Shown: positions 1-64,000 of the stretch, piece after piece | Numbering within the stretch: the first letter of the stretch is position 1 | Layout of the letters: every line of letters begins with the position of its first letter | Assembly (NCBI GenBank): GCA_035317605.1 | Contig: DATHGT010000258.1 | Coordinates: 18,477 to 82,476, forward strand | Reading direction: 5' to 3' | Length of the DNA: 64,000 nucleotides | Source of the DNA: Candidatus Acidiferrum sp. | Lineage (GTDB): Bacteria; Methylomirabilota; Methylomirabilia; Rokubacteriales; CSP1-6 | Notes under the pieces: model-generated | The model's input: only the letters and a program-made list of their open reading frames with translations | The model's database searches: none | Told to the model about the DNA's origin: nothing | Program-made: the position numbers and the translations under genes

Positions 1-2453
1 ACGGTGACCTTGGCCGTCGCCGTACTGACGTTGGCCGCGGCATCGGTCGCCTTGAACGTGATCGTGTACACCCGCCCGTTGCCGGTGCCCATCCGCTCCG
101 CGCGCAGCTGCACCGACTTGCAGTCGGCCGCGATCACGATGTCATTGGTCGTGTTGCCGTCTCCACCACTGTTGTTGGGCTCATCGCTGGTCACCTGGGC
201 GATCCGCACGCCGCCGACGCCGACACCGGGATCGCAATTGTCGCTGGCGCTCGTCACCAGGTCGGTGACCTTGACGGTCGCGTACTTGTGATTCGGCGGC
301 CACAACGCGATGGGCTGATTGTTCGTCGTGATGGTGGGACCCTGGGTGTCGTTGACGGTGACCTTGAAGTTGCACGTCGGACCGACCGAGCTCGTGCAGG
401 TGACCGTCGTCTCTCCGACCGCGAAGACCCCTGAGGGAGCGCACGTGACGGTGCCGCAGAAGCCCGTTGGGGTGGGCGACGGGTAGTTGACCACCGCGCC
501 GCACTGGCCGGGGGTATTCGAGAGGCTCAGGTTGGCCGGGCAGGCGAGGGCGCAATTCGGGTGGCGTTCGAAGGCGCCGATGTCGGTGCCGTCACTGGTC
601 GCGGCGTTGCCCACGCCCGCGTCGTCGAACGTGCGCGCTTTACCGCGCTGATCGAACGAGGCGCCCGCCGCCACGCCGGCGTCGATCGCGGCGCTGCCGG
701 GCAAGAGCTCCATCGTCTTGGTCGGGCCGCCGTTGTCCGCCAGCGGGGCCAGCATCGGGTTGGCGCCGATCAGATCACCGGTGCCGGTGAAGCCCGTGGC
801 CTCGGTCGCGACGCCGAGCAGGTTGTGGCCGTTGCTCGTCACGGCGCCGTCGACGTCGGGTCCGGGAATCGGCGCGCCGGTGGCATCGCCGGTGCCGTTG
901 GCCGCGGTGTTGCCTGCGATGATCGTGTTTTCCAGCGTCACGCCGCCGGGGCCCACGCGGATGCCGCCACCTGTACCTTCGGCCACCGGGCGCGGCGGCT
1001 TGTTCGCTCCCCCCTGATTGACACCAGTGTTGCCGGCCTGAGCGTTATTCGCGCTGATCGTCGCGTGCTTGATGTTCACGGTCGCCGCGTTGTTGTTCGT
1101 GATCGCGCCGCCATGGGCGAGGCCGCCGGCGCCGTGATTGCCACAGTTGAGACCACCGTCGGTCTGTCCGCCGTCGCCGCCGCTGCCACCCATGGCGAAG
1201 TTGTTGGCAAACGTCACGGTGTTGACGATGAGGCTTCCGCCATCGGCGAAGATTGCGCCTCCCCGCGCGCCACCGCCGTCACCGGCCTGATGCCCGCCCA
1301 GGCAGGTCGTGCCGAACGCATCCCCGCCCTGGCCACCGTTGGCCGCGGCCAGGTGGAACGTGGAGCTGCTGACCGTGACGTTGCCGAGGCTGTACAGACC
1401 GCCGCCGGCGGCGTCACCGGCGGGGTTCGCGCCGTTGCCACCCGTGCCCGAGTTGCCGCCGGTGGCGACGGTGTTCTCGAACGTGGTGGTGCTGATCGTC
1501 GCGGTTCCGCCGCCGATCCAGGCTCCGCCGCCCTGAGCCAATCCACCGAAGCCACCGTTCGTCTGGCCGTCCTGATTCTGGTTGCCGCCGTTACCGCCAT
1601 TCGCGGCGCTGGCCTCGATCCGCGAGCCGGTCATGTTGAGCGTGCCGCCTTCGAAGTAGATCGAGCCGCCCTTGGCGTTGGAGCCGGCGCCGTTGTTGAA
1701 GTTACCGCCGTTTCCCCCCGAGGCGGTGTTGCCCGTGAGCACGCTGTCCGTGACGATCACGGCGCCGGTCGCTCCGAGGCTGGCGAGGCCGCCGCCCAGG
1801 GCATCGAGGGTGGTGTGTTGATTGATGACGGTGTCGCCCTTGCCCACCGCCACGCACGACCGGACGACGACGTTGGTCAGCGTGACGCTGCCGCCGTTGT
1901 TGAGGATGCACCCGCCGGCGCGATTGACGTTGTTCAGCGCCGTCGGGTCGGTGCTGGCACCGCTGGTCCCGTCGTCGGCGGCCATGCCGCCCTGAACGAC
2001 CAGGTCCTGCAAGACGAGGGTGATCCCGGCGCCGGTGACGTGAAAGACGCGGTCGCGGAAACTGCCGGTATTCAGCCCGGCGGCATCGATGATCGTCGCG
2101 TTCGGCCCCGACGAACCGCCACCCACGATCGTGACCGTGTGAAGTGCCGTGGTGATGTCGAGGTCGCCGGTGGCCGCGGCGTTTTCTTGATTGGCGTTGG
2201 TCAGGGTGAGGCTGTACGTGGTCCCGGGTTGCAGGTTGATGACCACCGGGGTTCCGCTGAGATCGGCGTTGGCGGCGATGATCGCGCCGCGCAAGCTGCA
2301 ATCGTTGGGGGCGAGCGTGCACGCCGTCGCGGCAGCGTTGTCGTCCGTTCGATCGACGTCGAAACTCGCCGACCACGCGCGGTCCGAATACGCGAGCGAT
2401 GCGCCGACCACCACGACGAGTGTGAACAGCACGCAGGCGATGTTTCGTTTCAT
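1..2453 (-). CDS. Partial (C-terminus lies off the window) large secreted right-handed beta-helix / Gly-rich repeat protein with a C-terminal HYR-like domain
   Basis: Reverse-strand translation from ATG ~2453 begins with a signal peptide (MKRNIACVLFTLVVVVGASLAYS). It continues with many NGG/GGN-rich beta-helix-type repeats and a CSLRGAIIAAN motif. A Cys-rich segment (NCALACPANLSLSNTPGQCGAVVNYPSPTPTGFCGTVTCAPSG...TVTCTSS) is typical of HYR domains. There is no stop before position 1, so the ORF track did not list it; the + strand ORF 561..2477 is its low-complexity shadow. Confidence 0.6.
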   Translation of the reverse strand, partial: MKRNIACVLFTLVVVVGASLAYSDRAWSASFDVDRTDDNAAATACTLAPNDCSLRGAIIAANADLSGTPVVINLQPGTTYSLTLTNANQENAAATGDLDITTALHTVTIVGGGSSGPNATIIDAAGLNTGSFRDRVFHVTGAGITLVLQDLVVQGGMAADDGTSGASTDPTALNNVNRAGGCILNNGGSVTLTNVVVRSCVAVGKGDTVINQHTTLDALGGGLASLGATGAVIVTDSVLTGNTASGGNGGNFNNGAGSNAKGGSIYFEGGTLNMTGSRIEASAANGGNGGNQNQDGQTNGGFGGLAQGGGAWIGGGTATISTTTFENTVATGGNSGTGGNGANPAGDAAGGGLYSLGNVTVSSSTFHLAAANGGQGGDAFGTTCLGGHQAGDGGGARGGAIFADGGSLIVNTVTFANNFAMGGSGGDGGQTDGGLNCGNHGAGGLAHGGAITNNNAATVNIKHATISANNAQAGNTGVNQGGANKPPRPVAEGTGGGIRVGPGGVTLENTIIAGNTAANGTGDATGAPIPGPDVDGAVTSNGHNLLGVATEATGFTGTGDLIGANPMLAPLADNGGPTKTMELLPGSAAIDAGVAAGASFDQRGKARTFDDAGVGNAATSDGTDIGAFERHPNCALACPANLSLSNTPGQCGAVVNYPSPTPTGFCGTVTCAPSGVFAVGETTVTCTSSVGPTCNFKVTVNDTQGPTITTNNQPIALWPPNHKYATVKVTDLVTSASDNCDPGVGVGGVRIAQVTSDEPNNSGGDGNTTNDIVIAADCKSVQLRAERMGTGNGRVYTITFKATDAAANVSTATAKVT

Positions 2454-2569
2454 GGCTCCACGCTCCCACCCGAGTGACTTGAACACGGTCTATCGTTCGA
2501 ACGCGAGGCGACACCGAGCCGGTCCGGTCCCCTGGATACAGCGCGGGCCGACGGTCTGTCAACCCTTGC

Positions 2570-3225
2570 CTAGACCGACGACGACGGTGTCGAGGACGCC
2601 GGGCGGAGGGCACCCTCGCGACGGCGACGCACGGCTCGTCGGACGGCGTCCCCCAACCGGACGCCGAGCACGAGCACGACGATCGCGGCGTAGACGTATT
2701 GGTCCGTGCGGCCGACCTTGGCCAGCCACAGGAAGTGCAGCGCCGCGCACACCGCCGTGAAGTAGACGAGGCGGTGCAGGCGCTTCCAGTTGCGGGCGCC
2801 CAGGCGACGGATCATGCCGGTCGTCGACGTCGCGGCCAGCGGGATCAGGCTCGTGAGGGCCAGCATGCCGACCGTGATGTACGGGCGCTTGACGATGTCG
2901 GCGCCCATCTGGCCCCAGTTGAAGAAGTGATCCATGACGATCCACACGCTGAAGTGCACAGCGGCGTAGAAGAACGCGAAGAGTCCCAGCAGGCGGCGCA
3001 GCGGCATCTGCCAGGCCATGCCGGTCACGATGCGCAGCGGGGTCAGCGCGAGGCTCGCCAGCAGCAGGCGAAACGTCCAGTCGCCCAGCGTGTTGGTGAT
3101 GAAGCTGATCGGGTTGGCGGTGAGGTCGTCGTTCCAGGCCCGCCACCCGAGCAAGGCCAGCGGCATGAGCGCGACGATCCAGACGCCGACCTTGAGCGCG
3201 ATCCGGCCCCGCCGGCTCAGGACGA

Positions 3226-3229
<4 letters not shown>
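2570..3229 (-). CDS. msrQ: MsrQ (YedZ), the heme-b membrane subunit of the periplasmic methionine sulfoxide reductase MsrPQ
   Basis: The C-terminal 219 aa of ORF 2570..3886 align to the E. coli MsrQ layout ([18 protein letters not shown]..., 6 TM helices, conserved His in FYAAVHF and ALHFLWL). The likely start is a TTG overlapping the msrP TGA stop (TTGA). The upstream part of the listed ORF is an out-of-frame shadow of msrP. Confidence 0.85.
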
Positions 3230-4175
<946 letters not shown>

Positions 4176-4182
<7 letters not shown>

Positions 4183-4868
4183 CGATCCACCTCCGTGAAT
4201 GTGTAGCCCTGACCGTGCACGGTGAGGATGAACGCGGGACGGTCGGGGTCGGTTTCGAACTTGCGGCGCAGCCGCAGGATGTGCGTGTCGACGGTTCGCG
4301 TGGTGGGAAACCGTTCGTAGCCCCACACCTCGTCGAGCAACCGCTCGCGGGTGACGACCTCGCCGCGGTGCTCGAGCAGGTAGACGAGCAGCTCGAACTC
4401 CTTGCGGGTGAGCCCGACCGGGCGCCCGGCCCTGAACGCCTGGCGTCCGCGCGGCCGCACGCGCGCGTCGCCGAAGGCGAACTCTTCCACCTTGTGGCGC
4501 GGCCCGGGCCGGCGCAGCACCGCGCGCACCCGCGCCAGCAGCTCGCGCAGCGAGAACGGCTTGGTGATGTAGTCGTCGGCGCCCAGCTCGAGCCCGCGGA
4601 CACGGTCGCTCTCCTCGCCCCGCGCGGTGAGCATGATGATCGGCACGTCGATGCCCTGGCCCCGCAGCTCGCGGCACACGTCCCACCCGCTGAGCCCCGG
4701 CATCATGATGTCGAGCAGGATGAGGTCGGGCGCCTCCCGCGCGGCCACGGTGAGCGCCTCGCGTCCGTCCATGGCCGTGGAGGTCTGGTAACCCTCGAAG
4801 CGCAGGTTGTCCTCCAGACCGCGCACGATCTCCGGCTCGTCGTCCACGATGAGGATGCGCGACATCAC
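4176..4868 (-). CDS. OmpR/PhoB-family response regulator (HprR/CusR-like)
   Basis: The receiver domain shows [10 protein letters not shown]...D...[14 protein letters not shown] winged-helix C-terminus shows ...[27 protein letters not shown]...[13 protein letters not shown]. Confidence 0.9.
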
Positions 4869-5602
4869 GACCCCTTGGTGATCTCCGCGAGCAGGCGCTT
4901 GGCGTCGGGAGCGTCCTTCATGGTCCAGTCCGCCAGGTTGAGCGGGGCCTTCTCCTCGACCACCGCCGTCAGCTCCTTGCGCGCCTCGTCGGGCCGCCCG
5001 AGCTTGATCAGCGTCTTGCCGAGCCCGACCCGCAGCATCGTGTAGCGCGGAGACAGCTCGAGGCCCTTGCGGAAGTACTCCTCGGACTTGGCGAGGTCGC
5101 CGCCGAGCAGGGCCGGCACCTCGTAGTAAACGCTGCCGGCCAGCACGTACACGGGCGGGAAGCGGGCGTCGAGGTCGAGGATGGCGCTGATCTCACGCTT
5201 GACCTCGGGCAGCAGGAACAGCGAACGGACGACCCCGTTGGTCTGGCCCCAGCGCGCGGTGTTGGTCGCGTACCAGAAGCGCGCGACCACGTCGCGGGGG
5301 TCGGCGTCCACCACGCGCTTGGCGGCCTGGCGTCCGGTGTCGTAGGCCTTCAGCTTCTCCTCCTGCGTCTGGGCGCGGATGTCGCCCCAGATGAGCTCGA
5401 TCTGGGCGAGGGCCACCAAGTGCTCGGGCCGCGGATCGGCCGCGGCCGCCTGCTCGAGGCCCTGGCGAAGCGTGTCGAGCCGCGTGGGGTCTTCGTGATA
5501 GCGCACGGAAACCCGCCGCAGCTCGGCGACCAGCGGCGACTGCGCCGCGGCCTCCACCGTGGCGGTGAGCAGCAACAGGGTCGCGAGCCACAACCATTTC
5601 AT
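4865..5602 (-). CDS. Periplasmic TPR-like helical-repeat protein encoded between the kinase and the regulator
   Basis: The signal peptide is [21 protein letters not shown], followed by a ~245-aa helical-repeat protein. ATG 5602 overlaps the HK stop (ATGA) and the protein's stop overlaps the RR start (4865/4868). The N-terminal ~280 codons of ORF 4865..6451 are a shadow of the HK gene. Confidence 0.6.
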
Positions 5603-7146
5603 GTCGTCTCCGTCGTGATCGGAATGCGAATCGTGAAGCGGCTGCCCGCTCCGGGCGCACTCTCCACGATAACCCGGCCGCCGTGAGCCTCGGCCACGTG
5701 GCGCACGAGGGCCAGCCCCACCCCGCTGCCGCGCCGGCCCTGGGTCTCGCTGTGTCCAACCCGGTAGAACTTCTCGAAGATCCTGGCCTGCTCGGCGCGC
5801 GGGATCCCGATCCCTTCGTCGGCGACTGACAGCGCCAGGGCATCGTCGGTGACCGTCGCCTCGACGCGAACGGTCTTGCGGTCCGCCGAATACTTGATCG
5901 CGTTGTCGACGAGATTGGCCAGCGCCTGGGCGACGGCATCGGCGTCGAGCGGCACCTCCGGCAGGTCCGGGGCGACGTGGACGTCGACCTTGAAGCCCTC
6001 TCGGGTCAGCGGATAGGCGAAGGCGTCGACCACGTCGCGCACCAGCGGCTCGATCGCGGTGGGCACGCGCTCGTAGCGACGGCGCCCCCCCTCGATGCGC
6101 GAGAAGTCGAGCACGTTGTCGATCAGGCGCGAGAGCCGCTCGCTCTCGCGGGTGATCACCCGGTAGTACTCGCGGCGAGCGGCCTCGTCGCGCACGCGGT
6201 CCATCTCCAGGGTCTCGCCGAACATTCGGATCACCGACAGCGGAGTCTTCAGGTCGTGGGAGACGTTGGCCACGAAGTCGGACTTGAGCCGCGCCATCTC
6301 GCTCTCGCGTCGCACGAGGCGATAGGTGACCACCAGCCCCGCCACGATCACGACGAGCAGGACCCCGAACGCGCTCGTGAACAGCATGATCTGCCGCCGC
6401 ACCGAGTGCCGTGCGGACGCGCCCGGCGGCTGGTAGAGCGCCACCCGCCACGTGGGCAGCGCCTGGCGAAACGGCGCCGTGACGACCAGGCTCGCCCCGG
6501 CCACGGCCGCGGCGTTGGAGATCGGGCGTCCGGTCTCGTCCACGATCACGCAGATGATCGGTGAATCGAGCGCCCTCAGGGTACGGTCGAGGACTTCGTG
6601 CTGGAGCGTGGCGGGGTCGCGCGTGAGGACGGCGAGCACGGGGGCGCCGTCCCGGCCGCGCAGCACGGTGGCCAGCAGCGAGCGGTCACCCGCGACCACG
6701 TCGCGCCGGCCGCCGCGTTCCCAGAGCCCGCGCGAGACTTCGCCGAGGAGCGCCGCGAACACGGCGGCGTCGCCCTCGGCCGGCGCGGCGGGGTAGATCA
6801 ACCGGCCGCCGCGGTCGAACAGGTACAGGCGTTGGACGAGCGGGTTCGCGCGCGCGAAGGCCTCGAGCGTCTCGCGCGCGAGGTCTCCGCGCTCGACGAT
6901 GGTCGTGAGCCGCCCGAGCAACTCGTCGTCGCGCTGGCGCAGCAGCATCTCGATCTTGTCGGCGGCCATCGCGGCCACGTCGCGCGCCTGCTCGCGGAAG
7001 AGCAGATCGGCCGAGCGCTCCCACTGGCGCAGCGACACGTAGCCGAGCCCGGCCACGATCAGGGCGGGAATCACGATGGCCAGCGCGAAGATCCAGAACC
7101 GTCGCGCCCCGGTTTCGCCGGGGCGGTCCTGCTGAGATCGGACCAC
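5599..7146 (-). CDS. Sensor histidine kinase with a periplasmic sensing domain (HprS/CusS-like)
   Basis: TM1 is FWIFALAIVIPALIVAGLGYV, followed by a ~200-aa periplasmic domain and TM2 IMLFTSAFGVLLVVIVAGLVV. The H-box is VANVSHDLKTPLSVI. The HATPase region shows LANLVDNAIKYS...DEGIGIP...GSGVGLALV. The start is GTG at 7146. Confidence 0.85.
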   Translation of the reverse strand: MVRSQQDRPGETGARRFWIFALAIVIPALIVAGLGYVSLRQWERSADLLFREQARDVAAMAADKIEMLLRQRDDELLGRLTTIVERGDLARETLEAFARANPLVQRLYLFDRGGRLIYPAAPAEGDAAVFAALLGEVSRGLWERGGRRDVVAGDRSLLATVLRGRDGAPVLAVLTRDPATLQHEVLDRTLRALDSPIICVIVDETGRPISNAAAVAGASLVVTAPFRQALPTWRVALYQPPGASARHSVRRQIMLFTSAFGVLLVVIVAGLVVTYRLVRRESEMARLKSDFVANVSHDLKTPLSVIRMFGETLEMDRVRDEAARREYYRVITRESERLSRLIDNVLDFSRIEGGRRRYERVPTAIEPLVRDVVDAFAYPLTREGFKVDVHVAPDLPEVPLDADAVAQALANLVDNAIKYSADRKTVRVEATVTDDALALSVADEGIGIPRAEQARIFEKFYRVGHSETQGRRGSGVGLALVRHVAEAHGGRVIVESAPGAGSRFTIRIPITTETT

Positions 7147-7150
7147 GCCG

Positions 7151-7690
7151 CTATCCCCGCTCGGCGAGGAGTCGGCGGATCACCGTTTCGGTTTCGTCGT
7201 AGGCGCCCTCGCCGATGTGGCGATGGCGCACGATGCCCTTGCGGTCGACGAGCACTGCGGTCGGCCAGGCCCACACGCCGAACCGCTGCCAGATCGCCAT
7301 GTCGTTGTCCAGGACGACCGGATAGAGGATGCCGAGCCTGCGCACCGCCGCCCGCACGCTGTCGGTCGGCTTCTCCCAGGAGAACTCCGGCGTGTGCACG
7401 CCCACGATGGTGAGCCCGTCACGCTCGTACTTGCCGTGCCAGACCCGCAACTGCGGGATCACGTTCTTGCAGTTGATTCACCCGTAGGTCCAGAAATCCA
7501 CCAGCACCACGCGCCCCCGCAGCGCCGCCGGCGCCAGGGGCTCGCTGTTGATCCACGGCCCGCCCACGATCTCCGGCGCCGGCCGATCGAGCGCCGGCCC
7601 CCTGCCCTGCGCGCCACCGTGAAGCGCGATGCCGACGAGCGCGAGACAAACCAGGGCCGCAATAAACGCCGACCGAAGCACCAAGATCAT
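7151..7690 (-). CDS. TlpA/ResA-like thioredoxin-fold thiol:disulfide oxidoreductase, predicted selenoprotein with an in-frame UGA (Sec) at 7478..7480 in a UxxC motif
   Basis: ORF 7478..8068 ends ...RVVLVDFWTYG at a TGA. The same frame continues INCKNVIPQLRVWHGKYERDGLTIVGVHTPEFSWEK... as ORF 7151..7462. The joined sequence is VLVDFWTYG-U-INCKNV, the canonical W-x-x-C-x-x-C redox site with the first Cys replaced by TGA. A 7-bp hairpin (caactgc...gcaguug) begins 2 nt after the UGA. The N-terminus has a signal/anchor (MILVLRSAFIAALVCLALVGIALHG) and the stop is a TAG 4 nt before the HK start. Confidence 0.7.
7448..7475 (-). promoter_or_regulatory. SECIS-like stem-loop immediately 3' of the UGA in the TlpA-like gene
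   Basis: On the - strand the sequence is UGA-au-CAACUGC-aagaacgugauccc-GCAGUUG, a perfect 7-bp stem with a 14-nt loop. Confidence 0.5.
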
Positions 7691-7752
7691 GTCTGAGACA
7701 GTGCGCCAGGCGTGAGCCGCTGTTGTCAACGCAATGTCAAATGTGTTCGAGC

Positions 7753-7767
7753 GCGGGCTTTGCCCGC
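7753..7767 (-). terminator. Putative terminator hairpin after fumB, followed by a promoter-like TTGACA...TTGACA region ahead of the TlpA-like operon
   Basis: GCGGGCaaaGCCCGC is a perfect 6-bp stem 5 nt after the fumB stop. Downstream on the - strand the sequence acatTTGACAttgcgTTGACAacagc precedes the ATG at 7690. Confidence 0.4.
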
Positions 7768-7772
7768 GAAGT

Positions 7773-8462
7773 TTAGACGATCTCCTCTTCGCAGGAGGCT
7801 TGCTCGCCGAAGCGGCCCATGGCGAACGGGGGGAGGTCGCGGTAGACCTCGCGCAGGCGGACGTTGATCTCGCGGTTGGCCAGCGCGAAGAGGCTGTGGC
7901 CCTCGCGGTCGCCCTCGACCAGGAACGGGCCCAGGCGCTCGACCTCGAGCACCCACAGGGCCTGGGCGATGCCCAGCTCGCGCAGCCAGTGGACGTCCAC
8001 CACGCGCTTGATCGAGCGGCCGTACGTCGCCCCGAGGCCGTAGCCGACGGTGGTGAGATACACGGCACCGTGGGGCACGTACCACTCTCGATACGCGGTC
8101 TCGGTGAGCCCGGCCTTGCCCACGATCACCTTCGCGCCGGTCTTCTCGAACCAGCGGCTCATCGACTTACCGAAGCGGAAGCTCGCGGTCGCGGTCACCG
8201 CCTCGACCGCGTGGGTGCCGTCGGCCCGCACCGTCGCCGCCGGCGAGCAGTGGAAGTTGACGTTGGTCAACGCCCGGACGCTCTCGGGCAATCCCGCCCC
8301 CTCGTCCACGACCTTGCGGTACACGCCTTCCCGCGCGGTGTAGAGGATGCCGCTGAGATAGACGACGTCGCCCAGCTTGAGCCGCGCGAGGTCGGCGTCG
8401 CTCACGGGGGTGGTGAGGGCGACCTCGTCCATCGCCACGTCGTCGAGGCGCGCGATCGTCAC
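7773..8462 (-). CDS. fumB: Class I (Fe-S) fumarate hydratase / L(+)-tartrate dehydratase, beta subunit (C-terminal domain protein)
   Basis: VTIARLDDVAMDEVALTTPVSDADLARLKLGDVVYLSGILYTAREG...KVIVGKAGLTE... matches this family. The GTG start overlaps the alpha-subunit TGA (GTGA). The upstream part of ORF 7773..9200 is a shadow of the alpha gene. Confidence 0.85.
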   Translation of the reverse strand: MTIARLDDVAMDEVALTTPVSDADLARLKLGDVVYLSGILYTAREGVYRKVVDEGAGLPESVRALTNVNFHCSPAATVRADGTHAVEAVTATASFRFGKSMSRWFEKTGAKVIVGKAGLTETAYREWYVPHGAVYLTTVGYGLGATYGRSIKRVVDVHWLRELGIAQALWVLEVERLGPFLVEGDREGHSLFALANREINVRLREVYRDLPPFAMGRFGEQASCEEEIV

Positions 8463-9403
8463 TCGATGCCCTCGCGCCGGTAGTAGTCGGTGAACCATTG
8501 CGGGTCGGTCCGGAACTCCACGCGACCGTCGGGATGGATGCGCGCGGTCGCCCGCCTGGAGGACAAGCAAAACGAGTGCATGCCCACCGGCATTCCACCC
8601 GTGTGGGAGTACGCGACTTCGACATGGGTGGCGACGACCAGCGACGTCCCCGCGAAGCCCATGGCCCCGATCCCGATGTAGTTGCCGAGCGCGGTCAGCT
8701 CTTCTTCCAGCCGAGCCACGACGGGATCGGGATTGCGGCTGCCCACCACGCGCAGGCAGGCCGCCTCCTTGCCCAGGCGCACGCACGTGTCCTTGGCGCC
8801 GCCGATGCCGAGGCCCACGATGGCGGGCTGGCAGGCCAGCCCGCGCTTGCCGAACTGCACGAGCGTGTCGACGAAGAACCGCTTGATACCGGGAATGCCG
8901 TCGGCCGGAAACAGCATGCGGTAATCGCTGCCGAACAGTCCCCCTTTGTGCACGGTCGTGACGTCGATCCAGTCGGCGCCGGGCTCGAACGCGTAGGTGA
9001 TCTCCGGCGCGTGGATGCCCACGTTGTTGTCGTGGTCGGCGCGGGTGAGCGGATGCACGCGGTTCGGACGCAGCGGGATCGCCGCGGTGGCGTCGGCGGT
9101 GGCCCGACGCAGCGCGCGCTCGAGAGCGACGAACCCGCCCTCGACCACGGCCTCGTTGCCGGCGCGCACGTAGTAGCGGGGCAGCCCGGTATCCGCGCAC
9201 ATCGGCCGCCGATCTTCCGTCGCGATGTTCCAGTTCTCGAGCATCTCGGTCAGCACGAAGCGCGGCAGCTTGCTCGTCTCGAGGTCGCGCGCCTGCCGGA
9301 TCCCCTCGCGATAGTCCGGCGGAATGTCGATGGCCGCCCGCGCCATCAACTCCCGCGCGGTGTCCTCGACGAGCTTGATCGCGATCGTCCCGCCCATGGT
9401 CAC
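8459..9403 (-). CDS. fumA: Class I fumarate hydratase / Fe-S hydro-lyase, alpha subunit (N-terminal domain protein)
   Basis: The protein shows MTMGGTIAIKLVEDTARE...RRPMCADTGLPRYYVRAGNEAVVEGG...GLACQPAIVGLGIGGAKDTC. The Cys ligands are typical of the Fe-S hydro-lyase tartrate/fumarate family. Confidence 0.85.
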   Translation of the reverse strand: MTMGGTIAIKLVEDTARELMARAAIDIPPDYREGIRQARDLETSKLPRFVLTEMLENWNIATEDRRPMCADTGLPRYYVRAGNEAVVEGGFVALERALRRATADATAAIPLRPNRVHPLTRADHDNNVGIHAPEITYAFEPGADWIDVTTVHKGGLFGSDYRMLFPADGIPGIKRFFVDTLVQFGKRGLACQPAIVGLGIGGAKDTCVRLGKEAACLRVVGSRNPDPVVARLEEELTALGNYIGIGAMGFAGTSLVVATHVEVAYSHTGGMPVGMHSFCLSSRRATARIHPDGRVEFRTDPQWFTDYYRREGIE

Positions 9404-9416
9404 GCTTAGAGTACCC

Positions 9417-10313
9417 TCATTCGCCGCGCAGGGTCGGATCCAGCAGGTCGCGCAGCCAGTCGCCGGTGCGGCTGACCACCAGCGACGTGAGCATGAGGAT
9501 CAGACCGGGGAACGTGGAGATCCACCAGGCGGAGTCGAGGTAGTCGCGGCCCTCGTAGACCATGCCGCCCCATGACGGCGTGGGCGGCTGGATGCCGAGG
9601 CCGAGGAACGACAGGGTCGCTTCCAGCACGATCGCGCGGGCCAGCTCGAGGGTGGCGATGACGACCAGCGACGAGACAACGTTGGGCAGGATGTGGCGGA
9701 GGACGATGCGGACGACGGAGCCGCCCAGTGCACGGATCGAGTCCACGAACTCGCGGGAGCGCAGCACCAGCACCTGGGCGCGGATGATTCGCGCGTAGTT
9801 CACCCAGCCCGAGAGCCCGACCACCACGATCAGCGTGGGAAAGCTCGGACCGATCACCGCGATGATCCCGATGGCGAGCAGGATGAACGGAAACGCGAGC
9901 TGGGCGTCGGCCAGGGTCATGATCACGGTGTCGGTCCACCCGCTGCGGAAGCCCGCGAGCACGCCGAGCGCGGTGCCCACGAGGCCGCCCACCAGCACGG
10001 CCGCGAAGCCCACGATCAGCGACACGCGGGCGCCGAAGATCACCCGCGAGAGCACGTCGCGGCCGAGGTGATCGGTGCCGAGCGGGTGCGGCTTGCCGTC
10101 GGGCGCCGAGAGCGTGGGCGCGGCCAGCCGTCCGCGCAGCGACTGGCGTACGGGATCGTAGGGCGCCAGCAGCGGCGCGGCCGCCGCCATCACCACCAGC
10201 AGCAGCACGAAGGCGCCGCCCGTGAGGGCCAGGGCTCGCGTGCGCCGCCCACGGCCGCCGTGGGCCGTGGCGTGGGGCTCAGCCGGAGCGGACGCGAGGA
10301 TCGAGGAGGCCAT
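9417..10313 (-). CDS. Peptide ABC transporter permease (DppC/OppC-like)
   Basis: The start is MASSILAS at codon 53 of ORF 9417..10469. The ABC transmembrane type-1 signature region is EATLSFLGLGIQPPTPSWGGM. The start overlaps the dppB-like stop. Confidence 0.8.
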   Translation of the reverse strand: MASSILASAPAEPHATAHGGRGRRTRALALTGGAFVLLLVVMAAAAPLLAPYDPVRQSLRGRLAAPTLSAPDGKPHPLGTDHLGRDVLSRVIFGARVSLIVGFAAVLVGGLVGTALGVLAGFRSGWTDTVIMTLADAQLAFPFILLAIGIIAVIGPSFPTLIVVVGLSGWVNYARIIRAQVLVLRSREFVDSIRALGGSVVRIVLRHILPNVVSSLVVIATLELARAIVLEATLSFLGLGIQPPTPSWGGMVYEGRDYLDSAWWISTFPGLILMLTSLVVSRTGDWLRDLLDPTLRGE

Positions 10314-11160
10314 AGATGAGGTCGACACAGAAGTTGATGACGATGAACAGCACGGCGGAGACGAACACCACGCACTGCACCACCGGATAGTCCCGGTTGT
10401 AGATGGACTGGATGGCCAGCCGGCCGATGCCCGGCCACGCGAACACGGTCTCGGTGACCACGGCGCCACCGAGCAGGGTGCCGAACTGGAGCCCCGTGAT
10501 GGTCACGATCGGCACCGCCGCGTTCTTGAGCGCGTGCTTGACGATCACCAGCGTCTCGGCCACGCCCTTGGCGCGCGCGGTGCGGACGAAGTCCGCGCGC
10601 AGCACCTCCAGCATGGCCGAGCGCGTGAGCCGCGCGATCGAGGCCATGGCGAACGCGCCGAGCGTGAGGGCGGGCAGCACGAGGTGGCGCCAGTCGCCGC
10701 GGCCGGACGTCGGGAGGAGACCGAGCTTCAGCGAGACCACGAGGATGAGCAGGATCCCGATGAAGAACGTGGGAGCCGCCTGGCCGATCAGCGCGACCCC
10801 CATCGCGAGCTGATCGACCAGCGAGTTCCGTCGCACCGCCGAGACGACCCCGATGGGCAGCGCGACCAGCGCGGCCAGCCCGAACGCCGTCAGCCCCAGC
10901 TCCAGCGTCGCCGGCAGGTATCCCCTCACCACGCGCACGGCGGGCTCGCGGAAGTGGATCGAGCGGCCGAAATCGCCGCGCAGGGCGTTGCCGAGGAACA
11001 CCACGTACTGCACGGGCAGCGGCCGGTCGAGCCCCAGCTCGGCGCGGACGCGGAAGATCTCGCTGCGCGGGGCGTCGGGCGGCAACAGCAGCGGCACCGG
11101 ATCGCCCGAGAGCCGCATGACCACGAACACCACGCTGGACACGAGCCACAGCGCGACCAC
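10279..11160 (-). CDS. Peptide ABC transporter permease (DppB/OppB-like); start uncertain
   Basis: The protein shows ...LRALLPFLASRLLRAVVALWLVSSVVFVVMRLSGDP...LGLDRPLPVQYVVFLGNALRGDFGRSI...EAA-loop region. The first canonical start in frame is a GTG at 11160. Alignment to DppB suggests the true N-terminus lies ~12-15 codons further upstream (to ~11200) on a non-canonical start, overlapping the S8 protease stop. Confidence 0.7.
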   Translation of the reverse strand: MVALWLVSSVVFVVMRLSGDPVPLLLPPDAPRSEIFRVRAELGLDRPLPVQYVVFLGNALRGDFGRSIHFREPAVRVVRGYLPATLELGLTAFGLAALVALPIGVVSAVRRNSLVDQLAMGVALIGQAAPTFFIGILLILVVSLKLGLLPTSGRGDWRHLVLPALTLGAFAMASIARLTRSAMLEVLRADFVRTARAKGVAETLVIVKHALKNAAVPIVTITGLQFGTLLGGAVVTETVFAWPGIGRLAIQSIYNRDYPVVQCVVFVSAVLFIVINFCVDLIYGLLDPRVRSG

Positions 11161-11201
11161 CGCCCGAAGGAGCCGAGACGCGAGGAACGGGAGGAGCGCT
11201 C

Positions 11202-13649
11202 TCAGCGGCGTGACGACCGCGCGACGTTCAGCGTGAACGTCGTCTGCCGGCCCAGGGGCTGGCCGGTCACCGTGACCGCGTACGACCCGGACGGGGTCGA
11301 GGGCGCGGTCGCGATGGTCAGCGTGGTCGAGCAGGGCGCGACGCAGAAGGCGGGAGCGAACGCGGCGGTCGCGCCCGCCGGCAGGCCCGAGACCGCGAAC
11401 GAGACGAGGGCGGACGAGGTCTCGGCGTTGCAGGCGGCGTCGATGCGGGTGGAGCCCGACGCGCCCTCGGCCAGGGTGATCGATCGTGACGGCGCCAGCG
11501 AGTAGTCGCTCGCGCCGACGACCAGCCGGGCGCTCAGAGCTCCATACCCATAGAGGTTGTTCCAGCCGTCGCCGTCGTAGACCGCCCCCCCGATCTTCCG
11601 GGTGCTGCGGCGCAGGCGGTCCCGGACGTCGGCCTCGGTGAGCGCGGGCTCCCGGCTCAGCAACAGCCCGGTGACGCCGGCGGCGAGGGCGGCGGCGGAC
11701 GAGGTGCCCCCGAAGTCCGACCGGTAGGTCGTGAGGGGACCGCTGGTCGTGGTCACGCGCACGCTGCCCCCGCTCGACGGGGCCACCAGCCACAGGCCCG
11801 TCCCCCACTGCGAGTAGTCGGACCGGGTGTCGAAGTTCGTGCTCGCTCCCACCGCGATGGCCCGCGGCTCGGAGGCGGGGAAGGCCAGCACGCCTTCCTG
11901 GAGCGGCCGGAACTGGTTGCTCTGGTTGCCGCAGATCAGCGACGACCGCGAGACGAGCGCCCCCGCCGCCGTGTAGAGCGAGAACCGGAGGCCGTCGAGG
12001 CACCGCGTCGAGTATTGATCGCCGCCGTCGAAGGTCTCGGCGGAGACCCAGAGGTTGAAGGCGAGCATCCCCGCGGGGACCGTGCGCTGGACCCGCAGGG
12101 TCGTCGACTGCGAGTCACCGATGGTGCCCGCCTTGGCCGCGCACCGTCCGCCGCGCGCGGAGGCGGCCCGCGTGGGATCGTCGACGATCCGCCAGCCGGC
12201 GGGGCCCGCGGTCGTCCAGCCGGACGGCAGACCGTGACAGGCTTCGAACGTCTCGACGGTGCCGTCGGGAAACGCCACGTTGTCGAGCCAGGCCGTGTCG
12301 AAGCCGCGACTCCCCGACTCGTTCTTGAGGTATTCCCACTCGAAGATCCACGTGCCCGCGGGGATGGTGAACCCGGTGAGGCCGTCGAGGCCGGCCGACA
12401 GGTAGCCGGACGCGGCGTTGGCGGCGGCGAAGAACACCGGGGCGCCGCGGCCGCCGCGCCCGTGGGTGGCGGCGAACTCGATGCCGCTGCTGATCACCGC
12501 GGAGGGCGTGCCGCCGCCCCAGGAGTTGCTGAGCACGTCGGCGTGGTTGGCCGCGTAGCGGAGGGCCTGGGCCGCCGCCGCGTCGCCGGCGAAGGACGAT
12601 CCGTGAAAGATCTTGACGGGCATGATGCGGCAGCGCTGGCAGGCGCCGGTCACGCCGACGCCGTCGCCGCCGCGCGCCGCCGCCACGCCGGCGGCGGCGG
12701 TGCCGTGGCTGTCGCGATCGCCGATCGGGTTGGTGTCGTTGCCGTTGCGGGCGAAGTCCCAGCCGTGAACGTCTTCCACGTACCCGTTGCCATCCCCGTC
12801 GACGTGGCTGCCCGCGGTCTCACCGGGATTCGTCCATAGATTTGGCCCCAGGTCGGGATGCGCCTGCACGACGCCGTCGTCGATGATGGCGATGACCACG
12901 TCGGGGCTGCCGGTGGTCACGTCCCACGCAGCGACCAGATCGGCGTCGGCGCCGGGCGATCCCCCGCCCTGCCCGGTGTTCTGCAGGTGCCACTGCTGGG
13001 GGAACATCGGATCGTCGGGGGCGGCGCTGCGGACGTATTCGCGAAGGAAGTTCGGGTGCGCCCACTCGACCCACGGCTCGGCGGCCAGCGCGTTGGCCAG
13101 GGCCAGCGGGTCGTCGGCCTTGGGGTCGACCAGCTCGAGGATCAGCTCATCGTCCGCTCCGATCAGAGGCCGCGCCACCCGCAGCGTTGCCGGCAGTCCC
13201 GCCGCGACGGCGGCCGGCGTCGTTCCCGCCCGCACCTTGACGACGATCTCGTTCGTGAGGAGCAGGAGCTGGCCCGACGGCGGATGCACCAGCGCCGGAT
13301 AGGCCCACGCCACCGCGGGGTCGGCCAATACGTCCTGGTGCACGACGCGAGCCGCCTGCCGTCGATCCACCGACGGGGTCACCGGTTGGATCGAGAGCAG
13401 CGTCACCGACGGAATCACCTCGGTCTCGCCGAGCGTCACGTGCGTGTGCGAGGACGACCGCGTGGCCGGGCGAGGGCCGCGCGCGTCGGGCGTCGCCGCG
13501 TAGCCGACGCTCAAGAACGCGTGGGCATGATCGAGCGGGACCGGCTGGCCCTGATGGAGATAGCTCGGTCCCTGGGCGCTCGCCGCGCCGGCGACCAGCA
13601 GCGCGGCGCAGAACGCGTGGACTCGAACGAGGGGGAGAAGCAATCGCAT
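11202..13649 (-). CDS. Secreted subtilisin-like serine protease (peptidase S8) with a C-terminal beta-sandwich extension
   Basis: The signal peptide is MRLLLPLVRVHAFCAALLVAGAASAQG (ATG 13649, M121 of ORF 11202..14009). The catalytic triad motifs are AIIDDGV (Asp), DSHGTAAAG (His) and GGTSSAAALAAGV (Ser). Confidence 0.85.
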   Translation of the reverse strand: MRLLLPLVRVHAFCAALLVAGAASAQGPSYLHQGQPVPLDHAHAFLSVGYAATPDARGPRPATRSSSHTHVTLGETEVIPSVTLLSIQPVTPSVDRRQAARVVHQDVLADPAVAWAYPALVHPPSGQLLLLTNEIVVKVRAGTTPAAVAAGLPATLRVARPLIGADDELILELVDPKADDPLALANALAAEPWVEWAHPNFLREYVRSAAPDDPMFPQQWHLQNTGQGGGSPGADADLVAAWDVTTGSPDVVIAIIDDGVVQAHPDLGPNLWTNPGETAGSHVDGDGNGYVEDVHGWDFARNGNDTNPIGDRDSHGTAAAGVAAARGGDGVGVTGACQRCRIMPVKIFHGSSFAGDAAAAQALRYAANHADVLSNSWGGGTPSAVISSGIEFAATHGRGGRGAPVFFAAANAASGYLSAGLDGLTGFTIPAGTWIFEWEYLKNESGSRGFDTAWLDNVAFPDGTVETFEACHGLPSGWTTAGPAGWRIVDDPTRAASARGGRCAAKAGTIGDSQSTTLRVQRTVPAGMLAFNLWVSAETFDGGDQYSTRCLDGLRFSLYTAAGALVSRSSLICGNQSNQFRPLQEGVLAFPASEPRAIAVGASTNFDTRSDYSQWGTGLWLVAPSSGGSVRVTTTSGPLTTYRSDFGGTSSAAALAAGVTGLLLSREPALTEADVRDRLRRSTRKIGGAVYDGDGWNNLYGYGALSARLVVGASDYSLAPSRSITLAEGASGSTRIDAACNAETSSALVSFAVSGLPAGATAAFAPAFCVAPCSTTLTIATAPSTPSGSYAVTVTGQPLGRQTTFTLNVARSSRR

Positions 13650-13650
13650 G

Positions 13651-13692
13651 CGCGATGGGGCGGAGGCCCTGAGCCTCCGCCCCGGTCGGCCG
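13651..13692 (-). terminator. GC-rich stem-loop between the SBP stop and the S8 protease start (intercistronic attenuator/terminator)
   Basis: On the - strand GGGGCGGAGGC-ucag-GGCCUCCGCCCC forms an 11-bp near-perfect stem. It sits in the 44-nt gap between the SBP TGA (13694) and the protease ATG (13649). Confidence 0.5.
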
Positions 13693-13693
13693 A

Positions 13694-15232
13694 TCAGGCG
13701 CGCCGCAACTTCAGGTTGAAGCGCCGGATCTCGAGCTGCTGGAGGGGATCCGGAGTCCATTCGACGTACTTCTGGGCGCCGTAGTCCTCGTAGGGCTGGA
13801 TGATCGGGATCCACGGCAAGTGCTCGAGGAAGATCTTGGTCATCTCGCGGTACGCGGTGTCGCGGAACTTCTCGTCGATCGAGAAGCGCGCGGCCTCGCC
13901 CAGCTCGTCGAAGCGCGGATGACGCCAGTAGTCCTGCGGACCGCCCGGAGCCAGCAGCCGCCACATCATCCCGTCCGGGTCGCCGTAGGCGGACGTGGGA
14001 TCGGACCACCAGAGGCCCTTGAAGCTCTTGTCACGGTTCTTCTGGGCGCGCACCGAATACTCCAGCACCTCGACCTTGGCGTTGACGCCGACGTCGCGCC
14101 ACATCGCCACGATGGCTTCCGACATGGGCTTGTCGTTGGCGGTGTAGCCGGAGGTCGTCTCGATCACGATCTCCTCGCCCTTGTAGTTGGCCTTCTTCAA
14201 CCGCTCACGGGCCTGCGCGGGGTTGTAGGCCAGCGGCGGCGCCGATGCGTCGAAGTGGTTGTCGCCCTTGGCGATGGGTCCGCTCGGCACGATGCCGCGC
14301 CCGCGCCACAGCTCCTTCACGATCAGATCGCGGTCGACCGCGAGGGCCAGCGCCTGCTTGACCAGTGGATTGTCGAGGGGCGGGCGCTTGCTGTTGACGG
14401 CGAGCACGTAGAGCCCGGCGTAGAGCGCGCCCATCACGCGGGTGGTCGGGTTGCCGGCCACGCGCTCGCCGTGATCGGGGGGCAGCTGGGTGATGAGGTC
14501 GACCTCGGCCTTGAGGAGCGCGGCGATGCGGGGGGCCAGGTCGGGGATGGCGCGGACGATCACCCGGTCGACGTCGATCTTGCCGCCCCAGTAGCCCGGG
14601 TTGGCGTCGAGCACGATCTTGTCGTCCTTGGTCCACGACACGAAGCGCACCGGGCCCGTGCCCACGGGCTTGGCGTTGAACTCGTCGCCGCCCACCGCCT
14701 CGAGATACTTCTTCGGCACGATCTGGCCGCCGTAGAAGGCCAGGCGCGCGGCGAGCAGCGGATCGGGCTTCTTGGTGTGCATGACCACGGTCAGCGGGTC
14801 GGGCGCCTCGATCCGATCGATGGTGGTGAAGACGGTGTTCACCCGCGTCTTCACGTTGGGATCCAACGTCCGCTCCAGGCTGTACTTCACGTCCGCCGAG
14901 GAGAACGGGTCGCCGTTGTGCCACTTGACGCCGGAGCGCAGCTTGAACGTCCACGTGGTGGCGGGCGCCAGCTTCCATTCCGTGGCCAGCCCCGGCTGGA
15001 GCTTGCCGTCGGGACGCCGGCTGATGAGGTTGTCGAAGATGTTGAACGAGATCCGGATGTCGTTCGATGACGTCGAGAAGTGGGGATCGAACTTCGAGAT
15101 GTCACCGCCCTGGGCCACGACCAGCTCCCGCTTCTGGGTCGTCTGCGCCCCGGCCGGGCGCGGAGCGAGCGCGCCGGCGACTCCGAGCGCGCCCGCGCCC
15201 TGGAGCAGCTCACGACGGGTCATCCGTGTCAT
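13694..15232 (-). CDS. ABC transporter periplasmic substrate-binding protein, family 5 (DppA/OppA-like), Tat signal
   Basis: MTRMTRRELLQGAGALGVAGALAPRPAGAQ is a twin-arginine signal. The family-5 SBP fold runs throughout. GGAGG sits 5 nt upstream of the ATG at 15232 (M24 of ORF 13694..15301). Confidence 0.85.
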   Translation of the reverse strand: MTRMTRRELLQGAGALGVAGALAPRPAGAQTTQKRELVVAQGGDISKFDPHFSTSSNDIRISFNIFDNLISRRPDGKLQPGLATEWKLAPATTWTFKLRSGVKWHNGDPFSSADVKYSLERTLDPNVKTRVNTVFTTIDRIEAPDPLTVVMHTKKPDPLLAARLAFYGGQIVPKKYLEAVGGDEFNAKPVGTGPVRFVSWTKDDKIVLDANPGYWGGKIDVDRVIVRAIPDLAPRIAALLKAEVDLITQLPPDHGERVAGNPTTRVMGALYAGLYVLAVNSKRPPLDNPLVKQALALAVDRDLIVKELWRGRGIVPSGPIAKGDNHFDASAPPLAYNPAQARERLKKANYKGEEIVIETTSGYTANDKPMSEAIVAMWRDVGVNAKVEVLEYSVRAQKNRDKSFKGLWWSDPTSAYGDPDGMMWRLLAPGGPQDYWRHPRFDELGEAARFSIDEKFRDTAYREMTKIFLEHLPWIPIIQPYEDYGAQKYVEWTPDPLQQLEIRRFNLKLRRA

Positions 15233-15380
15233 ATGGACCTCCTGGGTCGTCCGGAACAAGGTGAGGGAGCGGTTATAGGCCGTGGCCCCCGGCCGTGTCA
15301 AGAAACGCCTCCTCGCGCTCTCGACCCGCGAGACCGTTGGGATCGGCTGTCAGCGCGTCGGATCGATACGTAAATTGGTA

Positions 15381-15404
15381 TTCCCGATTGGCGTTTCCGA
15401 TTGC
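15381..15404 (+). promoter_or_regulatory. Tandem direct repeat TTCCCGATTGG / TTTCCGATTGC (13-nt period) 37-60 nt upstream of the EgtB-like ATG
   Basis: Seen directly in the divergent intergenic region between the SBP gene (-) and the EgtB-like gene (+). Confidence 0.35.
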
Positions 15405-15440
15405 ACCCACCCAAATCCCCGGTACGATTTGCGTGACGCC

Positions 15441-16787
15441 ATGAGCCCAACGGCGCTCGCCCTCGATCTGGAGCGGCGCTTCCGAATCGTCTGGGAGCGG
15501 ACGGATCGGCTCTTCGAGCTGGTCGTCCCCGACGGCATCTTCCAGCGTCCGATCGCCCTGCGCCATCCGTTCATCTTCTACGTCGGTCACCTGCCGGCCT
15601 TCGCCTGGAACCATGTGTGCCGGCGACTGCTCGGTCGTCCCTCGTTCAACCCGCGCTTCGACGAGATCTTCGACCGGGGCATCGATCCCGACGTCGACGA
15701 TCCGACGCAGTGCCACGCGCATCCCGAGGTCCCTGACGCCTGGCCGAGCCTGGACGCCGTGCTCGCGTACCGGGATCGGGTCCGCAGCGAGATGCTCGCC
15801 TCGCTCGACGAGGCCGCGGACGCTCCGGCGACCGACGTGATGGCCGAGAACGGTCGCGTCCTCCTGATGATGCTCGAGCACGAGCAGATGCACCAGGAGA
15901 CGCTGCTCTACATGATGCAACGCCTGCCGCTCTCGCGACTCACCCGTCCCGCCCTGCCCCCTTCCTACACGTTCGCCGACGCGCTTCGCTCCCGCCCGAT
16001 CGAGGTCGAGGCCGGCCGCGCGACCCTCGGGGCCGACTTCGACGACCTCGATTTCGGCTGGGACAACGAGTTCCCGCGCGTCACCCTCGCGGTGCCGCGC
16101 TTCGTGATCGACTCGACCCCGGTCACCAACGGCGACTTTCTCGAGTTCGTCGAGAGCGGCGGCTACGGTCGCGCCGAACTTTGGGGCGACGGTGACTGGC
16201 CGTGGAAAGAAACCGCCGGGCTCCGTCATCCGATGGTGTGGACGTTTCGCGACGGCGCCTGGGTCTACCGCACGCTCCTCGACGAGCTGACGCTGACGTC
16301 GGCCCGCGACTGGCCCGTCTACGTCAGCCTGGCCGAGGCGCGTGCGTTCGCCAGATGGCGGGGCCACCGGTTGCCGACCGAAGCCGAATACCACCGCGCG
16401 GCGTACGGCGAGCCCGGCGGCGGCGAGCGCCCGTTCCCCTGGGGCGACGACGAGCCAAGCTCCCGCCACGGCAACTTCCACTTCGCCCACGGGTCTGCCC
16501 TGCCCGTCGGCTCTCATCCCGCCGGCGCGAGTGCGTGGGGCGTCCACGAACTCATCGGTAATGGCTGGGAATGGACGGAGAGCGCGTTCACGCCCTTCCC
16601 CGGATTCGGGGCGTACATCCCCGGCTATCCGGGATACTCCGCCGATTTCTTCGACGGCAAGCACTACGTGCTCAAGGGCGCGTCCTGGGCCACCGACGCG
16701 CAGCTGATCCGCCGGACCTTCAGGAACTGGTACCAGTCCCGCTACCCATACGTCTTCGCGAAGTTCCGCTGCGTCCGCCCGGTCTGA
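15441..16787 (+). CDS. EgtB-type sulfoxide synthase-like non-heme-iron enzyme (DinB_2 N-terminal domain fused to a formylglycine-generating-enzyme / sulfatase-modifying-factor fold)
   Basis: The N-terminal DinB-like helical bundle carries His motifs (HPFIFYVGHLPAF...HEQMHQE). The C-terminal FGE-sulfatase fold shows RVTLAVPRFVIDSTPVTNGDFLEFV...WRGHRLPTEAEYHRAAYG...GNGWEWTESAF. The start is ATG 15441 (M54 of ORF 15282..16787). Confidence 0.8.
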   Translation: MSPTALALDLERRFRIVWERTDRLFELVVPDGIFQRPIALRHPFIFYVGHLPAFAWNHVCRRLLGRPSFNPRFDEIFDRGIDPDVDDPTQCHAHPEVPDAWPSLDAVLAYRDRVRSEMLASLDEAADAPATDVMAENGRVLLMMLEHEQMHQETLLYMMQRLPLSRLTRPALPPSYTFADALRSRPIEVEAGRATLGADFDDLDFGWDNEFPRVTLAVPRFVIDSTPVTNGDFLEFVESGGYGRAELWGDGDWPWKETAGLRHPMVWTFRDGAWVYRTLLDELTLTSARDWPVYVSLAEARAFARWRGHRLPTEAEYHRAAYGEPGGGERPFPWGDDEPSSRHGNFHFAHGSALPVGSHPAGASAWGVHELIGNGWEWTESAFTPFPGFGAYIPGYPGYSADFFDGKHYVLKGASWATDAQLIRRTFRNWYQSRYPYVFAKFRCVRPV

Positions 16788-16826
16788 GTCCTTCCACCGG
16801 GTGCGCCCCCGTGGGGCGCCGGCCCC

Positions 16827-17750
16827 TCAGTGCGGGGGTTGGGGCAGCGGCAGATCGAAGGGGGCGCCCCACGTGAACGTGTGGGTCTGCCCGCTGGACG
16901 ACCGAAGCACGAACCACTCGGCCGTCGAGCCTCGCTCCACCGCGACGTCCGCTTTGCCGTCGCCGTCGAAGTCGCCGGGCACCGGGGTGTCGCCGGGAGC
17001 GCCGAAGGTGAGCGCCTGCAATCCGGTGGCGCTGCCGAAGATCAGCCACTCGCCCGTGGCCGTCCGATAGACGGCCAGATCGGTCTTGCCGTCACCGTCG
17101 AAGTCGGCGGGCACCGGAACGTCGCCGAGCCCGCTCGCGGCCGGAGCGCCGAACACTCGGGTTTGAAAGCCGGTGGCGCTGCCGAAGATGAACCACTCCC
17201 CGGTGGCCTTGCGATAGACGGCGAGATCGGCCTTGCCGTCGCCGTCGTAGTCCCCGGGCACCGGCGTGTCGCCGAGGCCAAGCGAGGCGGGAGAACCGAA
17301 GAGCAGCGTCTGAAAGCCGGTCGCCGTGCCGAACACGAACCATTCGCCGGTGGCCTTGCGATAGACGGCGAGATCGGCCTTGCCGTCGCCATCGTAGTCC
17401 GCGGGCACCGCCGTGTCGCCGAGGCCCAGCGAGGCGGGGGAGCCGAAGAGCAGCGTCCGGAAGCCGGTCGCGCTGCCGAACACGAACCATTCGCCGGTCG
17501 CTTGCCGGTAGACCGCGAGATCCGTCCGGCGATCGCCATCGAAATCGGCGGGCACCGGCGAGTCGCCGAGACCGCTGGCGGCCGGCGAGCCGAAGAGCAG
17601 CGTCTGAAAACCCGTCGCGCTGCCGAACACGAACCACTCTCCCGTGCCCGGTCGATAGACGGCCGCGTCCGTCTTGCCGTCGCCGTCGAAGTCACCGAGG
17701 ACCCGCCCGACGGCCAGGGTCGCGGTGCGGACCGTGGAGCCCCCCCCGTT
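16827..17750 (-). repeat. ~0.9-kb FG-GAP-module DNA repeat, copy 1 (3' end of protease 1)
   Basis: This copy is ~85-93% nucleotide-identical to 20203..21110 and 23887..24790. The same alternative-frame ORFs recur: 17092..17637, 20441..21028 and 24167..24712 all read MVRVRQRDRLSD.... Confidence 0.7.
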
Positions 17751-19640
17751 CGTGGTGTTGGTGAACGCCAGCGTGGAGGGACCATAGGTGCCGAGGGCGA
17801 GGCCGTTGGCGGTGGCGTTCACGGTGAAGGTCACCGTCGTGGCCGACGTGGTCGCCGTGCCCGACATCGGCGAGGCGGTCAACCAGCTCGGCACCCCGGA
17901 GATGGCAAAGTTCACCGCGCCCGTCGTCGTGCTGAGCTGGAACTGGAACGACGACGGCGAGAAGGGTCCCCCCTTCTTCCCGGAGGAGAGGACGTTGCCG
18001 GCCGGCGTGACCTGCAAGGTGGGCACGAGCACGTTGACGGACAGGATCGCGGTCCGGGTGGTGTTGCCCAGACCGTTGGTGGTGTTGGTGAACGTGATGG
18101 TGGTCGGGCCGTAGACGCCGGGGGCGAGCGCGTTCGCGCCGGCGTTCACCGTGAAGGTGACCGTGGTCGCCGACGTCGTCGCGGTGCCCGAGGTGGCCGA
18201 GGCGGTCAGCCAGCTCGGCACCCCGGAAATCGAAAAGTTCACCGACCCGCTCGTCGCGCTCAGCTGATACGCGAACGAGGACGGCGAGAACGGCCCGCCC
18301 TGGAGGCCCGAAGCCGCGAGGTTGGTGGCCGGCGTCACCGAAAGGGCCGACGGTCCGCTCACCGTGATCGTGCTGCGTATCTCGGCGGCCGCGACGCCGC
18401 GCTCGACGATCACCTTCGCGGTGAAGGTGCCGGCGGAGGCGTAGACGTGGGGGGCGTTCTGCGAGGTGGCCACGACCGCGTTGAACTTCGCGCCGATGAC
18501 CGGGTTGGTCGGATCGCCGCAGGCCGCCGTCACCGCGCTCACGCTGGTCCCGGAGTTCGAGCAGTTCCACCAGAACGTGTAGTTGATCGTTCCCACCGCC
18601 GTGCCCCCGACCTGGGCGGTCAGCGTGGTGCTCAGCGGGCTGGGGCCGCTGGCAGGATTGGGCGTCAACGAGGCCGACAGCGACAGCACCGTCCATCCGA
18701 TGTCCTGAAACAGCGCGAGCTCCAGGCTCGGATCGAGCGGCACCGTGTAGATCGGCTCCATGATCTGATCGGGCGAGAGCGCGGTGTCCCAGTGCGACAC
18801 CGAGGAGCCGGGCTGCTGGGGACTCGGGGCGAACATCCGGACGTGGTCGCCCACCTTGCCCGCCGAGAGGATGCCACTGGCGGCCCGAACCTGAGCGCCG
18901 ACCCAGTGCAGGTTGCCGCTATTCGTGCTCGCGGCGACGCGCTGGGCGTTGGTCATGCTCGGATAGTCGGCCGGGCTGGCCCCGTGGCTTTCCAGGTTCA
19001 GCATGAACGTGTCGTTCAGGCCCAGGGCCTTGGCGCCGGTGGTCAGGTCGACGAGGGTGAGAAAGCCCAGCCCGTGGCCCAGCTCGTGGAGGAGGACCGT
19101 GACGAAGTCGATGTTGGCGCCCGCGTTGCCGTCGAGCCCGTAGTACCAGCTTCTCGGGAACGCGCAGGTCGTCCCGATCGCGCTGTTGAATTGCGCGTTG
19201 ATGTCGGCGGCGCCGTCGAGGTCGGTTCCATGGAGCGCGTTGGCGAGCGGGCTCGGATACCAGGTGGACCCCAGGGGGGCGCCGCTGAAATCGCGAAAGG
19301 CGGTGTTGGGGCCGGCGGACCCGAGGATCGCGGAGCTGGCGTTGCACGCCAACGGATCGAACGTGGCGTTGACCCGGATGGTCACCGCGCTGAACAGGAG
19401 CGCGCCCCAGACGTCCGCGGCGTGCTGGAAGGCGATCAGTCGCTGCGCGCCGAGCGTCACTCCGAGGTTACCACCTATGGGAGCCACGGGGGTCGCATCG
19501 TTGAACCCCTCGCCGGGGCCGTCGTTGTTGATCACCGTGATGACCGCGGCGTGCGCGAGGGGAGACGCGACGGTCGCCAGCCCGACGAGCGACGCGAGCG
19601 CGACGACGACGCTGAACCCCCTCCGGCGGCGCCTCACCAT
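16827..19640 (-). CDS. Secreted zinc metalloprotease (HEXXH: VLLHELGHGLGFL) + 2 Ig-like domains + C-terminal FG-GAP repeat beta-propeller (protease cassette 1)
   Basis: The signal peptide is MVRRRRRGFSVVVALASLVGLATVASPLAHA (ATG 19640). HELGHGLGF is the zinc-binding HEXXH motif. There are two ~100-aa tandem Ig-like repeats (...SGVPSWLTAS...TVTFTVNA...). Six or seven ~50-aa FG-GAP/VCBS repeats follow (GDFDGDGKTDLAVYR...GEWFVFGSATGF...LFG). Confidence 0.8.
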   Translation of the reverse strand: MVRRRRRGFSVVVALASLVGLATVASPLAHAAVITVINNDGPGEGFNDATPVAPIGGNLGVTLGAQRLIAFQHAADVWGALLFSAVTIRVNATFDPLACNASSAILGSAGPNTAFRDFSGAPLGSTWYPSPLANALHGTDLDGAADINAQFNSAIGTTCAFPRSWYYGLDGNAGANIDFVTVLLHELGHGLGFLTLVDLTTGAKALGLNDTFMLNLESHGASPADYPSMTNAQRVAASTNSGNLHWVGAQVRAASGILSAGKVGDHVRMFAPSPQQPGSSVSHWDTALSPDQIMEPIYTVPLDPSLELALFQDIGWTVLSLSASLTPNPASGPSPLSTTLTAQVGGTAVGTINYTFWWNCSNSGTSVSAVTAACGDPTNPVIGAKFNAVVATSQNAPHVYASAGTFTAKVIVERGVAAAEIRSTITVSGPSALSVTPATNLAASGLQGGPFSPSSFAYQLSATSGSVNFSISGVPSWLTASATSGTATTSATTVTFTVNAGANALAPGVYGPTTITFTNTTNGLGNTTRTAILSVNVLVPTLQVTPAGNVLSSGKKGGPFSPSSFQFQLSTTTGAVNFAISGVPSWLTASPMSGTATTSATTVTFTVNATANGLALGTYGPSTLAFTNTTNGGGSTVRTATLAVGRVLGDFDGDGKTDAAVYRPGTGEWFVFGSATGFQTLLFGSPAASGLGDSPVPADFDGDRRTDLAVYRQATGEWFVFGSATGFRTLLFGSPASLGLGDTAVPADYDGDGKADLAVYRKATGEWFVFGTATGFQTLLFGSPASLGLGDTPVPGDYDGDGKADLAVYRKATGEWFIFGSATGFQTRVFGAPAASGLGDVPVPADFDGDGKTDLAVYRTATGEWLIFGSATGLQALTFGAPGDTPVPGDFDGDGKADVAVERGSTAEWFVLRSSSGQTHTFTWGAPFDLPLPQPPH

Positions 19641-19668
19641 CGCCGCCTCGCCCCGTGGCGCCGAATCG

Positions 19669-20073
19669 TCATGGCTTGTCGGCAACGGGACGCGTCTCGT
19701 CGAGATGCTGCATCTTGACCTTTCCGCCGGCATCGATGGTGACGATCAGCGGGTTCTGGAAGCGCCCCTGGAGATCGAGCTTGACCCCGCCACCGGCGAC
19801 GGAGCTCGGCGTCTCGACCAACCCTTGATGCGAGGTGCTCAGCGAATTGGCGAGCTGCGGGCTCAGCTGAAGCGGCACGGTGCCCGGCGCCGGCTCCTCG
19901 AGAATCGCTCCGGTCTGGGGATCGACGTAGATCACCATGCCCGGTGCGCCTTGCGCGGCCGCGACGGGCGGGCTGTCTCCGGCGAACACGGGCGGGGCCA
20001 CCACGGCGAAGCTGCCGAGGACCACGAGCAGGCCCAAGAACAATCCCTGAGGACGCGCGCGCTTCTCCTTCAT
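19669..20073 (-). CDS. Small secreted protein (134 aa) encoded immediately upstream of protease 1; paralog at 26002..26385
   Basis: The signal peptide is MKEKRARPQGLFLGLLVVLGSFAVVAPPVFA. The SD is GAAGGAGG 9 nt upstream. The mature region (MVIYVDPQTGAILEEPAPGTVPLQLSPQL...LIVTIDAGGKVKMQHL) is ~85% identical to the 26002..26385 product. The stop lies 28 nt before the protease start. Confidence 0.6.
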   Translation of the reverse strand: MKEKRARPQGLFLGLLVVLGSFAVVAPPVFAGDSPPVAAAQGAPGMVIYVDPQTGAILEEPAPGTVPLQLSPQLANSLSTSHQGLVETPSSVAGGGVKLDLQGRFQNPLIVTIDAGGKVKMQHLDETRPVADKP

Positions 20074-20202
20074 CGGGCCGTGCCTCCTTCTACAGACTCA
20101 GCCCTTCGAAGCTACCCCACCGGCACCGCGAATCGAGAACAAATACCTCGCGTTGTCGAAGATGGCCGAGGAGTGCGAAAGAGCGTCGGCCTCGCCGGTC
20201 GG

Positions 20203-21110
20203 TCAGTGCGCGGGTTGCGGCACCGGCAGGTCGGAGGGCGCGCCCCACACGGACGTTTGGGTCTGGCCCGTGGACGATTGCAGCACGAACCACTCGCCGG
20301 TCGCGTTCCGTCGCACGGCGAAGTCCGCCTGGCCATCGCCGTCGTAGTCCCCCTGCACCGGGGTGTCATTGAGACCGCTCGAGGCGGGAGAGCCGAACAG
20401 GCGGGTCTGAAAGCCGGTGGCGCTGCCGAAGACAAGCCACTCACCCGTGGCCTTCCGATAGATGGCCAGATCCGCCTTGCCGTCGTGGTCGTAGTCGGCA
20501 GGGACCGGAATGTCGCCGAGCCCGCTCACGGCGGGAGCGCCGAACAGCAGGGTCCGAAACCCGGTGGCGCTGCCGAAGATGAACCATTCCCCGGCGGCCT
20601 GGCGGTAGACGGCGAGGTCCGCGATGCCGTCGCCGTCGTAGTCCGCGGGAACCGGAATGTCGCCGAGCCCACTGGAGGCCGGAGCGCCGAACAGCAGCGT
20701 CCGAAAGCCGGTCGCGCTCCCGAAGACGAACCACTCGCCGGTGGCCTTCCGGTACACGGCCAGATCCGCCTTGCCGTCGCCGTCGAAGTCGGCGGGCACC
20801 GCGGTGTCGCCGAGACCACTGGCGGATGGAGCGCCGAACAGCAAGGTCTGAAAGCCGGTCGCGCTGCCGAAGACGAACCACTCGCCGGTCGCTTGCCGGT
20901 AGACCGCGAGGTCCGTCTTGCGGTCGCCGTCGAAGTCGGCGGGCACCGGCGCGTCGCCGAGGCCGCTCGAAGCGGGAGATCCGAACAGGAGCGTCTGAAA
21001 CCCGGTGGCGCTGCCGAACACGAACCACTCGCCCGTGGTCGGTCGATAGACGGCCAGGTCTTTCTTGCCGTCGCCGTCGAAGTCACCTCCGACGCCGTGC
21101 GGGGAGTTCG
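20203..21110 (-). repeat. FG-GAP-module DNA repeat, copy 2 (3' end of M4 protease)
   Basis: The gene 3' ends are almost identical (ctcagtgcgcgggttgcggcaccggcaggtcggagggcgcgcccc at both 20203 and 23887). Confidence 0.7.
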
Positions 21111-23343
21111 CGACACACCGGTAGAGACGGATATCGTCAATGAACCAGCCATAATCGTCGACGCTGGAGTCGGTTCCCATCCGGAAGCGGAACCGGACGT
21201 TCTGCCCGGCCAAGCTCGTCAGGTTCAATTGTGAGGCGGTGTACCCGAAGCTGTGCTTGACGAAGGCGCTGCGCCCTCCGAGCAGGTTGGAGAAACTCGA
21301 ACTGATGGTGCCGCCGTACGTCGCGCCGGCGGTGATCAAACTTCCCGCGTCGGACCAGCTCGCACCGCCGTTGGTGCTGTACTCGATCACACCGCCGTCG
21401 TAGTTGGCGGTCGCGCCGTTTTCGAAGCCGTACGCGTGATTGAACTGTAACCGCGCGCCGCCGGCGGGGATGGCCACGCTGCTCGTCATCGCGATGGCAG
21501 AATCGGCAATCGTCGGTCGGTCGTAGCCGAAAAAGTTTCGTACGCCGCTGGTGGCGAACACGGAGTCGGCGGGAGGCGGGTAGAACCAGTGAGGCGTGCC
21601 CGTCGCCGTGGTGATCGTCCAGTTGCCGGCGGCCGTGTTCTCCAGGTTGTCGAAGAAGAGAGTGGCCGGAACCTGGCCCGCCGGGCAAAAGGCGGGGACC
21701 GCGGCCTGAGGCGGCGAGCATGGCCAGGCGTTGGCCATCTGCACCGCATCGAGCGCCCGACCCACCTGGGTACAATCGCCGGACGTGATCGACGCCGTTC
21801 CGATCAGGTCGTTGCAGGCGCGCTTGAGGGCGTCGTAGTTGTCCAGGAAATCCGACCCCGACAGCAGATAATTCGTCAGGGCGCGGTACTGGATCTTCGC
21901 GGCCTTGGTCAGCCCGATCCCCGTGATGGTGAACCCGTTGTACGTCCCGCCGTCCACCATGAGGGCATAGGCGTGGTTGGGAACGCCGCTGTTGGTGTGG
22001 ACACCACCGGCATCGCCGCCCGGCATCGCACAGGCGAACTGCGAGGTGTCGCTCAGCTTGCCGGGATCGCCGAACGCATTCGGGTTCATCATGTTTCGAA
22101 ACGCCCCGATTCCGGGGACATCCTCGCCGATCAGCCAGCGGACCGCCGCCGTGTCCGTGCCCGCGCCGTTCGTGAGGTCGATCGTTTCCCCGAAGATGTC
22201 GGAATAGGACTCGTTCAGGGCGCCGGACTGCATGTAGTAGAAGAGGTTGGCCGAGTGCTCGGTGACGGCGTGGGTCAGCTCGTGGGCGTCGACGTCGTCT
22301 GCCCTGGAGAACCCGTTTCCGTACACCATCTGCGTGCCGTTCCAGAAGGCATTCTCGTAGTTGCAGCCGTTGTCGGTCGGACAGTAGTGCACGGTCGAAA
22401 GCAGCATGGCCCCGGCGCCGTCGTAGCTGTCTCGACCGTGTTGTGTGAAAAAGTAGTTGTAGGTGTCCCCGGAAAAATTATAGGCGGCGTTGACGTCGGC
22501 GTCTCCGGTCGGCCCCTGCCCCTCGGAGCGCACCAGAGTGCCCGGCAGGATACTTCCGCCGTTCGCGGTATAGATCCTGCGGTTCAGGGCATCGGTGAGC
22601 TGGCTGAAGTCCAACAACCGAACTCCGGTCCCGGCGTCGATCCACATGAACTGGCGCAGGTCGATTCGGCTCGCCTCGACGAACCAGGCCAGGCGAGTGG
22701 GCGCCTGGATGCCGTCGAGCATGGGACGGCTGAACACTTCGAGCCGCGGCGGGCCGAAGACCGCGCCCACGACGCCGAAGTGCTTCACCACGAGCGCCTC
22801 GGCCCGGGCCAAGGCCTCGGCGTCGCTGATCGTGGGCGAGGTGACGATCTTCTCGGTGACGTCGAGCGTCTTGGCGTTGACGGCGACGACACCGGCGCCG
22901 ATGAGGTGAACCGTCAGTTCGCCCGCGGTGACGGGCACGCCTCCATGGAGCTGCCGGAACCGCACGTGCTCCATGCCCACTTCGTCAGGACCACTCGTCT
23001 TCGCATGCGCGAGATCCGCCACGTCGGCAATCCCGAACGCCCGGCCGTACGACGACACGAACGCTCGCGCTCGCGCTTCCGCCGGGGCGCTCGCGGAAAC
23101 GGCCAGCGGGATCGGCCCCCCGGACACCGACAGGAACGTCAAGAGACCGTTCACGCGGGACCGGGTCGTTTCGAGAGGCGCCGCCGCCGCGAGCTCCATG
23201 CGCTGCACCTCCGACGTGACGAGATCGGCGGCGGCGCGAGCGAGACCCCCGGCGCAGAGGCTCAAGGTTATAGAAAGAATGATAGTGCCAAGGATATTCG
23301 CTCGCGGCGGCAGTCGGCAGGAGCACGCGTTGGTCTCGGTCAT
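20203..23343 (-). CDS. Secreted M4 (thermolysin-like) zinc metalloprotease with FTP/PepSY-type propeptide and C-terminal FG-GAP repeat beta-propeller (protease cassette 2)
   Basis: The M4 signature is VDAHELTHAVTEHSANLFYYMQSGALNESYSDIFGE (HEXXH + ExxxD). The N-terminal signal is MTETNACS...ILGTIILSITLSLCAGGLARA (ATG 23343, AGGAAGAAAG upstream). The last ~300 aa are FG-GAP repeats nearly identical to cassettes 1 and 3. Confidence 0.85.
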   Translation of the reverse strand: MTETNACSCRLPPRANILGTIILSITLSLCAGGLARAAADLVTSEVQRMELAAAAPLETTRSRVNGLLTFLSVSGGPIPLAVSASAPAEARARAFVSSYGRAFGIADVADLAHAKTSGPDEVGMEHVRFRQLHGGVPVTAGELTVHLIGAGVVAVNAKTLDVTEKIVTSPTISDAEALARAEALVVKHFGVVGAVFGPPRLEVFSRPMLDGIQAPTRLAWFVEASRIDLRQFMWIDAGTGVRLLDFSQLTDALNRRIYTANGGSILPGTLVRSEGQGPTGDADVNAAYNFSGDTYNYFFTQHGRDSYDGAGAMLLSTVHYCPTDNGCNYENAFWNGTQMVYGNGFSRADDVDAHELTHAVTEHSANLFYYMQSGALNESYSDIFGETIDLTNGAGTDTAAVRWLIGEDVPGIGAFRNMMNPNAFGDPGKLSDTSQFACAMPGGDAGGVHTNSGVPNHAYALMVDGGTYNGFTITGIGLTKAAKIQYRALTNYLLSGSDFLDNYDALKRACNDLIGTASITSGDCTQVGRALDAVQMANAWPCSPPQAAVPAFCPAGQVPATLFFDNLENTAAGNWTITTATGTPHWFYPPPADSVFATSGVRNFFGYDRPTIADSAIAMTSSVAIPAGGARLQFNHAYGFENGATANYDGGVIEYSTNGGASWSDAGSLITAGATYGGTISSSFSNLLGGRSAFVKHSFGYTASQLNLTSLAGQNVRFRFRMGTDSSVDDYGWFIDDIRLYRCVANSPHGVGGDFDGDGKKDLAVYRPTTGEWFVFGSATGFQTLLFGSPASSGLGDAPVPADFDGDRKTDLAVYRQATGEWFVFGSATGFQTLLFGAPSASGLGDTAVPADFDGDGKADLAVYRKATGEWFVFGSATGFRTLLFGAPASSGLGDIPVPADYDGDGIADLAVYRQAAGEWFIFGSATGFRTLLFGAPAVSGLGDIPVPADYDHDGKADLAIYRKATGEWLVFGSATGFQTRLFGSPASSGLNDTPVQGDYDGDGQADFAVRRNATGEWFVLQSSTGQTQTSVWGAPSDLPVPQPAH

Positions 23344-23389
23344 TGCTTGACTTTCTTCCTTGCAGTTCGTGGCCGCCGGAAAACTACTG

Positions 23390-23842
23390 TCAATCCAGAT
23401 CCGAGTCAAGCGTAGGAGTCAGTTCCTCGATCTCCGTGATCTCGACGACGCGTTCCGTGGCCGGTGGGCACGGCGGGCGGATACATCGCGCTCGAGGGTT
23501 CCTCTCATCCGCGTAGCGATAGCGGACACGCACGGTCTTCCCCACGAAGGAACCGAGGTCGAATGCCGCCGTGTTCTGCACGTAGATCTGGTGAACACCT
23601 TCACAGCGGACGGTCAAGACGTAGCGATCACCGAGGCGGTCGATCGAGGCCGGACCGTGAATCTCGTACACCCCGTCGAGCCGGCGTTCGCAGGCGGTCG
23701 GCAGCAGGATCTGGGGCTCACCGAACGCGGGTGTCGTCCCCAGCGGTGAGAGGTTGTGTGTCGCCGACGGGCCGACGTGCCCAGGTCCAACAACCGCCAC
23801 GACGATCGCGGCCGCCGCACACCGACTCCGAGCCGTGCTCAA
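23390..23842 (-). CDS. Small secreted Cys-containing protein (~150 aa) immediately upstream of the M4 protease
   Basis: The C-terminal 150 codons of ORF 23390..24124 begin at TTG 23842 with a signal-like region STARSRCAAAAIVVAVVGPGHVGPSA. The product has 4 Cys (ACERRLDGVYEIHG...TVRCEGVHQIYV...ARCIRPPCPP). Upstream residues of the listed ORF are a shadow of the pseudogene end. No strong SD, so the start is uncertain. Confidence 0.4.
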   Translation of the reverse strand: MSTARSRCAAAAIVVAVVGPGHVGPSATHNLSPLGTTPAFGEPQILLPTACERRLDGVYEIHGPASIDRLGDRYVLTVRCEGVHQIYVQNTAAFDLGSFVGKTVRVRYRYADERNPRARCIRPPCPPATERVVEITEIEELTPTLDSDLD

Positions 23843-23886
23843 GGGTTGATCATGAACCGTCGACAGGTCCACGAAGGTGCCGGTTG

Positions 23887-24790
23887 TCAGTGCGCGGGTT
23901 GCGGCACCGGCAGGTCGGAGGGCGCGCCCCAGACGGACGTCTGCGTCTGCCCGGTCGACGATTGCAGCACGAACCACTCGCCGGTCGTGTTCCGTCGCAC
24001 GGCGAGGTCCGCCGGGCCGTCGCCGTCGTAGTCCCCCTGCACCGGGGTGTCGTTCAGACCGCTCGAGGCCGGAGAGCCGAACAGTCGGGTCTGAAAGCCG
24101 GTAGCGCTGCCGAAGACGAGCCACTCGCCGGTGGCCCTGCGATAGATGGCGAGGTCCGCCTTACCGTCACGGTCGAAGTCGGCAGGCACCGGAATGTCGC
24201 CGAGGCCGCTCGCGGCGGGGGCGCCGAACAGGAGGGTCCGAAAGCCGGTGGCGGTGCCGAAGATGAACCATTCGCCGGTGGCCTGGCGATACACAGCCAG
24301 ATCCGCTTTGCCATCGCCGTCGTAGTCCGCGGGCACGGGAATGTCGCCGAGGCCACTCGAGGCCGGAGCACCGAACAGGAGGGTCCGAAACCCGGTCGCG
24401 GTGCCGAACACGAACCATTCGCCGGTGGCCTTCCGGTACACGGCCAGATCCGCCTTGCCGTCGCCGTCGAAGTCGGCGGGCACCGCGGTGTCGCCGAGAC
24501 CACTGGCGGATGGAGCGCCGAACAGCAAGGTCTGAAACCCGGTCGCGCTGCCGAAGACGAACCACTCGCCGGTGGCTTGCCGGTAGACCGCGAGATCGGT
24601 CTTGCGGTCGCCGTCGAAGTCGGCGGGCACCGGCGCGTCGCCGAAACCGCTCGAAGCCGGAGATCCGAACAGCAGGGTCTGAAAGCCGGTGGCGCTCCCG
24701 AACACGAACCACTCCCCCGTGGCCGATCGATAGACGGCCAGATCTTTCTTACCGTCACCGTCGAAGTCACCCAAGACAGCTCGGACGTTC
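23887..24790 (-). repeat. FG-GAP-module DNA repeat, copy 3 (3' end of the disrupted protease)
   Basis: See copies 1 and 2. Confidence 0.7.
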
Positions 24791-25973
24791 AGGGTCGCGG
24801 TCCGGGTCGTGTTGCCCTGGCCGTTCGTGGTGTTGGTGAACGTGATCGTGGTGCCATAGAGGCCGGGCGCGAGAGCGTTCGCGCCGGCGTTCACCGTGAA
24901 GGTGATCGTCGTCCCTGTCGTCGTCACCGTGCCCGAGGTCGCCGACGCGGTCAGCCAGCTCGGCAGGCCGGAGATCGAAAAGTTCACCGACCCGCTCGTC
25001 GCGCTCAGCTGATACGCAACCGCCGACGGCGAGAATGGCGCGCCATGGCTCCCGGCCACGCTGACGTTGGCGGCCGGCGTGACCTGGAGCGTCAACAGCG
25101 CCAGCGGCCAGCCGATGTCCTGGAAGAGCGAAAGTTCCAGGCCTGGCCCGCTGAGGGGGACCGTGTAGCTCGGCTCCATGAGCTGGTTGGGAGTCAGCGC
25201 GGTGTCCCAGTGCGACACCGAAGAGCCGGGTTGCTGGGGATTCGGAGCGAACATCCGGACGTGGTCACCCACCCTTCCCGCCGTCAGAGCGCCGCTGGCC
25301 GCCCTCACCTGAGCCCCGACCCAGTGCAGGTTCCCGGTGTTCGTGCTCGCGGCGACCCGCTGGGCATTGGTCATGCTCGGAAAGTCGGCCGGGCTGGCCC
25401 CGTGGTTTTCGAGGTTGATCATGAACGTGTCGTTCCGGCTGAACATCTTCGCGCCCGTGGCCAGGTCGACGAAGGTCAGAAAGCCCAGTCCGTGGCCCAG
25501 CTCGTGGAGAAGGACCGTCACGAAATCGATATCGCCGCCGGCGTTGCCGTCGAGCCCGTAGTACCAGCTCCTCGGAAACGCGCACGTGGTCCCGACCGCG
25601 CTGTTGAATTGCGCGTCGATGTCGGCGGCCGTGGGGTCGAGGTCACTGCCGTGCAGCGCATTGGCCAGCGCGATCGGATACCAGGTGGCAGGCAGAAGAG
25701 CCCCGCTGAAGTCGCGGAAGGAGCTGGAGGGGCCAGCGGAGCCGAGCACCGCCGAGCTGGCGTTGCAGGCCAGAGCATCGAACGTGGCGTTGACCCGGAT
25801 CGTCACCGCGGTGTTGAGAACCGCGCCCCAGATGTCCGCAACCCCTCGCCGGCGCCGTCGTTGTTGATCACCGTGACGGTCGCCGCCTGCGCGATCGGAG
25901 ACGCGACAGCGACCATCCCCAAGAACGACGCCAGCAGGACGATCATGCCCGACCGGGCCCGACGGAGTCCCAT
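23887..25973 (-). pseudogene. Frameshifted copy of the cassette-1-type HEXXH metalloprotease (protease cassette 3), disrupted by an 85-bp deletion near codon 50
   Basis: The N-terminus MGLRRARSGMIVLLASFLGMVAVASPIAQAATVTVINNDGAGEGL (ATG ~25973) matches cassette 1. Relative to cassette 1 (19480..19565) an 85-bp segment is missing after ...CCCCAGATGTCCGC. The frame shifts to a TGA overlapping the GTG at 25806, from which ORF 23887..25806 (VTIRVNATFDALACNASS...HELGHGLGF...FG-GAP) continues without a signal peptide. Confidence 0.6.
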
Positions 25974-26001
25974 CCCCACCTCGCTGCGTGGTGCCGAACC
26001 G

Positions 26002-26385
26002 TTAGGGTTTGTCGGCGACGCCGGGCGTCTCGCCGAGGTGGTGCATCTTGACCTTTCCGTCGGCGTCGATCGTCACGATCAGCGGGTTCTGGAAACGGCC
26101 CTGGAGATCGACCTTGACTCCTCCACCGGGCACGGAGCTCGGCGTCTCGACCAACCCCTGATGCGAGGTGCTCAGCGAGTTGGTGAGCTGCGGACTCAGC
26201 TGAAGCGGCACGGTGCCCGGCGCCGGCTCCTTGAGAATCGCCCCCGTCTGGGGGTCGACGTGGATCACCATGCCCGGCGCGCCTCCGGGAACCGCCGCCG
26301 GCTGGCTTTCTCCGGAGAACACCGGCGCGGCCGCCAGGGCGAAGCCGCCGAGCGCCACGAGCAGGACGATCAGGAAGGTGCGCAT
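26002..26385 (-). CDS. Small secreted protein (127 aa), paralog of 19669..20073, upstream of the disrupted protease 3
   Basis: The signal peptide is MRTFLIVLLVALGGFALAAAPVFSG. AAGGAG sits 9 nt upstream of ATG 26385 (M33 of ORF 26002..26481). Confidence 0.6.
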   Translation of the reverse strand: MRTFLIVLLVALGGFALAAAPVFSGESQPAAVPGGAPGMVIHVDPQTGAILKEPAPGTVPLQLSPQLTNSLSTSHQGLVETPSSVPGGGVKVDLQGRFQNPLIVTIDADGKVKMHHLGETPGVADKP

Positions 26386-26554
26386 GCGAGACGTCTCCTT
26401 CAGGGCGGTGATCACCACACCGATCGTTCGTTCAGCCACGCTTGGAACCTTACTCCAGAATCCAACGTGAAGTGCCAGCAATCATGCCCGCCAGTGTGAA
26501 TCAGTTTGCCCACGAGACCTACAATGGCGCGGGCGAGCGCGAGGCCGACGCGGC

Positions 26555-26839
26555 TCAGGCGATCGTGAACGCGCGGGCGGCGAATTCGGCGAACCGGTTC
26601 TCGAGGTCGGCGGCGACCGCGTCGGCCACCTCGCGCGCGGTGCCCGCGCGATCCTGGGGCTCGCCGTGGGTCCACGAGTCGAGGTACTCGTCGGAGCCGT
26701 GGAGCCCGCGCTGCATGGCGACCGAGTCGATCAACATCTGGAAGCGCTCGGACAGCTCGACGGTCGCGCTGTCGGGACCGTCCTGAGCCTCGACGCCGGC
26801 GGGAATGCCCTTCCAGGCGATCACGCGATAGGTCGCCAT
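26555..26839 (-). CDS. Hypothetical small acidic protein (~94 aa) downstream of the MoaD-like gene
   Basis: MATYRVIAWKGIPAGVEAQDG... (ATG 26839, M10 of ORF 26555..26866). No family recognised. Co-directional with acs and moaD-like. Confidence 0.45.
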   Translation of the reverse strand: MATYRVIAWKGIPAGVEAQDGPDSATVELSERFQMLIDSVAMQRGLHGSDEYLDSWTHGEPQDRAGTAREVADAVAADLENRFAEFAARAFTIA

Positions 26840-26855
26840 CGCGGGGCGCGGCGGG

Positions 26856-27224
26856 TCAGCCGCCAAGGTACTGGCCGATCAGCGTGATGTGATCGCGGGG
26901 GCCGAGACGGGAGTCGATCGTGTGGTCGATGCCGAGCACGGCGTCGTTGACGAGTACCTCGATGTGCTCGCCGAGGTCGTTGCCGTGCCACAGCGCGTCG
27001 GCGAGATCCGGGTAGCGGTTCGTCAGCCCGCGCAGCACGCTCCGGACGGTGGCCGGCTCGGCCAGCAGCTCGTCGTAGACCTGCCGGCCGCCGCCGTTGC
27101 CGCCCACGAATCGCGTGACCCACCCCGCGACTTCTACCGGGATCACCGCCGGAGCGACTGCGCTCGGCTCCGGCGCTGCCGCGGTCGGGGTCGCCGTCGG
27201 TGTGGCCTTACTCTTTGTCCTCAT
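26856..27224 (-). CDS. MoaD/ThiS-family ubiquitin-like sulfur-carrier protein with C-terminal Gly-Gly and a low-complexity N-terminal extension
   Basis: The protein ends ...[11 protein letters not shown]. The beta-grasp core is [16 protein letters not shown]...[11 protein letters not shown]. The N-terminal segment [23 protein letters not shown] is a linker-like extension. ATG 27224 (M12 of ORF 26856..27257) overlaps the acs stop by 17 nt. Confidence 0.6.
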
Positions 27225-29157
27225 ACTTCTTCTTGAGGTCGGCGACCACGCTGGCATCCGCGAGCGTGGTGGTGTCGCCGAGCACGCGGCCCTCGGCGAC
27301 GTCGCGCAGGAGCCGGCGCATGATCTTGCCGCTGCGGGTCTTGGGCAGCTCGGCCGAGAAGATGATGTCGTCGGGCCGGGCCAGCGCGCCGATCTTCTTG
27401 GCCACGTGGGCTTTGACCTCGTCCTTCAACGCTTCGCTGGTCGGGATGCCGGCCTTGATGGTCACGAACGCGGCGATGGCCTGGCCCTTGATCTCGTGGG
27501 TGCGCCCGATGACCGCGGCCTCGGCCACCGAGGGATGGTCGACCAGCGCCGATTCGACTTCCATCGTCGACACCCGGTGACCGGAGACGTTCATCACGTC
27601 GTCGATGCGGCCGAGCAGCCAGAGATAGCCGTCCTTGTCGCGCTTGGCGCCGTCGCCGGTGAAGTACACGCCGGGGATCTGGCTCCAGTACTGCTTCTGG
27701 AAGCGCTCGGGATCGCCGTAGATCCCGCGCAGCATGCCCGGCCACGGCTTCTTGAGCACGAGGTAGCCGGCTTCCACGGATTCGCCCCTGTCGTTGACCA
27801 CGTCGGCCTCGATGCCGGGGAACGGAAACGTCGCCGAACCGGGCTTGCAGACGGTGAGGCCGGGCAGCGGCGTGATGAGGATCTGCCCCGTCTCCGTTTG
27901 CCACCACGTATCCACGATCGGACAGCGGCCGCCGCCGATGACCTTCCAGTACCAGACCCAGGCCTCGGGGTTGATCGGCTCGCCGACCGAGCCCAAGAGG
28001 CGCAGCGACGAGAGATCGCAACGGTTGGGAAACTCGTCGCCCCAGCGCACGAACGTGCGGATGGCGGTGGGCGCGGTGTAGAGGATTGTCACCCCGTACT
28101 TCTCGACGACGCGCCAGAAGCGGTCCTTGTCGGGATAATCCGGCGTGCCTTCGTACATGACGCTGGTGGCGCCGTTGGCCAGCGGCCCGTAGACGATGTA
28201 CGAGTGACCGGTGACCCAGCCGATGTCCGCGGTACACCAGTACACGTCGTCCTCGCGCAGGTCGAAGATCATCCGGTGCGTGGTGCTCACGCCGGTGAGG
28301 TAGCCGCCGGTGGTGTGGACGATGCCCTTGGGCTTGCCCGTGGAGCCGGAGGTGTAGAGCAGGTACAGCATGTCCTCGGCATCCATCGGCTCCGGCTTGA
28401 CGTAGGCGTCGCCGTCCTTGACGAAGTCGTCCCACCACACGTCCCGGTCCTGCTGCCAGTCGATCTCCTGGCCCGTGCGCTTGTAGACGATCACCGTCGA
28501 CACGAACGGACACTCCTTGAGCGCCTCGTCCGTGTTCTTCTTGAGCGCCACCATGCCCCCGCGGCGGTAGCCGCCGTCGGCGGTGATGACCACGCGCGAC
28601 TTGCAGTCGTTGATCCGGTCGCGCAGCGACTCCGGCGAGAAGCCGCCGAAGACCACGCTGTGGGGCGCGCCGATGCGCGCGCACGCCAGCATGGCGATGG
28701 GCAGCTCCGGGATCATCGGCATGTAGATGGTCACCGCCTCGCCCTTCTTGACGCCGTGCTTGCGGAGGGCCGAGGCGAAGCGGTTGACCTCGCGGTAGAG
28801 GTCCCGGTAGGTCAGCACGCGGGTGTCGCCGGGCTCGCCTTCCCAGATGAAGGCGGCCTTGTTGCGCCGCGGCCCCTCGACGTGGCGGTCGAGGCAGTTG
28901 TCGGAGACGTTGAGCTTGCCGCCGATGAACCACTTCGCATACGGCAGCTTCCACTCGAGCCCCTTGCGCCACGGCTTCATCCAGCGCAGCGTGCGAGCCT
29001 GCTTCTCCCAGAACGCCACCGAATTGCGCCCGGCCTCCTTGTAGACCGCGGGCGATTTCACCTGGGCCGACTTGACGAAGGCCGCCGACGGTCGGAACCT
29101 GCGTCCTTCCTTGAGGAGGGCCTGGATCGGATCGTCACGACGCTCAGCTTTGGCCAT
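27208..29157 (-). CDS. acs: Acetyl-CoA synthetase (AMP-forming)
   Basis: Full-length 649-aa match to Acs ([26 protein letters not shown], ...[11 protein letters not shown]). Confidence 0.95.
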
Positions 29158-29196
29158 GGGAAACCTCGCGCGTGGGCTCGAGTGAGAACCGTCTGA

Positions 29197-29202
29197 CCGC
29201 GC
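29197..29202 (-). promoter_or_regulatory. Candidate -10 hexamer (TATAAT) for acs
   Basis: On the - strand gtgacgTATAATcccgg lies ~40 nt upstream of the acs ATG, and GAGG is 8 nt before the ATG. Confidence 0.35.
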
Positions 29203-29214
29203 CGGGATTATACG

Positions 29215-29835
29215 TCACGACGTCCGGCCGGCCTGCGAGGGCTTCTCGTTGAGGAACTGGTCGCGGTTCTCCTTGAGGCGGCGCACCAATTCGCCGAACG
29301 ACGTCGTGCGGATGATCCGGTCGAACTGGGTGCGATAGTTGCTGATCAGGCTCACGTTCTCGATGGTGATGTCGTAGATCAGCCAGTGCTCGCCCCGCTT
29401 GAGCATCCGCGCCTCGACGGGTACCTCGACGCTCTTGTTGGTGATGACCTTGGCCCGCACGATGGCGAATTCGCCGTCCACGGCCTCGCTCGTGTAGTAG
29501 AGGCGCTCGCCGCGATAGAGATCGATCTTCGAGATGTACGTCCGCTCCAGCAGGTCGGCGAACAGCTGGACGAACTCGTTCCGCTCACCCGCGTTCCGAG
29601 TCTGCCAGTGGGGGCCGAGCGCCCGCTTCGCGGTCTCGTTCACGTCGAAGATCTCGATGGCGACCTTGCGGACGGCCGCGCGCTTGTCCGTCGAGCGGAG
29701 CGCGGGGTCGTCGAGGATTTTTCTCACCTGGTCGGTGTACTGCCGCACCTGGTCGGTCGGGGGCCCGGCCCAGGCCGGCGCCGTAACGGCCAGCGCCACG
29801 AGCCCGGCCGCCGCGAATCGGACGAGAAGTCGCAT
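29215..29835 (-). CDS. MlaC/Ttg2D-family periplasmic phospholipid-binding protein
   Basis: The signal peptide is MRLLVRFAAAGLVALAVTAPAWA, and the MlaC-like fold runs through ...ERTYISKIDLYRGERLYY.... A strong SD (AGGAGG) sits 6 nt upstream of ATG 29835. The upstream part of ORF 29215..30285 is not coding. Confidence 0.8.
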   Translation of the reverse strand: MRLLVRFAAAGLVALAVTAPAWAGPPTDQVRQYTDQVRKILDDPALRSTDKRAAVRKVAIEIFDVNETAKRALGPHWQTRNAGERNEFVQLFADLLERTYISKIDLYRGERLYYTSEAVDGEFAIVRAKVITNKSVEVPVEARMLKRGEHWLIYDITIENVSLISNYRTQFDRIIRTTSFGELVRRLKENRDQFLNEKPSQAGRTS

Positions 29836-29989
29836 GCAGATCCTCCTTGTCTCTGATTCAACACTGTACTGGTCGCTCACGCTCCCCCGCAAGTCGGCGC
29901 GCCGGGCCACTGGTACAGTCGTTGCTCCGCAGAGCCGAGGTTGATCGAGACCGCGGGGCCTTGACCGCGCGCCGACGAGGAGGGCTACC

Positions 29990-30742
29990 ATGGCGACGAT
30001 GCCGAGAGAGCGGTTCATGGAGCGCGTCGAGGAGCGAACCGTCGTCAGCGCGGCCACCCGTCCCGCCGTGGGTTGGGGCGGCGTCTTCGCCGGACTCGTC
30101 GTCGGCGCCGGCGTGGTGATGTTCCTGAGCGCCCTCGGCATGGCGATCGGCATCACCATCCTGCCCGATCCGCAGGCGAGCGCGGAGGGCCCGGCGCGGC
30201 TGGGCATCGGGACGGTGGTGTGGGCGGCGTTGAGCCTGCTGGCCGGGTTCTTCGTCGGCGGCCTGGTCTCGACGCGGGCGACCAATCATCCCGACCGCGG
30301 CGGCGCCGTCATTCAGGGCGTGCTCGTGTGGATCCTCGGCGTGGTCGCCCTGCTGGCCTACGTGATGAGCGGGATCAGCACCGGTGTGACCGGCGTGGCG
30401 CAGAGCGTCGGGCTCCTCACCCGCGGCGCCATCGTCTCAGGGGTGGCCACGGCGACGGGCGCGTCGACCGACGAGGCCGCGCGCGCGCTCGACGACCTGC
30501 GCGCCCGCATCGCGCCGCTCCGCGACGATCCCGCCCGCGTCGCCGCCGAGGTGCAGGCGTTCTTCGAGCAGCTAGCCGAGCGCGCGAAGCCTCAGGATCC
30601 CGCCCTCGGCGCCGCGCAGCGCCAGGCACGCCTGACGTCCTGGACCAGCTTCGGCGCCCTGCTGCTCACGTTGCTCGTGTCGGTCGGCGGCGCGCTCAGC
30701 GGCACTCCCCGCCCCGACGACTGGCGCACGGGCTACGAGTGA
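29990..30742 (+). CDS. Hypothetical Gly/Ala-rich integral membrane protein
   Basis: GGAGGG sits 6 nt before the ATG. There are 4-5 predicted TM helices, and the C-terminal part is a soluble helical region. Confidence 0.55.
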   Translation: MATMPRERFMERVEERTVVSAATRPAVGWGGVFAGLVVGAGVVMFLSALGMAIGITILPDPQASAEGPARLGIGTVVWAALSLLAGFFVGGLVSTRATNHPDRGGAVIQGVLVWILGVVALLAYVMSGISTGVTGVAQSVGLLTRGAIVSGVATATGASTDEAARALDDLRARIAPLRDDPARVAAEVQAFFEQLAERAKPQDPALGAAQRQARLTSWTSFGALLLTLLVSVGGALSGTPRPDDWRTGYE

Positions 30743-30743
30743 G

Positions 30744-31619
30744 CTAGGGAATCAGGCTCTTGAGGTGGGTGAGGATCTCGCGCTCGAAGTCGTCGAGCGT
30801 GATGCCGAACGCCTTCTGGAAGTTCTCGCGCGGGGTCTGGCTGGTGCCGAAGGAGCGGATGTACTCGACCACGCTGCCGAAGCCGTGGTGCCGGATCAGA
30901 TAGTCGGTCATCAGGAAGGCCAGCTGGTACGTCGGCACCGAGCCTTCCTTGAGATGCCGCACCGTGAAGCCGCGCGGCGTGCCGAGCGTGGCCAGGTCGA
31001 GGCGCGCGGAGATCAGCGCGGCGTGATTGCGGATGCCCCGGCGGGCGATCTCGCGGCGGTTCGGCATGGTGTCCAGATGCAGGCGCTCGAGCACGGTGAA
31101 CGCCACCCACTCGGCCATGCCCTCGGCGAGCCACTGCGCGGCGCGGCCTTCACCCTCGGCCAGCTCGATCTGACAGACGTGCGTCATCTCGTGGGCGATC
31201 AGGCGGAGCCACTCGCGGCGCGAGCTGTCGGCGCCTTCCTCGTTGAGCAGGAGCTGACGGCGCCGGCCCACGCCGATCGCGAAGTCGGCCAGCTCGGCCG
31301 CGCGCGCCGGCGAGACGTCGCCGTCCTGCACGAGCCCGCGCTCGAACGACTTCGCCGAGCCGTAGAGGAAGACCGTGAAGCGCGAGGGCACCGGCAGTCC
31401 GAGGTCGCGCGCGAGAATCGCCGCGATGCCTCGCACGGCGGCGGGATCGGTCTTGAGCTCGCGGCCGTCGACGGGGACGCTGATCGTCGAGGGATCGATG
31501 GAGATGGGCAGCACCAGGCGCGCGTTGCCGCAGCCGCCGACGATGGCCAGGAGCAGGACGAGACACAGCCCACCGGTGAGGGTGACCATCCCGAACGGGC
31601 CGCGGGCGGCGTGAGACAT
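30744..31619 (-). CDS. Putative lipoprotein zinc-dependent peptidase (HEXXH: IAHEMTHV)
   Basis: The signal plus lipobox is LLLAIVGGCG. The HEMTH motif is followed by a downstream Glu. No closer family assignment. Confidence 0.55.
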   Translation of the reverse strand: MSHAARGPFGMVTLTGGLCLVLLLAIVGGCGNARLVLPISIDPSTISVPVDGRELKTDPAAVRGIAAILARDLGLPVPSRFTVFLYGSAKSFERGLVQDGDVSPARAAELADFAIGVGRRRQLLLNEEGADSSRREWLRLIAHEMTHVCQIELAEGEGRAAQWLAEGMAEWVAFTVLERLHLDTMPNRREIARRGIRNHAALISARLDLATLGTPRGFTVRHLKEGSVPTYQLAFLMTDYLIRHHGFGSVVEYIRSFGTSQTPRENFQKAFGITLDDFEREILTHLKSLIP

Positions 31620-31718
31620 GAAAGCGATTGCCTACCTTGCGGCGGGATCTTACACAGCCCGAGGGCGGAAGGGAAGACCTTTTCACAAAAAGATCGATTT
31701 TTTGCTGACCATCTGATT

Positions 31719-32075
31719 GTGAAACTTACATTGCGCTGCGCCTCGGCCCTCGCCTTCACGACGCTGCTGCTCCTCGCCGGAGCGGCCGCGGGTCAATCCG
31801 TCCGCGGGCCAATCGTGAAGCCGGACTACCGCGGCCGGGGCGTGGTGCTCGCGGTGCTGCCGCCGCCCTCCGACCTGCACGCGACCCGTCCGGTCATCGT
31901 GATCGAGCACGAGCCCATCGCGGGATTGATGGACGAGAAGATGTCGATGCCGTTCATCGCCGCCTCGACCACCCTGTTCCAGGGACTGCGCAAGGGCGAC
32001 CGGATCGCGTTCGGCCTCAAGAACACGCCCGACGCGCTGCTGGTCGTCTCGATCGAGCGTCTCAGTGGCCCTTGA
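31719..32075 (+). CDS. cusF: CusF-family periplasmic Cu(I)/Ag(I)-binding protein
   Basis: GTG 31719 gives the signal VKLTLRCASALAFTTLLLLAGAAAG. The CusF core is VIVIEHEPIAGLMDEKMSMPFIAAS...GDRIAFGL with the His/Met/Met ligand pattern. It is the C-terminal 118 codons of ORF 30765..32075. Confidence 0.7.
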   Translation: MKLTLRCASALAFTTLLLLAGAAAGQSVRGPIVKPDYRGRGVVLAVLPPPSDLHATRPVIVIEHEPIAGLMDEKMSMPFIAASTTLFQGLRKGDRIAFGLKNTPDALLVVSIERLSGP

Positions 32076-32853
32076 ACTGGGGCTCCCGCTTGTCGACGAA
32101 GGCGCGCGCGGCCTCGCGATGGTCCTCGGTCTCTCCGGTGCGCGAGTGGTGCCACGCCTCCAGATCGAGGAGTTGCGCCAGCGTGCCGCTCTCCGCCGCG
32201 TTCATGTTCCGCTTCATGTAGCCATAGGCGACGCGCGGGCCGCGCGCGAGCTTGCCGGCCAGCGCGCGGGTTTCCCCCTCGAGGTCGGCGTCGGGCACGA
32301 CGCGATTGACCAGACCCAGCGACAGCGCCCGCTGCGCGTCGAGGATGTCCGCCGTGTAGTACAGCTCGCGGGCCTTGGCGGTGCCCACGAGCCGGGTGAG
32401 GTAGTAGCTGCCGCCGAAATCGCCGGAGTAGCCGACCCGCGCGAACGCGGTGGCGAAGCGCGCGTTGTCGGAGGCGATGCGGAGATCGCACGCCATGGCC
32501 AGCGAGAGGCCGGCGCCCGCCGCCGCGCCGCGCACCATCGCGATCGTCGGCTTCGGCATCTCGTGGAGCCATCGCGAGGTCTCCATCCGCGCCCGCAGCG
32601 CCTGGGCGCGCTGCTCCAGCGTGTCGCCCTCGGCCTCGCGCCCCTCGGCCATCTCCTTCACGTCACCGCCCGCGCAGAAGCCGCGTCCCGCCCCGGTGAG
32701 GATCACCACGCCGACGTCGTCGGCGGCGGCGAGCCGGGTGAGCGCTTCGAGCAGCGCGTCGAGCATCGCCGGCGAGAGCGCGTTGAGCCGATCGGGCCGA
32801 TTCATGGTCAGCACGGCCACGCCGTCCGTCACCTCTTCCCGCAAGTCCGCCAT
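32062..32853 (-). CDS. Enoyl-CoA hydratase/isomerase (crotonase) family protein
   Basis: The protein shows VLTMNRPDRLNAL...GAGRGFCAGGDVKEM...AMVRGAAAGAGLSLAMACD. Its 3' end overlaps cusF convergently by 14 nt. Confidence 0.85.
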   Translation of the reverse strand: MADLREEVTDGVAVLTMNRPDRLNALSPAMLDALLEALTRLAAADDVGVVILTGAGRGFCAGGDVKEMAEGREAEGDTLEQRAQALRARMETSRWLHEMPKPTIAMVRGAAAGAGLSLAMACDLRIASDNARFATAFARVGYSGDFGGSYYLTRLVGTAKARELYYTADILDAQRALSLGLVNRVVPDADLEGETRALAGKLARGPRVAYGYMKRNMNAAESGTLAQLLDLEAWHHSRTGETEDHREAARAFVDKREPQFKGH

Positions 32854-32909
32854 GACATTCCCTCCGCGCGTGATCGAGTCCGGCGATGATGGACTAGAAT
32901 ACGCGACCA

Positions 32910-34114
32910 GTGAACGCTCCCCTGCTCGACGGCCTCACCGTGCTCGACTTCACGCGCGTGCTCGCGGGCCCGTACTGCACGCGCCTGCTCGCCGACCTCG
33001 GCGCCCGCGTGATCAAGATCGAGCGGCCGGGCGAAGGCGACGAGATGCGCCGCGGGTTCTTGCAGCTCGACCCCGCGCGCACCGACCAGTCCACGTACTT
33101 CATCCGCATCAACGCCGGCAAGCGGAGCGTGGCCGTCGACCTGGCCCATCCCGACGCCCAACCATTGGTGTTCGATCTCGTCCGCCGGGCCGACGTGGTG
33201 GTCGAGAACTTCGTGCCGGGGGTGATGGCCAAGCTCGGGCTCGACTACGCCACCGTGGCGGCCGTTCGTCCGGGCATCGTGTACTGCTCGATCTCCGGAT
33301 ACGGCCAGACCGGCCCGCTCAGCAGCGCGCCCGCCTTCGCGCACTTGATCAGCGCGATGTCGGGGCTCATGCACCTCGAGCAGGGCGACGATCCCGCGCC
33401 GCGCGCCCCCTATCTGCAGGCCGCCGACGTGCTGGCCGGCACCCACGCGTTCGGCGCCATCCTGGCCGCAGTGGTGCGCCGCGGCCGCACCGGCGAGGGC
33501 GCGCGTCTCGACGTCTCGATGCTGGAGGCGCTGGTCGCCGCCGAGGACATCTCGTACGGCGGCGTGCTGAACGGTGCCGCCGAATACCCGGGGCCGCGGC
33601 CGGGCATGATCGTTCATCGGATCGGGGATCGGTACGTCGCCGTGCAGACCGTGGGCGCGCCGCAGCTGTGGGCGCGTGTCACGAGCGCGATGGGGCGGCC
33701 GGAGCTGGGGGCCGATCCGCGCTTCGCCACGCCCGCGGCCCGGCGAGAGCGCTGGGGAGAGATCCGGGAGATGGTCACCGCGTGGCTCGACACGTTCCCG
33801 GCCGTCGGGGCCGCGATCGACGCGCTACGCGCGGCGCGCGTCCCGTGCGCGCCGGTGCTGGCCCCGGCCGAGGTCGCCGAGCACCCGCACATGCGGGCGC
33901 GTCAGGCGTTTCCGGCGATCCCGCACCCGACGCGGGGCGAGGTGCGCATCACAGCCACGCCCGTGCACGTCGACGACCGGCCGGTGACGCCGGCGGGCGG
34001 CGCGCCCTACCGCGCGGGCGAGCACACCCGCGCGGTGCTGCGTGACGTGCTCGGCTACAAGGACGAACGAATCGCGGAGCTGGAGAGAAGCGGCGTGATC
34101 GAGGCGCCGCCCGA

Positions 34115-34118
<4 letters not shown>
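32910..34118 (+). CDS. CoA-transferase family III (CaiB/BaiF) protein
   Basis: The protein shows LDGLTVLDFTRVLAGPYCTRLLADLGARVIKIE...VENFVPGVMAKLGLDY. GTG start. Confidence 0.85.
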
Positions 34119-34531
<413 letters not shown>

Positions 34532-34544
34532 GCCTGGACTCCTC

Positions 34545-34781
34545 TCAGCCTTCCGCGAGTGCCGCGTCGATCGCCTTGGGGTTGAAGCCGGTCAGCTTCT
34601 TGTCGCCGATGAGCAGCACGGGCAGCGACAGGAGGCCCAGCGCCATCAGCTCCTGGCGGGCCTCCGGGTCACGTCCCACGTTCTTCTCGGTGAACACCAC
34701 GCCCTTTTGCGATAGATACTCTACCGCTCGGTGACAGGGCCCTCAGCCGATGTTGGTGTAGACGGTGATGCTCGGCGCCAT
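34545..34781 (-). CDS. Glutaredoxin/NrdH-like redox protein, predicted selenoprotein with an in-frame UGA (Sec) at 34743..34745 in a U-G-P-C active site
   Basis: ORF 34743..35084 ends ...MAPSITVYTNIG at a TGA. The same frame continues GPCHRAVEYLSQKGVVFTEKNVGRDPEARQELMALGLLSLPVLLIGDKKLTGFNPKAIDAALAEG* to the TGA at 34545. This is a Grx/NrdH layout (VYT-x-x-x-C-P-x-C-HRA) with TGA at the first Cys. GGAGG sits 7 nt before ATG 34781. An 8-bp hairpin lies 15 nt after the UGA. Confidence 0.65.
34710..34728 (-). promoter_or_regulatory. SECIS-like hairpin 3' of the UGA in the Grx-like gene
   Basis: On the - strand GCGGUAGA-gua-UCUAUCGC forms an 8-bp stem (one G-U pair) with a 3-nt loop, beginning 15 nt downstream of the UGA. 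Confidence 0.45.
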
Positions 34782-34887
34782 GCGTTCCCCTCCTCTACGT
34801 TGAGATGCGCGTGACCCGCGCGCGGGTTCGATGGTAACACCGCTGTGGTACGCTCCGCGCGAATCGACCGCCGAGGAGGAACGGGTG

Positions 34888-35748
34888 ATGTCCGATACCG
34901 TGCACGTGGCCAGCGGCAAGGTGCGAGAACTGTACGCGCTCGACGACGACCGGCTGCTGCTCGTGGCCTCCGACCGGATCTCGACCTTCGACGTCGTGCA
35001 TCCGACCGCCATCCCCGACAAGGGCCGCGTGCTCGCCGGCCTCGCCGCGTTCTGGTTCACGCGGACGCGCACGATCTGCCTCAATCACCTGTTGACCGTG
35101 CGACCCGACGGCCGCTCGACCGAATGCCGGCGGCTGGCCATGCTGCCCATCGAGTGCGTGGTGCGCGGCTACCTCGCCGGTTCGGGGTGGCGCGACTACC
35201 GGACGCGCGGCGAGGTCTGCGGTCACCGCCTGCCCGCCGGGCTCCGCGAGTCCGACCGCCTGCCCGAGCCGATCTTCACGCCCGCCACCAAGGCCCAGAC
35301 CGGCCACGACGAGAACATCACCCGCGAGGAGGCCGCCTCCGTGGTCGGCGCCGAGCGCCTCGCCGAGGTCGAGCGCCTCTCGCTCGAGCTGTATCGCTTC
35401 GCGTCGGAGTACGCCCGCGAGCGCGGGATCGTCATCGCGGACACCAAGTTCGAGTTCGGCCTCGATCGCGCGGGACGCGTGGTGCTGGGTGACGAGGCGC
35501 TGACACCGGATTCGTCCCGCTTCTGGCCCGCCGACCAGTACGCGCCCGGCGGTCCGCAGCCGTCGTTCGACAAGCAGTTCGTCCGCGACTACTGCGAGCG
35601 CACGGGATGGGACAAGACCCCGCCCGGACCGGAGCTTCCGCCGGACGTGGTCTCCGGCACGCGGGCGCGCTACGTCGAAGCGTTCGAGCGCCTGACGTCG
35701 ATCGAGTTCGACGGCTACCTCGCCGACCCGACCGTGGTCCTGGGTTAA
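34888..35748 (+). CDS. purC: Phosphoribosylaminoimidazole-succinocarboxamide synthase (SAICAR synthetase)
   Basis: The protein shows MSDTVHVASGKVRELY...LLVASDRISTFDVV...GIVIADTKFEFG. GGAGG sits 9 nt before ATG 34888 (M20 of the listed ORF). Confidence 0.9.
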   Translation: MSDTVHVASGKVRELYALDDDRLLLVASDRISTFDVVHPTAIPDKGRVLAGLAAFWFTRTRTICLNHLLTVRPDGRSTECRRLAMLPIECVVRGYLAGSGWRDYRTRGEVCGHRLPAGLRESDRLPEPIFTPATKAQTGHDENITREEAASVVGAERLAEVERLSLELYRFASEYARERGIVIADTKFEFGLDRAGRVVLGDEALTPDSSRFWPADQYAPGGPQPSFDKQFVRDYCERTGWDKTPPGPELPPDVVSGTRARYVEAFERLTSIEFDGYLADPTVVLG

Positions 35749-36533
35749 GCGCCGGGCACGGGAGTCCGATCGACGGGCGCGATGGCGCCCATGTCGGACT
35801 CGAGCTGGAGCGTGTCGGCGATCTTGCTGTAGCTCGAGAACATCTGCGCCACGCCGAGGATCTCCATCACCCCGCGCTCGCCGACACCGAGCCGTCGCAT
35901 CTGACCCAGGTGCAGCGCCGTCCCGAAGCGCGAGCGTGACGTGAGCGAGACCGCGAAGGCCAGCGCTTCCTTCAGCCGCCGGGTCAGCGCGTGGTCGTCG
36001 AACGCGTGACGGAGCGCGCCCCAGAAATCGGCGAGATACCCGGGATCGTGGGCGAGCGTCAGGAACGGCGCGGGCATGTCGCCGTAGAACGCGCGGATCT
36101 CGTCGAAGACGGCGCGAGCTTCATCGCCCGGTTCGGTCGGCGGCGGCAGGATCTCAGCGGGTAATCCGTCGGCGACCACGTTGAGCGCGTTGGTGATGCC
36201 GACGACGGACGCGGCCTCGTACCAGAGCGCGTCCTCCTTCATCCCCTGCAGCTTCCCGGCCGCAGTGTGCGCTTCCACTCAGTAGCGACAGGCATTCACC
36301 CCGCTGACGACGGCCGCGACCATCTCCTTCTCCGCTCGTGTGAACTCGCCGGGCCCCATCGCCCGCTTCATCGCCCGCCCGTGAGGACCGCCGAACCCGG
36401 GATCCCACGCCATCACCCGACTCATCGCCGGCGGCTCCACGAAGTCATACCCGAACCACGCCTTCGACAGCTCGAACAGCCTGCGCGCCGCCTCCGGATA
36501 CTCCGACGCGTCTCGAATCCTCACCGTGGTCAT
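35745..36533 (-). CDS. AhpD/carboxymuconolactone-decarboxylase-family peroxidase-related protein, predicted selenoprotein with an in-frame UGA (Sec) at 36279..36281 (C-x-Y-U motif)
   Basis: ORF 36279..36533 ends ...EKEMVAAVVSGVNACRY at a TGA, and ORF 35745..36278 continues in the same frame from the next codon (GTG) as VEAHTAAGKLQ.... The joined sequence VSGVNACRY-U-VEAH matches the CMD/AhpD-core motif N-x-C-x-Y-C-x-x-x-H with the second Cys replaced by TGA. A very strong SD (GGAGGAGG) sits before ATG 36533. A 7-bp hairpin lies 13 nt after the UGA. Confidence 0.65.
36247..36266 (-). promoter_or_regulatory. SECIS-like hairpin 3' of the UGA in the AhpD-like gene
   Basis: On the - strand CUGCGGC-cgggaa-GCUGCAG forms a 7-bp stem with a GG-containing loop, beginning 13 nt downstream of the UGA. 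Confidence 0.45.
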
Positions 36534-36666
36534 CGCGCCCTCCTCCCCGCGGTTCGTGACAAAGCCCGGGCGATCCTACCTCCCAGGATGAGCTCGATCA
36601 AACAGTCGAGATCCGCAATGGCGGTCGGTCGCCACGACCAGTTCGACCCCACGCGCGACAGGCATC

Positions 36667-36694
36667 ATGACAGCATTTCCAATAATGCTATGAT
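36667..36694 (+). promoter_or_regulatory. vapBC promoter (-35 ATGACA / 16 nt / -10 TATGAT) with an overlapping inverted repeat; predicts a leaderless vapB mRNA
   Basis: ATGACAgcatttccaataatgcTATGATgccgccATG. The -10 ends 6 nt before the vapB ATG (36701). gcatt...aatgc is an inverted repeat within the spacer and is the likely VapB operator. Confidence 0.45.
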
Positions 36695-36700
36695 GCCGCC

Positions 36701-36961
36701 ATGCGGACCACGGTGACGCTCGATCCTGACGTCGCGGCGAAGCTCAAGGCGGTCGCCCGCGAGCGCGGCATCTCGTTCAAGCAGGCCCTGAACGGCGCCG
36801 TACGGGCTGGCCTCGGGGGGCAGCGCAAAGCCGCCCGCGCCTTCACGCAGTACGCGCAGCCGATGGGTCTCCGTCCGGGCTTCAATCTCGACAAAGCCCT
36901 CCAACTCGCGGGGGCCCTCGAGGACGAGGAGATCGTGCGCCGGCTCGAGCGACGCAAGTGA
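36701..36961 (+). CDS. vapB: Type II antitoxin VapB-like (ribbon-helix-helix / CopG-type)
   Basis: MRTTVTLDPDVAAKLKAVARERGISFKQALN..., 86 aa. The stop overlaps the vapC GTG start (GTGA). Confidence 0.75.
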   Translation: MRTTVTLDPDVAAKLKAVARERGISFKQALNGAVRAGLGGQRKAARAFTQYAQPMGLRPGFNLDKALQLAGALEDEEIVRRLERRK

Positions 36962-37392
36962 AGCTCGTCGATGCGAACCTCCTCCTCTACGCGACCGACG
37001 CGCGTTCGCCGCGACACGCGGCGGCCCGATCCTGGCTCGAGCAGCAGTTGTCGGGCGTCGAGACGATCGCGCTCGCATGGGTGGTGTTGCTCGCGTTCTT
37101 GCGTCTGAGCACCCATTCACACGTCTTCGCGCGACCGCTGGCGGTGGAGCGCGCGTTCGACGTGGTCGACCGCTGGCTCGCGCGACCATGCGTCGTCGTC
37201 GTGCATCCGGGTGATCGGCACGCGGCGGTCATGCGCCAGCTTCTCGGACGGCTCGGGACGGCGGGCAACCTGGTGAACGACGCCCACCTGGCCGCCCTCG
37301 CCATCGAGCACGGCGCGGAGCTGAACTCGTGCGATTCCGACTTCTCCCGCTTCGCCGGACTCCGCTGGATCAACCCCCTCGACGCTGCGTAA
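36958..37392 (+). CDS. vapC: PIN-domain toxin VapC
   Basis: MKLVDANLLLYATDARSPRHAAARSWL... with the acidic PIN residues (D5, E..., D..., NxxD ...LVNDAHLAA...CDSDFSRF). Confidence 0.85.
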   Translation: MKLVDANLLLYATDARSPRHAAARSWLEQQLSGVETIALAWVVLLAFLRLSTHSHVFARPLAVERAFDVVDRWLARPCVVVVHPGDRHAAVMRQLLGRLGTAGNLVNDAHLAALAIEHGAELNSCDSDFSRFAGLRWINPLDAA

Positions 37393-37756
37393 CGACGTGT
37401 GCAATACGCGACCCTGCCTCGCGGGTTCCCTCGTCAGGGGCGAGCCTGCAGGGCCGCCGATGTCGAGACGCAAAGACTTCTCCGCGGATCGGCGCCGGCA
37501 TCGAGTCGCCCGAGCGAGTCGGATCGTTTCGATACTTCAGGGAAATGGTCTCTCCATGACGTCGGAGGTTACGCATGATTCTTCTGCCGAGTCGTCGCTC
37601 CGGGCAGTACATCGAGCCGAGCCGGCTGATCGACGTCATGGCGCTCGTGCAAGGGCTCGCGCTGCACGGAAACGCCCTCAGAGAGGGGTATCTAACAGAG
37701 CCACACGACTCCGCGCTCTCGCCGCCTGTCTGAGCAGTGAAGAGCGCGCCTCAGGC

Positions 37757-37790
37757 GAGCGACGAGGGGCTCGGGAGGGGCGAAGCCCCC
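37757..37790 (-). terminator. GC-rich hairpin directly after the OmpA-domain lipoprotein stop
   Basis: CUCGGAGGGGGCuucGCCCCUCCCGAG forms a ~11-bp stem on the - strand within 10 nt of the TGA at 37798. Confidence 0.45.
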
Positions 37791-37797
37791 TCCGAGT

Positions 37798-38706
37798 TCA
37801 CTTGATCAGGAACTCCGCGCGGCGGTTGCGGGCCCAGCAGGATTCCGCCTTCTCCCGGCAGAGCGGGCGTTCGACGCCGTAGCTGGTGACGGTCATGCGG
37901 GTCTCCGCGATCCCGCGGGCGAGCAGGTAGGCTTTCGTGGCCAGCGCGCGGCGCTCGCCGAGGGCGAGGTTGTACTCGGCGGTGCCGCGCTCGTCGCAGT
38001 GGCCCTCGATCAGGACCTGCCGGTCCGGATTGACGCGCAACCAGTCGGCGTTGGCGTCGAGGATCGCGGCGTCGCCGGGCCGGATGTCGGCGCGATCGAA
38101 GTCGAAGTTGATGGTCCGCACGCCGGCCGTGGCGCGGAACTCGGTGGGCGGCGGAGCATCGCGCCGAGGGGGCGACGCTGGTTCCGCGGGCGGCGCGGGC
38201 GCGATGGCGACCGGCGGTGCCTCGACCGGACGCGGTCGTTCGACCGGCGGCGCGGGGGCGGTCGGGGCCGTCGCGACCTGCGCGATCTGGCGCCTGAGGT
38301 CGAAGCGCACGGGAGGGTCCGAGCCCAGGACGTAGCCAAGCATCCGGTCGCCGAGCACGACCAGCTCGGCCTCGAAATGCTCGCCTCCGAGCTCGTGCCA
38401 CAGCCGCACCCGGTTGCCCGAGACGTCGAAGAGCATTTTCATTCCGGTGAGCCCCGAGTCGCGGGCGACGTCGGGGACGGAGTGGGACGCCAGCGCTCCC
38501 TCCATGATCAGCCGCCCCGTGCCCCTCGCCCCCGCCTGGACGAGATCGAGCGTGGTGTCTTCCTCGCGCGGGATCAGCCCCGCGCCGGAGCCCAGCCACA
38601 ATCCCGCCCACCGCCCGGTCACGTCGACCGACGCCGGCGGCCTTGCCGTCACACATCCCGTGACCAATCCCGCCACCAGCACTGCCGCCGCCAGTCCCCT
38701 CATCAT
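37798..38706 (-). CDS. Lipoprotein with C-terminal OmpA/Pal-like peptidoglycan-binding domain
   Basis: The lipobox is LVAGLVTGC. A Pro/Ala-rich linker follows. The OmpA_C motif region is TINFDFDRADIRPG...LIEGHCDERGTAEYNLALGERRA. Confidence 0.8.
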   Translation of the reverse strand: MMRGLAAAVLVAGLVTGCVTARPPASVDVTGRWAGLWLGSGAGLIPREEDTTLDLVQAGARGTGRLIMEGALASHSVPDVARDSGLTGMKMLFDVSGNRVRLWHELGGEHFEAELVVLGDRMLGYVLGSDPPVRFDLRRQIAQVATAPTAPAPPVERPRPVEAPPVAIAPAPPAEPASPPRRDAPPPTEFRATAGVRTINFDFDRADIRPGDAAILDANADWLRVNPDRQVLIEGHCDERGTAEYNLALGERRALATKAYLLARGIAETRMTVTSYGVERPLCREKAESCWARNRRAEFLIK

Positions 38707-38725
38707 CGGTCTCCCTCCGAGGGCG

Positions 38726-38908
38726 CTAATCGCTCGAGAGCTTTCCGTTGTGGCCCCAGTCGGACTTCTCGATGTCCTGAAAGACGATGTGCACGGCGTC
38801 GGGCGTGGTCTTGCCGATCTTCACCATCGCCTCGGTGATGGCGGCGGTCAGCTGCCGCTTCTGGTCCTGCGTGCGTCCGGCGAACCACTGGATCGTGATG
38901 TTGGGCAT
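38726..38908 (-). CDS. 4-oxalocrotonate tautomerase-family protein
   Basis: MPNITIQWFAGRTQDQKRQL..., 60 aa, with the catalytic N-terminal Pro after Met. Confidence 0.8.
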   Translation of the reverse strand: MPNITIQWFAGRTQDQKRQLTAAITEAMVKIGKTTPDAVHIVFQDIEKSDWGHNGKLSSD

Positions 38909-38922
38909 GGCCTCTCCTTCGC

Positions 38923-39534
38923 GTGCGCGTGGGCGCGAGTCGTGATGGTGGCGCGATTATACTGGACGCCGTGAGCGTGCAGTATCGCGAGGAGCCCTGC
39001 CGCGGCGCGCTGAACCGCGTGACCGGCATGCCGTTTCAATGGTCGCTCAACCCGTACATGGGCTGCGTCCACCGCTGCACGTTCTGCTACGTGCGGGCCT
39101 TCGAGCGCCGGGCCGATCGCCCGTCCGACGATCGCTACGGGCAGACCATCCGGGTCAAGGTCAACGTCGCCGCCGTGCTCGCGCGCGAGCTGGCGCGCGC
39201 CTCGTGGAAGCGCGAGCTGGTCGCGGTCGGCGCCGCCACCGATCCCTATCAGCCCGCCGAGGGCCGCTACCGGCTCACCCGCGGCTGCCTCGAAGCGCTG
39301 GCCCGCGCCCGCAATCCCCTGAGCCTCATCACCTTCGAACGCCTCGCGCGCGACTGGCCGGAGGAACTGCAGCGCTACCAGCGCCTCTATCCGCGCGCCT
39401 ACCTCGACACGCGCGACGCCGAGCCGATTCGCGCCGAGGTCGCGAGGCTGCGCGCGCACTACGCCATCGCGGACCGGCGAGGCGAGCGTCTCGAGCCCGC
39501 GCCCGCCCCCGAGCAGCTCTCGCTCGCGGTCTGA
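38923..39534 (+). CDS. Radical SAM protein of the SplB / Rv2578c-like (DNA-photolyase-like) family, apparently truncated
   Basis: WSLNPYMGCVHRCTFCYVRAFE is the CxxxCxxC radical-SAM motif in its family-typical context. The product is only ~203 aa (family members are ~340 aa). The sequence after residue ~120 no longer follows the TIM-barrel core, suggesting a possible internal deletion or gene remnant. The start (GTG 38923 or ATG 39028) is uncertain. Confidence 0.5.
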   Translation: MRVGASRDGGAIILDAVSVQYREEPCRGALNRVTGMPFQWSLNPYMGCVHRCTFCYVRAFERRADRPSDDRYGQTIRVKVNVAAVLARELARASWKRELVAVGAATDPYQPAEGRYRLTRGCLEALARARNPLSLITFERLARDWPEELQRYQRLYPRAYLDTRDAEPIRAEVARLRAHYAIADRRGERLEPAPAPEQLSLAV

Positions 39535-39551
39535 GTGCGGGCGCCGTCACG

Positions 39552-40295
39552 ATGCGCGTCGTCGCGTGGAACATCCGTGCGGGAGGCGGCGTGCGGGCGC
39601 GTCGGATCGGCCGGCAGATCGCCCGCTGGGCGCCGGACGTGGTCGTGCTCTCGGAATTCCGGGCGACCCCGCCAAGCTGTGCGCTGGCCGCCGCGCTGGC
39701 GGCAGGTGGCTGGCCGCATCAGCTCACCACCGCGGACACGCGCGCGCCGGGGATCAACGCGCTGCTCGTCGCCGCGCGGTGGCCGCTCCGGCGCATCCGG
39801 CTGCGGAGGGCTCCCGTCGAGCCCCACCGCTGGCTCGTGGCGGCTGTCGAGTCGCCGCTGCCGCTCGTGGTGGGCGCCATGCACGTGCCCAATCGCGTGA
39901 GCGGACGGAAGTATCCGTTCCTGGACGCCGTGCTGTCCTGCGCCCGCGGCTGGCGAAGGGGCCCGGCCCTGCTGGTGGGCGACACCAACTCCGGCCGCCG
40001 CGGCCTCGACGAAGAGGTGCCGGTGTTCAGCGTCCGCGAGGAAGGGTGGATCGACGGGCTGGGCGGCTGCGGCTGGCGCGACGCGTTCCGTCACCTGCGC
40101 GCCGAGGAGCGGATGTACACGTGGTACTCGCCGAACGGCGCCAACGGATTTCGCATCGACCAGGCCTTCGTGAACGCGCCGCTGCTGGCCCGGCTGAAGG
40201 AAGCGGCGTACGTCTGGGGCGGGCCCCGGCGCGGAGCCCGCCGTGACGTCCTGAGCGACCACGCCGCCCTGATCGTCGACCTCGCGGAAATCTAG
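39552..40295 (+). CDS. Endonuclease/exonuclease/phosphatase (EEP) family protein
   Basis: The protein shows MRVVAWNIRAGGG...VVLSEF...GDTNSG...SDHAALIVDL, typical EEP catalytic motifs. It is the C-terminal 247 codons of ORF 39039..40295. Confidence 0.75.
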   Translation: MRVVAWNIRAGGGVRARRIGRQIARWAPDVVVLSEFRATPPSCALAAALAAGGWPHQLTTADTRAPGINALLVAARWPLRRIRLRRAPVEPHRWLVAAVESPLPLVVGAMHVPNRVSGRKYPFLDAVLSCARGWRRGPALLVGDTNSGRRGLDEEVPVFSVREEGWIDGLGGCGWRDAFRHLRAEERMYTWYSPNGANGFRIDQAFVNAPLLARLKEAAYVWGGPRRGARRDVLSDHAALIVDLAEI

Positions 40296-40415
40296 CCGCT
40301 AGCTCGGCAGCTGCGCCAGGAACTCGCGGAGCGCGGGCGTAGGCCAGGGTCAGCTCCGGCAGATCCCCCCGTTGTCGAGCGTGAAGTTCTTGGTCGTGAA
40401 CGTGGCGGATCTTCC

Positions 40416-40763
40416 TCAGCGGGACGGCCAGCCCTTGGCCATCTCGGCGCGGGCGTCGGGGCCGGCGTGGACGCGGTAGAGCACCATGCGCGTGAGGGCC
40501 GAGACCTGGTGGATTTCCCCCGCCGGGAAGATCACGGTGTCGCCCGGCTTGAGCGTGCGCTGCTCCGTGCCGTCGTTGAAGAGCCCCTCGCCCTCCAGCA
40601 CGTGGTAGATCTCGTCGCAGGTGGGATGCGAGTGGATCGGCGAGATCTGCCCCGCCTCCCACCCCACCACGCTGATCGCGCTGTACTGGGTCTCGGACAG
40701 CGTCTTGTACACGTGATGGGTGGGCGAAAACTCCTTCGACCCGTGCAGGTCCAGGATCTTCAT
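40416..40763 (-). CDS. Cupin-domain protein
   Basis: MKILDLHGSK...ISPIHSHPTCDEIYHVLEGEG...GDTVIFPAGEIHQV. The ATG overlaps the MBL stop (ATGA). Confidence 0.75.
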   Translation of the reverse strand: MKILDLHGSKEFSPTHHVYKTLSETQYSAISVVGWEAGQISPIHSHPTCDEIYHVLEGEGLFNDGTEQRTLKPGDTVIFPAGEIHQVSALTRMVLYRVHAGPDARAEMAKGWPSR

Positions 40764-41620
40764 GGCTCGGCTCCCCAGGCGCCGCCGGCGTGGATGCCGG
40801 CGCGCGTGACGTAGTCGTAGAGGTTGGCGGCGTTCATCTGCATCACGCGCGGGGCCATGCCGTCCTGCTCGACGTCCATCGGATAGCGAGCGGTCATGGC
40901 CGTGAGGTTCCGGACCGCGTCGTCCTTGCTCATCCCCTTGCCGACGGCGCCGCGGACGTATTCGACCCACTCCTGGATGTAGGCGCGCTGCTCGTCCAGA
41001 TAGCGCTTGTCGCAGACCGGCCCGTGGCCGGGGACGAACGTGTCCTGACGGAGACGGCGGAGCAAGTCGAGCGCCTCGAACCAGCGATCGGGGTCGCCCT
41101 CCTGGATCCACGTCTGGCACTTGCAAAAGATGTTGTCGCTGGTGAAGACCACGCCTTCTTCCTCCACGATGACCGCGGCCTGGTAGGGCGTGTGGCCGGG
41201 CATGCTCACCAGGCGAAACGTGTGGTCGCCCACGTGCAGGGTCATCTCCCGGTCGAACGTGATGACCGGCGCATTGGCCTTGTATCCCTCGAGCAGCTTG
41301 TCCTCGCCGGGGCCGAACGTGGCCACCCGCGCCAGCATCTCCGGCATGTTGGTCTCGAGGATGCGCTGGCGCACGCCCTGGTGGGCGACGACCGGCACGT
41401 CGAAGTACGCGTTCGACGTCCAGTGGTCGCCGTGCGGCTCGGTGTTCAGGATGTAGCGGAGCGGCTGGCCGCGCCGCTCGACCTCGGCCTTGAGCCGCAG
41501 CGTGTCGCTGGGCTTGTGCGGCCCGTCGATCAGCACGAGCCCGTCGGACGTCGCGACGAGCCCGTGGTTCGAGCCGCGCTGTTCGGTCTCCACGAACACG
41601 TTCTTCGTGAGCTGCTTCAT
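40760..41620 (-). CDS. Metallo-beta-lactamase-fold hydrolase
   Basis: The HxHxDH motif is ILNTEPHGDHW, with downstream His/Asp ligands (MPGHTPYQ, VPGHGP). GGAGG sits 6 nt before ATG 41620. It is the C-terminal 286 codons of ORF 40760..43270. Confidence 0.8.
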   Translation of the reverse strand: MKQLTKNVFVETEQRGSNHGLVATSDGLVLIDGPHKPSDTLRLKAEVERRGQPLRYILNTEPHGDHWTSNAYFDVPVVAHQGVRQRILETNMPEMLARVATFGPGEDKLLEGYKANAPVITFDREMTLHVGDHTFRLVSMPGHTPYQAAVIVEEEGVVFTSDNIFCKCQTWIQEGDPDRWFEALDLLRRLRQDTFVPGHGPVCDKRYLDEQRAYIQEWVEYVRGAVGKGMSKDDAVRNLTAMTARYPMDVEQDGMAPRVMQMNAANLYDYVTRAGIHAGGAWGAEP

Positions 41621-43425
41621 GGGGCACCTCCATTGGTGGCTCGCCTCGGACGGCGCGTCGGCCGTGGGGGCGGCTCGCTCCTGGGTGGAACGATCGGCAG
41701 CAGCACGTGCGATCGGCGGCCCGGCCCGCAGTGGATCGTGACCGTGCTGCCGAAGATCTCGGGGGGACGATCCCCGGCGTCGTCGTGCTTGAACGGTCCG
41801 ACGCCGGTGAACACGGCGCCGAGCGTACCGAGCCCGACGCTGGGACCGCCGGGATACTCGTAGTCGCGTCCGCGCACGGTCAGGCCGATGCGATGACCGG
41901 CCGGGACCACGATCGAGGTCGGCCAGATCTCGACGTCCAGCTCGTAGACCTGACCGGGCCGCAGCGGCTGCTTCTCGTCGTGGGTGTGATACGGCCGGTA
42001 CGGCAGGGCGAGCGCCTCGTCGAGCTTTCGGTGCGACGCGCGCAGCCAGCCCTGGGCGATCGGCGTGTGGGGATCGAGGGCGCCCTGGTAGGTGATCTCC
42101 CGCATGTTCGGGCTGAACACGCGCAGGACCAGGAAGAGGTCGGCGTCGGTGCTCGCCGACGAGACGAACAGCTTGGCCGCGATCGGCCCGGTGATCTCGG
42201 TCTCCCGCGGCAGCGGCGCGGTGAGAAACGTCACGCCGTCGCCGAGCCCCGCGTAGCGCACGCTCGCGTTGCGGGCCAGCGGCGAGCGGCCGAGCGTGTG
42301 GCCGGCCGGGTCGAGATAGAGCTTCGTCCACTGCGTGCGGGCCAGCGGCCACTCGCGCTCGGCGCGCTCGACGAACCGTTCGCCCGGGTGGCGCACCTGG
42401 AGCAGCACCTTCGGCTGCTTGCTCCACCCCGTATCCTCGCCCTTGAGGAAGTGGCCGAAGAACTTCTTCTGGAGCGCGACTCCATAGTCCGTATAGAAAT
42501 GGGTCCAGTGCTCGATCCCGTGCACCTCCAGCCACTTCTGCCGGGACGCCGAGCGCACGAAGCCCTCGAAGTTGCCGCGCGGGTGCAGGCCCTGCCCGCC
42601 CCAGTTCGCCGCCGAGAACAGTGGGACCTTTACCCTGGACCAGTCGGGCATGCGCGAGCGCCAGTACTCGTCGCTGGCCAGCGAGCTCTGCCGGCAGTCG
42701 GCCCAGAAGTCGCGGCGGGTCGCGCCCAGCTCTTCCTCGGTGAGGGTCGGCGGCCCCGAGACCCAGTCGCCGGTCAGGCGCGACCGATAGCCCCGCGCGC
42801 CGAGGCCGTGCTGGACGCGGATGACCTGCGAGGGAAACCACGCGCGTCCGAACGCGCACAGGATCCCGCCGTGATGGCTGAGGTCGCGGTAGTAATCGGC
42901 CGCGCCCTCCCACACGCAGATGGCGGCGAGGTGCGGCGGCTGGAGCGCGGCGGCCTGCCACTGGTTCATCGCGTAGTACGAGATGCCGTTGAGCCCGACC
43001 TTGCCGTTGCTCCACGGTTGGGCCGCCGCCCACTCCACGCAGTGATAGAGATCCTGGGCCTCGCGGGCCGACCAGAGGTCGAGGAAGCCCGGCGAGCGTC
43101 CGGCCCCCCGCGAGTCCACGCGGACGCACGCGTAGCCGTCGGGCACCCACTTCTCGGGATCGACGACTTCCCAGTTCTGATACTTGTTCGTCGACCCCGC
43201 GACCACGTCGGGATGCTCGTCGGCCATGCGCCGCCACTGATCGGTGTAGAGGTCCTCGAAGTGCAGCCACTTGCCGTACGGGCCATACGTCAGGATCACC
43301 GGGTGCTGGCCGTCGTCCGGCGGTCGGTAGACGTCGCCGCGCAGGACGGTCCCGTCGTCCATCGTGATGGGAACGTCCCAGTCGATGCGCATGCCGTCCC
43401 GCACGTCGGTCTTGAAATCCGTCAC
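41617..43425 (-). CDS. CocE/NonD-family hydrolase (X-Pro dipeptidyl-peptidase S15-like alpha/beta hydrolase)
   Basis: The protein shows YRPPDDGQHPVILTYGPYGK...VRVDSRGAGRSPG...GKVGLNGISYYA, 602 aa. Confidence 0.85.
   Translation of the reverse strand: MTDFKTDVRDGMRIDWDVPITMDDGTVLRGDVYRPPDDGQHPVILTYGPYGKWLHFEDLYTDQWRRMADEHPDVVAGSTNKYQNWEVVDPEKWVPDGYACVRVDSRGAGRSPGFLDLWSAREAQDLYHCVEWAAAQPWSNGKVGLNGISYYAMNQWQAAALQPPHLAAICVWEGAADYYRDLSHHGGILCAFGRAWFPSQVIRVQHGLGARGYRSRLTGDWVSGPPTLTEEELGATRRDFWADCRQSSLASDEYWRSRMPDWSRVKVPLFSAANWGGQGLHPRGNFEGFVRSASRQKWLEVHGIEHWTHFYTDYGVALQKKFFGHFLKGEDTGWSKQPKVLLQVRHPGERFVERAEREWPLARTQWTKLYLDPAGHTLGRSPLARNASVRYAGLGDGVTFLTAPLPRETEITGPIAAKLFVSSASTDADLFLVLRVFSPNMREITYQGALDPHTPIAQGWLRASHRKLDEALALPYRPYHTHDEKQPLRPGQVYELDVEIWPTSIVVPAGHRIGLTVRGRDYEYPGGPSVGLGTLGAVFTGVGPFKHDDAGDRPPEIFGSTVTIHCGPGRRSHVLLPIVPPRSEPPPRPTRRPRRATNGGAP
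41637..41654 (-). promoter_or_regulatory. 18-nt motif GGCTCGCCTCGGACGGCG, copy 1 (17 nt upstream of the MBL start codon)
   Basis: An identical 18-mer occurs at 45169..45186 in the same position relative to the thioredoxin-like gene start and SD. Confidence 0.4.
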
Positions 43426-43428
43426 TCG

Positions 43429-44427
43429 CTATCTCCCCGCAACGTCGGCCGCGCGGCCGGTCCTGGCGGATTCCACGATGGCCTCGAGCACCGCGATGTT
43501 GGCGATACCTTCCTCACCCGAGACCTCGGGCCGCCCGCGCTCGCGTACGCAGCGCGCGAATTCCTCCAGCTCCTCGACCAGCGGCTCGGTCGCATCCAGC
43601 GGCACCGCCGAGCGCTCGGACTCGCCCCGGCGCAGGATCGACAGACGCGTGCCGCGGGCCTCGTACCAGGCCTGGGCCTCGGTCCCGTGGACGCCGATCC
43701 ACTCCGTTCGGGTGGCGGGCAGCCACGAGGTGCCGAGATACCCGAGCGCGCCCGACGCGAACTCGAACAGGATCGAGGTGACGTCCTCGACGTCGATCTC
43801 GAGCACGAGCCGGCGCGACATCGCCATCACCCTGGCGATGGGCCCGAGCAGATATTGATACGTGTCGACGTGGTGGATGCCGAGGCTGGTCATGGCCCCG
43901 CCCGGCGTCTCCGCGCGGTCGGCCCGCCACATGCCGGCCCGGATCGTGGTCGCGAAGGCGTAGTCAGCCGACATGTTGCCCTCGATCTGGCCGACGCGTC
44001 CGAGCGCGCCCTCGGCGATGAGCCGCTTGAGGCCGCGGCTCGCCGGCAGCCGGCGCCGCTGGTGGCCGAGGGCGAGGACCACGCCAGCGGCGCGGCACAC
44101 CTCGGTCGCGCGCCGCGCGTCGGCCACCGTGAGCGTGAACGGCTTGTCCACGAACACGTGCTTGCCGGCCCGCGCCGCCGCCACGATCTGCTCGGCGTGC
44201 AGGGAGTGCGGGGTGGTGATCACCACGCCCTCGACCTCGGGATCGGCGAGCACGGCGTCGAACGTGGGCACGTCGCGGCAGCCGTGCTTGCGCGCGAAAC
44301 CCGCACGGTGATCGGCCGAGCGGCTGGTACACGCCACCAGCGAAAGTCCGGTTCCCTGCCGTGCGGCGTCGGCCAGCGTGCCCGCCCACCGCCCCGTGCC
44401 GATCGACGCGACGCGGAGGGGCGTCAT
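43429..44427 (-). CDS. Gfo/Idh/MocA-family NAD(P)-dependent oxidoreductase
   Basis: LRVASIGTGRWAG is the Rossmann region, and the family fold runs throughout. Confidence 0.85.
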   Translation of the reverse strand: MTPLRVASIGTGRWAGTLADAARQGTGLSLVACTSRSADHRAGFARKHGCRDVPTFDAVLADPEVEGVVITTPHSLHAEQIVAAARAGKHVFVDKPFTLTVADARRATEVCRAAGVVLALGHQRRRLPASRGLKRLIAEGALGRVGQIEGNMSADYAFATTIRAGMWRADRAETPGGAMTSLGIHHVDTYQYLLGPIARVMAMSRRLVLEIDVEDVTSILFEFASGALGYLGTSWLPATRTEWIGVHGTEAQAWYEARGTRLSILRRGESERSAVPLDATEPLVEELEEFARCVRERGRPEVSGEEGIANIAVLEAIVESARTGRAADVAGR

Positions 44428-45146
44428 GCGCTCGCGGGAACGCCCAGCACGACACGCTCATGCAGCGCGCTGATGATCTCGTCGACGCCGGCGCACGCCC
44501 AGATCTTGAAGAAGGGCGACTGCTGGAGCGCGGTGAACTCGCGGTTGGAGCGCTCGCTGGTCTGCTCCGGCGTCTCGCCCGGCCGTGCGCCCCGGATGCG
44601 ACCGACCACCGAGTCCTTGTGATAGATCGCGGGGAACTCGACGTAGTGATAGAGGTATTTCAGGTCGCGCGTGTAGAAGACCGCGACCGGAATCGACTGC
44701 CACGTGCGGCCGTTCTTGTCGTTGAGGAACTCGGCCATGATGTCGGCGTTGCTGTCCGGCGTCTCGGCCAGGCTGGGCCGGGCGGCGCTGCTGAACTTCT
44801 GGCCGTCGCGCGGGAAGATGCGTAGCTCGAAGGGCGCGGCCTCGGCCACGCGCGCGAACACCGGCACGTCGCGGCGACAGTCCGACGACCACTCCTCCGA
44901 GATCACCAGCATCTTCGCGGGCCCGCCGGGCTGGGCGGCCAGCCACTCGAGCGCCTCGACCTGCTCGGGCTGAAGATGCGTCGCGTCGTACGTCGCGCGC
45001 AGGTGGCCGCTCTGGTCGCGCCGCTTGCTGCCCATCGAGCCCTCGCGCGCGAGGTTCTGCGGGGTGGCGACGAAGCGCACGTACTCGTCGAACGTCATGC
45101 CCTTGGCGAACCGCTCTGGTGTGACCACGCTCTGGCTGCGATCCAC
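44424..45146 (-). CDS. Thioredoxin-like-fold protein (family unassigned)
   Basis: The protein shows ...AKMLVISEEWSSDCRRDVPVFARV.... The SD AAGGAGG sits 6 nt before GTG 45146. Confidence 0.55.
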   Translation of the reverse strand: MDRSQSVVTPERFAKGMTFDEYVRFVATPQNLAREGSMGSKRRDQSGHLRATYDATHLQPEQVEALEWLAAQPGGPAKMLVISEEWSSDCRRDVPVFARVAEAAPFELRIFPRDGQKFSSAARPSLAETPDSNADIMAEFLNDKNGRTWQSIPVAVFYTRDLKYLYHYVEFPAIYHKDSVVGRIRGARPGETPEQTSERSNREFTALQQSPFFKIWACAGVDEIISALHERVVLGVPASA

Positions 45147-45168
45147 GATGAGCCTCCTTACTTTCTTA

Positions 45169-45186
45169 GGCTCGCCTCGGACGGCG
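45169..45186 (-). promoter_or_regulatory. 18-nt motif GGCTCGCCTCGGACGGCG, copy 2 (23 nt upstream of the thioredoxin-like start)
   Basis: See copy 1. Confidence 0.4.
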
Positions 45187-45219
45187 GGGCCCCAGCCCCG
45201 CGACGTCCTGCGGCTCGCA

Positions 45220-45732
45220 CTACATCGGGTTACTGAGACCGGCGACCACGGTGGCGCCGGTCAGCTTGCGAAACACCTCGGGCGAGGTCTTGATCTTGAG
45301 CGAGCGGCTGCCGCCGCCGAGGATGATCCACGGCAGGTCCATGAGCGTGTCGTCGACGTAGATCGGCAGCTCGGGCGGCAGCGCCAGCACGGTGACGCCG
45401 CCGATCATCATGCCGGTCAGCTCGCTCGTCTCCTCGGCCGAGGCGAACGAGATGCGCGCGGCGTTCATGAGCCGTCGCACCGTGTGGTTGCCGTCGAGCC
45501 GCCGCGTCGCCTTCACCACGCACGCCGCGTACTGCTTGGGCTCTTTCTTGGACGCGACGATGATCGTGTTCGCCGCGTGATCGGGTGAGCTGCCGTACTT
45601 CTCGCAATACGCCGCGGTATCGGCGAACGCGGGATCGATGCGGTGCGGCTCGTAGGGGATCCCGGTGGCGTTGAGCATTGCAATGACCCGCCGCTCGATC
45701 TCGTCCCCGTCGATCGTCGATTCAGGCCCCAC
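45220..45732 (-). CDS. YbaK/EbsC-type aminoacyl-tRNA deacylase domain protein
   Basis: The protein shows ...TIIVASKKEPKQYAACVV...MMIGGVTVLALP. Confidence 0.8.
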   Translation of the reverse strand: MGPESTIDGDEIERRVIAMLNATGIPYEPHRIDPAFADTAAYCEKYGSSPDHAANTIIVASKKEPKQYAACVVKATRRLDGNHTVRRLMNAARISFASAEETSELTGMMIGGVTVLALPPELPIYVDDTLMDLPWIILGGGSRSLKIKTSPEVFRKLTGATVVAGLSNPM

Positions 45733-45793
45733 GAGCCCCGTAGTCTGCCAGCTTTCGGGACTCGGCGGAAGGGGCGAGCTCAGCCGTGCCCGG

Positions 45794-46210
45794 TCAGGTC
45801 GCGCACGCGAGCAGCATGCGGGCGGGCCGGATGGTGCGGTCGAACGGATAGAATATGAGGCCGAGGTTCTCCAGGGTCACCACCCCGAGCAATGCCTCGT
45901 CGCCGGGCTCACCGAGAATGACCGGCGTGTGCCCATCGCCCTGCGGCAGATTGAGATGACATTCGGAGACGTCGCGCTCGATCTGCGTGCCGTCGGCCAG
46001 AACGAACGCCAGCCGACGTTTGGGCGTCAACCCAATGGCGCGCCAGACGTCGACCGGCAGCAGACTGTACTTGGCGCCGCTGTCCACCAGGAAACGAACC
46101 GGACGAGGCTCACCGGAAGGCCCGCTCACCACACCATCGACGTAGGTCAGTCCCATCGTGGTCACCTCCGCGACCAGTGTACGGACGGCGATGTCGGTGG
46201 CAATGCCCAA
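45794..46210 (-). CDS. Retropepsin-like (clan AA) single-domain aspartic protease
   Basis: FLVDSGAKYSLLP is the Asp-Ser/Thr-Gly-Ala active-site motif. The protein is ~138 aa. A paralog lies at 57786..58157. Confidence 0.6.
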   Translation of the reverse strand: MGIATDIAVRTLVAEVTTMGLTYVDGVVSGPSGEPRPVRFLVDSGAKYSLLPVDVWRAIGLTPKRRLAFVLADGTQIERDVSECHLNLPQGDGHTPVILGEPGDEALLGVVTLENLGLIFYPFDRTIRPARMLLACAT

Positions 46211-46231
46211 TATTGGATACGGTGACGCACG

Positions 46232-47560
46232 CTACTGGCCCTCGTACACCTCGCGCTTGGCGACGCCGCGGTGGAGGGCGAGGTAGCGGTCGCGCGTCAA
46301 GCCGGGGGCGGCGTGGGCGAGGACCTCGCGGGCGCCGGCGGCGTCGTCCCAGAGCAGATCGACGACCATCGCGGCCAGGGCCTTGGCCGGCGCGACGTAG
46401 GCGAGCGCGGGATCCGCGATCGCGTAGTCGGCGGCGTGGCCGGTGCCGCGGGCGCCGCCCATGTAGGGGTGCAGGATCGGGATCACCTGGCTCAGGTCGC
46501 CCATGTCGGTCGACGCGGCGCGATGGCCGATCTCGCGATAGTGCTCGGCGCCCACGAGATCGATCGCGTTCTCCCTGAAGTAGCGCGCCATGGTGGCGTC
46601 GCAGCGGAGCGGCAAGTAGCCGGGCAGCGTCTCGATCTCGACACGCGCGCCGAGGGCGAGCGCGCCGGCCTTGAGCGCGCGGTCGACCTTGGCGTTGGCG
46701 TCGAGCACGCCTTCGAGGGTGCGCCCGCGCACGTAGGTCTCCAGCCGCGCCTCGCCCGGGATCACGTTCACCTGCGAGCCGCCGTGGGTCATGATCGGAT
46801 GGACGCGGATCGTGTCCTCGTCGCGGAACGTCTCGCGCACGGCGTTGATGGCCATGAGCCCGATGTGGGCCGCGTACAGCGCGTTGACGCCCGCGTGCGG
46901 GGCGCCGCCGGCGTGGGCCGCACGGCCGACGTAGCGCACGGTCTTGCCCACGCGCCCGTTGTTCGAGAGCGGGACTCCGGCCTTGCCGTCCTCGGCCCGC
47001 GACGTGGTGTGGATCATCATCGCCAGGTCAACGTCGTCGAAGTGGCCGAGGCGCAGCAATTCCTGCTTGCCGCCGAGCAGCTCGAGGTGGCCGGCCGCGC
47101 GCTGGGCCACTCGCCATTCGAGATCGCCGCCCTCCTCGGCGGGGACCGCGAAGAGCACCACGCGGCCGGCGAGGTGCTCCATCGCCCCCGTGGCGGTGAG
47201 TCCCATCGCCGCCCCCACGAGGCCCGCGACCTGAGCGTTGTGACCGCACGCGTGAGCGGCGCCGGTCGTGGGATCGGCCTCGGGGTGGCCGGCGACCACG
47301 AGCCCGTCCAGCTCGCCGAGGATCGCGAACGTCGGGCCGGCGCGCCGTCCGGCCAGCTCGCTCCGGACGCCGGTCGACGCGAGCCCGGTCTTCGTCGTGA
47401 GGCCCAGACTCTGAAACGTCTCGTCCACGAGCCGCGCGGTTCGGTGCTCCTTGAACCCCAGCTCGGGATGGCTCCGGATGCGCTCGCCGATGGCGACGAT
47501 GGCCTCCGCCCGCGCGTCGATCGCCGCGTAGATCCGCCCCTTCAGCTCCGTCTTGGTCAT
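46232..47560 (-). CDS. M20-family amidohydrolase / peptidase (M20D, AbgB/HipO-like)
   Basis: The protein shows HACGHNAQVAGLVGAAMGL...ETLPGY. Confidence 0.85.
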   Translation of the reverse strand: MTKTELKGRIYAAIDARAEAIVAIGERIRSHPELGFKEHRTARLVDETFQSLGLTTKTGLASTGVRSELAGRRAGPTFAILGELDGLVVAGHPEADPTTGAAHACGHNAQVAGLVGAAMGLTATGAMEHLAGRVVLFAVPAEEGGDLEWRVAQRAAGHLELLGGKQELLRLGHFDDVDLAMMIHTTSRAEDGKAGVPLSNNGRVGKTVRYVGRAAHAGGAPHAGVNALYAAHIGLMAINAVRETFRDEDTIRVHPIMTHGGSQVNVIPGEARLETYVRGRTLEGVLDANAKVDRALKAGALALGARVEIETLPGYLPLRCDATMARYFRENAIDLVGAEHYREIGHRAASTDMGDLSQVIPILHPYMGGARGTGHAADYAIADPALAYVAPAKALAAMVVDLLWDDAAGAREVLAHAAPGLTRDRYLALHRGVAKREVYEGQ

Positions 47561-47580
47561 GGTCGCGTATCATACCCGGC

Positions 47581-49614
47581 ATGAGCGAGCGACGGCGCGT
47601 GCGGACGATGTGCCCGATGAACTGTCACCCGACGCTGTGCGGAATGCTCGTGGACGTCGAGGACGGAAAGCTCGTCGGGGTGGCCGGCGATCCCGAGAAC
47701 CCGGACAGCCGGGGATTCCTCTGCGTGAGGGGCCAGGCCTCGCGCGAGATCATCGGCAACCCCGAGCGCCTGCTCTACCCGCTCGTGCGCGAGCGGCGCG
47801 GTGTGAACGCGTGGCGCCGGGCGAGCTGGGACGAGGCGCTCGATCGCATCGCCGAGCGCATGCGGGCGGCGGGTCCGCAGGCCGTCGGGCTCTGGTCGGG
47901 CCACGGGCTGGCCGCCAACAACTACGGCACCCGCGTCGCCTCGCACCTGAACCGCCGGTTCGCGAATCTCTACGGGTGCCAGTGGTGGAGCGGGACCATC
48001 ATCTGCTGGGGACTCGGCGCGTTCGGTCTCGGGCTCACCGGCATTCTCGAGGCGAGCACCAAGGAGGACATGGGCGAGCACTCGCGGATGATCGTGCTGT
48101 GGGGCGCGAACCTCGCGAGCCAGCCGAACACCGCGCCCCACGTGGTGGCCGCGCGGCGCCGCGGCGCCTACGTCGTCACCATCGACGTGCGCGAGACCGA
48201 ATCGGCGCGGCATTCCGACGAGACGATCCGCATCCGTCCCGGCACCGACGCCGCGCTGGCCCTCGGGATGATGCACGTGATCGTGGCCGAGGGACTCCAC
48301 GATCGCGAGTTCGTGGCGAATCACACCGTCGGCTTCGAGGCGCTCGTCGAGCACCTGGCGTCTCACACGCCGGAGTGGGCGGCACAGGTCACCGGCGTGG
48401 AGCCGGAGCGCATCCGTGCGCTGGCCCGCCGCTACGCGACGACCAAGCCCGCGATGATCCTGGTGGGCGGCAGCTCGATGCACAAGGGCAGCAACGGCTG
48501 GCAGGGCGCGCGCGCCGCGAGCTGCTTGCCGGCGCTCACCGGCGATCTCGGCCGTCCCGGCGCCGGGCTCGGCGTGCGTCACGGCGCCAGCACCCACGGT
48601 CAGGCCCTCACCGACATCACGCTGCCCGAGCGCCGCCCGCCCGGCGTCTACGTTCCGAACCAGATGTCGCGCATCACCGAAGCCCTGCTCGATCGTCGTC
48701 TGCGCGTGATCCTGCTCCTCGGCACGAACATGCTGTCGTCGTTCGCCGACGCGGATCAGGTCGCCACGGGGCTGGCCCGCCAGGACCTCGTGGTCAGCTA
48801 CGACCTCTTCATGAACGAGACCACGCGCCGCTCGGCCGACGTCGTGCTGCCGGCCACCTCGTGGCTGGAGGAGACCGGCTGCAAGAGCACCAACACGCAC
48901 CTCTACCTGATGCCGCGGGTGCTCGATCCGCCGGGCGAGTGCCGCTCGAACACGTGGGTGCTGCGCGAGCTGGCGCGCCGTCTCGATCTCGACGAGTTCT
49001 TTCCGTGGGCGGACGAGGCCGGCCCGATCGACGCGATCCTCGATCATCCGTCGACGGGCCACGCGACGGTGGCCGCGCTGGCCGCCGAGGGAGGGATGCG
49101 CGCGCTGCGGATCTCGCACGTGGCGTATCCGGACCTCGCGTTCGACACGCCGTCGGGGAAGGTCGAGCTCTATTCGGAGCGCGCGAAATCGCTCGGGCTC
49201 GCGCCCCTGCCCGAGCACGAGGATCTCCCGGCGTCGACGTATCCGCTGACGTTTCGCCAGGGCCGGACGCTCAATCACTTCCACGCCTTCTACGATCACG
49301 GCCGCGCGCTGCCCTCACTGGCCGCGGCCGATCCCGAGCCCGTGCTGTGGATCTCGCTCGCCGACGCCGCCGCGCGACGTCTCTCGGACGGCGCGGCGAT
49401 CCGCCTCTTCAACGAGCGCGGCGAGATGCGCGCGCGGGCGCGCGTGACCGACGCGATCGGCGCGGGCACGGTGTGGATGCGCGACGGCTGGGAGGGCCTG
49501 AACACGCTGACCTCCGGACGCGCGGTGGTCCCGGACGAGGCGGTCGACGTCTTCCAGTTCGGCGCCGGCCAGGCGTCGTTCGACGCGATGATCGAGGTAG
49601 CGCCCGCGTCCTAG
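47581..49614 (+). CDS. Molybdopterin (bis-MGD) oxidoreductase catalytic subunit, MopB superfamily
   Basis: The N-terminal [4Fe-4S] motif is CPMNCHPTLCGMLVDV...GFLCVRG. MopB domains II-IV follow, with a C-terminal beta-barrel. Confidence 0.85.
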   Translation: MSERRRVRTMCPMNCHPTLCGMLVDVEDGKLVGVAGDPENPDSRGFLCVRGQASREIIGNPERLLYPLVRERRGVNAWRRASWDEALDRIAERMRAAGPQAVGLWSGHGLAANNYGTRVASHLNRRFANLYGCQWWSGTIICWGLGAFGLGLTGILEASTKEDMGEHSRMIVLWGANLASQPNTAPHVVAARRRGAYVVTIDVRETESARHSDETIRIRPGTDAALALGMMHVIVAEGLHDREFVANHTVGFEALVEHLASHTPEWAAQVTGVEPERIRALARRYATTKPAMILVGGSSMHKGSNGWQGARAASCLPALTGDLGRPGAGLGVRHGASTHGQALTDITLPERRPPGVYVPNQMSRITEALLDRRLRVILLLGTNMLSSFADADQVATGLARQDLVVSYDLFMNETTRRSADVVLPATSWLEETGCKSTNTHLYLMPRVLDPPGECRSNTWVLRELARRLDLDEFFPWADEAGPIDAILDHPSTGHATVAALAAEGGMRALRISHVAYPDLAFDTPSGKVELYSERAKSLGLAPLPEHEDLPASTYPLTFRQGRTLNHFHAFYDHGRALPSLAAADPEPVLWISLADAAARRLSDGAAIRLFNERGEMRARARVTDAIGAGTVWMRDGWEGLNTLTSGRAVVPDEAVDVFQFGAGQASFDAMIEVAPAS

Positions 49615-49615
49615 C

Positions 49616-50587
49616 TCAGCGCGGCGGCGGCTGGCGCAGCCAGCCCACGTACGCCGCGACACCGGAGTCGAGGTCGTAGCGCGGGGTCCAGCCGAGATCG
49701 CGACGGAGGCGGTCGGCCGAGAGCACGCCGCGAGTGAGCGCGGGCCAGCGTGAGGGCTCGTCGGGAACGCGCTCGATCTCGACGCCGGGCACCGCGCGGG
49801 CGATCGCGGCCAGCGTGTCTTCCGTGGTCGCGCCCTTCCCCCATCCGACGTTGTAGACGGCGTGAGGCAGTCGTTCGGCGAGCAGCACGGCGGCGATTCC
49901 GGAGGCGACGTCGTCCAGGTAGATGGGATCGCGGAGCGCTCCCGGCGGACCGCCGATGCGCAGGGTCTCGCCGCGCAGGGCCGCGCGGGTCCAATCGTTG
50001 ATCGCCGAGAGCAGCGGCCGCGAGCCGGTGTCGCGCTCGAACGCGCCGAACGGGGAGGCGAGCCGGACCACCGCGACCTCGAGCGCGTTGGCGGCGGCGT
50101 AGCGCGCGGCGAGGGCCTCGGCCGCCCACTTGGTGATCGGATAGACGCCCTGCGGCTGCGGGACGGCGTCTTCGGTGACCGGGTCGCGGTCCGCACGCGT
50201 CCCGTACACGCTGCCGCTGGAGACGACGACGGTCCGCTGCCCGCCGAATTCTCGAATCGCCTCCAGCACGTGCAGGGTTCCCAGCACGTTGACCCGTGTG
50301 GTCTCCACGAACCGCCCGCGCTCGGCCTCGGGCGGAATCGCGGTGATGGCCGCGCCGTGCACGACGCGCTCGGGCCGCACGTCGCCGATCAGCGAACGCA
50401 CCGCCCCCGCGTCGGTGACGTCGAGCTGGCGGAACGTCACCGATCCGCCGAGCCCGTCGAGGTGACCGCGCAGCGCCGCGTCGGGCAGATGCAGGTCGGC
50501 CGCGACCACGGCATGGCCACGCTCGGCCAGACACCACGCGAGCCCCGACATCACGAACCCCGTCGCCCCGGTGATCAGGATGGTCAT
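49616..50587 (-). CDS. NAD-dependent epimerase/dehydratase (extended SDR)
   Basis: MTILITGATGFV...YxxxK region. Confidence 0.85.
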   Translation of the reverse strand: MTILITGATGFVMSGLAWCLAERGHAVVAADLHLPDAALRGHLDGLGGSVTFRQLDVTDAGAVRSLIGDVRPERVVHGAAITAIPPEAERGRFVETTRVNVLGTLHVLEAIREFGGQRTVVVSSGSVYGTRADRDPVTEDAVPQPQGVYPITKWAAEALAARYAAANALEVAVVRLASPFGAFERDTGSRPLLSAINDWTRAALRGETLRIGGPPGALRDPIYLDDVASGIAAVLLAERLPHAVYNVGWGKGATTEDTLAAIARAVPGVEIERVPDEPSRWPALTRGVLSADRLRRDLGWTPRYDLDSGVAAYVGWLRQPPPR

Positions 50588-50590
50588 GGC

Positions 50591-52054
50591 TCAGTGACCC
50601 GGTAGATAGCCGCCCAGCGCGGTCTTCGGCCACTTCGCCTGGGTCAGGAGCCAGTCGCGCGATTCACCGGCGAGCCGCCGCAAGCGGGCGACGTCCACGC
50701 CGACCAGCTCGCCTTTCCACTTCTTCACGCGGCCGCCGACCAGCACGGTGTCCACGTTGCTGGTGTCCATGCCGAGCACGATCGCGCCGTAGGCGTGATT
50801 GAGCGGCATCACGTTGATCGCGTCCGCCTTCAGCAGGACGACGTCGGCCTCCTTGCCGGGGGTGAGCGAGCCGACCGTGCGCTCGAGGTGATTCACGCGG
50901 GCGCCGCCCAGCGTGGCGGCCTCGACGACCTGCTTCACGGTCATCAGCGGCGGCGCGTTCTTCTCGCCCGCGCGCTCGCGCTGGAAGATCTGCATGCGCT
51001 GGAGCAGGAAGGCCGTGCGCATCTGGGTGAAGAACTCCGAGGGGATCTCGGTCTCCACGTCGTTGCTGAGCGAGAGCGGGATCTTCAGATCGAGGGCCTG
51101 CTGGTACGGGGGCACGCCGTGTCCCATCTCCATCTCGATCGGTCCCGCGATCGAGACGCCGCCGCCGGAGTCGGCGATCAGCGTCCACTCCGCCGGCGCC
51201 AGGTTGCAGCAGTGGATGTAGGTGACGTCGGGCCCCAGCGATCGCGCGAGCGGCAGGAGCTGGTTGGTCCCGTTGACGTGCAGGGTGATGGGCGCGCCGA
51301 CCTCGCGCCCCGCCGCCCAGTGCGTCGGATCGAACGCGGTGGCCAGGGCCAAGGTGACGAGCTGGTCCTCGCTGGAGAAGTACTGCCGGCGTAGCCGCTT
51401 GATGTCGCCGGGATACTGGTTCTTCGGCCCGGCCGCGCCGGTGCCGTAGCCGTAGACCGCGCGGATCCCCGACTCCTGGAGGCCACGGATCGCGGCGTCG
51501 GAGTGCTCGGGCGTGTTGGAGATGTGCGACCAGTCCAGGAGCGTGGTGATCCCGGAATTCAGCGCGCCCCACGCGCTCAGGAGGTCGCCGACGTACACGT
51601 CGTCGGCCCGGTACACCCCGCGCGCCGTCGCGCCGATGTCGCGAAAGTAATCCGGATCGAGCCGGCCGTTGGGCAGGATGTTGCGGAGCTGCCCCTGCCA
51701 GGTGTGGCGGTGGGTGTCGACGAAGCCCGGCAGGACGAGCATGTTCGAACAGTCGATCTCGCTCGCCGAGGCCTGGAGATTCGGCCCCACCGCGGCGATC
51801 TTCGAGCCCTCGATCAACACGTCGGCGCGGTCGAAGTCGCCGAGCTGGGGATCCATGGTCAGGACCACGCCGCCCCTGAGCAGAACGCGCTGCCCCGACG
51901 CGCCCGCGGGCGGCGCGCCCGTCGCGCACCCCGCCAGCGCGGCGCCGGCCGCGGCGCTGGCCATCACTCCCACCGCGCCCGAGCCCAGGAATTCCCGGCG
52001 TGACACCCGGTGCGCTGCGGCGGCCGTCTCCGGCGTGATGGTCGTGTCGTCCAT
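50591..52054 (-). CDS. Amidohydrolase-superfamily metal-dependent hydrolase with Tat signal
   Basis: The Tat signal is MDDTTITPETAAAAHRVSRREFLGSGAVGVMASAAAGAALAG. The metal ligands are LPGFVDTHRHTWQ and ...HVNG...D. The start is M49 of ORF 50591..52198. Confidence 0.8.
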   Translation of the reverse strand: MDDTTITPETAAAAHRVSRREFLGSGAVGVMASAAAGAALAGCATGAPPAGASGQRVLLRGGVVLTMDPQLGDFDRADVLIEGSKIAAVGPNLQASASEIDCSNMLVLPGFVDTHRHTWQGQLRNILPNGRLDPDYFRDIGATARGVYRADDVYVGDLLSAWGALNSGITTLLDWSHISNTPEHSDAAIRGLQESGIRAVYGYGTGAAGPKNQYPGDIKRLRRQYFSSEDQLVTLALATAFDPTHWAAGREVGAPITLHVNGTNQLLPLARSLGPDVTYIHCCNLAPAEWTLIADSGGGVSIAGPIEMEMGHGVPPYQQALDLKIPLSLSNDVETEIPSEFFTQMRTAFLLQRMQIFQRERAGEKNAPPLMTVKQVVEAATLGGARVNHLERTVGSLTPGKEADVVLLKADAINVMPLNHAYGAIVLGMDTSNVDTVLVGGRVKKWKGELVGVDVARLRRLAGESRDWLLTQAKWPKTALGGYLPGH

Positions 52055-52150
52055 GGCGCTCCTCCCGCGACGCGGTGGTCGTGTGCGTGGCGAGTCTACT
52101 CCTTCCCCTCGATCCCGAGCGCGCGGCGACGCAATAGGGGCACGTTCTCC

Positions 52151-52180
52151 TTGCGTCGGCGCGCGGCCGCCGATTATAGT
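52151..52180 (+). promoter_or_regulatory. Candidate sigma70-type promoter for the lipase gene (-35 TTGCGT / 18 nt / -10 TATAGT)
   Basis: TTGCGTcggcgcgcggccgccgatTATAGT. The context cgaTTATAGTgccgc resembles cgtTATAGTagccgc at 53232. Confidence 0.35.
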
Positions 52181-52245
52181 GCCGCCCTGGGCGGTCACAC
52201 CGCCCGCATGACGTGCACGGTCGGGGCCGACAAGGAGGAATACTC

Positions 52246-53133
52246 ATGGGTGACATCAAGTTCGTGCCGCAGGGCTTCAAGCCGAGCGTGGCCGCCGAGC
52301 TGGGGAATCTCGTCGTGGCCGCCTACGATCAGTTCAAGACGCCGGTCGGTCGACCATCGAAGTGGGAGTTGTCCGCCCCCTACCAGCTCATCGCCGAGTT
52401 CTCGGCCGCACCTCCCAAGCACGGCGTCGAGAAATTCGGCTTCGTGGCCAGACGGATGGACACCGGCGATTTCTACGTCATCTTCCGGGGCACGCAGACT
52501 CCCGGCGACTGGCTGGCCAACATCGACTTCCTTCAGGTCCCTCAGCCGGACGGCTGGGGGAAGGCCGAGCGCGGCTTCGCCGCCGTCTACAACGGAAGCG
52601 CGCCGACGATCATCAACGCGCTCAAGAACGCCGGCAACCCCGGGCACGTCTTCGTGGCCGGCCACAGCCTGGGAGGATCGCTGGCCACCCTGTGCACCGC
52701 CGACGTTCAGAGGACCCTCGGCGCCACCACCACGCTGTATGCGTTCGCCTCGCCACGCACGGGCGATCCCACGTTCGCCGGCCGCTTCAACAAGGACTGT
52801 CCGGTCACGTGGCGGATCGTCAACACCGAGGACATCGTGAACACGGTGCCGCTGGCCGCGACCGCGGTGACGGAGCTGAACCTCGAGGGCCTGGACCACG
52901 TGGCGCAACAGATCGAGAGAATCCCCGGGTTCGGTTCTCCGCTGAAAACGCATCTCGGGCGGGTCCGATCGCTCTTCGACGGCGAACGGTACCACCACGT
53001 GGGCGCGTCGGTCGACTTCACCCAGCACAATGGCAACATCATCGACAACCACGAGATGAAGACGTACTTGACGGCCCTGGGCGTCAAGATCGAGACGCCG
53101 CTCGCGGACACCGCGGCGGCCAGCGAGCGCTGA
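52246..53133 (+). CDS. Class-3 (fungal-type) lipase family protein
   Basis: GHSLGGSLA is the nucleophile elbow. AAGGAGGA sits 6 nt before ATG 52246 (M12 of the listed ORF). Confidence 0.85.
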   Translation: MGDIKFVPQGFKPSVAAELGNLVVAAYDQFKTPVGRPSKWELSAPYQLIAEFSAAPPKHGVEKFGFVARRMDTGDFYVIFRGTQTPGDWLANIDFLQVPQPDGWGKAERGFAAVYNGSAPTIINALKNAGNPGHVFVAGHSLGGSLATLCTADVQRTLGATTTLYAFASPRTGDPTFAGRFNKDCPVTWRIVNTEDIVNTVPLAATAVTELNLEGLDHVAQQIERIPGFGSPLKTHLGRVRSLFDGERYHHVGASVDFTQHNGNIIDNHEMKTYLTALGVKIETPLADTAAASER

Positions 53134-53167
53134 GCTCGGCCCGCCGCGCCGCCTGACGGAGGTTCCC

Positions 53168-53185
53168 CGGACGCACCCGCGTCCG
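53168..53185 (+). terminator. Hairpin after the lipase stop
   Basis: CGGACGC-accc-GCGTCCG forms a 7-bp perfect stem ~35 nt after the TGA, with no U-tract. Confidence 0.35.
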
Positions 53186-53250
53186 TCGACGACGCCGCCA
53201 CGGTTTCGTCACGGACGCGGGCTCGCCGAATCGTTATAGTAGCCGCACCG

Positions 53251-53622
53251 ATGGACCGGGTCTTCTTCGGGCTGGGCGCGCTCTCGGGAGCGCTGGCCGT
53301 CGCGCTGGGCGCGTTCGCCGCGCACGGGCTACGGTCGCGGATCGGCGCCGACGCGCTGGCCACGTTCGAGACCGGAGCGCGCTACCACATGTATCACGCG
53401 CTCGCGCTGCTCGCGGTGGCGTGGGCGTGCGCGCGCTGGCCGGGCGCGTGGACCAGCGCGGCCGGCTGGCTGTTCGTGGCCGGGACCCTCCTCTTCTCGG
53501 GAAGCTTGTATCTGCTCGCGATCACGGGTGTCCGCGCGCTCGGCGCGATCACCCCGCTCGGCGGACTCGCCTTCATGCTCGGCTGGCTCGCGCTGGCCTG
53601 GGCGGCGTGGACCGGGCGGTGA
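53251..53622 (+). CDS. DUF423-family small membrane protein
   Basis: MDRVFFGLGALSGALAVALGAFAAHGL... with 4 TM helices. The -10-like TATAGT ends 10 nt before the ATG (near-leaderless). Confidence 0.7.
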   Translation: MDRVFFGLGALSGALAVALGAFAAHGLRSRIGADALATFETGARYHMYHALALLAVAWACARWPGAWTSAAGWLFVAGTLLFSGSLYLLAITGVRALGAITPLGGLAFMLGWLALAWAAWTGR

Positions 53623-54731
53623 CGTCGTCGGCGATCTCCCTCCGTCACGTCAGCAAACTCTGGGGCACGACGCGGGCCGTCGACGACGTGAGCTTCGACG
53701 CTCACGCGGGCCAGCTGCTGGTCTTGCTCGGGCCGTCGGGGTGCGGGAAGTCCACCACCCTGCGGCTGATCGCGGGGCTCGAGGCGGTGAGCGCGGGGCG
53801 CATTCACATCGGCGAGCAGGACGTGACCGCGCTGCAGCCGGCGCGCCGGCAGATCGCGATGGTGTTCCAGTCGTACGCGCTCTTCCCGCACCTCACGGTG
53901 GCCGAGAACATCGTGTTCGGGTTGCGGGTGCGACGAGTCGGGGCGAGCGAGCGGCAGCGCCGGCTCGCGCGGACCGCCGAGCTGCTCGGGCTCGAGCGTC
54001 TGCTCGACCGCAAGCCCTCGCAGCTCTCGGGCGGTCAGCAGCAGCGCGTGGCGCTCGGCCGGGCCATCATCGCCGAGAAGCCCGTGTGCCTGATGGACGA
54101 GCCGCTGTCGAACCTCGACGCCCAGCTTCGCCAGGAGATGCGGCGCGAGATCCGCTCGCTCCAGCAGACGCTGGGGATCACGATGGTCTACGTCACTCAC
54201 GACCAGGTGGAGGCGATGACCATGGCCGATCGGGTCGTCCTGCTGCGCGAGGGACGCGTGGAGCAGGACGCCACGCCGGTCGAGCTGTACCGGCATCCCG
54301 CCACGGTCTTTGCCGCGCGCTTCATCGGCACGCCGCCCATGAACGTCCTGGCTCTCGAGGACGCGCCGGGCGGCGCCGTGGTGCGGGGCACCGACGGGCC
54401 CACGGTGTCGCCGGGCCCGGGCGCGGGCGTGCTCCTCGGCGTGCGGCCGGAAGACGTCTCGCTCACGAGCGGACCCGGCCTGGCCGCGCGGGTGGCGACG
54501 ATCGAGTATCTGGGCGCTGATTCCATCGTGACCTGCGCGGGGGGCGGCCAGAGCCTCGCCGTGCGCGCTCCCGGGCGCGTGGATCTGGCCGCGGGCGCGG
54601 TCGTCACCCTCGCCTGGAAGCCCGACGCCGTGCACCTCTTCGACGCCGCCACGGGGATGCGCCTTGACCGACTGGGGGGCCCCTGCGGCTCCCCCCAGAC
54701 CCCCCCAACGCGCGTGTTGATCCGTCGGTGA
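53619..54731 (+). CDS. Sugar-type ABC transporter ATP-binding protein (UgpC/MalK-like)
   Basis: Walker A is GPSGCGKST, the signature is LSGGQQQRVALGRA, Walker B is CLMDEP, and a TOBE domain follows. The GTG start overlaps the DUF423 stop. Confidence 0.9.
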   Translation: MTSSAISLRHVSKLWGTTRAVDDVSFDAHAGQLLVLLGPSGCGKSTTLRLIAGLEAVSAGRIHIGEQDVTALQPARRQIAMVFQSYALFPHLTVAENIVFGLRVRRVGASERQRRLARTAELLGLERLLDRKPSQLSGGQQQRVALGRAIIAEKPVCLMDEPLSNLDAQLRQEMRREIRSLQQTLGITMVYVTHDQVEAMTMADRVVLLREGRVEQDATPVELYRHPATVFAARFIGTPPMNVLALEDAPGGAVVRGTDGPTVSPGPGAGVLLGVRPEDVSLTSGPGLAARVATIEYLGADSIVTCAGGGQSLAVRAPGRVDLAAGAVVTLAWKPDAVHLFDAATGMRLDRLGGPCGSPQTPPTRVLIRR

Positions 54732-54751
54732 TTTCCCAAGGAGGCTTCACC

Positions 54752-56038
54752 ATGAGATTCGTGACCGCAGTATTCGTCGCCGTCACCGGCCTGATGCTCG
54801 GCGCCGCGCCCGCCGCCTCCCAGACCGCGGACATCACCTTTTACTATCCGGTGGCGGTGGGCGGGCCGGTCACCAAGATCGTGGACGGCCTCGCCGCCGA
54901 CTTCATGAAAGAGAACCCGGGCATCAAGGTGAAGCCGATCTACGCGGGGACCTACCAGGAGACGATCGTCAAGGTGCTGACCGCGGCCAAGAGCGGGGAG
55001 GCGCCGCAGACCGCGATCCTGCTCTCCACCGACATGTTCACGCTGATCGACGAGGACGCCGTCGTCCCCTTCGACGACGCGATCAAGACCGCCGAGGACA
55101 AGGCGTGGCTGGCCAGCTTCTTCGGGGCCTTCATGCTCAACAGCCGCACCGGCGGCAAGACGTGGGGCATTCCGTTCCAGCGCTCCACCATCGTTCTGTA
55201 CTGGAACAAGGAAGCGTTCAAGGAGGCGGGGCTCGACCCCAACAAGCCACCGACGACCTGGACCGAGCAGGTCGAGTACGCCAGGAAGCTGACCAAGCAC
55301 GACGCGAGCGGTCACGTCACCCAGTGGGGCGTGCAGGTCCCGTCGTCGGGATTCCCCTACTGGCTCTTCCAGGGGTTCACCACCCAGAACGACGTGCTGC
55401 TGATGAACGACGCGGGGACGCAGACGTTCTTCGACAAGCCCGCGGTCGTCGAGGCGCTCCAACACTGGGTCGACCTCGGCCAGAAACACAAGGTGATGGC
55501 GCCGGGCGTGATCGAGTGGGGCACCACGCCGAAGGATTTCTTCGAGCGCAAGACCGCGATGATGTGGACGACCACCGGCAACCTCACCAACGTGAAGAAC
55601 AACGCCAAGTTCGAGTTCGGCGTGGCCATGCTGCCGGCGGGCAAGCGCCGCGGATCGCCGACGGGCGGCGGCAACTTCTACCTGTTCAAGAAGAACACCC
55701 CGGCCCAGCAGGCGGCGGTGCTGAAGTTCGTCAAGTGGATCACCTCGCCCGAGCGCGCGGCCCAGTGGGGCATCGACACCGGCTACGTGGCCGTGCGCGC
55801 CGACGCGTGGGAGACGCCGGCCATGAAGAAATACGTGGCCGGGTTCCCGGCCGCCGCCGTCGCGCGCGACCAGCTGCCGCACGCGGTGGCGGAGCTGTCG
55901 ACTCACGAGAACCAGCGCGTGACCAAGGCGCTGAACGACGGCCTGCAAGCCGCGCTCACCGGCGCCAAGACTCCCGCGCAGGCGATGAAGGACGCCCAGG
56001 CCGAGGCTGAGCGCATCCTGAGATCGCACCGGCGGTGA
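54752..56038 (+). CDS. ABC transporter extracellular solute-binding protein, family 1 (sugar-type)
   Basis: The signal is MRFVTAVFVAVTGLMLGAAPAAS. AAGGAGG sits 6 nt before the ATG. Confidence 0.85.
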   Translation: MRFVTAVFVAVTGLMLGAAPAASQTADITFYYPVAVGGPVTKIVDGLAADFMKENPGIKVKPIYAGTYQETIVKVLTAAKSGEAPQTAILLSTDMFTLIDEDAVVPFDDAIKTAEDKAWLASFFGAFMLNSRTGGKTWGIPFQRSTIVLYWNKEAFKEAGLDPNKPPTTWTEQVEYARKLTKHDASGHVTQWGVQVPSSGFPYWLFQGFTTQNDVLLMNDAGTQTFFDKPAVVEALQHWVDLGQKHKVMAPGVIEWGTTPKDFFERKTAMMWTTTGNLTNVKNNAKFEFGVAMLPAGKRRGSPTGGGNFYLFKKNTPAQQAAVLKFVKWITSPERAAQWGIDTGYVAVRADAWETPAMKKYVAGFPAAAVARDQLPHAVAELSTHENQRVTKALNDGLQAALTGAKTPAQAMKDAQAEAERILRSHRR

Positions 56039-56901
56039 ACCGCGCTCTTCACGGCTGGCTCCTGCTGCTGCCGGCGACGATCCTGCTCGTGGCCTTCACC
56101 CACTACCCGGCGGTGGCCACGCTGGTGGCGAGCTTCTTCTCGACGCCGAAGGGCGCGCGCCCGGCCGTCTGGGTGGGCCTCGACAATTACCAGGCGATGA
56201 TCGCCGATCCCGTGTTCTGGCAGACCCTGCGCAACAACGCCCTGTTCGCGCTCGGCACGATCCCCACCTCGATCGCGCTCGCGCTGCTCATGGCCGTGCT
56301 CGTCAATGAGAAGCTCCGGGGCCGCTCGTTTCTGAGATTGGCGTACTTCACGCCGACCGTGCTGCCGATGATCGCGGTGGCCAACATCTGGCTCTTCTTC
56401 TACACGCCGGGCTACGGACTGGTCGACCAGATCGCCGGCCTCTTCGGGGCGCCGAGCCACAACTGGCTCGGCAGCCGCGACACGGTGCTGGCGTGTCTCA
56501 TCGTGGTGACGGTGTGGAAGGAGGCCGGCTTCTTCATGATCTTCTACCTGGCCGCGCTGCAGTCCATCGCGCCCCAGCTCGCCGAGGCCTCGGCCCTCGA
56601 GGGCGCCTCGCGCTGGTACTTCTTCCGGCGGGTGGCATTTCCGCTGCTGATGCCGACCACGCTGTTCGTGCTGGTCAACGCCGTGATCAACTCGTTCCGG
56701 CTGGTCGACCACATCGTGGTGATGACCAGGGGCGGACCCGACAACGCCAGCGCGCTGCTGCTCTACTACATCTACGACGTGGCCTTCAAGTTCTGGGACA
56801 CCGCCTACGCCGCCGCCCTCACCATGGTCCTGCTGGTGATCCTGGCCGCGGCCGCGGTGGGGCAGTTCGTGTTCCTCGAACGGCGGATCCACTACCAGTG
56901 A
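56035..56901 (+). CDS. ABC transporter permease (UgpA/MalF-like)
   Basis: The EAA region is ...ALEGASRWYFFRRVAFPLL.... The GTG start overlaps the SBP stop. Confidence 0.85.
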   Translation: MNRALHGWLLLLPATILLVAFTHYPAVATLVASFFSTPKGARPAVWVGLDNYQAMIADPVFWQTLRNNALFALGTIPTSIALALLMAVLVNEKLRGRSFLRLAYFTPTVLPMIAVANIWLFFYTPGYGLVDQIAGLFGAPSHNWLGSRDTVLACLIVVTVWKEAGFFMIFYLAALQSIAPQLAEASALEGASRWYFFRRVAFPLLMPTTLFVLVNAVINSFRLVDHIVVMTRGGPDNASALLLYYIYDVAFKFWDTAYAAALTMVLLVILAAAAVGQFVFLERRIHYQ

Positions 56902-57737
56902 GCGCGAGACCGCTCCCCACGCCTCGCCCGCTGAACGGGTGGCGCGTCCTCGAGACGGCCGGCGCGTGGCTGCTGGGAGTGCTGTGGATCCTGCCGCTCG
57001 CCTACGCGACGTGGACCGCGTTTCATGGGCGCGAGTACTCGGCGCGGTTCGTGGCCACGGCCCCGTGGACGCTCGCCAACTTCGTGGAGGCGTGGAACGC
57101 GGCGCCCTTCGCGCGCTACTTCCTGAACACCTTCCTGCTGGTCACGATGATCCTCGCCGCCCAGCTCGTGCTGTGCACGCTGGCCGCCTACGCGTTCGCG
57201 CGCTTCTCCTTCGCGGGGCGCGACGTGGTGTTCCTGCTCGTGCTCATGCAGCTCATGATCATGCCCGACGTGCTGATCGTGGAGAACTACCGCACGATGA
57301 GCCGCCTCGGCGTGCTCGACACCCTCGCGGCCATCGGCCTGCCTTACATGGCCTCGGCGTTCGGCATCTTCCTACTCCGCCAGACGTTCAAGACCGTGCC
57401 GCGCGAGCTGGACGAGGCCGCGCGCGTGGAAGGGGCCGGCGTGCTGGAAACGCTGTGGAAGGTCTACGTGCCGCTGGCCCGACCAGTCTACGTGGCCTAC
57501 GCGCTGGTCTCGATCAGCTACCACTGGAACAACTTCCTGTGGCCGCTGATCGCCACCAACTCGGTGACCTCACGCCCGCTCACGGTCGGCCTGCAGATCT
57601 TCTCCTCGACCGATCAGGGCGTGGACTGGTCGATCATCACGGCCGCCACGCTGATGACGTCGGCGCCGCTGCTGATCGCGTTCCTCCTCTTCCAGCGCCA
57701 GTTCGTCCAGAGCTTCATGCGCGCCGGCATCCGGTAG
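56898..57737 (+). CDS. ABC transporter permease (UgpE/MalG-like)
   Basis: The EAA region is LDEAARVEGAGVLETLWKVYVPLARP. GTG 56898 overlaps the preceding stop. Confidence 0.85.
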   Translation: MSARPLPTPRPLNGWRVLETAGAWLLGVLWILPLAYATWTAFHGREYSARFVATAPWTLANFVEAWNAAPFARYFLNTFLLVTMILAAQLVLCTLAAYAFARFSFAGRDVVFLLVLMQLMIMPDVLIVENYRTMSRLGVLDTLAAIGLPYMASAFGIFLLRQTFKTVPRELDEAARVEGAGVLETLWKVYVPLARPVYVAYALVSISYHWNNFLWPLIATNSVTSRPLTVGLQIFSSTDQGVDWSIITAATLMTSAPLLIAFLLFQRQFVQSFMRAGIR

Positions 57738-57785
57738 CTCGGAGGGGGGCTTCGCCTGCCCGGGCAGCTCGGGCTCGAACCGCGT

Positions 57786-58157
57786 TCAGACGAGAGCGAG
57801 CGGCATGAGCAGGCCGGGAACGGGGACGAGGCGACGGTTGACGGGGTCGGGTGCCAGGCGCAGGCCTTCGAGGGCGTAGGCGCCGAGCAATGCGGGGCTA
57901 TCGGAGTCGGCAAACACGACGATCGTCGCGACGGCACTTCCACCGATCCTGATCCAGGTGTGCCCGATCTCGCGCTGGACGGGGTCGCCGTACGCAAGCT
58001 GGAACCAGACACGTTCATGCGGCACGACGCCTAAGCGTTCGAGGAGCGGGCGCGGCACGCTTGTATACGTTGCTCCGGTGTCCACGAGCGCCTCGACTCG
58101 GTCGTAGCGGCGGCCCTCGGGATCACCGATCTCGACGTCCACGTTGAACGTGCCCAT
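57786..58157 (-). CDS. Retropepsin-like single-domain aspartic protease (paralog of 45794..46210)
   Basis: ALVDTGATYTSVP is the DTGA motif. Confidence 0.55.
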   Translation of the reverse strand: MGTFNVDVEIGDPEGRRYDRVEALVDTGATYTSVPRPLLERLGVVPHERVWFQLAYGDPVQREIGHTWIRIGGSAVATIVVFADSDSPALLGAYALEGLRLAPDPVNRRLVPVPGLLMPLALV

Positions 58158-58246
58158 GGCTCACCTCCACGCACATTTCACCGGCTCCACGGGCGCCCGT
58201 CAATGTCCAATCTTTCAGACACCACCGACCAAGCGGACCGCGGGGC

Positions 58247-58651
58247 TTAGCCGGCGGCGGCCAGCGACGCCGACTCCGGGCGGGCGTAGCTGACCGTGAG
58301 GATCTCCCAGAGGTGGCCGTCGGCGTCTTCCCAGTAGACGTTCTTGCCGCCGAGGCGCGTGTTGATCTGCATGTCGTTCTCGCTTCGGGGTCGGCTCCGA
58401 TACGGAATGCCCGCCGCCTGGATGCGGCCGAAGATCGCGTCGAACTCGGCGTCGCTCACCGAGAAGCAGAAGTGATGGCTCTCGAACCGGTCGCGAGTGG
58501 CGAAGTCGACGGTGCAACCGTCGTTGACATAGACAGGCGAAAAGGTCCCCTGCAACTCCGCCCACGGAACGTCGAGCAGACTGGCGAGGAACTTCGCCCC
58601 CTGGGCCTGGTTGCGGGAGGGCACGATCAGGTGGTCGAGTCGAATGGCCAT
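58247..58651 (-). CDS. VOC-family (glyoxalase/bleomycin-resistance/dioxygenase) protein
   Basis: MAIRLDHLIVPSRN...HFCFSVSD...GHLWEI. Confidence 0.8.
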   Translation of the reverse strand: MAIRLDHLIVPSRNQAQGAKFLASLLDVPWAELQGTFSPVYVNDGCTVDFATRDRFESHHFCFSVSDAEFDAIFGRIQAAGIPYRSRPRSENDMQINTRLGGKNVYWEDADGHLWEILTVSYARPESASLAAAG

Positions 58652-58695
58652 GGCTCACCTCCACGAAGACGTGCGCCAAGCGTAACCCGAGAGCG

Positions 58696-59574
58696 CTATT
58701 CGCGAAACCGGGGATCCAGCAGGTCGCGCAGCCCGTCGCCGAGCAGATTCACACCGAGGACCGCGAGCAGGAGGGCGAGGCCGGGGAAGACGGCGACCCA
58801 GGGGGCCGTGACCAGGAACGTCTGGCCGTCGGCGAGCAGCGCGCCCCACGAGAGCGTCGGCGATTGGGCACCGAGTCCCAGGAAGGACAGCCCGGCCTCG
58901 GCGATCATGTTGCTGCCCACGCCGAGGGTGGCCGCGACGAGCAGCGGGCCGAGCGCGTTGGGCAGGAGATGGCGCACCACGATGCTCAGGTGGGGCGCGC
59001 CGAGCGCGCGCGCCGCCTGGACGTACTCGCGCGTCTTCAGCGAGAGCACGGCGCCGCGCACGACCCGCGCGATCGTCGTCCAGCCGAGGGCGACCAGCAC
59101 GAGCACGACCTTGTCGAGGCCGGGGCGCTCGAACACCGCGATGAGGCCGATGGCCAGCACCAGCGACGGAAAGGCCATCACCACGTCCGTCGTCCGCATG
59201 AGCACGGCGTCCAGCGTGCCGCCCGCGTAGCCCGCGACGAGCCCGATCGCGCATCCGAGCCCCGCCACGAGCAGCTCCACTCCGACGCCGACCGCCAGCG
59301 AGACGCGGCCGGCCCAGAGCACGCGCGCCAGCAAATCGCGCCCGAGCGCGTCGGTCCCGAACGGATGCGCGGCCGTCGGCCGCTCGAGCGTCACCCCACC
59401 CGCGGCCGCGATCTCGAGGGGGTCGTGGGGAGCGAGCGCGGGGGCCAGGGCCGTGGCCGTCGTCAGCACGAACAGGAGGAGGGCGCCGGCGAGGATGCCG
59501 CGATGCCGCACGATCGACGCCCGCCACCCGTTGCGCGGGGCGCTCCCATCGGCCTGGAACGTGGACGGGGACAC
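58696..59574 (-). CDS. Peptide ABC transporter permease (DppC/OppC-like), second locus
   Basis: The EAA region is IAEAGLSFLGLGAQSPTLSWG. Confidence 0.85.
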   Translation of the reverse strand: MSPSTFQADGSAPRNGWRASIVRHRGILAGALLLFVLTTATALAPALAPHDPLEIAAAGGVTLERPTAAHPFGTDALGRDLLARVLWAGRVSLAVGVGVELLVAGLGCAIGLVAGYAGGTLDAVLMRTTDVVMAFPSLVLAIGLIAVFERPGLDKVVLVLVALGWTTIARVVRGAVLSLKTREYVQAARALGAPHLSIVVRHLLPNALGPLLVAATLGVGSNMIAEAGLSFLGLGAQSPTLSWGALLADGQTFLVTAPWVAVFPGLALLLAVLGVNLLGDGLRDLLDPRFRE

Positions 59575-59583
59575 GGCGAGTCC

Positions 59584-60507
59584 CTACGTCGAACGCGTTC
59601 GAGGGTCGACGACGAGGTACGCGAGGTCGACGAGGAGGTTGGCGACCACGTAGACGAGCGCGAAGACCAGGACCGCGCCCATCACGACCGGCAGATCGCG
59701 CTGGCCCACCGAGGCCACCAGCAACCGGCCCAGTCCCGGCCACGCGAACACCGTCTCGGTCAACGGCGCGCCCACCAGCAAATCCGCGAGCCCGATGCCG
59801 ATCACGGTGACGACCGGGATGGCCGCGTTGCGCAGCGCGTGCTTGACCAGCAGCACCGGCTCGGCCAGGCCCTTGGCCCGCGCGGTGGTCATGTAGTCCT
59901 GGCGCGCGACCTCCAGCAGGCTGCCCCGCGTCATGCGCGCGATGCTGCCGGTGTGCAGCGCGCCCAGGGTGAGCGCCGGCAACAACAGGTGGCCGACGTC
60001 GCCGTCCCCGTAACCCGAGACGGGCAGCCAGCCGAGGGTCACCGCGAACACCAGCGAGAGCATCATGCCGAGCCAGAACACGGGCGTGGAGATGCCGAGC
60101 ACGGCCGTGGCCATCATCGCGTGATCGACGAGCGAGCCGGGCCGGCGGGCGGCGAGGGCGCCCATGGCCACGCCCGCGATCACCGAGATGAGGGTGGCGG
60201 CCACGGCCAGGCGCAGGGTCGCGGGGGCGCGCTCGGCGATGATCTCGGTGACCGGGCGCTGCTGGTGATACGAGTGGCCGAGGTCGCCGCGGGCCAGCCG
60301 TCCCATCCACGCGCCGTACTGCGCGACGAGCGAACGATCGAGGGCGTAGTCGCGCCGGATGCGCTCGAGCACCTCGGGATCGCCGCGCTGGCCCATGGCC
60401 GCCCGCGCGGGATCGCCGAGGGCGAGCGCGTTGAGCACGAACACCAGGAGGGTCACGCCGAACACCACGGGGACCAGCGCCACCACGCGTCCGGCAGCGA
60501 CGCGCAC
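59584..60507 (-). CDS. Peptide ABC transporter permease (DppB/OppB-like), second locus
   Basis: GTG 60507 gives MRVAAGRVVALVPVVFGVTLLVFVL..., the typical DppB N-terminus. The upstream part of ORF 59584..60612 is not coding. Confidence 0.8.
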   Translation of the reverse strand: MRVAAGRVVALVPVVFGVTLLVFVLNALALGDPARAAMGQRGDPEVLERIRRDYALDRSLVAQYGAWMGRLARGDLGHSYHQQRPVTEIIAERAPATLRLAVAATLISVIAGVAMGALAARRPGSLVDHAMMATAVLGISTPVFWLGMMLSLVFAVTLGWLPVSGYGDGDVGHLLLPALTLGALHTGSIARMTRGSLLEVARQDYMTTARAKGLAEPVLLVKHALRNAAIPVVTVIGIGLADLLVGAPLTETVFAWPGLGRLLVASVGQRDLPVVMGAVLVFALVYVVANLLVDLAYLVVDPRTRST

Positions 60508-60613
60508 GAGCTCGCTGGGAACCTGTGGGAAAAATCGAGGGGCGCCACGGCTTCGCCGGGGCGTCCCGAGCCGCCCAGGGGGGCTTGGGGGGCCCGTAGC
60601 TAGGCCCCCCATG

Positions 60614-62215
60614 TCATCGTTCCAGCCAGACCTTGCGGAGGGGCGCCAGGAACTCGGGCGCGGTCGATTGCGGCGAGCGCTCGAGACCCCTGACGTAGGG
60701 TTTGATGAGCGCGCGGCTGGCGTAGTGGTAGAGTGAGACCCACGCCGCGTCGTCGATGACGATCTGTTCCGCCTCGTGATACTTCGCGTCGCGGGCGCGT
60801 CCCGGCGCCATGGTGTCGGCCTCGTCGAGCAGCCGATCGACGGTCGGCTGGCGATAGCGCGAGGTGTTGCCCGGGGCGCCCACGTTCCTCGAATGAAAGA
60901 GCACGGTGAGGAAATTCTCGGGGTCGGGATAGTCCGCGATCCACGCCTGACGGAAGAAGCCCGCGGAGCCGCTATCCACCAGCTTCAGGTGCGCCGCCCA
61001 GTCCAGCCGCCGCAGCTCGAGCGCGATGCCGATCTCCTTGAGCTGGGCCTGGAGCAGCTCGGCGATCCGCTGGTTGGTGTCGGTGGTGTTGAAGTGATAC
61101 GCGAGCGGGTTCAGTCCCTTGCCGCCGGCGTGGCCGGCCTCGGCGAGCAACCGGCGGGCCAGCTCCCGGTCGAGGGCGAGCCGCTTGACCTCGGGGTTGT
61201 AGCCGGGCAGCGACGGCGGCAGGAGGCCGCGGGCCGGGGTCACGCAGCGCTCGAGCAGCCGCTCGACCACGATGGTGGGGTCGATGGCGTGGGCGATGGC
61301 CCGACGGACCTTTAGATCTGCGAAGGGCGGCCGCTCGACGTTGAAGCGGACGGCGTGGGTGCCCAGGGTCGGCCAGATGGCCACCTCGCCCTTGAGGTGC
61401 GGATCGCGCTGCACCGACTGGCACTGCCCGGTGGGGATGTCGCTCACGTCCAGCTGACCCGCGCGATATTCGTTGAACCGGGTGATCTCGGCCGGGATGA
61501 TCCGGAACACCACCCGGTCGAGCGCGGCCGGCCCGCGGAAGTGGCCGGGGAATTTTTCGAGCACGAGCTGATCGTCGCGGCGCCACGACACGAAGCGGAA
61601 GGCGCCGGTGCCCACGGGACGGCTGGCGAAGCCGCCGCGGGCGTCCGCGGCTTCGCGCGGGATCACCGAGGCGGCGTCGTAGGCCATGAGGTAGAGGAAC
61701 GGCGCGAACGGTCGATCGAGCCGGATCTCCACCGTGAGATCGTCGACCACGCGCAGGCCCGCCATGTCGGTCGCGCGGCCGGCGATGACGTCGCGGGCCC
61801 CCGCGATCTTCTCGAACACCCACGGGCGCTTCCCACGCGCCGCCCGCTCGAACGAGTATTTCACGTCGGCCGCGCGCAGCTCGCGCCCGTTGTGGAAGCG
61901 CACGCCCGGACGCAGGCGGAACGTGTAGACGCGCTGATCCGTCGACACCGTGAAGCTCGCGGCCAGCGCGGGCTGAGGCCGCAGCCGATCGTCCAGCTCC
62001 AGGAGCGCGTCGAACACCTGACGGATCACCGCCGCGGAGGTGAGGTCGGTCGCCTCCGCCGGATCGAGCGTGGGCGGATCGGTGGCGAACACCGCGCGCA
62101 GCGTCCCTCCGGTCTTGCGCGCCTCCTGGGCGCCGGCGGCGGGCGCGAGGGCGAGGGCGGCCAGCGTCACCGCGACGGCGGAAACGGTCAGCTTCACGAC
62201 GGAACGTCGAGCCAC
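60614..62215 (-). CDS. Peptide ABC transporter substrate-binding protein, family 5
   Basis: A GTG start gives the signal MARRSVVKLTVSAVAVTLAALALAPAAGAQ (an alternative GTG at 62197 is possible). The family-5 SBP fold runs throughout. Confidence 0.8.
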   Translation of the reverse strand: MARRSVVKLTVSAVAVTLAALALAPAAGAQEARKTGGTLRAVFATDPPTLDPAEATDLTSAAVIRQVFDALLELDDRLRPQPALAASFTVSTDQRVYTFRLRPGVRFHNGRELRAADVKYSFERAARGKRPWVFEKIAGARDVIAGRATDMAGLRVVDDLTVEIRLDRPFAPFLYLMAYDAASVIPREAADARGGFASRPVGTGAFRFVSWRRDDQLVLEKFPGHFRGPAALDRVVFRIIPAEITRFNEYRAGQLDVSDIPTGQCQSVQRDPHLKGEVAIWPTLGTHAVRFNVERPPFADLKVRRAIAHAIDPTIVVERLLERCVTPARGLLPPSLPGYNPEVKRLALDRELARRLLAEAGHAGGKGLNPLAYHFNTTDTNQRIAELLQAQLKEIGIALELRRLDWAAHLKLVDSGSAGFFRQAWIADYPDPENFLTVLFHSRNVGAPGNTSRYRQPTVDRLLDEADTMAPGRARDAKYHEAEQIVIDDAAWVSLYHYASRALIKPYVRGLERSPQSTAPEFLAPLRKVWLER

Positions 62216-63774
62216 ACGCCGTGCAGGCGATGGATGCCCGTGGGATGCAGTCGCAGCCCGCGCACTTCCGGCCGGGCCACCGCCCACAGTAAGCGCACGT
62301 AGAGCGGGATCCACGGGACCTCGTCGGCGAGCGTCGCCTGCGCGCGCTGGTAGAGGCGCAGGCGCTCGGCCCGGAAGGAGAGCTGACTGGCCCGGATCAG
62401 CAGATCGTCCAGGCGGGGACTGCGATGGAACGACAGGTTGGAGGCGCGGGCCCCCTTCTCCGCGCCCTCGCTGGTCGAGAGCGGATAGAGCAGAAAGTGC
62501 GGATCGCCCCCGATCACGGCGGCTTCGCCGAGCACGAGATCGTGCGTCCCGGACTGACTGGCCGAGCGCGCCGCCTCCGCCGGCTCGATGCGCAGGTCGA
62601 CCGGCATGTCGGACGCCTGGAGCATCAGGTAGAGCGTCTCCGCCAGCTTCGTGCGATTCACGGTGGTCGGCTCACCGACAGGTATGAGCAGCGAGGTCGT
62701 TCGTCCCTGGGGAAAGCCGCCCTCGCGGAGGAGCGCGGCCACGGCCTGCCGGCCTCCTCCGATCACCGGCGGTCCCGCGCGGGACGCCCACGCGCCGGGA
62801 GGCAGAAACGACAGGAGGGGCACCGCCGCGCGTCCGAGCGCCGGGGCGAGGAGGGCGGGATCCAGGGCCGTGGCCACCGCCTGACGGATCTTCTTGACCG
62901 TGAACGGCGCCTTCTCGGTCTGGAGCGCGAGAAACCCCACGTGGAGCCCGGGGATCGAGAGCGCGCCTTCCGTGCGACGCGGCGGACCGCGCGGCAGCCA
63001 CACGTCGAGGCTGCGCGCATCGAGCTCGCCTTCCGCCTGCTCGTCGGATCCCATCTCGAGGAACGTGAGGCGCGACGCGCGCGCGCCACCGGTCCAGTGT
63101 CCGGCAGCCGCCTCCAGCACCATGCGACCGGGCGCGGCCTCGGCGAGGCGATAGGGTCCGCTGCCGATGAGCAAGGGCGTGCCGTCGATGGCCGTCGTCG
63201 ACTTGGCGATGCCGAAGCCGGGATGCGCGAGCACGGTGAGCAGCGGCGCATACGGCTGGAACAGGACGAACTGGAGCGTGCGGGCGTCGGTCGCGCGCAC
63301 GTCTTTCACGACCCCCGGCACGCCGCGGAGCAGCGAGCTCCACACGAGGGCCGTGCCCGGAGGGCGTCCCTCGGTCTTGAGCCAGCGCTCGAAGCTCGCC
63401 GCCGCCTCCCGCGCGGTCAGCGGGGTGCCGTCGTGAAAGCGAACGCCGTCGCGGAGCGTGAACGACCACGTGAGCCCGTCGCGTGAGACGCCCCAGCGCA
63501 GCGCGAGCGCCGGCTCCACGTCGGTCGACGCCTCGCGGTAGACCACGAGCGTATCGAAGATCTGACGCGACACCAGCGCCCCGGCGCCTTCCAGCGCCGC
63601 CAGGGGATCGAGGGCGGTGGGCAGACCGACCACGCCGATGCGAACGTCCCGGCGAGCGGGAGGCGGCGGCGACGCCGTCGGCGGTGGGATCGCCGGCTGC
63701 GCGTCGGCGAGCGCGCCGCCCGACGCACACGTCAGCACGATCGCCAGCGTCAGCGCGAGTCCACTCGCTGACAT
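62194..63774 (-). CDS. Second family-5 substrate-binding lipoprotein of the same locus
   Basis: The lipobox is LAIVLTCASGG. The SBP_bac_5 fold is present. The stop overlaps the next SBP start by ~20 nt. Confidence 0.8.
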   Translation of the reverse strand: MSASGLALTLAIVLTCASGGALADAQPAIPPPTASPPPPARRDVRIGVVGLPTALDPLAALEGAGALVSRQIFDTLVVYREASTDVEPALALRWGVSRDGLTWSFTLRDGVRFHDGTPLTAREAAASFERWLKTEGRPPGTALVWSSLLRGVPGVVKDVRATDARTLQFVLFQPYAPLLTVLAHPGFGIAKSTTAIDGTPLLIGSGPYRLAEAAPGRMVLEAAAGHWTGGARASRLTFLEMGSDEQAEGELDARSLDVWLPRGPPRRTEGALSIPGLHVGFLALQTEKAPFTVKKIRQAVATALDPALLAPALGRAAVPLLSFLPPGAWASRAGPPVIGGGRQAVAALLREGGFPQGRTTSLLIPVGEPTTVNRTKLAETLYLMLQASDMPVDLRIEPAEAARSASQSGTHDLVLGEAAVIGGDPHFLLYPLSTSEGAEKGARASNLSFHRSPRLDDLLIRASQLSFRAERLRLYQRAQATLADEVPWIPLYVRLLWAVARPEVRGLRLHPTGIHRLHGVWLDVPS

Positions 63775-64000
63775 AGCCCTTTCTTATACGTGGAACCGCT
63801 GGTGCACGCCACCCGTTTCGAGATCGATGGCGCCGCGTGCGCGGTACAGAACTTGCTCGACGAATGAGCGAGATGTCGAGCACGCACTCTCGGGCGTCGA
63901 GGACGCGCGACAATGAGGCAGCGTGAACGTAAACTGCAAGAAAACCAGGCGTGTAACCTTGACTTTCTTTTTTACAGCCGCCTATACTCGGGCACGGTCG

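What the first reader, a model, noticed from the sequence alone, without database searches (positions are those of the whole stretch)
7151..7690. Selenocysteine TlpA/ResA-like oxidoreductase hidden as two ORFs split by an in-frame UGA (UxxC)
Two adjacent same-frame ORFs (7478..8068 and 7151..7462) read through TGA as ...VVLVDFWTYG-U-INCKNVIPQL.... This is exactly the W-x-x-C-x-x-C thiol-disulfide active site of TlpA/ResA/redoxin proteins with the N-terminal Cys codon replaced by TGA. A perfect 7-bp stem-loop starts 2 nt after the UGA. The protein has a signal/anchor sequence and is the first gene of the MsrPQ operon. A standard annotation pipeline would call a 196-aa and a 103-aa fragment and miss this.
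Basis: partly seen in the sequence, partly recalled or inferred. Interest (0 to 1): 0.75.

Follow-up and report, generated by a model that had tools for sequence, protein, structure and literature searches.

The report
Selenocysteine redoxin gene split by UGA
This is very probably a real, exported thioredoxin-like enzyme whose active-site cysteine is replaced by selenocysteine; annotation pipelines cut it into two fragments, but it belongs to a kind of selenoprotein that is already known.

Summary
One gene lies on the minus strand at 7690..7151, with a single in-frame TGA (7480..7478) in ...DFWTYG-U-INC.... The TGA sits exactly where homologues carry the first Cys of a CxxC redox site.

It is not an error or a pseudogene:
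- An independent assembly carries the same TGA, as do relatives down to 66% identity and at least 120 metagenome contigs.
- Coding is conserved on both sides of the TGA, and many close homologues have Cys at that position.
- TGA is the usual stop codon in this window, so the code is not reassigned.

A hairpin 25 nt downstream of the UGA (5-bp GC stem, loop AGUU) meets all four criteria of the published bacterial SECIS (selenocysteine insertion sequence) model. Its stem co-varies across subfamilies. Such a hairpin is present in 84% of Sec forms, against 8% of Cys forms and 11% of codon-shuffled controls.

The closest solved relative is the C-terminal domain of M. tuberculosis DipZ, not TlpA or ResA proper. 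The gene heads a tightly packed cluster: redoxin, histidine kinase, TPR protein, response regulator, MsrP, MsrQ. Linkage to MsrP recurs in other gene orders.

A second candidate selenoprotein (AhpD-like, CxxU) lies in the same window. No selA, selB, selD or tRNA-Sec could be checked.

Verdict: a genuine new member of a known kind, of moderate interest.

The parts
7151..7690 (-). Full selenoprotein gene: 178 residues plus the stop (Sec at residue 71). It has an N-terminal hydrophobic signal or anchor and a thioredoxin-like (AhpC-TSA / Thioredoxin_8 / Redoxin) domain.
7607..7690 (-). N-terminal signal peptide or membrane anchor (MILVLRSAFIAALVCLALVGIALHGGAQ). The extent is approximate.
   Evidence: Read directly from the sequence. 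Orthologues all have a hydrophobic stretch followed by an A-Q motif. No signal-peptide predictor was run.
7478..7480 (-). In-frame UGA, proposed Sec71, the attacking residue of the U-I-N-C redox motif.
   Evidence: It aligns with the first active-site Cys of DipZ and of about 75 Cys-form genes.
7469..7471 (-). TGC codon for Cys74, the resolving residue of UxxC.
7442..7459 (-). Proposed SECIS hairpin. The 5-bp core stem is CCCGC (7457..7453) with GCGGG (7448..7444), and the apical loop AGUU is at 7452..7449. The flanking positions 7459/7458 and 7443/7442 pair in many relatives but not here.
   Evidence: Model criteria are from PMC13188914.
7435..7463 (-). Possible extended SECIS: a lower stem CGUG (7463..7460) with CACG (7438..7435) around the core hairpin. 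Support is weaker.
   Evidence: RNAfold MFE of -14.1 kcal/mol. The lower helix is paired in 61% of cells, with some changes on both sides.
7448..7475 (-). It cannot form at the same time as the core hairpin.
   Evidence: 89% paired, but covariation is no better than in shuffles. It is broken in L089-type genes, where the other hairpin is perfect.
7724..7740 (-). Direct repeat TTGACA-ttgcg-TTGACA, 34-50 nt upstream of the start codon. It is a candidate promoter -35 element and an operator for the OmpR-type regulator.
   Evidence: It is conserved as TT[G/C]ACA-N5-[T/G]TGAC[A/G] in loci that carry the kinase and regulator, including the Cys orthologues.
5599..7146 (-). Sensor histidine kinase (HisKA + HATPase_c). 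It starts 4 nt after the redoxin stop codon.
4865..5602 (-). Secreted TPR / TAtT-like protein of 245 aa.
4176..4865 (-). OmpR-family response regulator (Response_reg + Trans_reg_C).
3226..4182 (-). MsrP-like periplasmic molybdoenzyme (Oxidored_molyb).
2570..3229 (-). MsrQ-like haem-b membrane protein (Ferric_reduct).
   Evidence: with coordinates converted from L207.

Best explanation
The stretch 7690..7151 (minus strand) is one gene for an exported thioredoxin-fold thiol-disulfide oxidoreductase of about 178 residues. It belongs to the DipZ-C / NHLRC2 'FWxYxCINC' clade. The attacking active-site cysteine is replaced by selenocysteine, encoded by UGA at 7480..7478, giving the motif U-I-N-C.

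Decoding is proposed to work as in other bacteria. While the ribosome waits at the UGA, a hairpin 25 nt downstream recruits SelB carrying Sec-tRNA(Sec). The hairpin has the stem CCCGC/GCGGG and the loop AGUU, with a G-U dinucleotide in the loop. The amino acids P-Q-L-R are encoded by this hairpin, so the RNA constrains the protein.

After export the selenol/thiol pair would act as a reductant, or possibly a peroxidase, for oxidised envelope proteins. Expression would be co-ordinated with MsrPQ through the histidine kinase and OmpR-type regulator encoded in the same cluster. This would make the cluster an envelope repair module for oxidative or reactive-chlorine stress.

What is shown: the gene structure, conservation of the UGA, Sec/Cys pairing, the hairpin with its covariation, and the gene linkage. 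What is inferred: actual Sec insertion, export, the catalytic role and the inducing signal.
For: Sequence and fold.
- There is one in-frame TGA inside a thioredoxin-like domain (AhpC-TSA 2.7e-13, Thioredoxin_8 1.3e-11, Redoxin 5e-10).
- The TGA aligns with the first Cys of FWAYSCINC in M. tuberculosis DipZ (2HYX, E = 3e-38).

Sec/Cys pairs.
- Close full-length homologues (60-73% identity) have Cys at this position.
- About 30 of the best 120 database clusters are fragments of 102-108 aa that begin just after the same position.

The TGA is verified in DNA.
- It is present in L001-L005 (including a Candidatus Rokubacteria MAG at 66% identity), L085, L086 and the independent assembly L208.
- It is present in at least 120 metagenome contigs and in Sec paralogues of Dehalococcoidia MAGs.

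No reassignment of the code. TGA terminates 23 of 36 predicted genes in the window.

The SECIS hairpin.
- It meets the four published model criteria. The loop is 4 nt, the stem 5 bp, G is the second loop base and is followed by U, the spacing from the UGA is 25 nt, and the MFE is -14.1 kcal/mol.
- A hairpin of at least 5 bp with a GU-containing loop occurs in 84% of 122 distinct Sec-form sequences. It occurs in 8% of 75 Cys-form genes and 11% of codon-shuffled controls.
- There are 19 distinct stem/loop combinations with compensatory changes, such as CCCGC/GCGGG, UCCGC/GCGGA, UGCCG/CGGCA, UCCCU/AGGGA and GCCUU/AAGGC.
- None of 500 shuffles reaches the observed covariation score, and slid-partner controls score lower.
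- The loop leucine codon is the rare TTG in 87 of 87 Sec forms. TTG makes up 5.1% of Leu codons in the window. Cys orthologues use CTG and the hairpin is decaying in them.

Sec use in the organism.
- A second gene in the window has a TGA at the CxxC site of an AhpD-like domain, with its own downstream hairpin. All 120 best relatives of that gene are split at the same place.
- A Methylomirabilota MAG with 63 predicted selenoprotein genes is reported in PMC13188914.

Context.
- The six same-strand genes have gaps or overlaps of a few bases and no predicted terminators.
- In relatives, MsrP follows the Sec redoxin directly in 9 loci and after the kinase and regulator in 10 more, 3 of which also carry the TPR gene.
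- Met-rich secreted peptides resembling MrpX lie upstream in several loci (PMC4436054).
Against: - No selA, selB, selD or tRNA-Sec was found. I checked the 64-kb window and about 40 related loci. The rest of the genome is not available.
- There is no experimental evidence of selenium incorporation.
- In this window the core stem is only 5 bp, and the next two positions (U/U and A/C) do not pair.
- The loop G-U lies about 7 nt further from the UGA than I recall for E. coli fdhF, although it is inside the range the model allows.
- Rfam gave no match. I do not know whether Rfam holds a bacterial SECIS family, so this says little.
- The functional role rests only on homology and gene neighbourhood.
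- MsrP itself does not need a thiol reductant, so the link to MsrPQ may be regulatory rather than catalytic.
- Cys orthologues keep the kinase and regulator but lack MsrPQ.
Confidence: 0.85

Rival explanations
1. The gene is a pseudogene, or the TGA is a sequencing or assembly error, and the real or ancestral codon was TGC/TGT.
For: TGA is one substitution away from TGC or TGT. Close Cys-form orthologues exist.
Against: The identical TGA is present in an independent assembly (L208). It is also present in relatives of 66-88% identity and in at least 120 contigs with 133 distinct sequences. Both flanks stay in frame and keep coding-type base composition (GC3 0.95/0.97). A co-varying hairpin accompanies the TGA forms only.
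Confidence: 0.02
2. The UGA is read, but not as selenocysteine. Either the stop codon is reassigned (UGA as Trp or Gly) or there is near-cognate read-through inserting Cys or Trp.
For: No Sec machinery could be demonstrated for this genome. UGA read-through by near-cognate tRNAs is known to occur (from general knowledge).
Against: TGA ends 23 of 36 predicted genes in the window, so there is no global reassignment. Homologues carry Cys, not Trp or Gly, at this column. The downstream hairpin fits the SelB-dependent SECIS model, including the loop G-U. A second gene has a TGA at a classic CxxU site. The phylum is reported to be rich in selenoproteins.
Confidence: 0.04
3. The UGA is a true stop and two separate products are made: a short exported peptide of 70 residues and a 103-residue thioredoxin-fold fragment starting at GTG 7462.
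For: This is what gene callers report in every database entry.
Against: Neither piece would be a complete thioredoxin fold. The split removes the first half of the active site and separates the signal peptide from the domain. The 15-nt gap between the pieces encodes I-N-C-K-N, including the second active-site Cys, and is conserved in frame. In L085 and L086 the downstream ORF is called from the codon immediately after the TGA instead. The start of the supposed second gene therefore follows the TGA, not a conserved initiation site.
Confidence: 0.02
4. The gene is a selenoprotein, but the working SECIS is the first reader's 7-bp stem (CAACUGC/GCAGUUG) that starts 2 nt after the UGA, not the +24..+37 hairpin.
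For: The stem is perfect in the window and pairs in 89% of cells across 122 Sec forms. Slid-partner controls give only 17-52%. RNAfold prefers it for L001.
Against: Its 14-nt loop and 9-nt spacing fall outside the published model, which allows a loop of 3-9 nt and a spacing of 16-37 nt. Its covariation is no better than in shuffles (345 of 500 reach the observed score). Its 5' arm was fixed by my search pattern and by the I-N-C codons. It is broken in L089/L120-type and L099-type genes, where the other hairpin is perfect. With the ribosome's A site on the UGA, roughly the next dozen nucleotides lie inside the ribosome. The 5' arm at +3..+9 would therefore be unwound at the moment of decoding (established knowledge of ribosome footprints; an inference here).
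Confidence: 0.08

Closest known systems
[quoted passage not shown]
   Same: They share the thioredoxin fold, the same Pfam families, Sec as the first residue of UxxC, abundant Cys homologues, and a SECIS hairpin inside the coding sequence just downstream of the UGA.
   Different: I could not retrieve the catalogued example sequences, so identity with any listed family is untested. This clade has the distinctive FWTYxUINC motif of DipZ-C/NHLRC2-type domains, carries an export signal, and is linked to MsrPQ and a two-component system. None of that is mentioned in the reviews I searched.
C-terminal thioredoxin-like domain of Mycobacterium tuberculosis DipZ (PDB 2HYX, 5CYY)
   Same: It is the best solved relative (E = 3e-38 over residues 38-176). 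The motif DFWAYSCINC aligns with DFWTYG-U-INC, and the HTPEF and WP motifs are shared.
   Different: DipZ has Cys, not Sec. Its domain is fused to a CcdA/DsbD-like membrane electron transporter, whereas this protein stands alone behind a signal peptide.
TlpA / ResA / CcmG (DsbE) extracytoplasmic thiol-disulfide reductases
   Same: They have a membrane-anchored or secreted thioredoxin fold with W-x-x-x-C-x-x-C. The weak matches are ResA 6e-15 and TlpA 9.5e-7.
   Different: Scores are far below the curated cut-offs (55.6 against 170 for ResA; 28.8 against 230 for TlpA). There are no cytochrome c maturation genes nearby. The active-site dipeptide is I-N rather than E-P, V-P or G-P.
NCBIfam NF041054, ResA-like WAxxUGC motif-containing selenoprotein
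   Same: It is a ResA-like thioredoxin-fold protein with Sec in the redox motif.
   Different: The motif differs (U-G-C against U-I-N-C), as does the architecture (a 354-position profile). The score is 31.3 against a cut-off of 300, so this gene is not a member.
Bacterial SECIS consensus (bSECISearch model as described in PMC13188914; E. coli fdhF as the prototype)
   Same: It is a hairpin within the ORF with a small apical loop, G followed by U among the first loop positions, a spacing of 16-37 nt, and adequate stability.
   Different: From memory, the loop G-U here lies about 7 nt further from the UGA than in fdhF. No bulged U is evident. The Dehalococcoidia paralogues place their hairpin about 8 nt closer to the UGA.
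MsrPQ envelope methionine-sulfoxide repair systems and their regulators: E. coli HprSR-MsrPQ (recalled from memory) and Azospira MrpX-YedY1 (PMC4436054)
   Same: MsrP and MsrQ homologues are co-clustered with a dedicated sensor and regulator. Some relatives also carry a secreted Met-rich peptide.
   Different: As far as I know, no thioredoxin-like protein, let alone a selenoprotein, is part of those described systems. The regulator in Azospira is an ECF sigma/anti-sigma pair, not a two-component system.

Membership tests
Bacterial selenoprotein gene | The in-frame UGA aligns with Cys in homologues (a Sec/Cys pair). | tested here: met
   Cys is present at this column in DipZ, in about 75 Cys-form genes, and in close orthologues P0001-P0041.
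Bacterial selenoprotein gene | UGA-containing orthologues occur in other organisms, with coding conserved on both sides of the UGA. | tested here: met
   There are at least 120 contigs. Named sources include a Ca. Rokubacteria MAG and several Dehalococcoidia/Chloroflexota MAGs.
Bacterial selenoprotein gene | A bacterial SECIS lies downstream of the UGA: a loop of 3-9 nt, an upper stem of 4-16 bp, G in the first two loop positions, a spacing of 16-37 nt, and an MFE of -7.5 kcal/mol or lower (PMC13188914). | tested here: met
   The loop is AGUU, the stem 5 bp, the spacing 25 nt and the MFE -14.1 kcal/mol.
Bacterial selenoprotein gene | The genome encodes selA, selB, selD and tRNA-Sec. | not testable with these tools
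   None is present in the 64-kb window or in 40 related loci. Other contigs of the genome cannot be reached. Indirect support comes from a second UGA gene at an AhpD CxxU site and from Methylomirabilota being reported as rich in selenoproteins.
Bacterial selenoprotein gene | Selenium is incorporated at the UGA position (75Se labelling or mass spectrometry). | not testable with these tools
   This needs an experiment.
Bacterial selenoprotein gene | UGA is not generally reassigned in the organism. | tested here: met
   TGA terminates 23 of 36 predicted genes in the window.
TlpA / ResA thiol-disulfide oxidoreductases (NCBIfam NF047696, NF002854) | The score reaches the curated family cut-off. | tested here: not met
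   ResA scores 55.6 bits against a cut-off of 170, and TlpA 28.8 against 230.
TlpA / ResA thiol-disulfide oxidoreductases (NCBIfam NF047696, NF002854) | A thioredoxin fold with a redox-active xxC pair after a conserved Trp, plus an N-terminal anchor or signal. | tested here: met
   Pfam hits and the motif FW-T-Y-G-U-I-N-C with a hydrophobic N-terminus. The fold is inferred from sequence homology to solved structures. No structure was predicted.
DipZ-C / NHLRC2 / SOQ1-type thioredoxin-like domain | Strong sequence similarity to the solved domains, including the FWxYxCINC active-site block. | tested here: met
   2HYX gives 3e-38, SOQ1 (7DJJ) 1e-28 and NHLRC2 (6GC1) 4e-26.
MsrPQ operon | MsrP (Oxidored_molyb) and MsrQ (Ferric_reduct) lie on the same strand with no intervening terminator. 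| tested here: met
   Three genes (kinase, TPR protein, regulator) lie between the redoxin and MsrP. Co-transcription itself was not tested.

The most novel reading that the evidence does not exclude
The selenocysteine redoxin may not be simply a repair enzyme. It may be the periplasmic redox-sensing partner of the histidine kinase that starts 4 nt after its stop codon. On this reading, oxidation of the selenol by hypochlorite or peroxide would be relayed to the kinase, and the OmpR-type regulator would then switch on the operon, including msrPQ, through the conserved TTGACA-N5-TTGACA repeat. That would be a selenium-based two-component stress sensor.

The evidence does not exclude it. The redoxin-kinase-regulator trio persists in Cys orthologues that lack MsrPQ. 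The upstream repeat tracks the presence of the kinase and regulator.

A lesser novel reading is that the whole FWxYxUINC clade is a large soil selenoprotein family missing from current catalogues. That clade includes the NHL-repeat forms with a Cys-Sec pair.
Probability: 0.15. Interest if true: 0.65.

Novelty: new member of a known kind. Interest (0 to 1): 0.4.

Why it matters
- **Annotation.** Public gene calls from JGI, ENA and NCBI-derived sources split this gene, and at least 120 relatives, into meaningless fragments. No NCBIfam model reaches its cut-off, so automated pipelines will keep missing it. The co-varying SECIS alignment and the FWxYxUINC motif give a simple way to recover the family.
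- **Biology.** The gene places a selenoprotein in the cell envelope next to MsrPQ, a dedicated two-component system and, in relatives, Met-rich scavenger peptides. This suggests that soil Methylomirabilota/Rokubacteria and other lineages use selenium for envelope defence against oxidants or reactive chlorine species.
- **Limits.** It does not overturn anything. UxxC thioredoxin-fold selenoproteins and coding-region SECIS hairpins are well established.

Tried and rejected
- **Rfam.** A scan of the whole window at gathering thresholds found nothing. I do not know whether Rfam holds a bacterial SECIS family, so this is uninformative.
- **tRNA-Sec.** ARAGORN found none in the window or in 40 related loci. 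Its only call is a 90-nt 'tRNA-Asn' at 8996..9085, inside the fumarase alpha gene, probably a false positive.
- **First in-frame TGA screen.** With strict composition thresholds it found only this gene plus gene boundaries and antisense frames. It missed the AhpD-like gene, which turned up through the Pfam survey and a relaxed screen.
- **Covariance model.** R1, built from the 54-nt alignment, did not shift registers for subfamilies with 5-7-nt loops. It also scored Cys-form genes at 15-61 bits, because it is dominated by coding similarity. I therefore used my own register-free hairpin tally for covariation.
- **Promoter and terminator scan.** Nothing was found in 2400..8000.
- **Literature.** A search for Rokubacteria plus selenocysteine gave nothing relevant. 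Searches for NHL, DipZ or MsrP together with selenoproteins gave nothing either.
- **Genome-collection scan.** It returned mostly Cys forms because one search peptide contained Cys. The metagenome DNA-pattern scan was the productive route.
- **Considered and dropped.** The ferredoxin-thioredoxin reductase gene (34115..34531) and the molybdopterin oxidoreductase gene (47581..49614) are not further selenoproteins. The first is all-Cys in the translation. The second is one uninterrupted ORF with all its domains.
- **Structure prediction.** I did not run it, because the sequence match to solved structures was already strong.
Full report
**What is in the sequence**

Read on the minus strand, window 7690..7151 is a single frame of 179 codons: MILVLRSAFIAALVCLALVGIALHGGAQGRGPALDRPAPEIVGGPWINSEPLAPAALRGRVVLVDFWTYG-TGA-INCKNVIPQLRVWHGKYERDGLTIVGVHTPEF...AERG-TAG. 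The internal stop is TGA at 7480..7478. The 196-aa length of the upstream piece is only an effect of taking the first start after a stop. On the source contig, gene callers start it at the ATG equivalent to window 7690, giving 70 aa, and call the 103-aa piece from GTG 7462. With Cys substituted for the stop, the protein matches AhpC-TSA (2.7e-13), Thioredoxin_8 (1.3e-11) and Redoxin (5e-10) across residues 54-163, spanning the stop.

**It is not an error, a pseudogene or a reassigned codon**

- The window is part of ENA metagenome contig ERZ27268012:k141_62674 (95.7 kb). An independent Logan assembly of run SRR7026200 carries the identical gene with the same TGA (identical 110-nt stretch).
- Relatives at 84-88% identity (L001-L004) have TGA at the same codon, with both flanks conserved in frame. 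So does a Candidatus Rokubacteria MAG at 66% (L005) and two further contigs (L085, L086).
Together with the loci fetched earlier these gave 133 distinct sequences.
- In the protein database, about 30 of the best 120 clusters are fragments of 102-108 aa beginning just after this position. The best full-length relatives (60-73% identity) read FWTYGCINC.
- TGA ends 23 of 36 predicted genes in the window, so the code is standard.

**The RNA element**

Downstream of the UGA the window reads AUCAACUGCAAGAACGUGAUCCCGCAGUUGCGGGUCUGGCACG. Two mutually exclusive hairpins can be drawn.

- It is 89% paired across 122 distinct Sec-form sequences, but its covariation is no better than in column shuffles.
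- Its 5' arm is fixed by the I-N-C codons, and by my search pattern.
- It is broken in subfamilies where the other hairpin is perfect.
- Its loop size and 9-nt spacing fall outside the published bacterial SECIS model.

*The second hairpin.* CCCGC pairs with GCGGG and the loop is AGUU. This is alignment columns 24-37, or window 7457..7444.
- It satisfies all four model criteria quoted in PMC13188914. The loop is 3-9 nt, the stem at least 4 bp, G lies within the first two loop positions (here followed by U), the spacing of 25 nt is within 16-37, and the MFE of -14.1 kcal/mol is below -7.5.
- Across the Sec forms the stem changes by compensatory substitutions. Examples are CCCGC/GCGGG, UCCGC/GCGGA, UGCCG/CGGCA, UCCCU/AGGGA, GCCUU/AAGGC and CCCUU/AAGGG, 19 stem/loop combinations in all.
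- The loop G stays at +28..+31 in 100 of 103 cases.
- On the gapless alignment, none of 500 shuffles reaches the observed covariation score, and all slid-partner controls are lower.
- A hairpin of at least 5 bp with a GU-containing loop is present in 84% of Sec forms. It is present in 8% of 75 Cys-form genes at the homologous place and in 11% of codon-shuffled Sec sequences.
- The loop U-U comes from a Leu codon that is TTG in 87 of 87 Sec forms with P-Q-L, although TTG is only 5.1% of Leu codons in this window.
- The closest Cys orthologues have CTG there. One keeps the stem with loop AGCU and one has lost the hairpin. This is the pattern expected once selection on the RNA is lifted.

A lower stem, CGUG/CACG, may extend the element in this clade. 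Its support is weaker, at 61% paired. Dehalococcoidia Sec paralogues carry a different hairpin about 8 nt closer to the UGA, GUAC/CGUGCC/GUAC.

**Does the organism use selenocysteine?**

No selA, selB, selD or tRNA-Sec lies in the window or in 40 related loci.

Indirect support is good.
- A second gene in the window (36533..35745, minus strand) has TGA at 36281..36279 in ...GVNACRY-U-VEAHTAAG.... This is the CxxC(U)xxxH site of the AhpD core domain, which spans it (TIGR00778, 3.8e-13). A 7-bp hairpin lies at +17..+36.
- All 120 best database relatives of that gene are C-terminal fragments split at the same place. One is labelled Methylomirabilota.
- AhpD-like and CMD-like CxxU proteins are listed selenoprotein families. 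A Methylomirabilota MAG with 63 predicted selenoprotein genes is cited in PMC13188914.

**What kind of protein it is**

- The best solved relative is the C-terminal thioredoxin-like domain of M. tuberculosis DipZ (2HYX, E = 3e-38). DFWAYSCINC aligns with DFWTYG-U-INC.
- The next best are the thioredoxin-like domains of SOQ1 and NHLRC2. ResA and TlpA are much more distant, at 1e-8 to 5e-6.
- NCBIfam ResA, TlpA and the WAxxUGC selenoprotein model all score far below their cut-offs.

The label 'TlpA/ResA-like' is therefore right at the level of fold and chemistry but not of family. The N-terminus is a hydrophobic signal or anchor followed by a conserved A-Q motif in orthologues. I infer export from this; no predictor was run.

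**Context and likely function**

The gene is followed on the same strand by five others: a HisKA histidine kinase (4-nt gap), a secreted TPR/TAtT-like protein, an OmpR-type response regulator, MsrP and MsrQ. Gaps or overlaps are only a few bases, and no terminator-like sites are predicted.

Among 49 short-form Sec loci with enough downstream DNA:
- 9 have MsrP immediately after the redoxin;
- 7 have kinase, regulator and MsrP;
- 3 have the window's order with the TPR gene;
- 1 has TPR and MsrP.

Linkage to MsrP is therefore kept through rearrangements. Cys orthologues keep the overlapping kinase and the regulator but have no MsrPQ.

A direct repeat, TTGACA-N5-TTGACA (7740..7724), lies upstream. 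It is conserved as TT[G/C]ACA-N5-[T/G]TGAC[A/G] wherever the kinase and regulator are present, including the Cys orthologues. It is absent where MsrP follows directly. Its 11-bp period suits an OmpR-family operator; this is an inference.

Several relatives carry a secreted Met/Lys/Asp-rich peptide (13-30% Met) just upstream. It recalls MrpX, the hypochlorite-scavenging peptide that works with a MsrP homologue in Azospira (PMC4436054).

I therefore read the cluster as an inducible envelope module against oxidant or reactive-chlorine damage. The Sec redoxin would reduce oxidised cysteines, or peroxides, alongside MsrPQ's repair of methionine sulfoxide. A selenol would be useful there because it is more nucleophilic and its oxidised forms are more readily reduced back (general chemistry summarised in PMC13188914). 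This functional reading is inference from homology and neighbourhood. A role as redox partner of the kinase is not excluded.

**Comparison with what is known, and novelty**

UxxC thioredoxin-fold selenoproteins with coding-region SECIS hairpins have been predicted since 2004-2008. They are tabulated in PMC13188914 and PMC2398784 under names such as 'Prx-like thiol:disulfide oxidoreductase' PF00578, 'Redoxin family protein' PF08534 and 'Thiol-disulfide isomerase-like' cd02966. I could not fetch the example accessions, so I cannot say whether this exact clade is already listed. None of the reviews searched mentions DipZ, NHL or MsrP in this connection, and no NCBIfam model captures the protein. 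I rate it a new member of a known kind. It is a sound catch of a mis-annotated gene, with a well-supported SECIS and an interesting neighbourhood, but it would not surprise a specialist.

**Also seen**

- 44 of the 135 loci are long forms in which the same domain is fused to NHL repeats, like NHLRC2 and SOQ1. Their motifs are C-U-I-N-C or G-U-I-N-C.
- Dehalococcoidia MAGs carry Cys and Sec paralogues about 1.3 kb apart.

Noticed in passing
window 35745..36533 (minus strand); TGA at 36279..36281: A second candidate selenoprotein gene. It is an AhpD/CMD-like protein reading ...GVNACRY-U-VEAHTAAG... (CxxU at the AhpD CxxCxxxH site), split into 84-aa and 177-aa ORFs. A 7-bp hairpin, CUGCGGC/CGGGAA/GCUGCAG, lies at +17..+36. 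All 120 best database relatives are C-terminal fragments split at the same place, and one is labelled Methylomirabilota.
   Followed up: partly
window 7724..7740 (minus strand); also upstream of the redoxin gene in L001, L002, L005, L085, L100, L114, L149, L209, L210: A conserved direct repeat, TT[G/C]ACA-N5-[T/G]TGAC[A/G], lies 35-50 nt upstream of the redoxin start codon. It is present wherever the kinase and regulator follow, in both Sec and Cys forms. It is absent where MsrP follows directly. It is a candidate operator of the OmpR-type regulator and/or a -35 element.
   Followed up: partly
L087 5403-5666, L096 6463-6729, L098 383-661, L104 1563-1847, L127 591-839, L173 3262-3552 (oriented so that the redoxin gene is on the + strand): Small secreted peptides rich in Met, Lys and Asp (13-30% Met, with a signal peptide) lie directly upstream of the Sec redoxin in several relatives. 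They resemble the hypochlorite-scavenging peptide MrpX, which works with a MsrP homologue in Azospira (PMC4436054). The window's own cluster has none.
   Followed up: partly
44 loci from the pattern scan, e.g. L101, L113, L121, L163, L166: Long-form Sec proteins of about 480-650 aa. The same thioredoxin-like domain, with C-U-I-N-C (adjacent Cys-Sec) or G-U-I-N-C, is fused to NHL repeats, like eukaryotic NHLRC2 and SOQ1. No NCBIfam model is above its cut-off, and the selenoprotein reviews I searched do not mention NHL.
   Followed up: partly
L027, L038, L044, L050, L060, L064 (Dehalococcoidia/Chloroflexota MAGs): Cys paralogue near 3124, Sec paralogue near 4350-4400: Tandem paralogues about 1.3 kb apart, one with Cys (FWTYTCVNC) and one with TGA (FWTY[IT]-U-INC). 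The Sec copy has a different hairpin placed closer to the UGA (GUAC/CGUGCC/GUAC at +17..+30).
   Followed up: partly
window 8996..9085 (+ strand): ARAGORN calls a 90-nt tRNA-Asn inside the fumarate hydratase alpha-subunit gene. Rfam reports no tRNA there. It is probably a false positive.
   Followed up: partly
L209-L212 (Cys orthologues), gene at 8001-8546: In close Cys-form orthologues the SECIS position is a relic. L210 keeps the stem UCCCGC/GCGGGA, but the loop is AGCU (Leu CTG instead of TTG). L209 has lost the hairpin. This suggests a fairly recent Sec-to-Cys replacement. These loci keep the kinase and regulator but lack the TPR and MsrPQ genes.
   Followed up: yes
window 34115..34531 (minus strand) and 44424..45146 (minus strand): Further redox genes lie in the window: a ferredoxin-thioredoxin reductase catalytic-subunit homologue (all-Cys CPC/CAC/CHC motifs, no in-frame TGA) and a Thioredoxin_9 protein.
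   Followed up: partly
window 7750..7772 (minus strand): A GC-rich hairpin, GCGGGC-aaa-GCCCGC, lies just after the fumarase beta-subunit stop codon and before the TTGACA repeat. It has no U-tract, so the terminator scan did not report it. L085 has a similar hairpin, gcgggccaagcccgc, in the 110 nt upstream of its redoxin gene.
   Followed up: no

Follow-up and report, generated by a model that had tools for sequence, protein, structure and literature searches.

We analyzed a stretch of 64,000 nucleotides (hereafter, the window), in which three redox-enzyme genes on the minus strand each carry one in-frame TGA codon at the position of a redox-active Cys. The TGA codons lie where the preliminary description had placed them. 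The genes, the codons and the neighboring genes are listed below.

2570..3229, minus strand: MsrQ, haem-binding membrane subunit (NCBIfam NF003831, 166 bits, cut-off 130)
3226..4182, minus strand: MsrP, catalytic subunit of the periplasmic protein-methionine-sulfoxide reductase (NCBIfam NF003767, 487.5 bits, cut-off 207)
4176..4865, minus strand: OmpR/PhoB-type response regulator, same operon as the Trx-like gene (NCBIfam)
4865..5602, minus strand: TPR-repeat protein with a signal peptide, same operon as the Trx-like gene
5599..7146, minus strand: sensor histidine kinase, next gene in the operon after the Trx-like gene (Pfam HisKA/HATPase_c, NCBIfam)
7151..7690, minus strand: Trx-like selenoprotein gene (DipZ-C/TlpA/ResA-type, "Prx-like"), 179 aa, WTYG-U-INC
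7478..7480, minus strand: Sec codon UGA of the Trx-like gene (in-frame TGA)
34115..34531, minus strand: FtrB-like (ferredoxin:thioredoxin-reductase catalytic-subunit-like; FTR-like) gene, 138 aa
34545..34781, minus strand: Grx/NrdH-like selenoprotein gene, 78 aa, strong Shine-Dalgarno sequence, IG-U-GPC
34743..34745, minus strand: Sec codon UGA of the Grx-like gene (in-frame TGA)
35745..36533, minus strand: two-domain AhpD/CMD-like selenoprotein gene, 262 aa, strong Shine-Dalgarno sequence, NAC-RY-U-VEAH
36279..36281, minus strand: Sec codon UGA of the AhpD-like gene (in-frame TGA)

Pfam domains span all three TGA codons with scores above the gathering score, and the coding-like GC3 periodicity is intact on both flanks of each TGA. 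In a rescan of the whole window for TGA codons that are flanked on either side by coding-like GC3, or that lie close to a Shine-Dalgarno start, only these three were credible. TGA is the main stop codon of the window and the normal stop in 30 of the 48 GC3-supported ORFs. Thus, UGA is not globally reassigned.

Trx-like gene: The protein passes the Pfam gathering scores of AhpC-TSA, Thioredoxin_8 and Redoxin, and its nearest characterised relative is the C-terminal thioredoxin domain of DipZ (PDB 2hyx, E 3e-38). The curated cut-offs of ResA (55.6 against 170), DsbE (32.9 against 123) and TlpA (28.8 against 230) were not reached. Thus, the earlier name "TlpA-like (UxxC)" is valid at the superfamily level but not at the level of the TlpA, ResA and DsbE families, and DipZ-C is the closest. 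By eye, the N-terminus is hydrophobic (MILVLRSAFIAALVCLALVGIALHGGAQG) and is a candidate signal or anchor. The metagenomic relatives have TGA (Sec) in 14 cases and TGC or TGT (Cys) in 60 cases at this site. The thioredoxin fold and the W-x-x-x-[C/U]-x-x-C motif are common to the Prx-like UxxC selenoproteins (PF00578) and M. tuberculosis DipZ-C, and the protein may be exported. However, the protein is a stand-alone domain without the membrane domain of DipZ, and its Sec clade, unlike these relatives, is specifically linked to msrPQ.

Grx-like gene: The assignment as Grx-like (UxxC) was borne out by Glutaredoxin PF00462 (51.4 bits against a gathering score of 22.9) and the U-G-P-C motif behind strand beta-1, and the UxxC aligned with CPHC of PDB 7c10. 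The TGA is kept in 7/7 relatives (L007, L013, L015, L016, L026, L118 and L120). The protein shares the Grx/NrdH fold and Sec at the N-terminal CxxC position with the known Sec glutaredoxins (UxxC, PF00462; PMC13188914, PMC2398784). In contrast to these, it falls under the cut-offs of the NrdH (68.8 against 88.6), YruB (51.7 against 85.8) and "Uxx-star" (37.6 against 66) models, and it is paired with an FTR-like reductase, not with a glutathione or NrdI/NrdEF context.

The FTR-like gene starts 13 nt past the Grx-like stop. Its product matched Pfam PF02943 (82.2 bits against a gathering score of 22) and PDB 2pvg/1dj7 (E about 6e-21; 5.7e-21 for 2pvg), and its cysteines, CPC-x16-CAC-x8-CHC, form a complete cluster/disulfide signature. 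PF02943 and the CPC-x16-CxC-x8-CHC pattern are common to FTRc/FtrB (PDB 1dj7, 2pvg) and archaeal FDR (4tpu). In contrast to FTRc/FtrB, the middle motif is CAC instead of CPC, no variable subunit is evident among the nearby genes, and the adjoining gene encodes a Sec-glutaredoxin-like protein instead of thioredoxin. The model "FtrB family double-selenoprotein" gave 43 bits against a cut-off of 160. The pairing with Grx(Sec) was found in seven relatives, and one Chloroflexota FTR-like gene stands without a Grx-like neighbor.

AhpD-like gene: The CMD domain (PF02627) scored 58.8 bits against a gathering score of 23, and the protein has the C-x-x-U-x-x-H motif, in agreement with the earlier assignment as AhpD-like (CxxU). 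NAC-RY-U-VEAH aligned with N-x-C-x-Y-C-x-x-H of 2oyo, 2ouw and 6k40. Thus, as in the Grx-like protein, U lies on the catalytic Cys of solved homologues. The TGA was present in 32/32 genomic relatives from several phyla, and each of the best 120 database homologues is cut short at the Sec site. The AhpD-like 1/2 selenoproteins of Zhang and Gladyshev (PMC1088965, PMC2398784) have the CMD/AhpD fold, the C-x-x-U-x-x-H motif and Sec in place of the second Cys in common with this protein, and a bSECIS within the ORF, as is predicted for the window gene. In contrast to that family, the window protein has two CMD domains in 262 aa and its orthologous group is Sec-only, the Cys form being found in 0/32 genomes and in none of the best 120 database matches. 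The CxxU family is entered under TIGR01926 in PMC13188914. Since the protein is below the cut-offs of TIGR01926 "peroxidase-related enzyme" (51.7 against 81.8) and of the NF041238 AhpD_rel_CFYUT (seleno)protein (31 against 175), it represents a distinct AhpD-like subfamily.

Predicted bSECIS hairpins

A candidate apical hairpin lies behind each UGA, as follows.

7444..7457, minus strand: Trx-like gene, CCCGC-AGUU-GCGGG, stem of 5 bp, loop of 4 nt, UGA-to-loop spacing 25 nt, -8.3 kcal/mol
34709..34727, minus strand: Grx-like gene, GCGGUAGA-GUA-UCUAUCGC, stem of 8 bp, loop of 3 nt, UGA-to-loop spacing 23 nt, -8.6 kcal/mol
36246..36265, minus strand: AhpD-like gene, CUGCGGC-CGGGAA-GCUGCAG, stem of 7 bp, loop of 6 nt, UGA-to-loop spacing 20 nt, -10.1 kcal/mol

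All three agree with the bSECIS model of PMC13188914 (loop of 3-9 nt, stem of 4-16 bp, G in the first two loop positions, spacing of 16-37 nt, MFE <= -7.5 kcal/mol). The preliminary description had put the hairpins 2-15 nt after the UGA. Their presence was verified but this distance was not, because the stems begin 13 (AhpD), 15 (Grx) and 20 nt (Trx) after it. As in E. coli fdhF, which is decoded with SelB, the hairpin is right behind the UGA in the ORF with G in the first two loop nucleotides, and the UGA-to-loop distance of 20-25 nt is the same arrangement. However, the predicted window hairpins are unlike fdhF and unlike each other in sequence.

In the Trx-like gene, the third positions of the hairpin codons AUC CCG CAG UUG CGG are unvarying in 12 Sec-form relatives, and the hairpin is missing in the Cys-form relatives. 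In the AhpD-like gene (33 sequences), the third-position entropy is about 0 at codons 5-10 past Sec, against 1.3-1.6 bits at other Ala codons. With the Grx-like hairpin, 64/64 cells were paired in eight sequences. One pair shows a compensatory change (C-G/U-A) and two are wobble-compatible, a modest signal from eight sequences only. This hairpin was more stable than shuffled sequence (z -2.33), whereas the other two hairpins were not (z +0.36 and -0.19). The predicted hairpins are thus supported by conservation and covariation instead of thermodynamic stability.

Decoding of the UGA codons and the source organism

The named homologues at 86-89% belong to Rokuibacteriota/Methylomirabilota. These Rokubacteria affinities conflict with the NCBI MAG label "Candidatus Acidoferrum sp.", and the best explanation of the sequence is a soil MAG of the Rokubacteria/Methylomirabilota type. 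We consider it very probable that this organism decodes UGA as Sec in the three genes by the standard bacterial pathway. The tRNA-Sec would be charged with Ser, which SelA would convert using selenophosphate, and SelB would bring the Sec-tRNA to a UGA with a SECIS hairpin behind it within the coding sequence. The earlier proposal of a selenium-utilising organism is supported by UGA on the catalytic Cys, UGA conservation, SECIS-type hairpins, synonymous constraint, covariation and the Sec genes in relatives, from which we infer actual Sec insertion in the source organism.

As had been reported, tRNA-Sec (ARAGORN, Rfam) and selA, selB and selD (tblastn, Pfam labels) are absent from the window, and none of them was found in the fetched flanks of a near-identical ENA contig, of which all but about 15 kb was covered. 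This absence would favor a reading of the UGA as Cys, Trp or Gly by a near-cognate or suppressor tRNA, and a decoding of UGA as Cys at Sec sites is described for some selenium-limited bacteria. However, tRNA-Sec was detected 1.4-6 kb from the orthologous AhpD-like gene in six relatives (ARAGORN; Rfam 68-71 bits against 47), and in four or five of these relatives it is followed by selA and selB (SelA 578 bits, cut-off 268; SelB 384 bits, cut-off 242). With an approximate probe sequence, selD was not found in the fetched relative loci. Furthermore, the SECIS-type hairpins are under purifying selection at the canonical distance, and TGA is a normal stop elsewhere. Decoding as Cys, Trp or Gly is therefore very unlikely.

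Still less probable is that translation stops at each UGA and that the parts behind it have starts of their own and function as independent proteins. A GTG is located directly behind the AhpD-like UGA, and downstream ORFs are called by pipelines. However, the cut would divide one Pfam domain and part the two residues of the redox motif, the full-length starts have strong Shine-Dalgarno sequences but the downstream pieces have none, and the Cys-form homologues are single polypeptides.

The ENA pipeline breaks the Trx-like gene at the TGA (70-aa and 103-aa ORFs), the AhpD-like gene is split (84-aa and 165-aa ORFs), only a 50-aa C-terminal fragment of the Grx-like gene is annotated, and an NCBI homologue (P0076) is labeled "partial", as expected if the TGA codons were nonsense mutations or sequencing or assembly errors in pseudogenes or artefacts. 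This explanation, judged unlikely from the start, is effectively refuted, since the three genes are 100% identical in an independent ENA assembly (a contig 99.9% identical to the window), the TGA is kept in 32/32 (AhpD-like), 7/7 (Grx-like) and 14 (Trx-like) orthologues from different samples and phyla, the periodicity continues on both sides, and the rough chance that three random nonsense events all strike a CxxC cysteine is 3e-10.

Thus, it is confirmed that the three genes of the contig are real selenoprotein genes, in already known families. The statement that these thiol-oxidoreductase families have Sec forms is correct (PMC2398784 and PMC13188914). Since selenium use in the phylum is also published in these papers, and Rokubacteria/Methylomirabilota are known as heavy selenium users, the selenoproteins are an expected result. 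For example, PMC13188914, citing Deng et al. 2026, mentions 63 predicted selenoprotein genes in one Methylomirabilota MAG.

Putative selenium-based redox modules

All three genes belong to conserved redox modules, in which Trx(Sec) is accompanied by msrPQ, and Grx(Sec) by the FTR-like and AhpD(Sec) genes. In several Rokubacteria, the FTR-like, Grx(Sec) and AhpD(Sec) genes form one operon. Thus, of the three independent cases that had been described, the number stands but full independence does not. The Sec genes might be parts of two dedicated, undescribed selenium-based redox modules, a cytoplasmic chain and an envelope MsrPQ module, a possibility that we regard as tentative and rather doubtful. 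We infer the order of electron flow and the substrates from gene linkage only.

In the cytoplasmic module, electrons would pass from a donor (ferredoxin?) via the FTR-like protein and the Sec-glutaredoxin-like carrier to the Sec-AhpD-like peroxidase/reductase. The Grx-like protein would be a small cytoplasmic U-G-P-C protein, co-transcribed with the FTR-like [4Fe-4S] disulfide reductase, and the latter probably maintains it in the reduced state. Since the AhpD-like (C-x-x-U) gene is in the same operon as the Grx-like gene in relatives, its product probably acts at the end of the chain, in the reduction of (hydro)peroxides or disulfides. In other relatives, the AhpD-like gene adjoins tRNA-Sec-selA-selB.

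In the envelope module, the putatively exported Sec-thioredoxin-fold protein with its U-x-x-C active site, encoded by the first gene of the operon with the two-component system and MsrPQ, would take the place of E. coli HiuH. Its probable role is that of an envelope thiol/selenol oxidoreductase or peroxidase in the defence against oxidative stress. In L039, L040, L044, L045, L046 and L049, MsrP comes after the Trx(Sec) gene, as does the histidine kinase in L041 and L046, and the TPR-repeat gene is kept in L039 and L040. In E. coli, the hiuH-msrP-msrQ operon is controlled by the HOCl-sensing HprSR/YedVW (PMC9302797; bioRxiv 10.1101/2021.09.09.459708). Both operons have a small periplasmic-protein gene ahead of msrP-msrQ, in the window a predicted one, and an association with a histidine kinase and an OmpR-type regulator. 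In contrast to E. coli, the first gene here encodes the Sec-thioredoxin-fold protein, not HiuH, and the two-component genes are inside the operon.

Thiol-oxidoreductase genes with an in-frame TGA

A six-frame scan of the window (G+C about 70%), in which TGA was read as U, gave three minus-strand TGAs inside recognisable thiol-oxidoreductase motifs. The genes obtained by TGA read-through are listed below.

Read-through genes and their TGA codons
7690-7151, minus strand: Trx-like gene, 179 aa, N-terminus hydrophobic; TGA at 7480 (minus), motif WTYG-U-INC
34781-34545, minus strand: Grx-like gene, 78 aa, GAGGAGGGG ahead of the ATG; TGA at 34745 (minus), motif IG-U-GPC
36533-35745, minus strand: AhpD-like gene, 262 aa, GGGGAGGAGG ahead of the ATG; TGA at 36281 (minus), motif AC-RY-U

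When U was swapped for C, Pfam domains spanned all three TGAs above gathering scores: AhpC-TSA/Thioredoxin_8/Redoxin in the Trx-like, Glutaredoxin in the Grx-like and CMD in the AhpD-like protein. The AhpD-like Sec aligns with the redox-active Cys of C-x-Y-C-x-x-H in the solved 2oyo, 2ouw and 6k40, and the Grx-like Sec with that of CPHC in the solved glutaredoxin 7c10. The Trx-like protein matched the C-terminal domain of DipZ most closely (E 3e-38). All three proteins scored below the cut-off of every curated NCBIfam selenoprotein/equivalog model. Thus, they belong to known kinds, of which they are new members or subfamilies. [quoted passage not shown] The three genes are ordinary for the selenoprotein field, and knowledge of Sec decoding is unchanged.

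Global reassignment of UGA was rejected, since TGA is the stop codon in 30 of the 48 GC3-supported ORFs. As for random nonsense mutation, the probability that three such codons would all fall at a CxxC cysteine is about 3e-10. An independent assembly of nearly the same sequence, ENA contig ERZ27268012:k141_62674, was 99.9% identical to the window. The differences were SNPs and one indel of 85 bp within a repeat gene, and the three genes were 100% identical. The rescan of ORFs proposed in the preliminary description left only these three TGAs credible in the window; the criterion was coding-type GC3 periodicity on both sides of the TGA, or a Shine-Dalgarno start nearby. The TGA at 50593 (minus), which lies amid coding signal, was rejected as a Sec codon because it is a normal stop codon, after which an epimerase gene begins. 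The TGA at 18265 (plus) and the remaining matches were rejected as antisense-frame artefacts.

The three UGA-Sec redox genes of the preliminary description were borne out by the placement of the TGAs in the motifs, the Pfam domains spanning them and their conservation in relatives. Judged from sequence, the standard interpretation is supported, namely that UGA in the three genes would be a Sec codon. In the pipeline gene calls on the ENA contig, all three genes are split or truncated at the TGA. Standard pipelines (ENA/Prodigal-type, and PGAP, going by the "partial" label) treat them in this way, so that the annotation of this MAG, like that of hundreds of relatives from metagenomes, lacks the catalytic residue in three antioxidant enzymes.

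bSECIS hairpins and conservation of the Sec codons

The bacterial SECIS model has a loop of 3-9 nt with G in the first two loop positions, a stem of 4-16 bp, a UGA-to-loop distance of 16-37 nt and an MFE of -7.5 kcal/mol or lower (PMC13188914). All three hairpins satisfied this published model.

Hairpins following the three UGA codons
Trx-like: CCCGC-AGUU-GCGGG; UGA to loop 25 nt; MFE -8.3 kcal/mol
Grx-like: GCGGUAGA-GUA-UCUAUCGC; UGA to loop 23 nt; MFE -8.6 kcal/mol
AhpD-like: CUGCGGC-CGGGAA-GCUGCAG; UGA to loop 20 nt; MFE -10.1 kcal/mol

The earlier estimate that the hairpins stand 2-15 nt after the UGA was only approximately right: the stems start at 13 nt (AhpD), 15 nt (Grx) and 20 nt (Trx). 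Compared with shuffled sequences, the free energies gave z values of +0.36 (Trx), -2.33 (Grx) and -0.19 (AhpD), and by this measure stability gave no information on the Trx and AhpD regions. Stability alone is not decisive, and selection is the stronger evidence for the hairpins. In 33 AhpD-like sequences, the third positions of codons 5-10 after Sec (ACU GCA GCC GGG AAG CUG) had an entropy of about 0, whereas other Ala codons nearby, used as the control, had 1.3-1.6 bits. The invariant codons include ACU and GCA, which are rare in high-GC genomes. In the Trx-like family, AUC CCG CAG UUG CGG, including the rare UUG, was invariant in 12 Sec-form genes, and the hairpin was absent from the Cys forms. 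A second Trx-like Sec clade has a hairpin of its own, placed about equally far away. When the Grx-like hairpin was compared in eight sequences, 64 of 64 cells were paired; one pair was compensatory (C-G/U-A) and two were wobble-compatible. In the controls, slid positions were 16-50% paired.

The top 120 database homologues of the AhpD-like protein (65-95% identity) all cover only 63-67% of it, downstream of the TGA. At the level of genomic loci (GTDB species representatives), TGA was present at C-x-Y-U in 32 of 32; these were mostly Rokubacteria/Methylomirabilota, together with MAGs labelled Acidobacteriota, Binatia, Deferrimicrobiaceae and Dehalococcoidia. G-U-GPC was found in all seven Grx-like relatives. 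Among 74 metagenomic relatives of the Trx-like gene, 14, mainly the closest ones (59-92% identity), have UxxC and 60 have CxxC. These relatives show the pattern of a classical Sec/Cys pair. On an unrelated metagenome contig (L106, 1859-2518), a SelB gene fragment adjoins a Cys-form (CxxC) Trx-like homologue.

Sec machinery and source lineage

As the preliminary description had stated, selA, selB, selD and tRNA-Sec were not found in the window (ARAGORN, Rfam, tblastn and Pfam domain labels). ARAGORN and Rfam also gave no tRNA-Sec in both contig flanks, and none of the four was found in about 16 kb of the ENA contig beyond the window ends. The tblastn queries were SelA and SelB of relatives and an approximate E. 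coli SelD sequence. A 90-nt "tRNA-Asn (gtt)" called by ARAGORN at 8996-9085 (plus) was considered as a mis-called tRNA-Sec and rejected. It is a false positive, because its anticodon is GTT and sits at an odd position, the call falls within the gene for fumarate hydratase and Rfam gave no match.

Six relatives carry a tRNA-Sec downstream of the AhpD-like gene, at a distance of 1.4-6 kb (ARAGORN; Rfam RF01852, 68-71 bits vs 47). In four of these loci, strong SelA homology follows the tRNA-Sec and three small genes, and a fifth (L008) ends inside a gene with SelA homology. SelB homology comes next in the same four loci, amounting in one of them (L033) to only 24 aligned residues before the locus end. 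The curated models, on L027 and L020 only, gave 578-580 bits vs 268 for SelA and 372-384 vs 242 for SelB. Thus, the lineage owns the Sec apparatus and keeps it next to the AhpD-like family. The earlier suggestion of a selenium-utilising organism is supported by the UGA at the catalytic Cys, the conserved hairpins and the Sec machinery of the relatives.

Gene order was conserved from the locus start to about 16 kb in L011, L020, L027, L033 and L034: the 23S/5S rRNA end, an MltD-like transglycosylase, an 81-aa MoaD/ThiS-like protein ending GG+1, AhpD-like(Sec), tRNA-Sec, three small genes, selA and selB. A gene of 430-480 aa is convergent on the AhpD-like gene (L027 7815-9119, minus strand, and equivalents in L008, L011, L020, L033 and L034). 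Its matches to two NCBIfam "(seleno)protein" models, an ExtKL-like multihaem cytochrome and a UshA-like PCGU, are weak; it may be another member of a selenoprotein family.

NCBI entries HMH52596-HMH52635, which belong to a TPA soil MAG under the label "Candidatus Acidoferrum sp.", match the proteins of the window exactly. After these, the nearest named homologues of the acetyl-CoA synthetase (86-89%), the FTR-like protein (resembling the ferredoxin:thioredoxin-reductase catalytic subunit) and the AhpD-like gene are from Rokuibacteriota/Methylomirabilota. Therefore, we treat the organism as Rokubacteria/Methylomirabilota-type, despite the discordant NCBI label. In several relatives, the same Sec gene lies on contigs that bear the labels Binatia, Deferrimicrobiaceae or Acidoferrum. 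A 2026 review (PMC13188914, citing Deng et al. 2026) mentions a Methylomirabilota MAG in which 63 selenoprotein genes are predicted, the largest selenoproteome yet proposed for a bacterium. The present genes add soil Rokubacteria/Methylomirabilota examples to this recently flagged phylum.

Linked and neighbouring genes

The FTR-like gene begins 13 nt after the Grx-like Sec gene, and its CPC-x16-CAC-x8-CHC signature is intact. Grx(Sec), FTR-like and AhpD(Sec) stand in this order, head to tail, in five Rokubacteria genomes. The window and one relative's locus (L118) have the three within 2 kb, with purC between. FTR-like is also paired with a Sec-form Grx-like gene in an Entotheonellaceae locus. 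The pairing is not universal, since a Chloroflexota locus does not have it. From gene linkage only, we infer that the products may act as a chain, in which the FTR-like protein would be the reductase, the Grx-like protein the carrier and the AhpD-like protein the peroxidase-type member. In our literature search, no paper linking FTR-like genes with selenoprotein operons was found; nonetheless, NCBIfam has an "FtrB family double-selenoprotein" model.

Trx(Sec) heads six tightly packed minus-strand genes, followed by a histidine kinase, a TPR protein, an OmpR-type regulator, MsrP and MsrQ. In its Sec-clade relatives msrP-msrQ always follows, either directly (L044, L045 and L049) or with TPR or kinase/regulator genes between (L039, L040 and L046). 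The linkage was found in none of the Cys-form loci. In E. coli, hiuH, a gene for a small periplasmic protein, precedes msrPQ under the control of the HOCl-sensing HprSR (PMC9302797; bioRxiv 10.1101/2021.09.09.459708). Both arrangements have a gene for a small protein ahead of msrPQ, periplasmic in E. coli and probably exported here. By this analogy, the Sec Trx-like protein may have a role in envelope oxidative stress. AhpD-like and Prx-like selenoproteins are still "function unknown" in field listings, and the Grx(Sec)/FTR-like/AhpD(Sec) and Trx(Sec)/MsrPQ linkages offer testable hypotheses of their function.

The window also encodes an EgtB/OvoA/SenA-like synthase, for a sulfoxide or a selenoxide, in which DinB_2 and FGE-sulfatase domains are combined (15282-16787, plus). 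It was considered as a possible second selenium trait (selenoneine) and set aside, as its scores were below all three equivalog cut-offs (272/400, 256/360 and 251/420) and senB/senC or egtD were not among its neighbours; its product may be a sulfur or a selenium compound. In a Thioredoxin_9-family protein (44424-45146, minus), an S-x-x-C motif (EEWSSDCRRD) replaces CxxC; its gene lacks an in-frame TGA, and NCBIfam gave no match. The molybdopterin oxidoreductase at 47581-49614 (plus) is a relative of formate dehydrogenase alpha, but scores far under the cut-off (294 vs 666), and it has Cys rather than Sec (MCPMNCHPTLCGM...). Thus, not every candidate Sec family in the window uses Sec. Three tandem paralogues of about 3.4 kb (16827-26001, minus) encode large secreted FG-GAP/peptidase-M4 proteins and are open on both strands; the 85-bp indel between the assemblies falls in this repeat region. 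Beyond the right end of the window (L002, 3408-9722), there is a complete Pup-proteasome cluster, with an Mpa/ARC-type ATPase, two Pup-ligase family genes and proteasome alpha and beta, in a genome of Gram-negative type that also encodes OmpA, MlaA and MlaC.

Follow-up and report, generated by a model that had tools for sequence, protein, structure and literature searches.

Peptidase M4, the thermolysin family, is defined by an HEXXH zinc motif and the glutamate ligand of a downstream NExxSD motif. Members of the metalloprotease family NF038122 probably end in a PEP-CTERM signal as a rule, as the name of the partner family also suggests. Duplicated bacterial genes, such as the tuf genes and the rRNA operons, undergo concerted evolution by gene conversion. 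Repetitive VCBS propellers have a median of six blades, with counts that vary around the family median (PMC8023676, PMC9218822). In the umbrella-toxin system, lectin domains are diversified and exchanged among proteins (PMC13274773). Gene conversion is not discussed in the two VCBS propeller papers (PMC8023676, PMC9218822; 0 occurrences in PMC9218822).

The locus described here is predicted from its sequence to be an array of Sec-secreted zinc metalloproteases, with predicted activity, that end in one common C-terminal module. The host of the three neighbouring secreted metalloprotease genes is an uncultured soil bacterium. In the window, which is the whole 64-kb stretch of DNA that was analysed, the array lies on the minus strand in the order small ORF-B, g3, small spacer ORF, g2, small ORF-A and g1. 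Genes for a peptide-binding protein, permeases and an S8 protease stand beside it. The features are as follows.

26002..26385, minus strand: small ORF-B, secreted, 127 aa, post-PEP-CTERM-1 type; first gene of cassette B
23887..25973, minus strand: g3, LGF-type metalloprotease with one BACON-like domain and a propeller tail; frameshifted in the window
23887..24771, minus strand: g3 propeller tail, six 49-aa FG-GAP/VCBS blades with a DxDxDG loop in each
23390..23830, minus strand: small spacer ORF between g3 and g2, conserved; start position uncertain
20203..23343, minus strand: g2, M4 thermolysin-like metalloprotease with FTP propeptide, catalytic domains, MAM-like domain and propeller tail
20203..21087, minus strand: g2 propeller tail, six blades; compared with the g3 tail for identity and modelled with AlphaFold2
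19669..20073, minus strand: small ORF-A, 134 aa, post-PEP-CTERM-1 type; first gene of cassette A
16827..19640, minus strand: g1, LGF-type metalloprotease with an extra domain of ~120 aa, two BACON-like domains and a propeller tail
16827..17696, minus strand: g1 propeller tail with six blades, of which blade 5 is 5 aa shorter
17264..17410, minus strand: single 147-nt g1 blade, present in the window and missing from the near-identical ENA contig L001

The initial annotation had assigned a shared FG-GAP tail of ~0.9 kb to the three protease genes, and a homologous module of ~885 nt, built from six units of 147 nt (49 aa) each, is indeed present in all three. Its estimate of 85-93% nucleotide identity holds for g2 and g3 (91.9%, with 72 differing sites) but is slightly generous for g1 (83.3% to g2 and 82.6% to g3). 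The reported identity of 20203..20245 to 23887..23929 was reproduced, and the identical run extends to 45 nt. Three occurrences of 885 nt at 83-92% identity are beyond chance. The stretch over which g2 and g3 are homologous opens with the first codon of blade 1 and runs to one base beyond the stop codon, and the blade units hold their positional order and orthology between genes. No extra tail copy was found elsewhere in the 64-kb window.

What kind of domain is the tail? With Pfam gathering scores as cut-offs, the three tails match PF01839 at 81-88 bits (cut-off 22.1) and PF13517 at 73-88 bits (cut-off 26.9). Every 49-aa unit of the three tails contains one copy of the motif D[FY]DGDG(K/R)xD, allowing for minor variants such as DGDR, DHDG and DRDG, and the aspartate positions of the loop are at least 90% conserved among 75 homologues. 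In the AlphaFold2 model of the g2 tail (pLDDT 96.7, pTM 0.92), 24 strands form six blades of four. In the PDB, this model best matches the lectin propeller of UmbA4, which has six blades and binds teichuronic acid (Foldseek E = 3.9e-9, TM 0.71, 23% identity), and next fungal GlcNAc lectins. The tail is thus modelled as a six-bladed FG-GAP/VCBS beta-propeller with a calcium-type DxDxDG loop in each blade. It is under purifying selection (omega ~0.07), with a dS of 0.31 between the g2 and g3 tails. Blades inside one tail differ from each other by a dS of 0.66-0.81 and so did not arise by the recent amplification of a single blade. The alternative-frame ORFs noted earlier at 17092, 20441 and 24167 are present and correspond to the +1 frame of the tails. 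In these ORFs, G+C content peaks at codon position 1 (0.84-0.88) and reaches its minimum at position 3 (0.54-0.55), and the protease frame of the tails carries a G+C content of 0.84-0.87 at position 3. These ORFs were therefore rejected as genes and are by-products of repeated high-GC DNA.

The catalytic heads are distributed as originally described, with an M4 domain in g2 and a HELGHGLGF protease in g1 and g3. The g2 protein exceeds the cut-offs of PF01447 (76.9 bits; 22.4), PF02868 (114 bits; 24.4) and the FTP propeptide profile PF07504 (29.4 bits; 21), and its translation contains the AHELTHAV and GALNESYSDIF motifs. Its MAM-like domain scores 20.6 bits against PF20773, under the cut-off of 26.9. 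From Met 23199 onward, g2 is identical to HMH52589.1, which is filed at NCBI as 'M4 family metallopeptidase [Candidatus Acidoferrum sp.]'. In the LGF head, H158, E159, H162, G165 and F166 are invariant among 54 homologues. The g1 protein matches positions 101-274 of the 274-position NF038122 profile at 61.6 bits (E = 1.2e-16) and misses the curated cut-off of 80; g1 and g3 are related to NF038122 but cannot be filed as members under NCBI's rule. Pfam contains no model of the LGF protease family, and no relative with a solved structure was detected. The two catalytic domains had been called unrelated, which is correct by family, and no sequence or fold similarity was detected between the M4 and LGF heads; however, both are HEXXH zinc proteases.

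Each LGF protease gene is preceded by a small ORF that exceeds the NF047450 cut-off of 28 bits (small ORF-B 36.7 bits, small ORF-A 33.3 bits). The two small proteins share 77% amino acid identity, and g1 and g3 were shown to be old paralogs at the level of the whole cassette, which comprises a small ORF and an LGF protease. The N-terminus of small ORF-B is signal-peptide-like, and a Shine-Dalgarno-like AAGGAGA lies upstream of the gene; the exact small ORF-A protein is also found on ENA contig ERZ27268012 k141_62674. The pairing of an LGF protease with a small protein occurs at 38 of 79 genome loci, in many phyla. The translation of the spacer ORF is conserved in the window, in L001, in the related population L081 (156 aa) and in L082 (114 aa).

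How did two otherwise dissimilar genes come to share nearly the same tail? The initial annotation proposed recent recombination or gene conversion. We compared the window with L081 in a quartet test on the informative sites of the g2 and g3 tails and of the LGF heads. In the tails, 67 sites group the sequences by genome, 5 by orthology and 2 in the third way, whereas 47 sites of the LGF catalytic heads follow orthology, 4 the genome and 1 the third way (Fisher p = 2e-23 for the contrast). This opposition of tails to heads indicates that the tail was copied between g2 and g3. The longest identical tract between the two tails spans 119 nt (permutation P = 0.0018) and is the only such tract, and the number of differences does not vary significantly from blade to blade (chi-square p = 0.10). 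In blade 6, the g3 gene of the window carries the M4-type sequence common to g2 of all three populations, and g3 of the related population retains the type found in g1; this site pattern points to copying from g2 to g3 in the window lineage. Thus, we consider it probable that the g2 and g3 tails have been copied non-reciprocally and independently in each lineage, over a segment bounded exactly by the module.

The proposed conversion is borne out for g2 and g3 but not for g1, whose tail shows no sign of exchange with those of g2 or g3: it lies at a dS of 0.46-0.62 from every other tail and is roughly equidistant from the tails of the related population. Nor does the word 'recent' fit a pair with a dS of 0.31 and one 119-nt tract. 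Between the populations, orthologous heads of g2 and g3 differ by a dS of 0.154-0.156 and orthologous tails by 0.44-0.46. Given that the paralogous tails within one genome are more diverged at synonymous sites than the orthologous heads, either the copying is older, in which case it would precede the apparent population split and the heads would have been homogenised later by gene flow, or tails gain synonymous change faster than heads. As for the mechanism, the two tails are direct repeats separated by 3.7 kb, and RecA-type gene conversion between them could account for the copying; conversion tracts would be unable to run past the homologous module.

A doubtful alternative is a third donor: in each genome, some other tail-bearing gene at a different place would have supplied the sequence that replaced both tails. 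The tail type does occur on other genes, such as a fourth tail-bearing gene upstream in L081, and in two proteins (P0001 and P0003) a non-protease head is joined to a tail of 71-74% identity. Furthermore, the quartet has 67 sites on its internal branch, more than the 22-33 on the terminal ones. However, the 64-kb window holds no closer donor, and blade 6 points to a direct transfer from g2 to g3.

Parallel selection on both tails for one lineage-specific ligand, with no transfer of DNA, is very improbable. Such convergence would accord with the 49 of the 67 by-genome sites that alter an amino acid and with the diversification of lectin propellers alongside their targets (PMC13274773). It does not explain the 18 by-genome sites in codons with an unchanged amino acid or the 28 third positions, set against a total of 5 orthology sites, and synonymous-site grouping by genome is seen here on a small scale. 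Neither would it produce a 119-nt perfect tract or a common segment that stops at the module boundaries. Parallel selection could contribute to the amino-acid-changing by-genome sites.

We also give little credence to an assembly artefact, in which repeat collapse or chimerism creates the tail similarity or the number of tail-bearing genes. The contigs are short-read metagenome assemblies of the MEGAHIT type (k119-k141), and their blade numbers disagree. g1 has six blades in the window and five in the near-identical L001, where one unit is an R3/R4 hybrid with its junction inside 44 nt that blades 3 and 4 have in common; orthologous g1 genes have five or six blades across assemblies, and orthologous g2 genes have five or three between near-identical assemblies. 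The earlier warning of short-read collapse therefore proved apt for single blades. In g3 of the window, a deletion of 85 nt between 25840 and 25839 also shifts the reading frame; L001 retains this segment, and its g3 product is an intact protein of 723 aa. However, the array recurs in two assemblies of one and the same population at 99.9% identity and is syntenic in two related populations, including L081; four further contigs show the synteny without cassette B. The 72 differences separate the two tails, and their longest common run falls short of k = 141. In addition, the five-blade g2 variant came out identical in the assemblies of two different samples, and the MAG locus L024 carries an analogous array of tail-sharing genes. 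The three-gene array itself is not an assembly artefact. The repeats had also been proposed to mediate the deletion or duplication of whole cassettes. Cassette number does vary, with 2, 3 or 4 tail-bearing genes per locus among relatives, but only one such difference (small ORF-B plus g3) was open to mapping, and its breakpoints lie outside the tails, with no repeat at them.

A single ancient fusion of the tail to each head followed by vertical descent and no exchange, with the 92% identity reflecting the fusion date and constraint, agrees with the retained positional orthology of the six blades, the low omega and a g2-g3 dS far from zero, but it predicts tails grouped by orthology and is scarcely tenable against their 67:5 grouping by genome beside orthologous heads.

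The tail type is found on >6,400 proteins with many different heads. Of the 120 best homologues of the LGF head, ~24 bear FG-GAP tails, and many other tail types occur in this set; of the 120 best M4-MAM homologues, only 6 bear an FG-GAP tail. The M4 homologues of g2 carry a wide variety of C-terminal modules, and the closest ones (69-72% identity) have no FG-GAP domain. The tail, the M4 head and the LGF head each pair with many other partners, and module sharing and conversion are known phenomena.

What would a common tail do for different proteases? The loop motif and the structural neighbours (PMC13274773, PMC9218822) suggest calcium and carbohydrate (or protein) binding, and the propeller may act as a calcium-dependent, lectin-like targeting domain. 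Such a domain would hold different proteases on one glycan-bearing surface or substrate, purifying selection and conversion would keep the targeting identical across them, and the protease products could feed the adjacent oligopeptide uptake genes. A bolder reading, in which a fast-evolving receptor-recognition lectin is kept alike across proteases by conversion and the LGF protease and its small protein form a new protease-partner system, strikes us as speculative and rather unlikely. If it were true, a new glycan specificity arising in one gene would spread to its neighbour and retarget several proteases together, in parallel to the diversified lectins of umbrella toxins but in a proteolytic system for feeding or antagonism, and the small secreted protein might be, for example, an inhibitor or chaperone of the structurally unassigned LGF protease.

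The locus also bears on how such genes are read. Because the blades are old (dS ~0.7) and copying runs between genes, high similarity in repetitive propellers need not reflect recent blade amplification. Without long reads, short-read metagenome assemblies of such genes cannot be trusted for blade number or even reading frame. The LGF protease and its small partner gene constitute a widespread, uncharacterised family without a solved structure.

The propeller resembles the C-terminal lectin of UmbA4 from the Streptomyces umbrella toxin (PDB 9oee; PMC13274773) in its six degenerate-repeat blades, its calcium-type loops and its position C-terminal to a protease-fold head. However, the UmbA heads are trypsin-like and belong to an UmbA/B/C toxin particle, whereas those described here are zinc metalloproteases with an intact HEXXH motif, and no Umb partners were seen at this locus. 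The tails share the DxDxDG cation motif and an occurrence in bacterial secreted proteins with repetitive VCBS/FG-GAP propellers (PMC8023676, PMC9218822), but here the identity is striking between genes and not between blades. The g1 and g3 proteins resemble NF038122 ('metallo_LGF', NCBIfam) in their HELGHGLGF heads and NF047450-passing small upstream ORFs, and differ in their sub-threshold score and in a C-terminus that is a propeller instead of a PEP-CTERM signal. Like other secreted M4 proteases, g2 combines an FTP propeptide, PF01447 and PF02868 domains, HEXXH and NExxSD motifs and C-terminal accessory domains, although an FG-GAP propeller is a minority partner in the M4-MAM subgroup. As in the concerted evolution of tuf genes and rRNA operons, paralogues within a genome are closer than orthologues, and the flanks behave as orthologous. 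Unlike in those systems, homogenisation is incomplete (92%), and the segment that appears to be converted is a domain of two otherwise non-homologous genes. The locus would therefore offer a clean natural case, of use in teaching and in the study of how accessory modules spread and stay uniform in secreted enzyme arsenals, in which one domain evolves in concert across two non-homologous genes and the rest of each gene behaves as an ordinary orthologue.

The three secreted metalloprotease genes of the window (G+C content, 69%) lie in a minus-strand array that was read from codon-position G+C bias and translations. Its members are as follows.

26385-26002, minus strand: small ORF-B
25973-23887, minus strand: g3, a HELGHGLGF-type (LGF) protease gene
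about 23830-23390, minus strand: conserved small spacer ORF between g3 and g2
23343-20203, minus strand: g2, a thermolysin-family (M4) protease gene
20073-19669, minus strand: small ORF-A
19640-16827, minus strand: g1, an LGF protease gene

A peptide-binding protein, permeases and an S8 protease adjoin the array. The spacer ORF directly upstream of the M4 gene is kept in the window and in three related contigs, namely L001 (a near-identical ENA contig), L081 (the O population) and L082 (one of the contigs of a third population, P); it encodes 156 residues in L081, where it overlaps the g3 stop by 4 nt, and 114 residues in L082. A promoter and terminator scan yielded nothing exceeding the shuffled expectation.

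The catalytic heads belong to two protease types. g2 is an M4 protease, with an FTP propeptide, PF01447 and PF02868 each scoring above cut-off and with HELTH and NESYSD motifs; a MAM-like domain is suggested by a sub-cut-off match to PF20773 (20.6 versus 26.9 bits). From Met 23199 onward, the g2 product coincides exactly with NCBI HMH52589.1, an M4 peptidase by annotation, from a third-party MAG named 'Candidatus Acidoferrum sp.'; exact look-ups of the 937-residue g1 protein and of protein P0241 matched no contig. The heads of g1 (18690-19640) and g3 (25105-25973) contain the HELGHGLGF motif and have no match in a Pfam search, and g1 reaches 61.6 bits against NCBIfam NF038122 ('metallo_LGF'; E = 1.2e-16), short of the cut-off of 80. 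This head family lacks a Pfam model and is large, with more than 3,200 matches and 300 stretches in genomes from many phyla. The one scan of genome contigs turned up nothing closely related, with 72% identity for the best LGF head. The AlphaFold2 model of the head is confident (pLDDT 93) and has no significant fold match in the PDB (best, MMP-12, E = 0.23); the invariant residues H158, E159, H162, H192, H218, H239 and H256 are candidate metal ligands. Both small ORF-A and small ORF-B pass the cut-off of NF047450 ('post-PEP-CTERM-1'), and in 38 of 79 genome loci, from various phyla, the LGF protease gene is directly preceded by one for a small secreted NF047450 protein (L002-L079). The pair is a conserved two-gene module in which the small protein may be an inhibitor, a chaperone or a trans-acting pro-domain.

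Each protease ends in an FG-GAP/VCBS propeller tail of 870-885 nt that consists of six 147-nt units. The initial annotation had described near-identical 3' tails on the three genes, and this is confirmed at DNA identities of 91.9% for g2-g3, 83.3% for g1-g2 and 82.6% for g1-g3. The identical terminal stretch that it reported (20203..20245 and 23887..23929) is real and 45 nt long, and the recurring alternative-frame ORFs exist as the +1 frame of the tails, with a non-coding codon-position composition. Each unit most closely matches its positional counterpart in another gene, and thus the six-unit module was copied whole. The g2-g3 homology runs from the first codon of blade 1 to one base past the stop codon; that of g1 and g3 extends upstream across the whole cassette to the small ORF. 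The tails score far above the Pfam cut-offs for FG-GAP and FG-GAP_3, carry a D-x-D-x-D-G loop in every unit and are modeled by AlphaFold2 (75 homologues, pLDDT 96.7) as six four-stranded blades. The closest solved structure is a six-bladed, teichuronic-acid-binding lectin propeller from the umbrella-toxin protein UmbA4 (PMC13274773), followed by fungal GlcNAc-binding propeller lectins. Propellers of the VCBS type are described as serving mostly in carbohydrate recognition, and the repetitive ones as having a median of six blades (PMC9218822). We infer a calcium-dependent, lectin-like targeting role for the tail.

How did an M4 protease and an LGF protease come to share this tail? Syntenic contigs of related populations, reached through the 90% protein cluster of g2, allowed a quartet comparison of the g2 and g3 tails from the window and L081. 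Informative sites group the tails by genome at 67 positions, by orthology at 5 and in the third way at 2, with terminal branches of 22-33 sites, whereas a control quartet of the paralogous LGF heads of g1 and g3 gives 47 sites by orthology, 4 by genome and 1 other (Fisher p = 2e-23 for tails versus heads). The amino acid is unchanged in the codons of 18 of the 67 by-genome sites. Because the tails group by genome and the heads by orthology, the g2 and g3 tails have been copied between genes, with independent copying in each lineage and with heads that evolved as ordinary orthologues. In blade 6, the g3 tail of the window has the sequence type common to g2 in all populations and that of L081 retains the g1 type, which gives the copying a direction. 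An identical g2-g3 tract of 119 nt (P = 0.0018) may mark a later patch. The recent recombination or gene conversion proposed in the initial annotation is therefore upheld as a real exchange of tails, but one that is not very recent and is confined to g2 and g3. The g1 tail is about equally distant from all other tails, with no exchange visible, and g1 and g3, which differ by dS 0.44-0.51 in their heads and 0.56 in their tails, look like products of an old whole-cassette duplication.

The age of the copying is less simply read. Between the g2 and g3 tails, dS is 0.31 in the window (omega 0.07) and likewise 0.31 within L081; between the window and L081, orthologous heads differ by dS 0.154-0.156 and orthologous tails by 0.44-0.46. 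The within-genome tail dS thus exceeds the between-population head dS. Blade-to-blade homogenization within a tail is ruled out as the source of this excess because the pooled blade dS is 0.66-0.81 in both populations. Either the copying is older than the apparent split, with the heads later homogenized by gene flow, or synonymous change is faster in the tails.

Relatives carry two, three or four tail-bearing genes. Cassette B (small ORF-B plus g3; about 23832-26557 in the window) is absent from four P-population contigs (site 8790-8846 in L082). Deletion of this cassette through the tails is rejected because both its breakpoints, at about 26558 and 23834, fall outside the tails and have no direct repeat; nothing indicates that the repeats brought about cassette gain or loss. 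A 31-nt similarity (71%) between 16667 and 23834 is possibly due to chance. L081 has a fourth tail-bearing gene, with a BACON domain (L081 3-1520), upstream of a Virulence_fact ORF. The S8 peptidase (window 11197-13590; ORF 11202-14009, minus strand) is encoded between the peptide-binding protein and permease genes in the window and L001 and is missing from the corresponding site in L082; this difference adds a second insertion or deletion of a protease gene to the array neighborhood.

Blade number varies among assemblies. L001 and the window are 99.9% identical across 20.4 kb, with 17 mismatches. L001 g1 has one blade fewer, and a hybrid of blades 3 and 4, with the crossover in a 44-nt identical stretch, forms its junction unit. 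In the P population, two contigs from different samples give g2 five blades and two others give it three, and g1 has five or six. Six is the largest count seen and is consistent with the closed model; the shorter tails are either unequal-crossover variants or assembler shortcuts. The window g3 lacks 85 nt at 25839/25840 that L001 carries (locus positions 4150-4234), a deletion that frameshifts the gene past its signal peptide and has no flanking microhomology; L001 g3 is intact, at 723 residues. The deletion may represent either a genuine pseudogene allele or a mistake in assembly. Of the 17 mismatches, three are located in the g2 tail (885 nt): L001 has the g3 base at 20492, and the window has it at 20500 and 20710. 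These could reflect micro-conversion, strain mixture or assembly cross-talk between paralogs. The warning of the initial annotation about short-read assemblies holds at the level of blades, where the repeats make assembly unreliable. The complete array, by contrast, is no artifact: it recurs in independent assemblies, and every run shared by the tails is shorter than k = 141, the largest k-mer named in the contigs.

Heads of many kinds bear the tail type, which is present in more than 6,400 proteins. Among the 120 best homologues of the M4-MAM head, only 6 have FG-GAP domains and the closest (69-72% identity) have none, and about 24 of the best 120 matches of the LGF head have FG-GAP tails, alongside many other modules. 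Two near-identical metagenome proteins from JGI and ENA (P0001 and P0003) join a non-protease head to a tail that is 71-74% identical to those of the window and ends in PLPQPPH, sharing the terminal PQPPH with them, with six blades in P0001 versus five in P0003. A MAG labelled uncultured delta proteobacterium contains an analogous array (L024, 9815-20846) of five consecutive stretches with their own 46-residue-unit version of the tail. Its three open genes differ in their heads (an LGF protease, a glucose/sorbosone dehydrogenase and one further head), some copies are frameshifted, and every tail that runs to its end closes with the conserved PVLPQVTILRAxGLL. This array and the varied partners in databases indicate that module sharing of this kind is common. 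Secreted enzymes with modular FG-GAP/VCBS tails are already well known, as is concerted evolution through gene conversion, and the g2-g3 tail pair is a well-resolved case.
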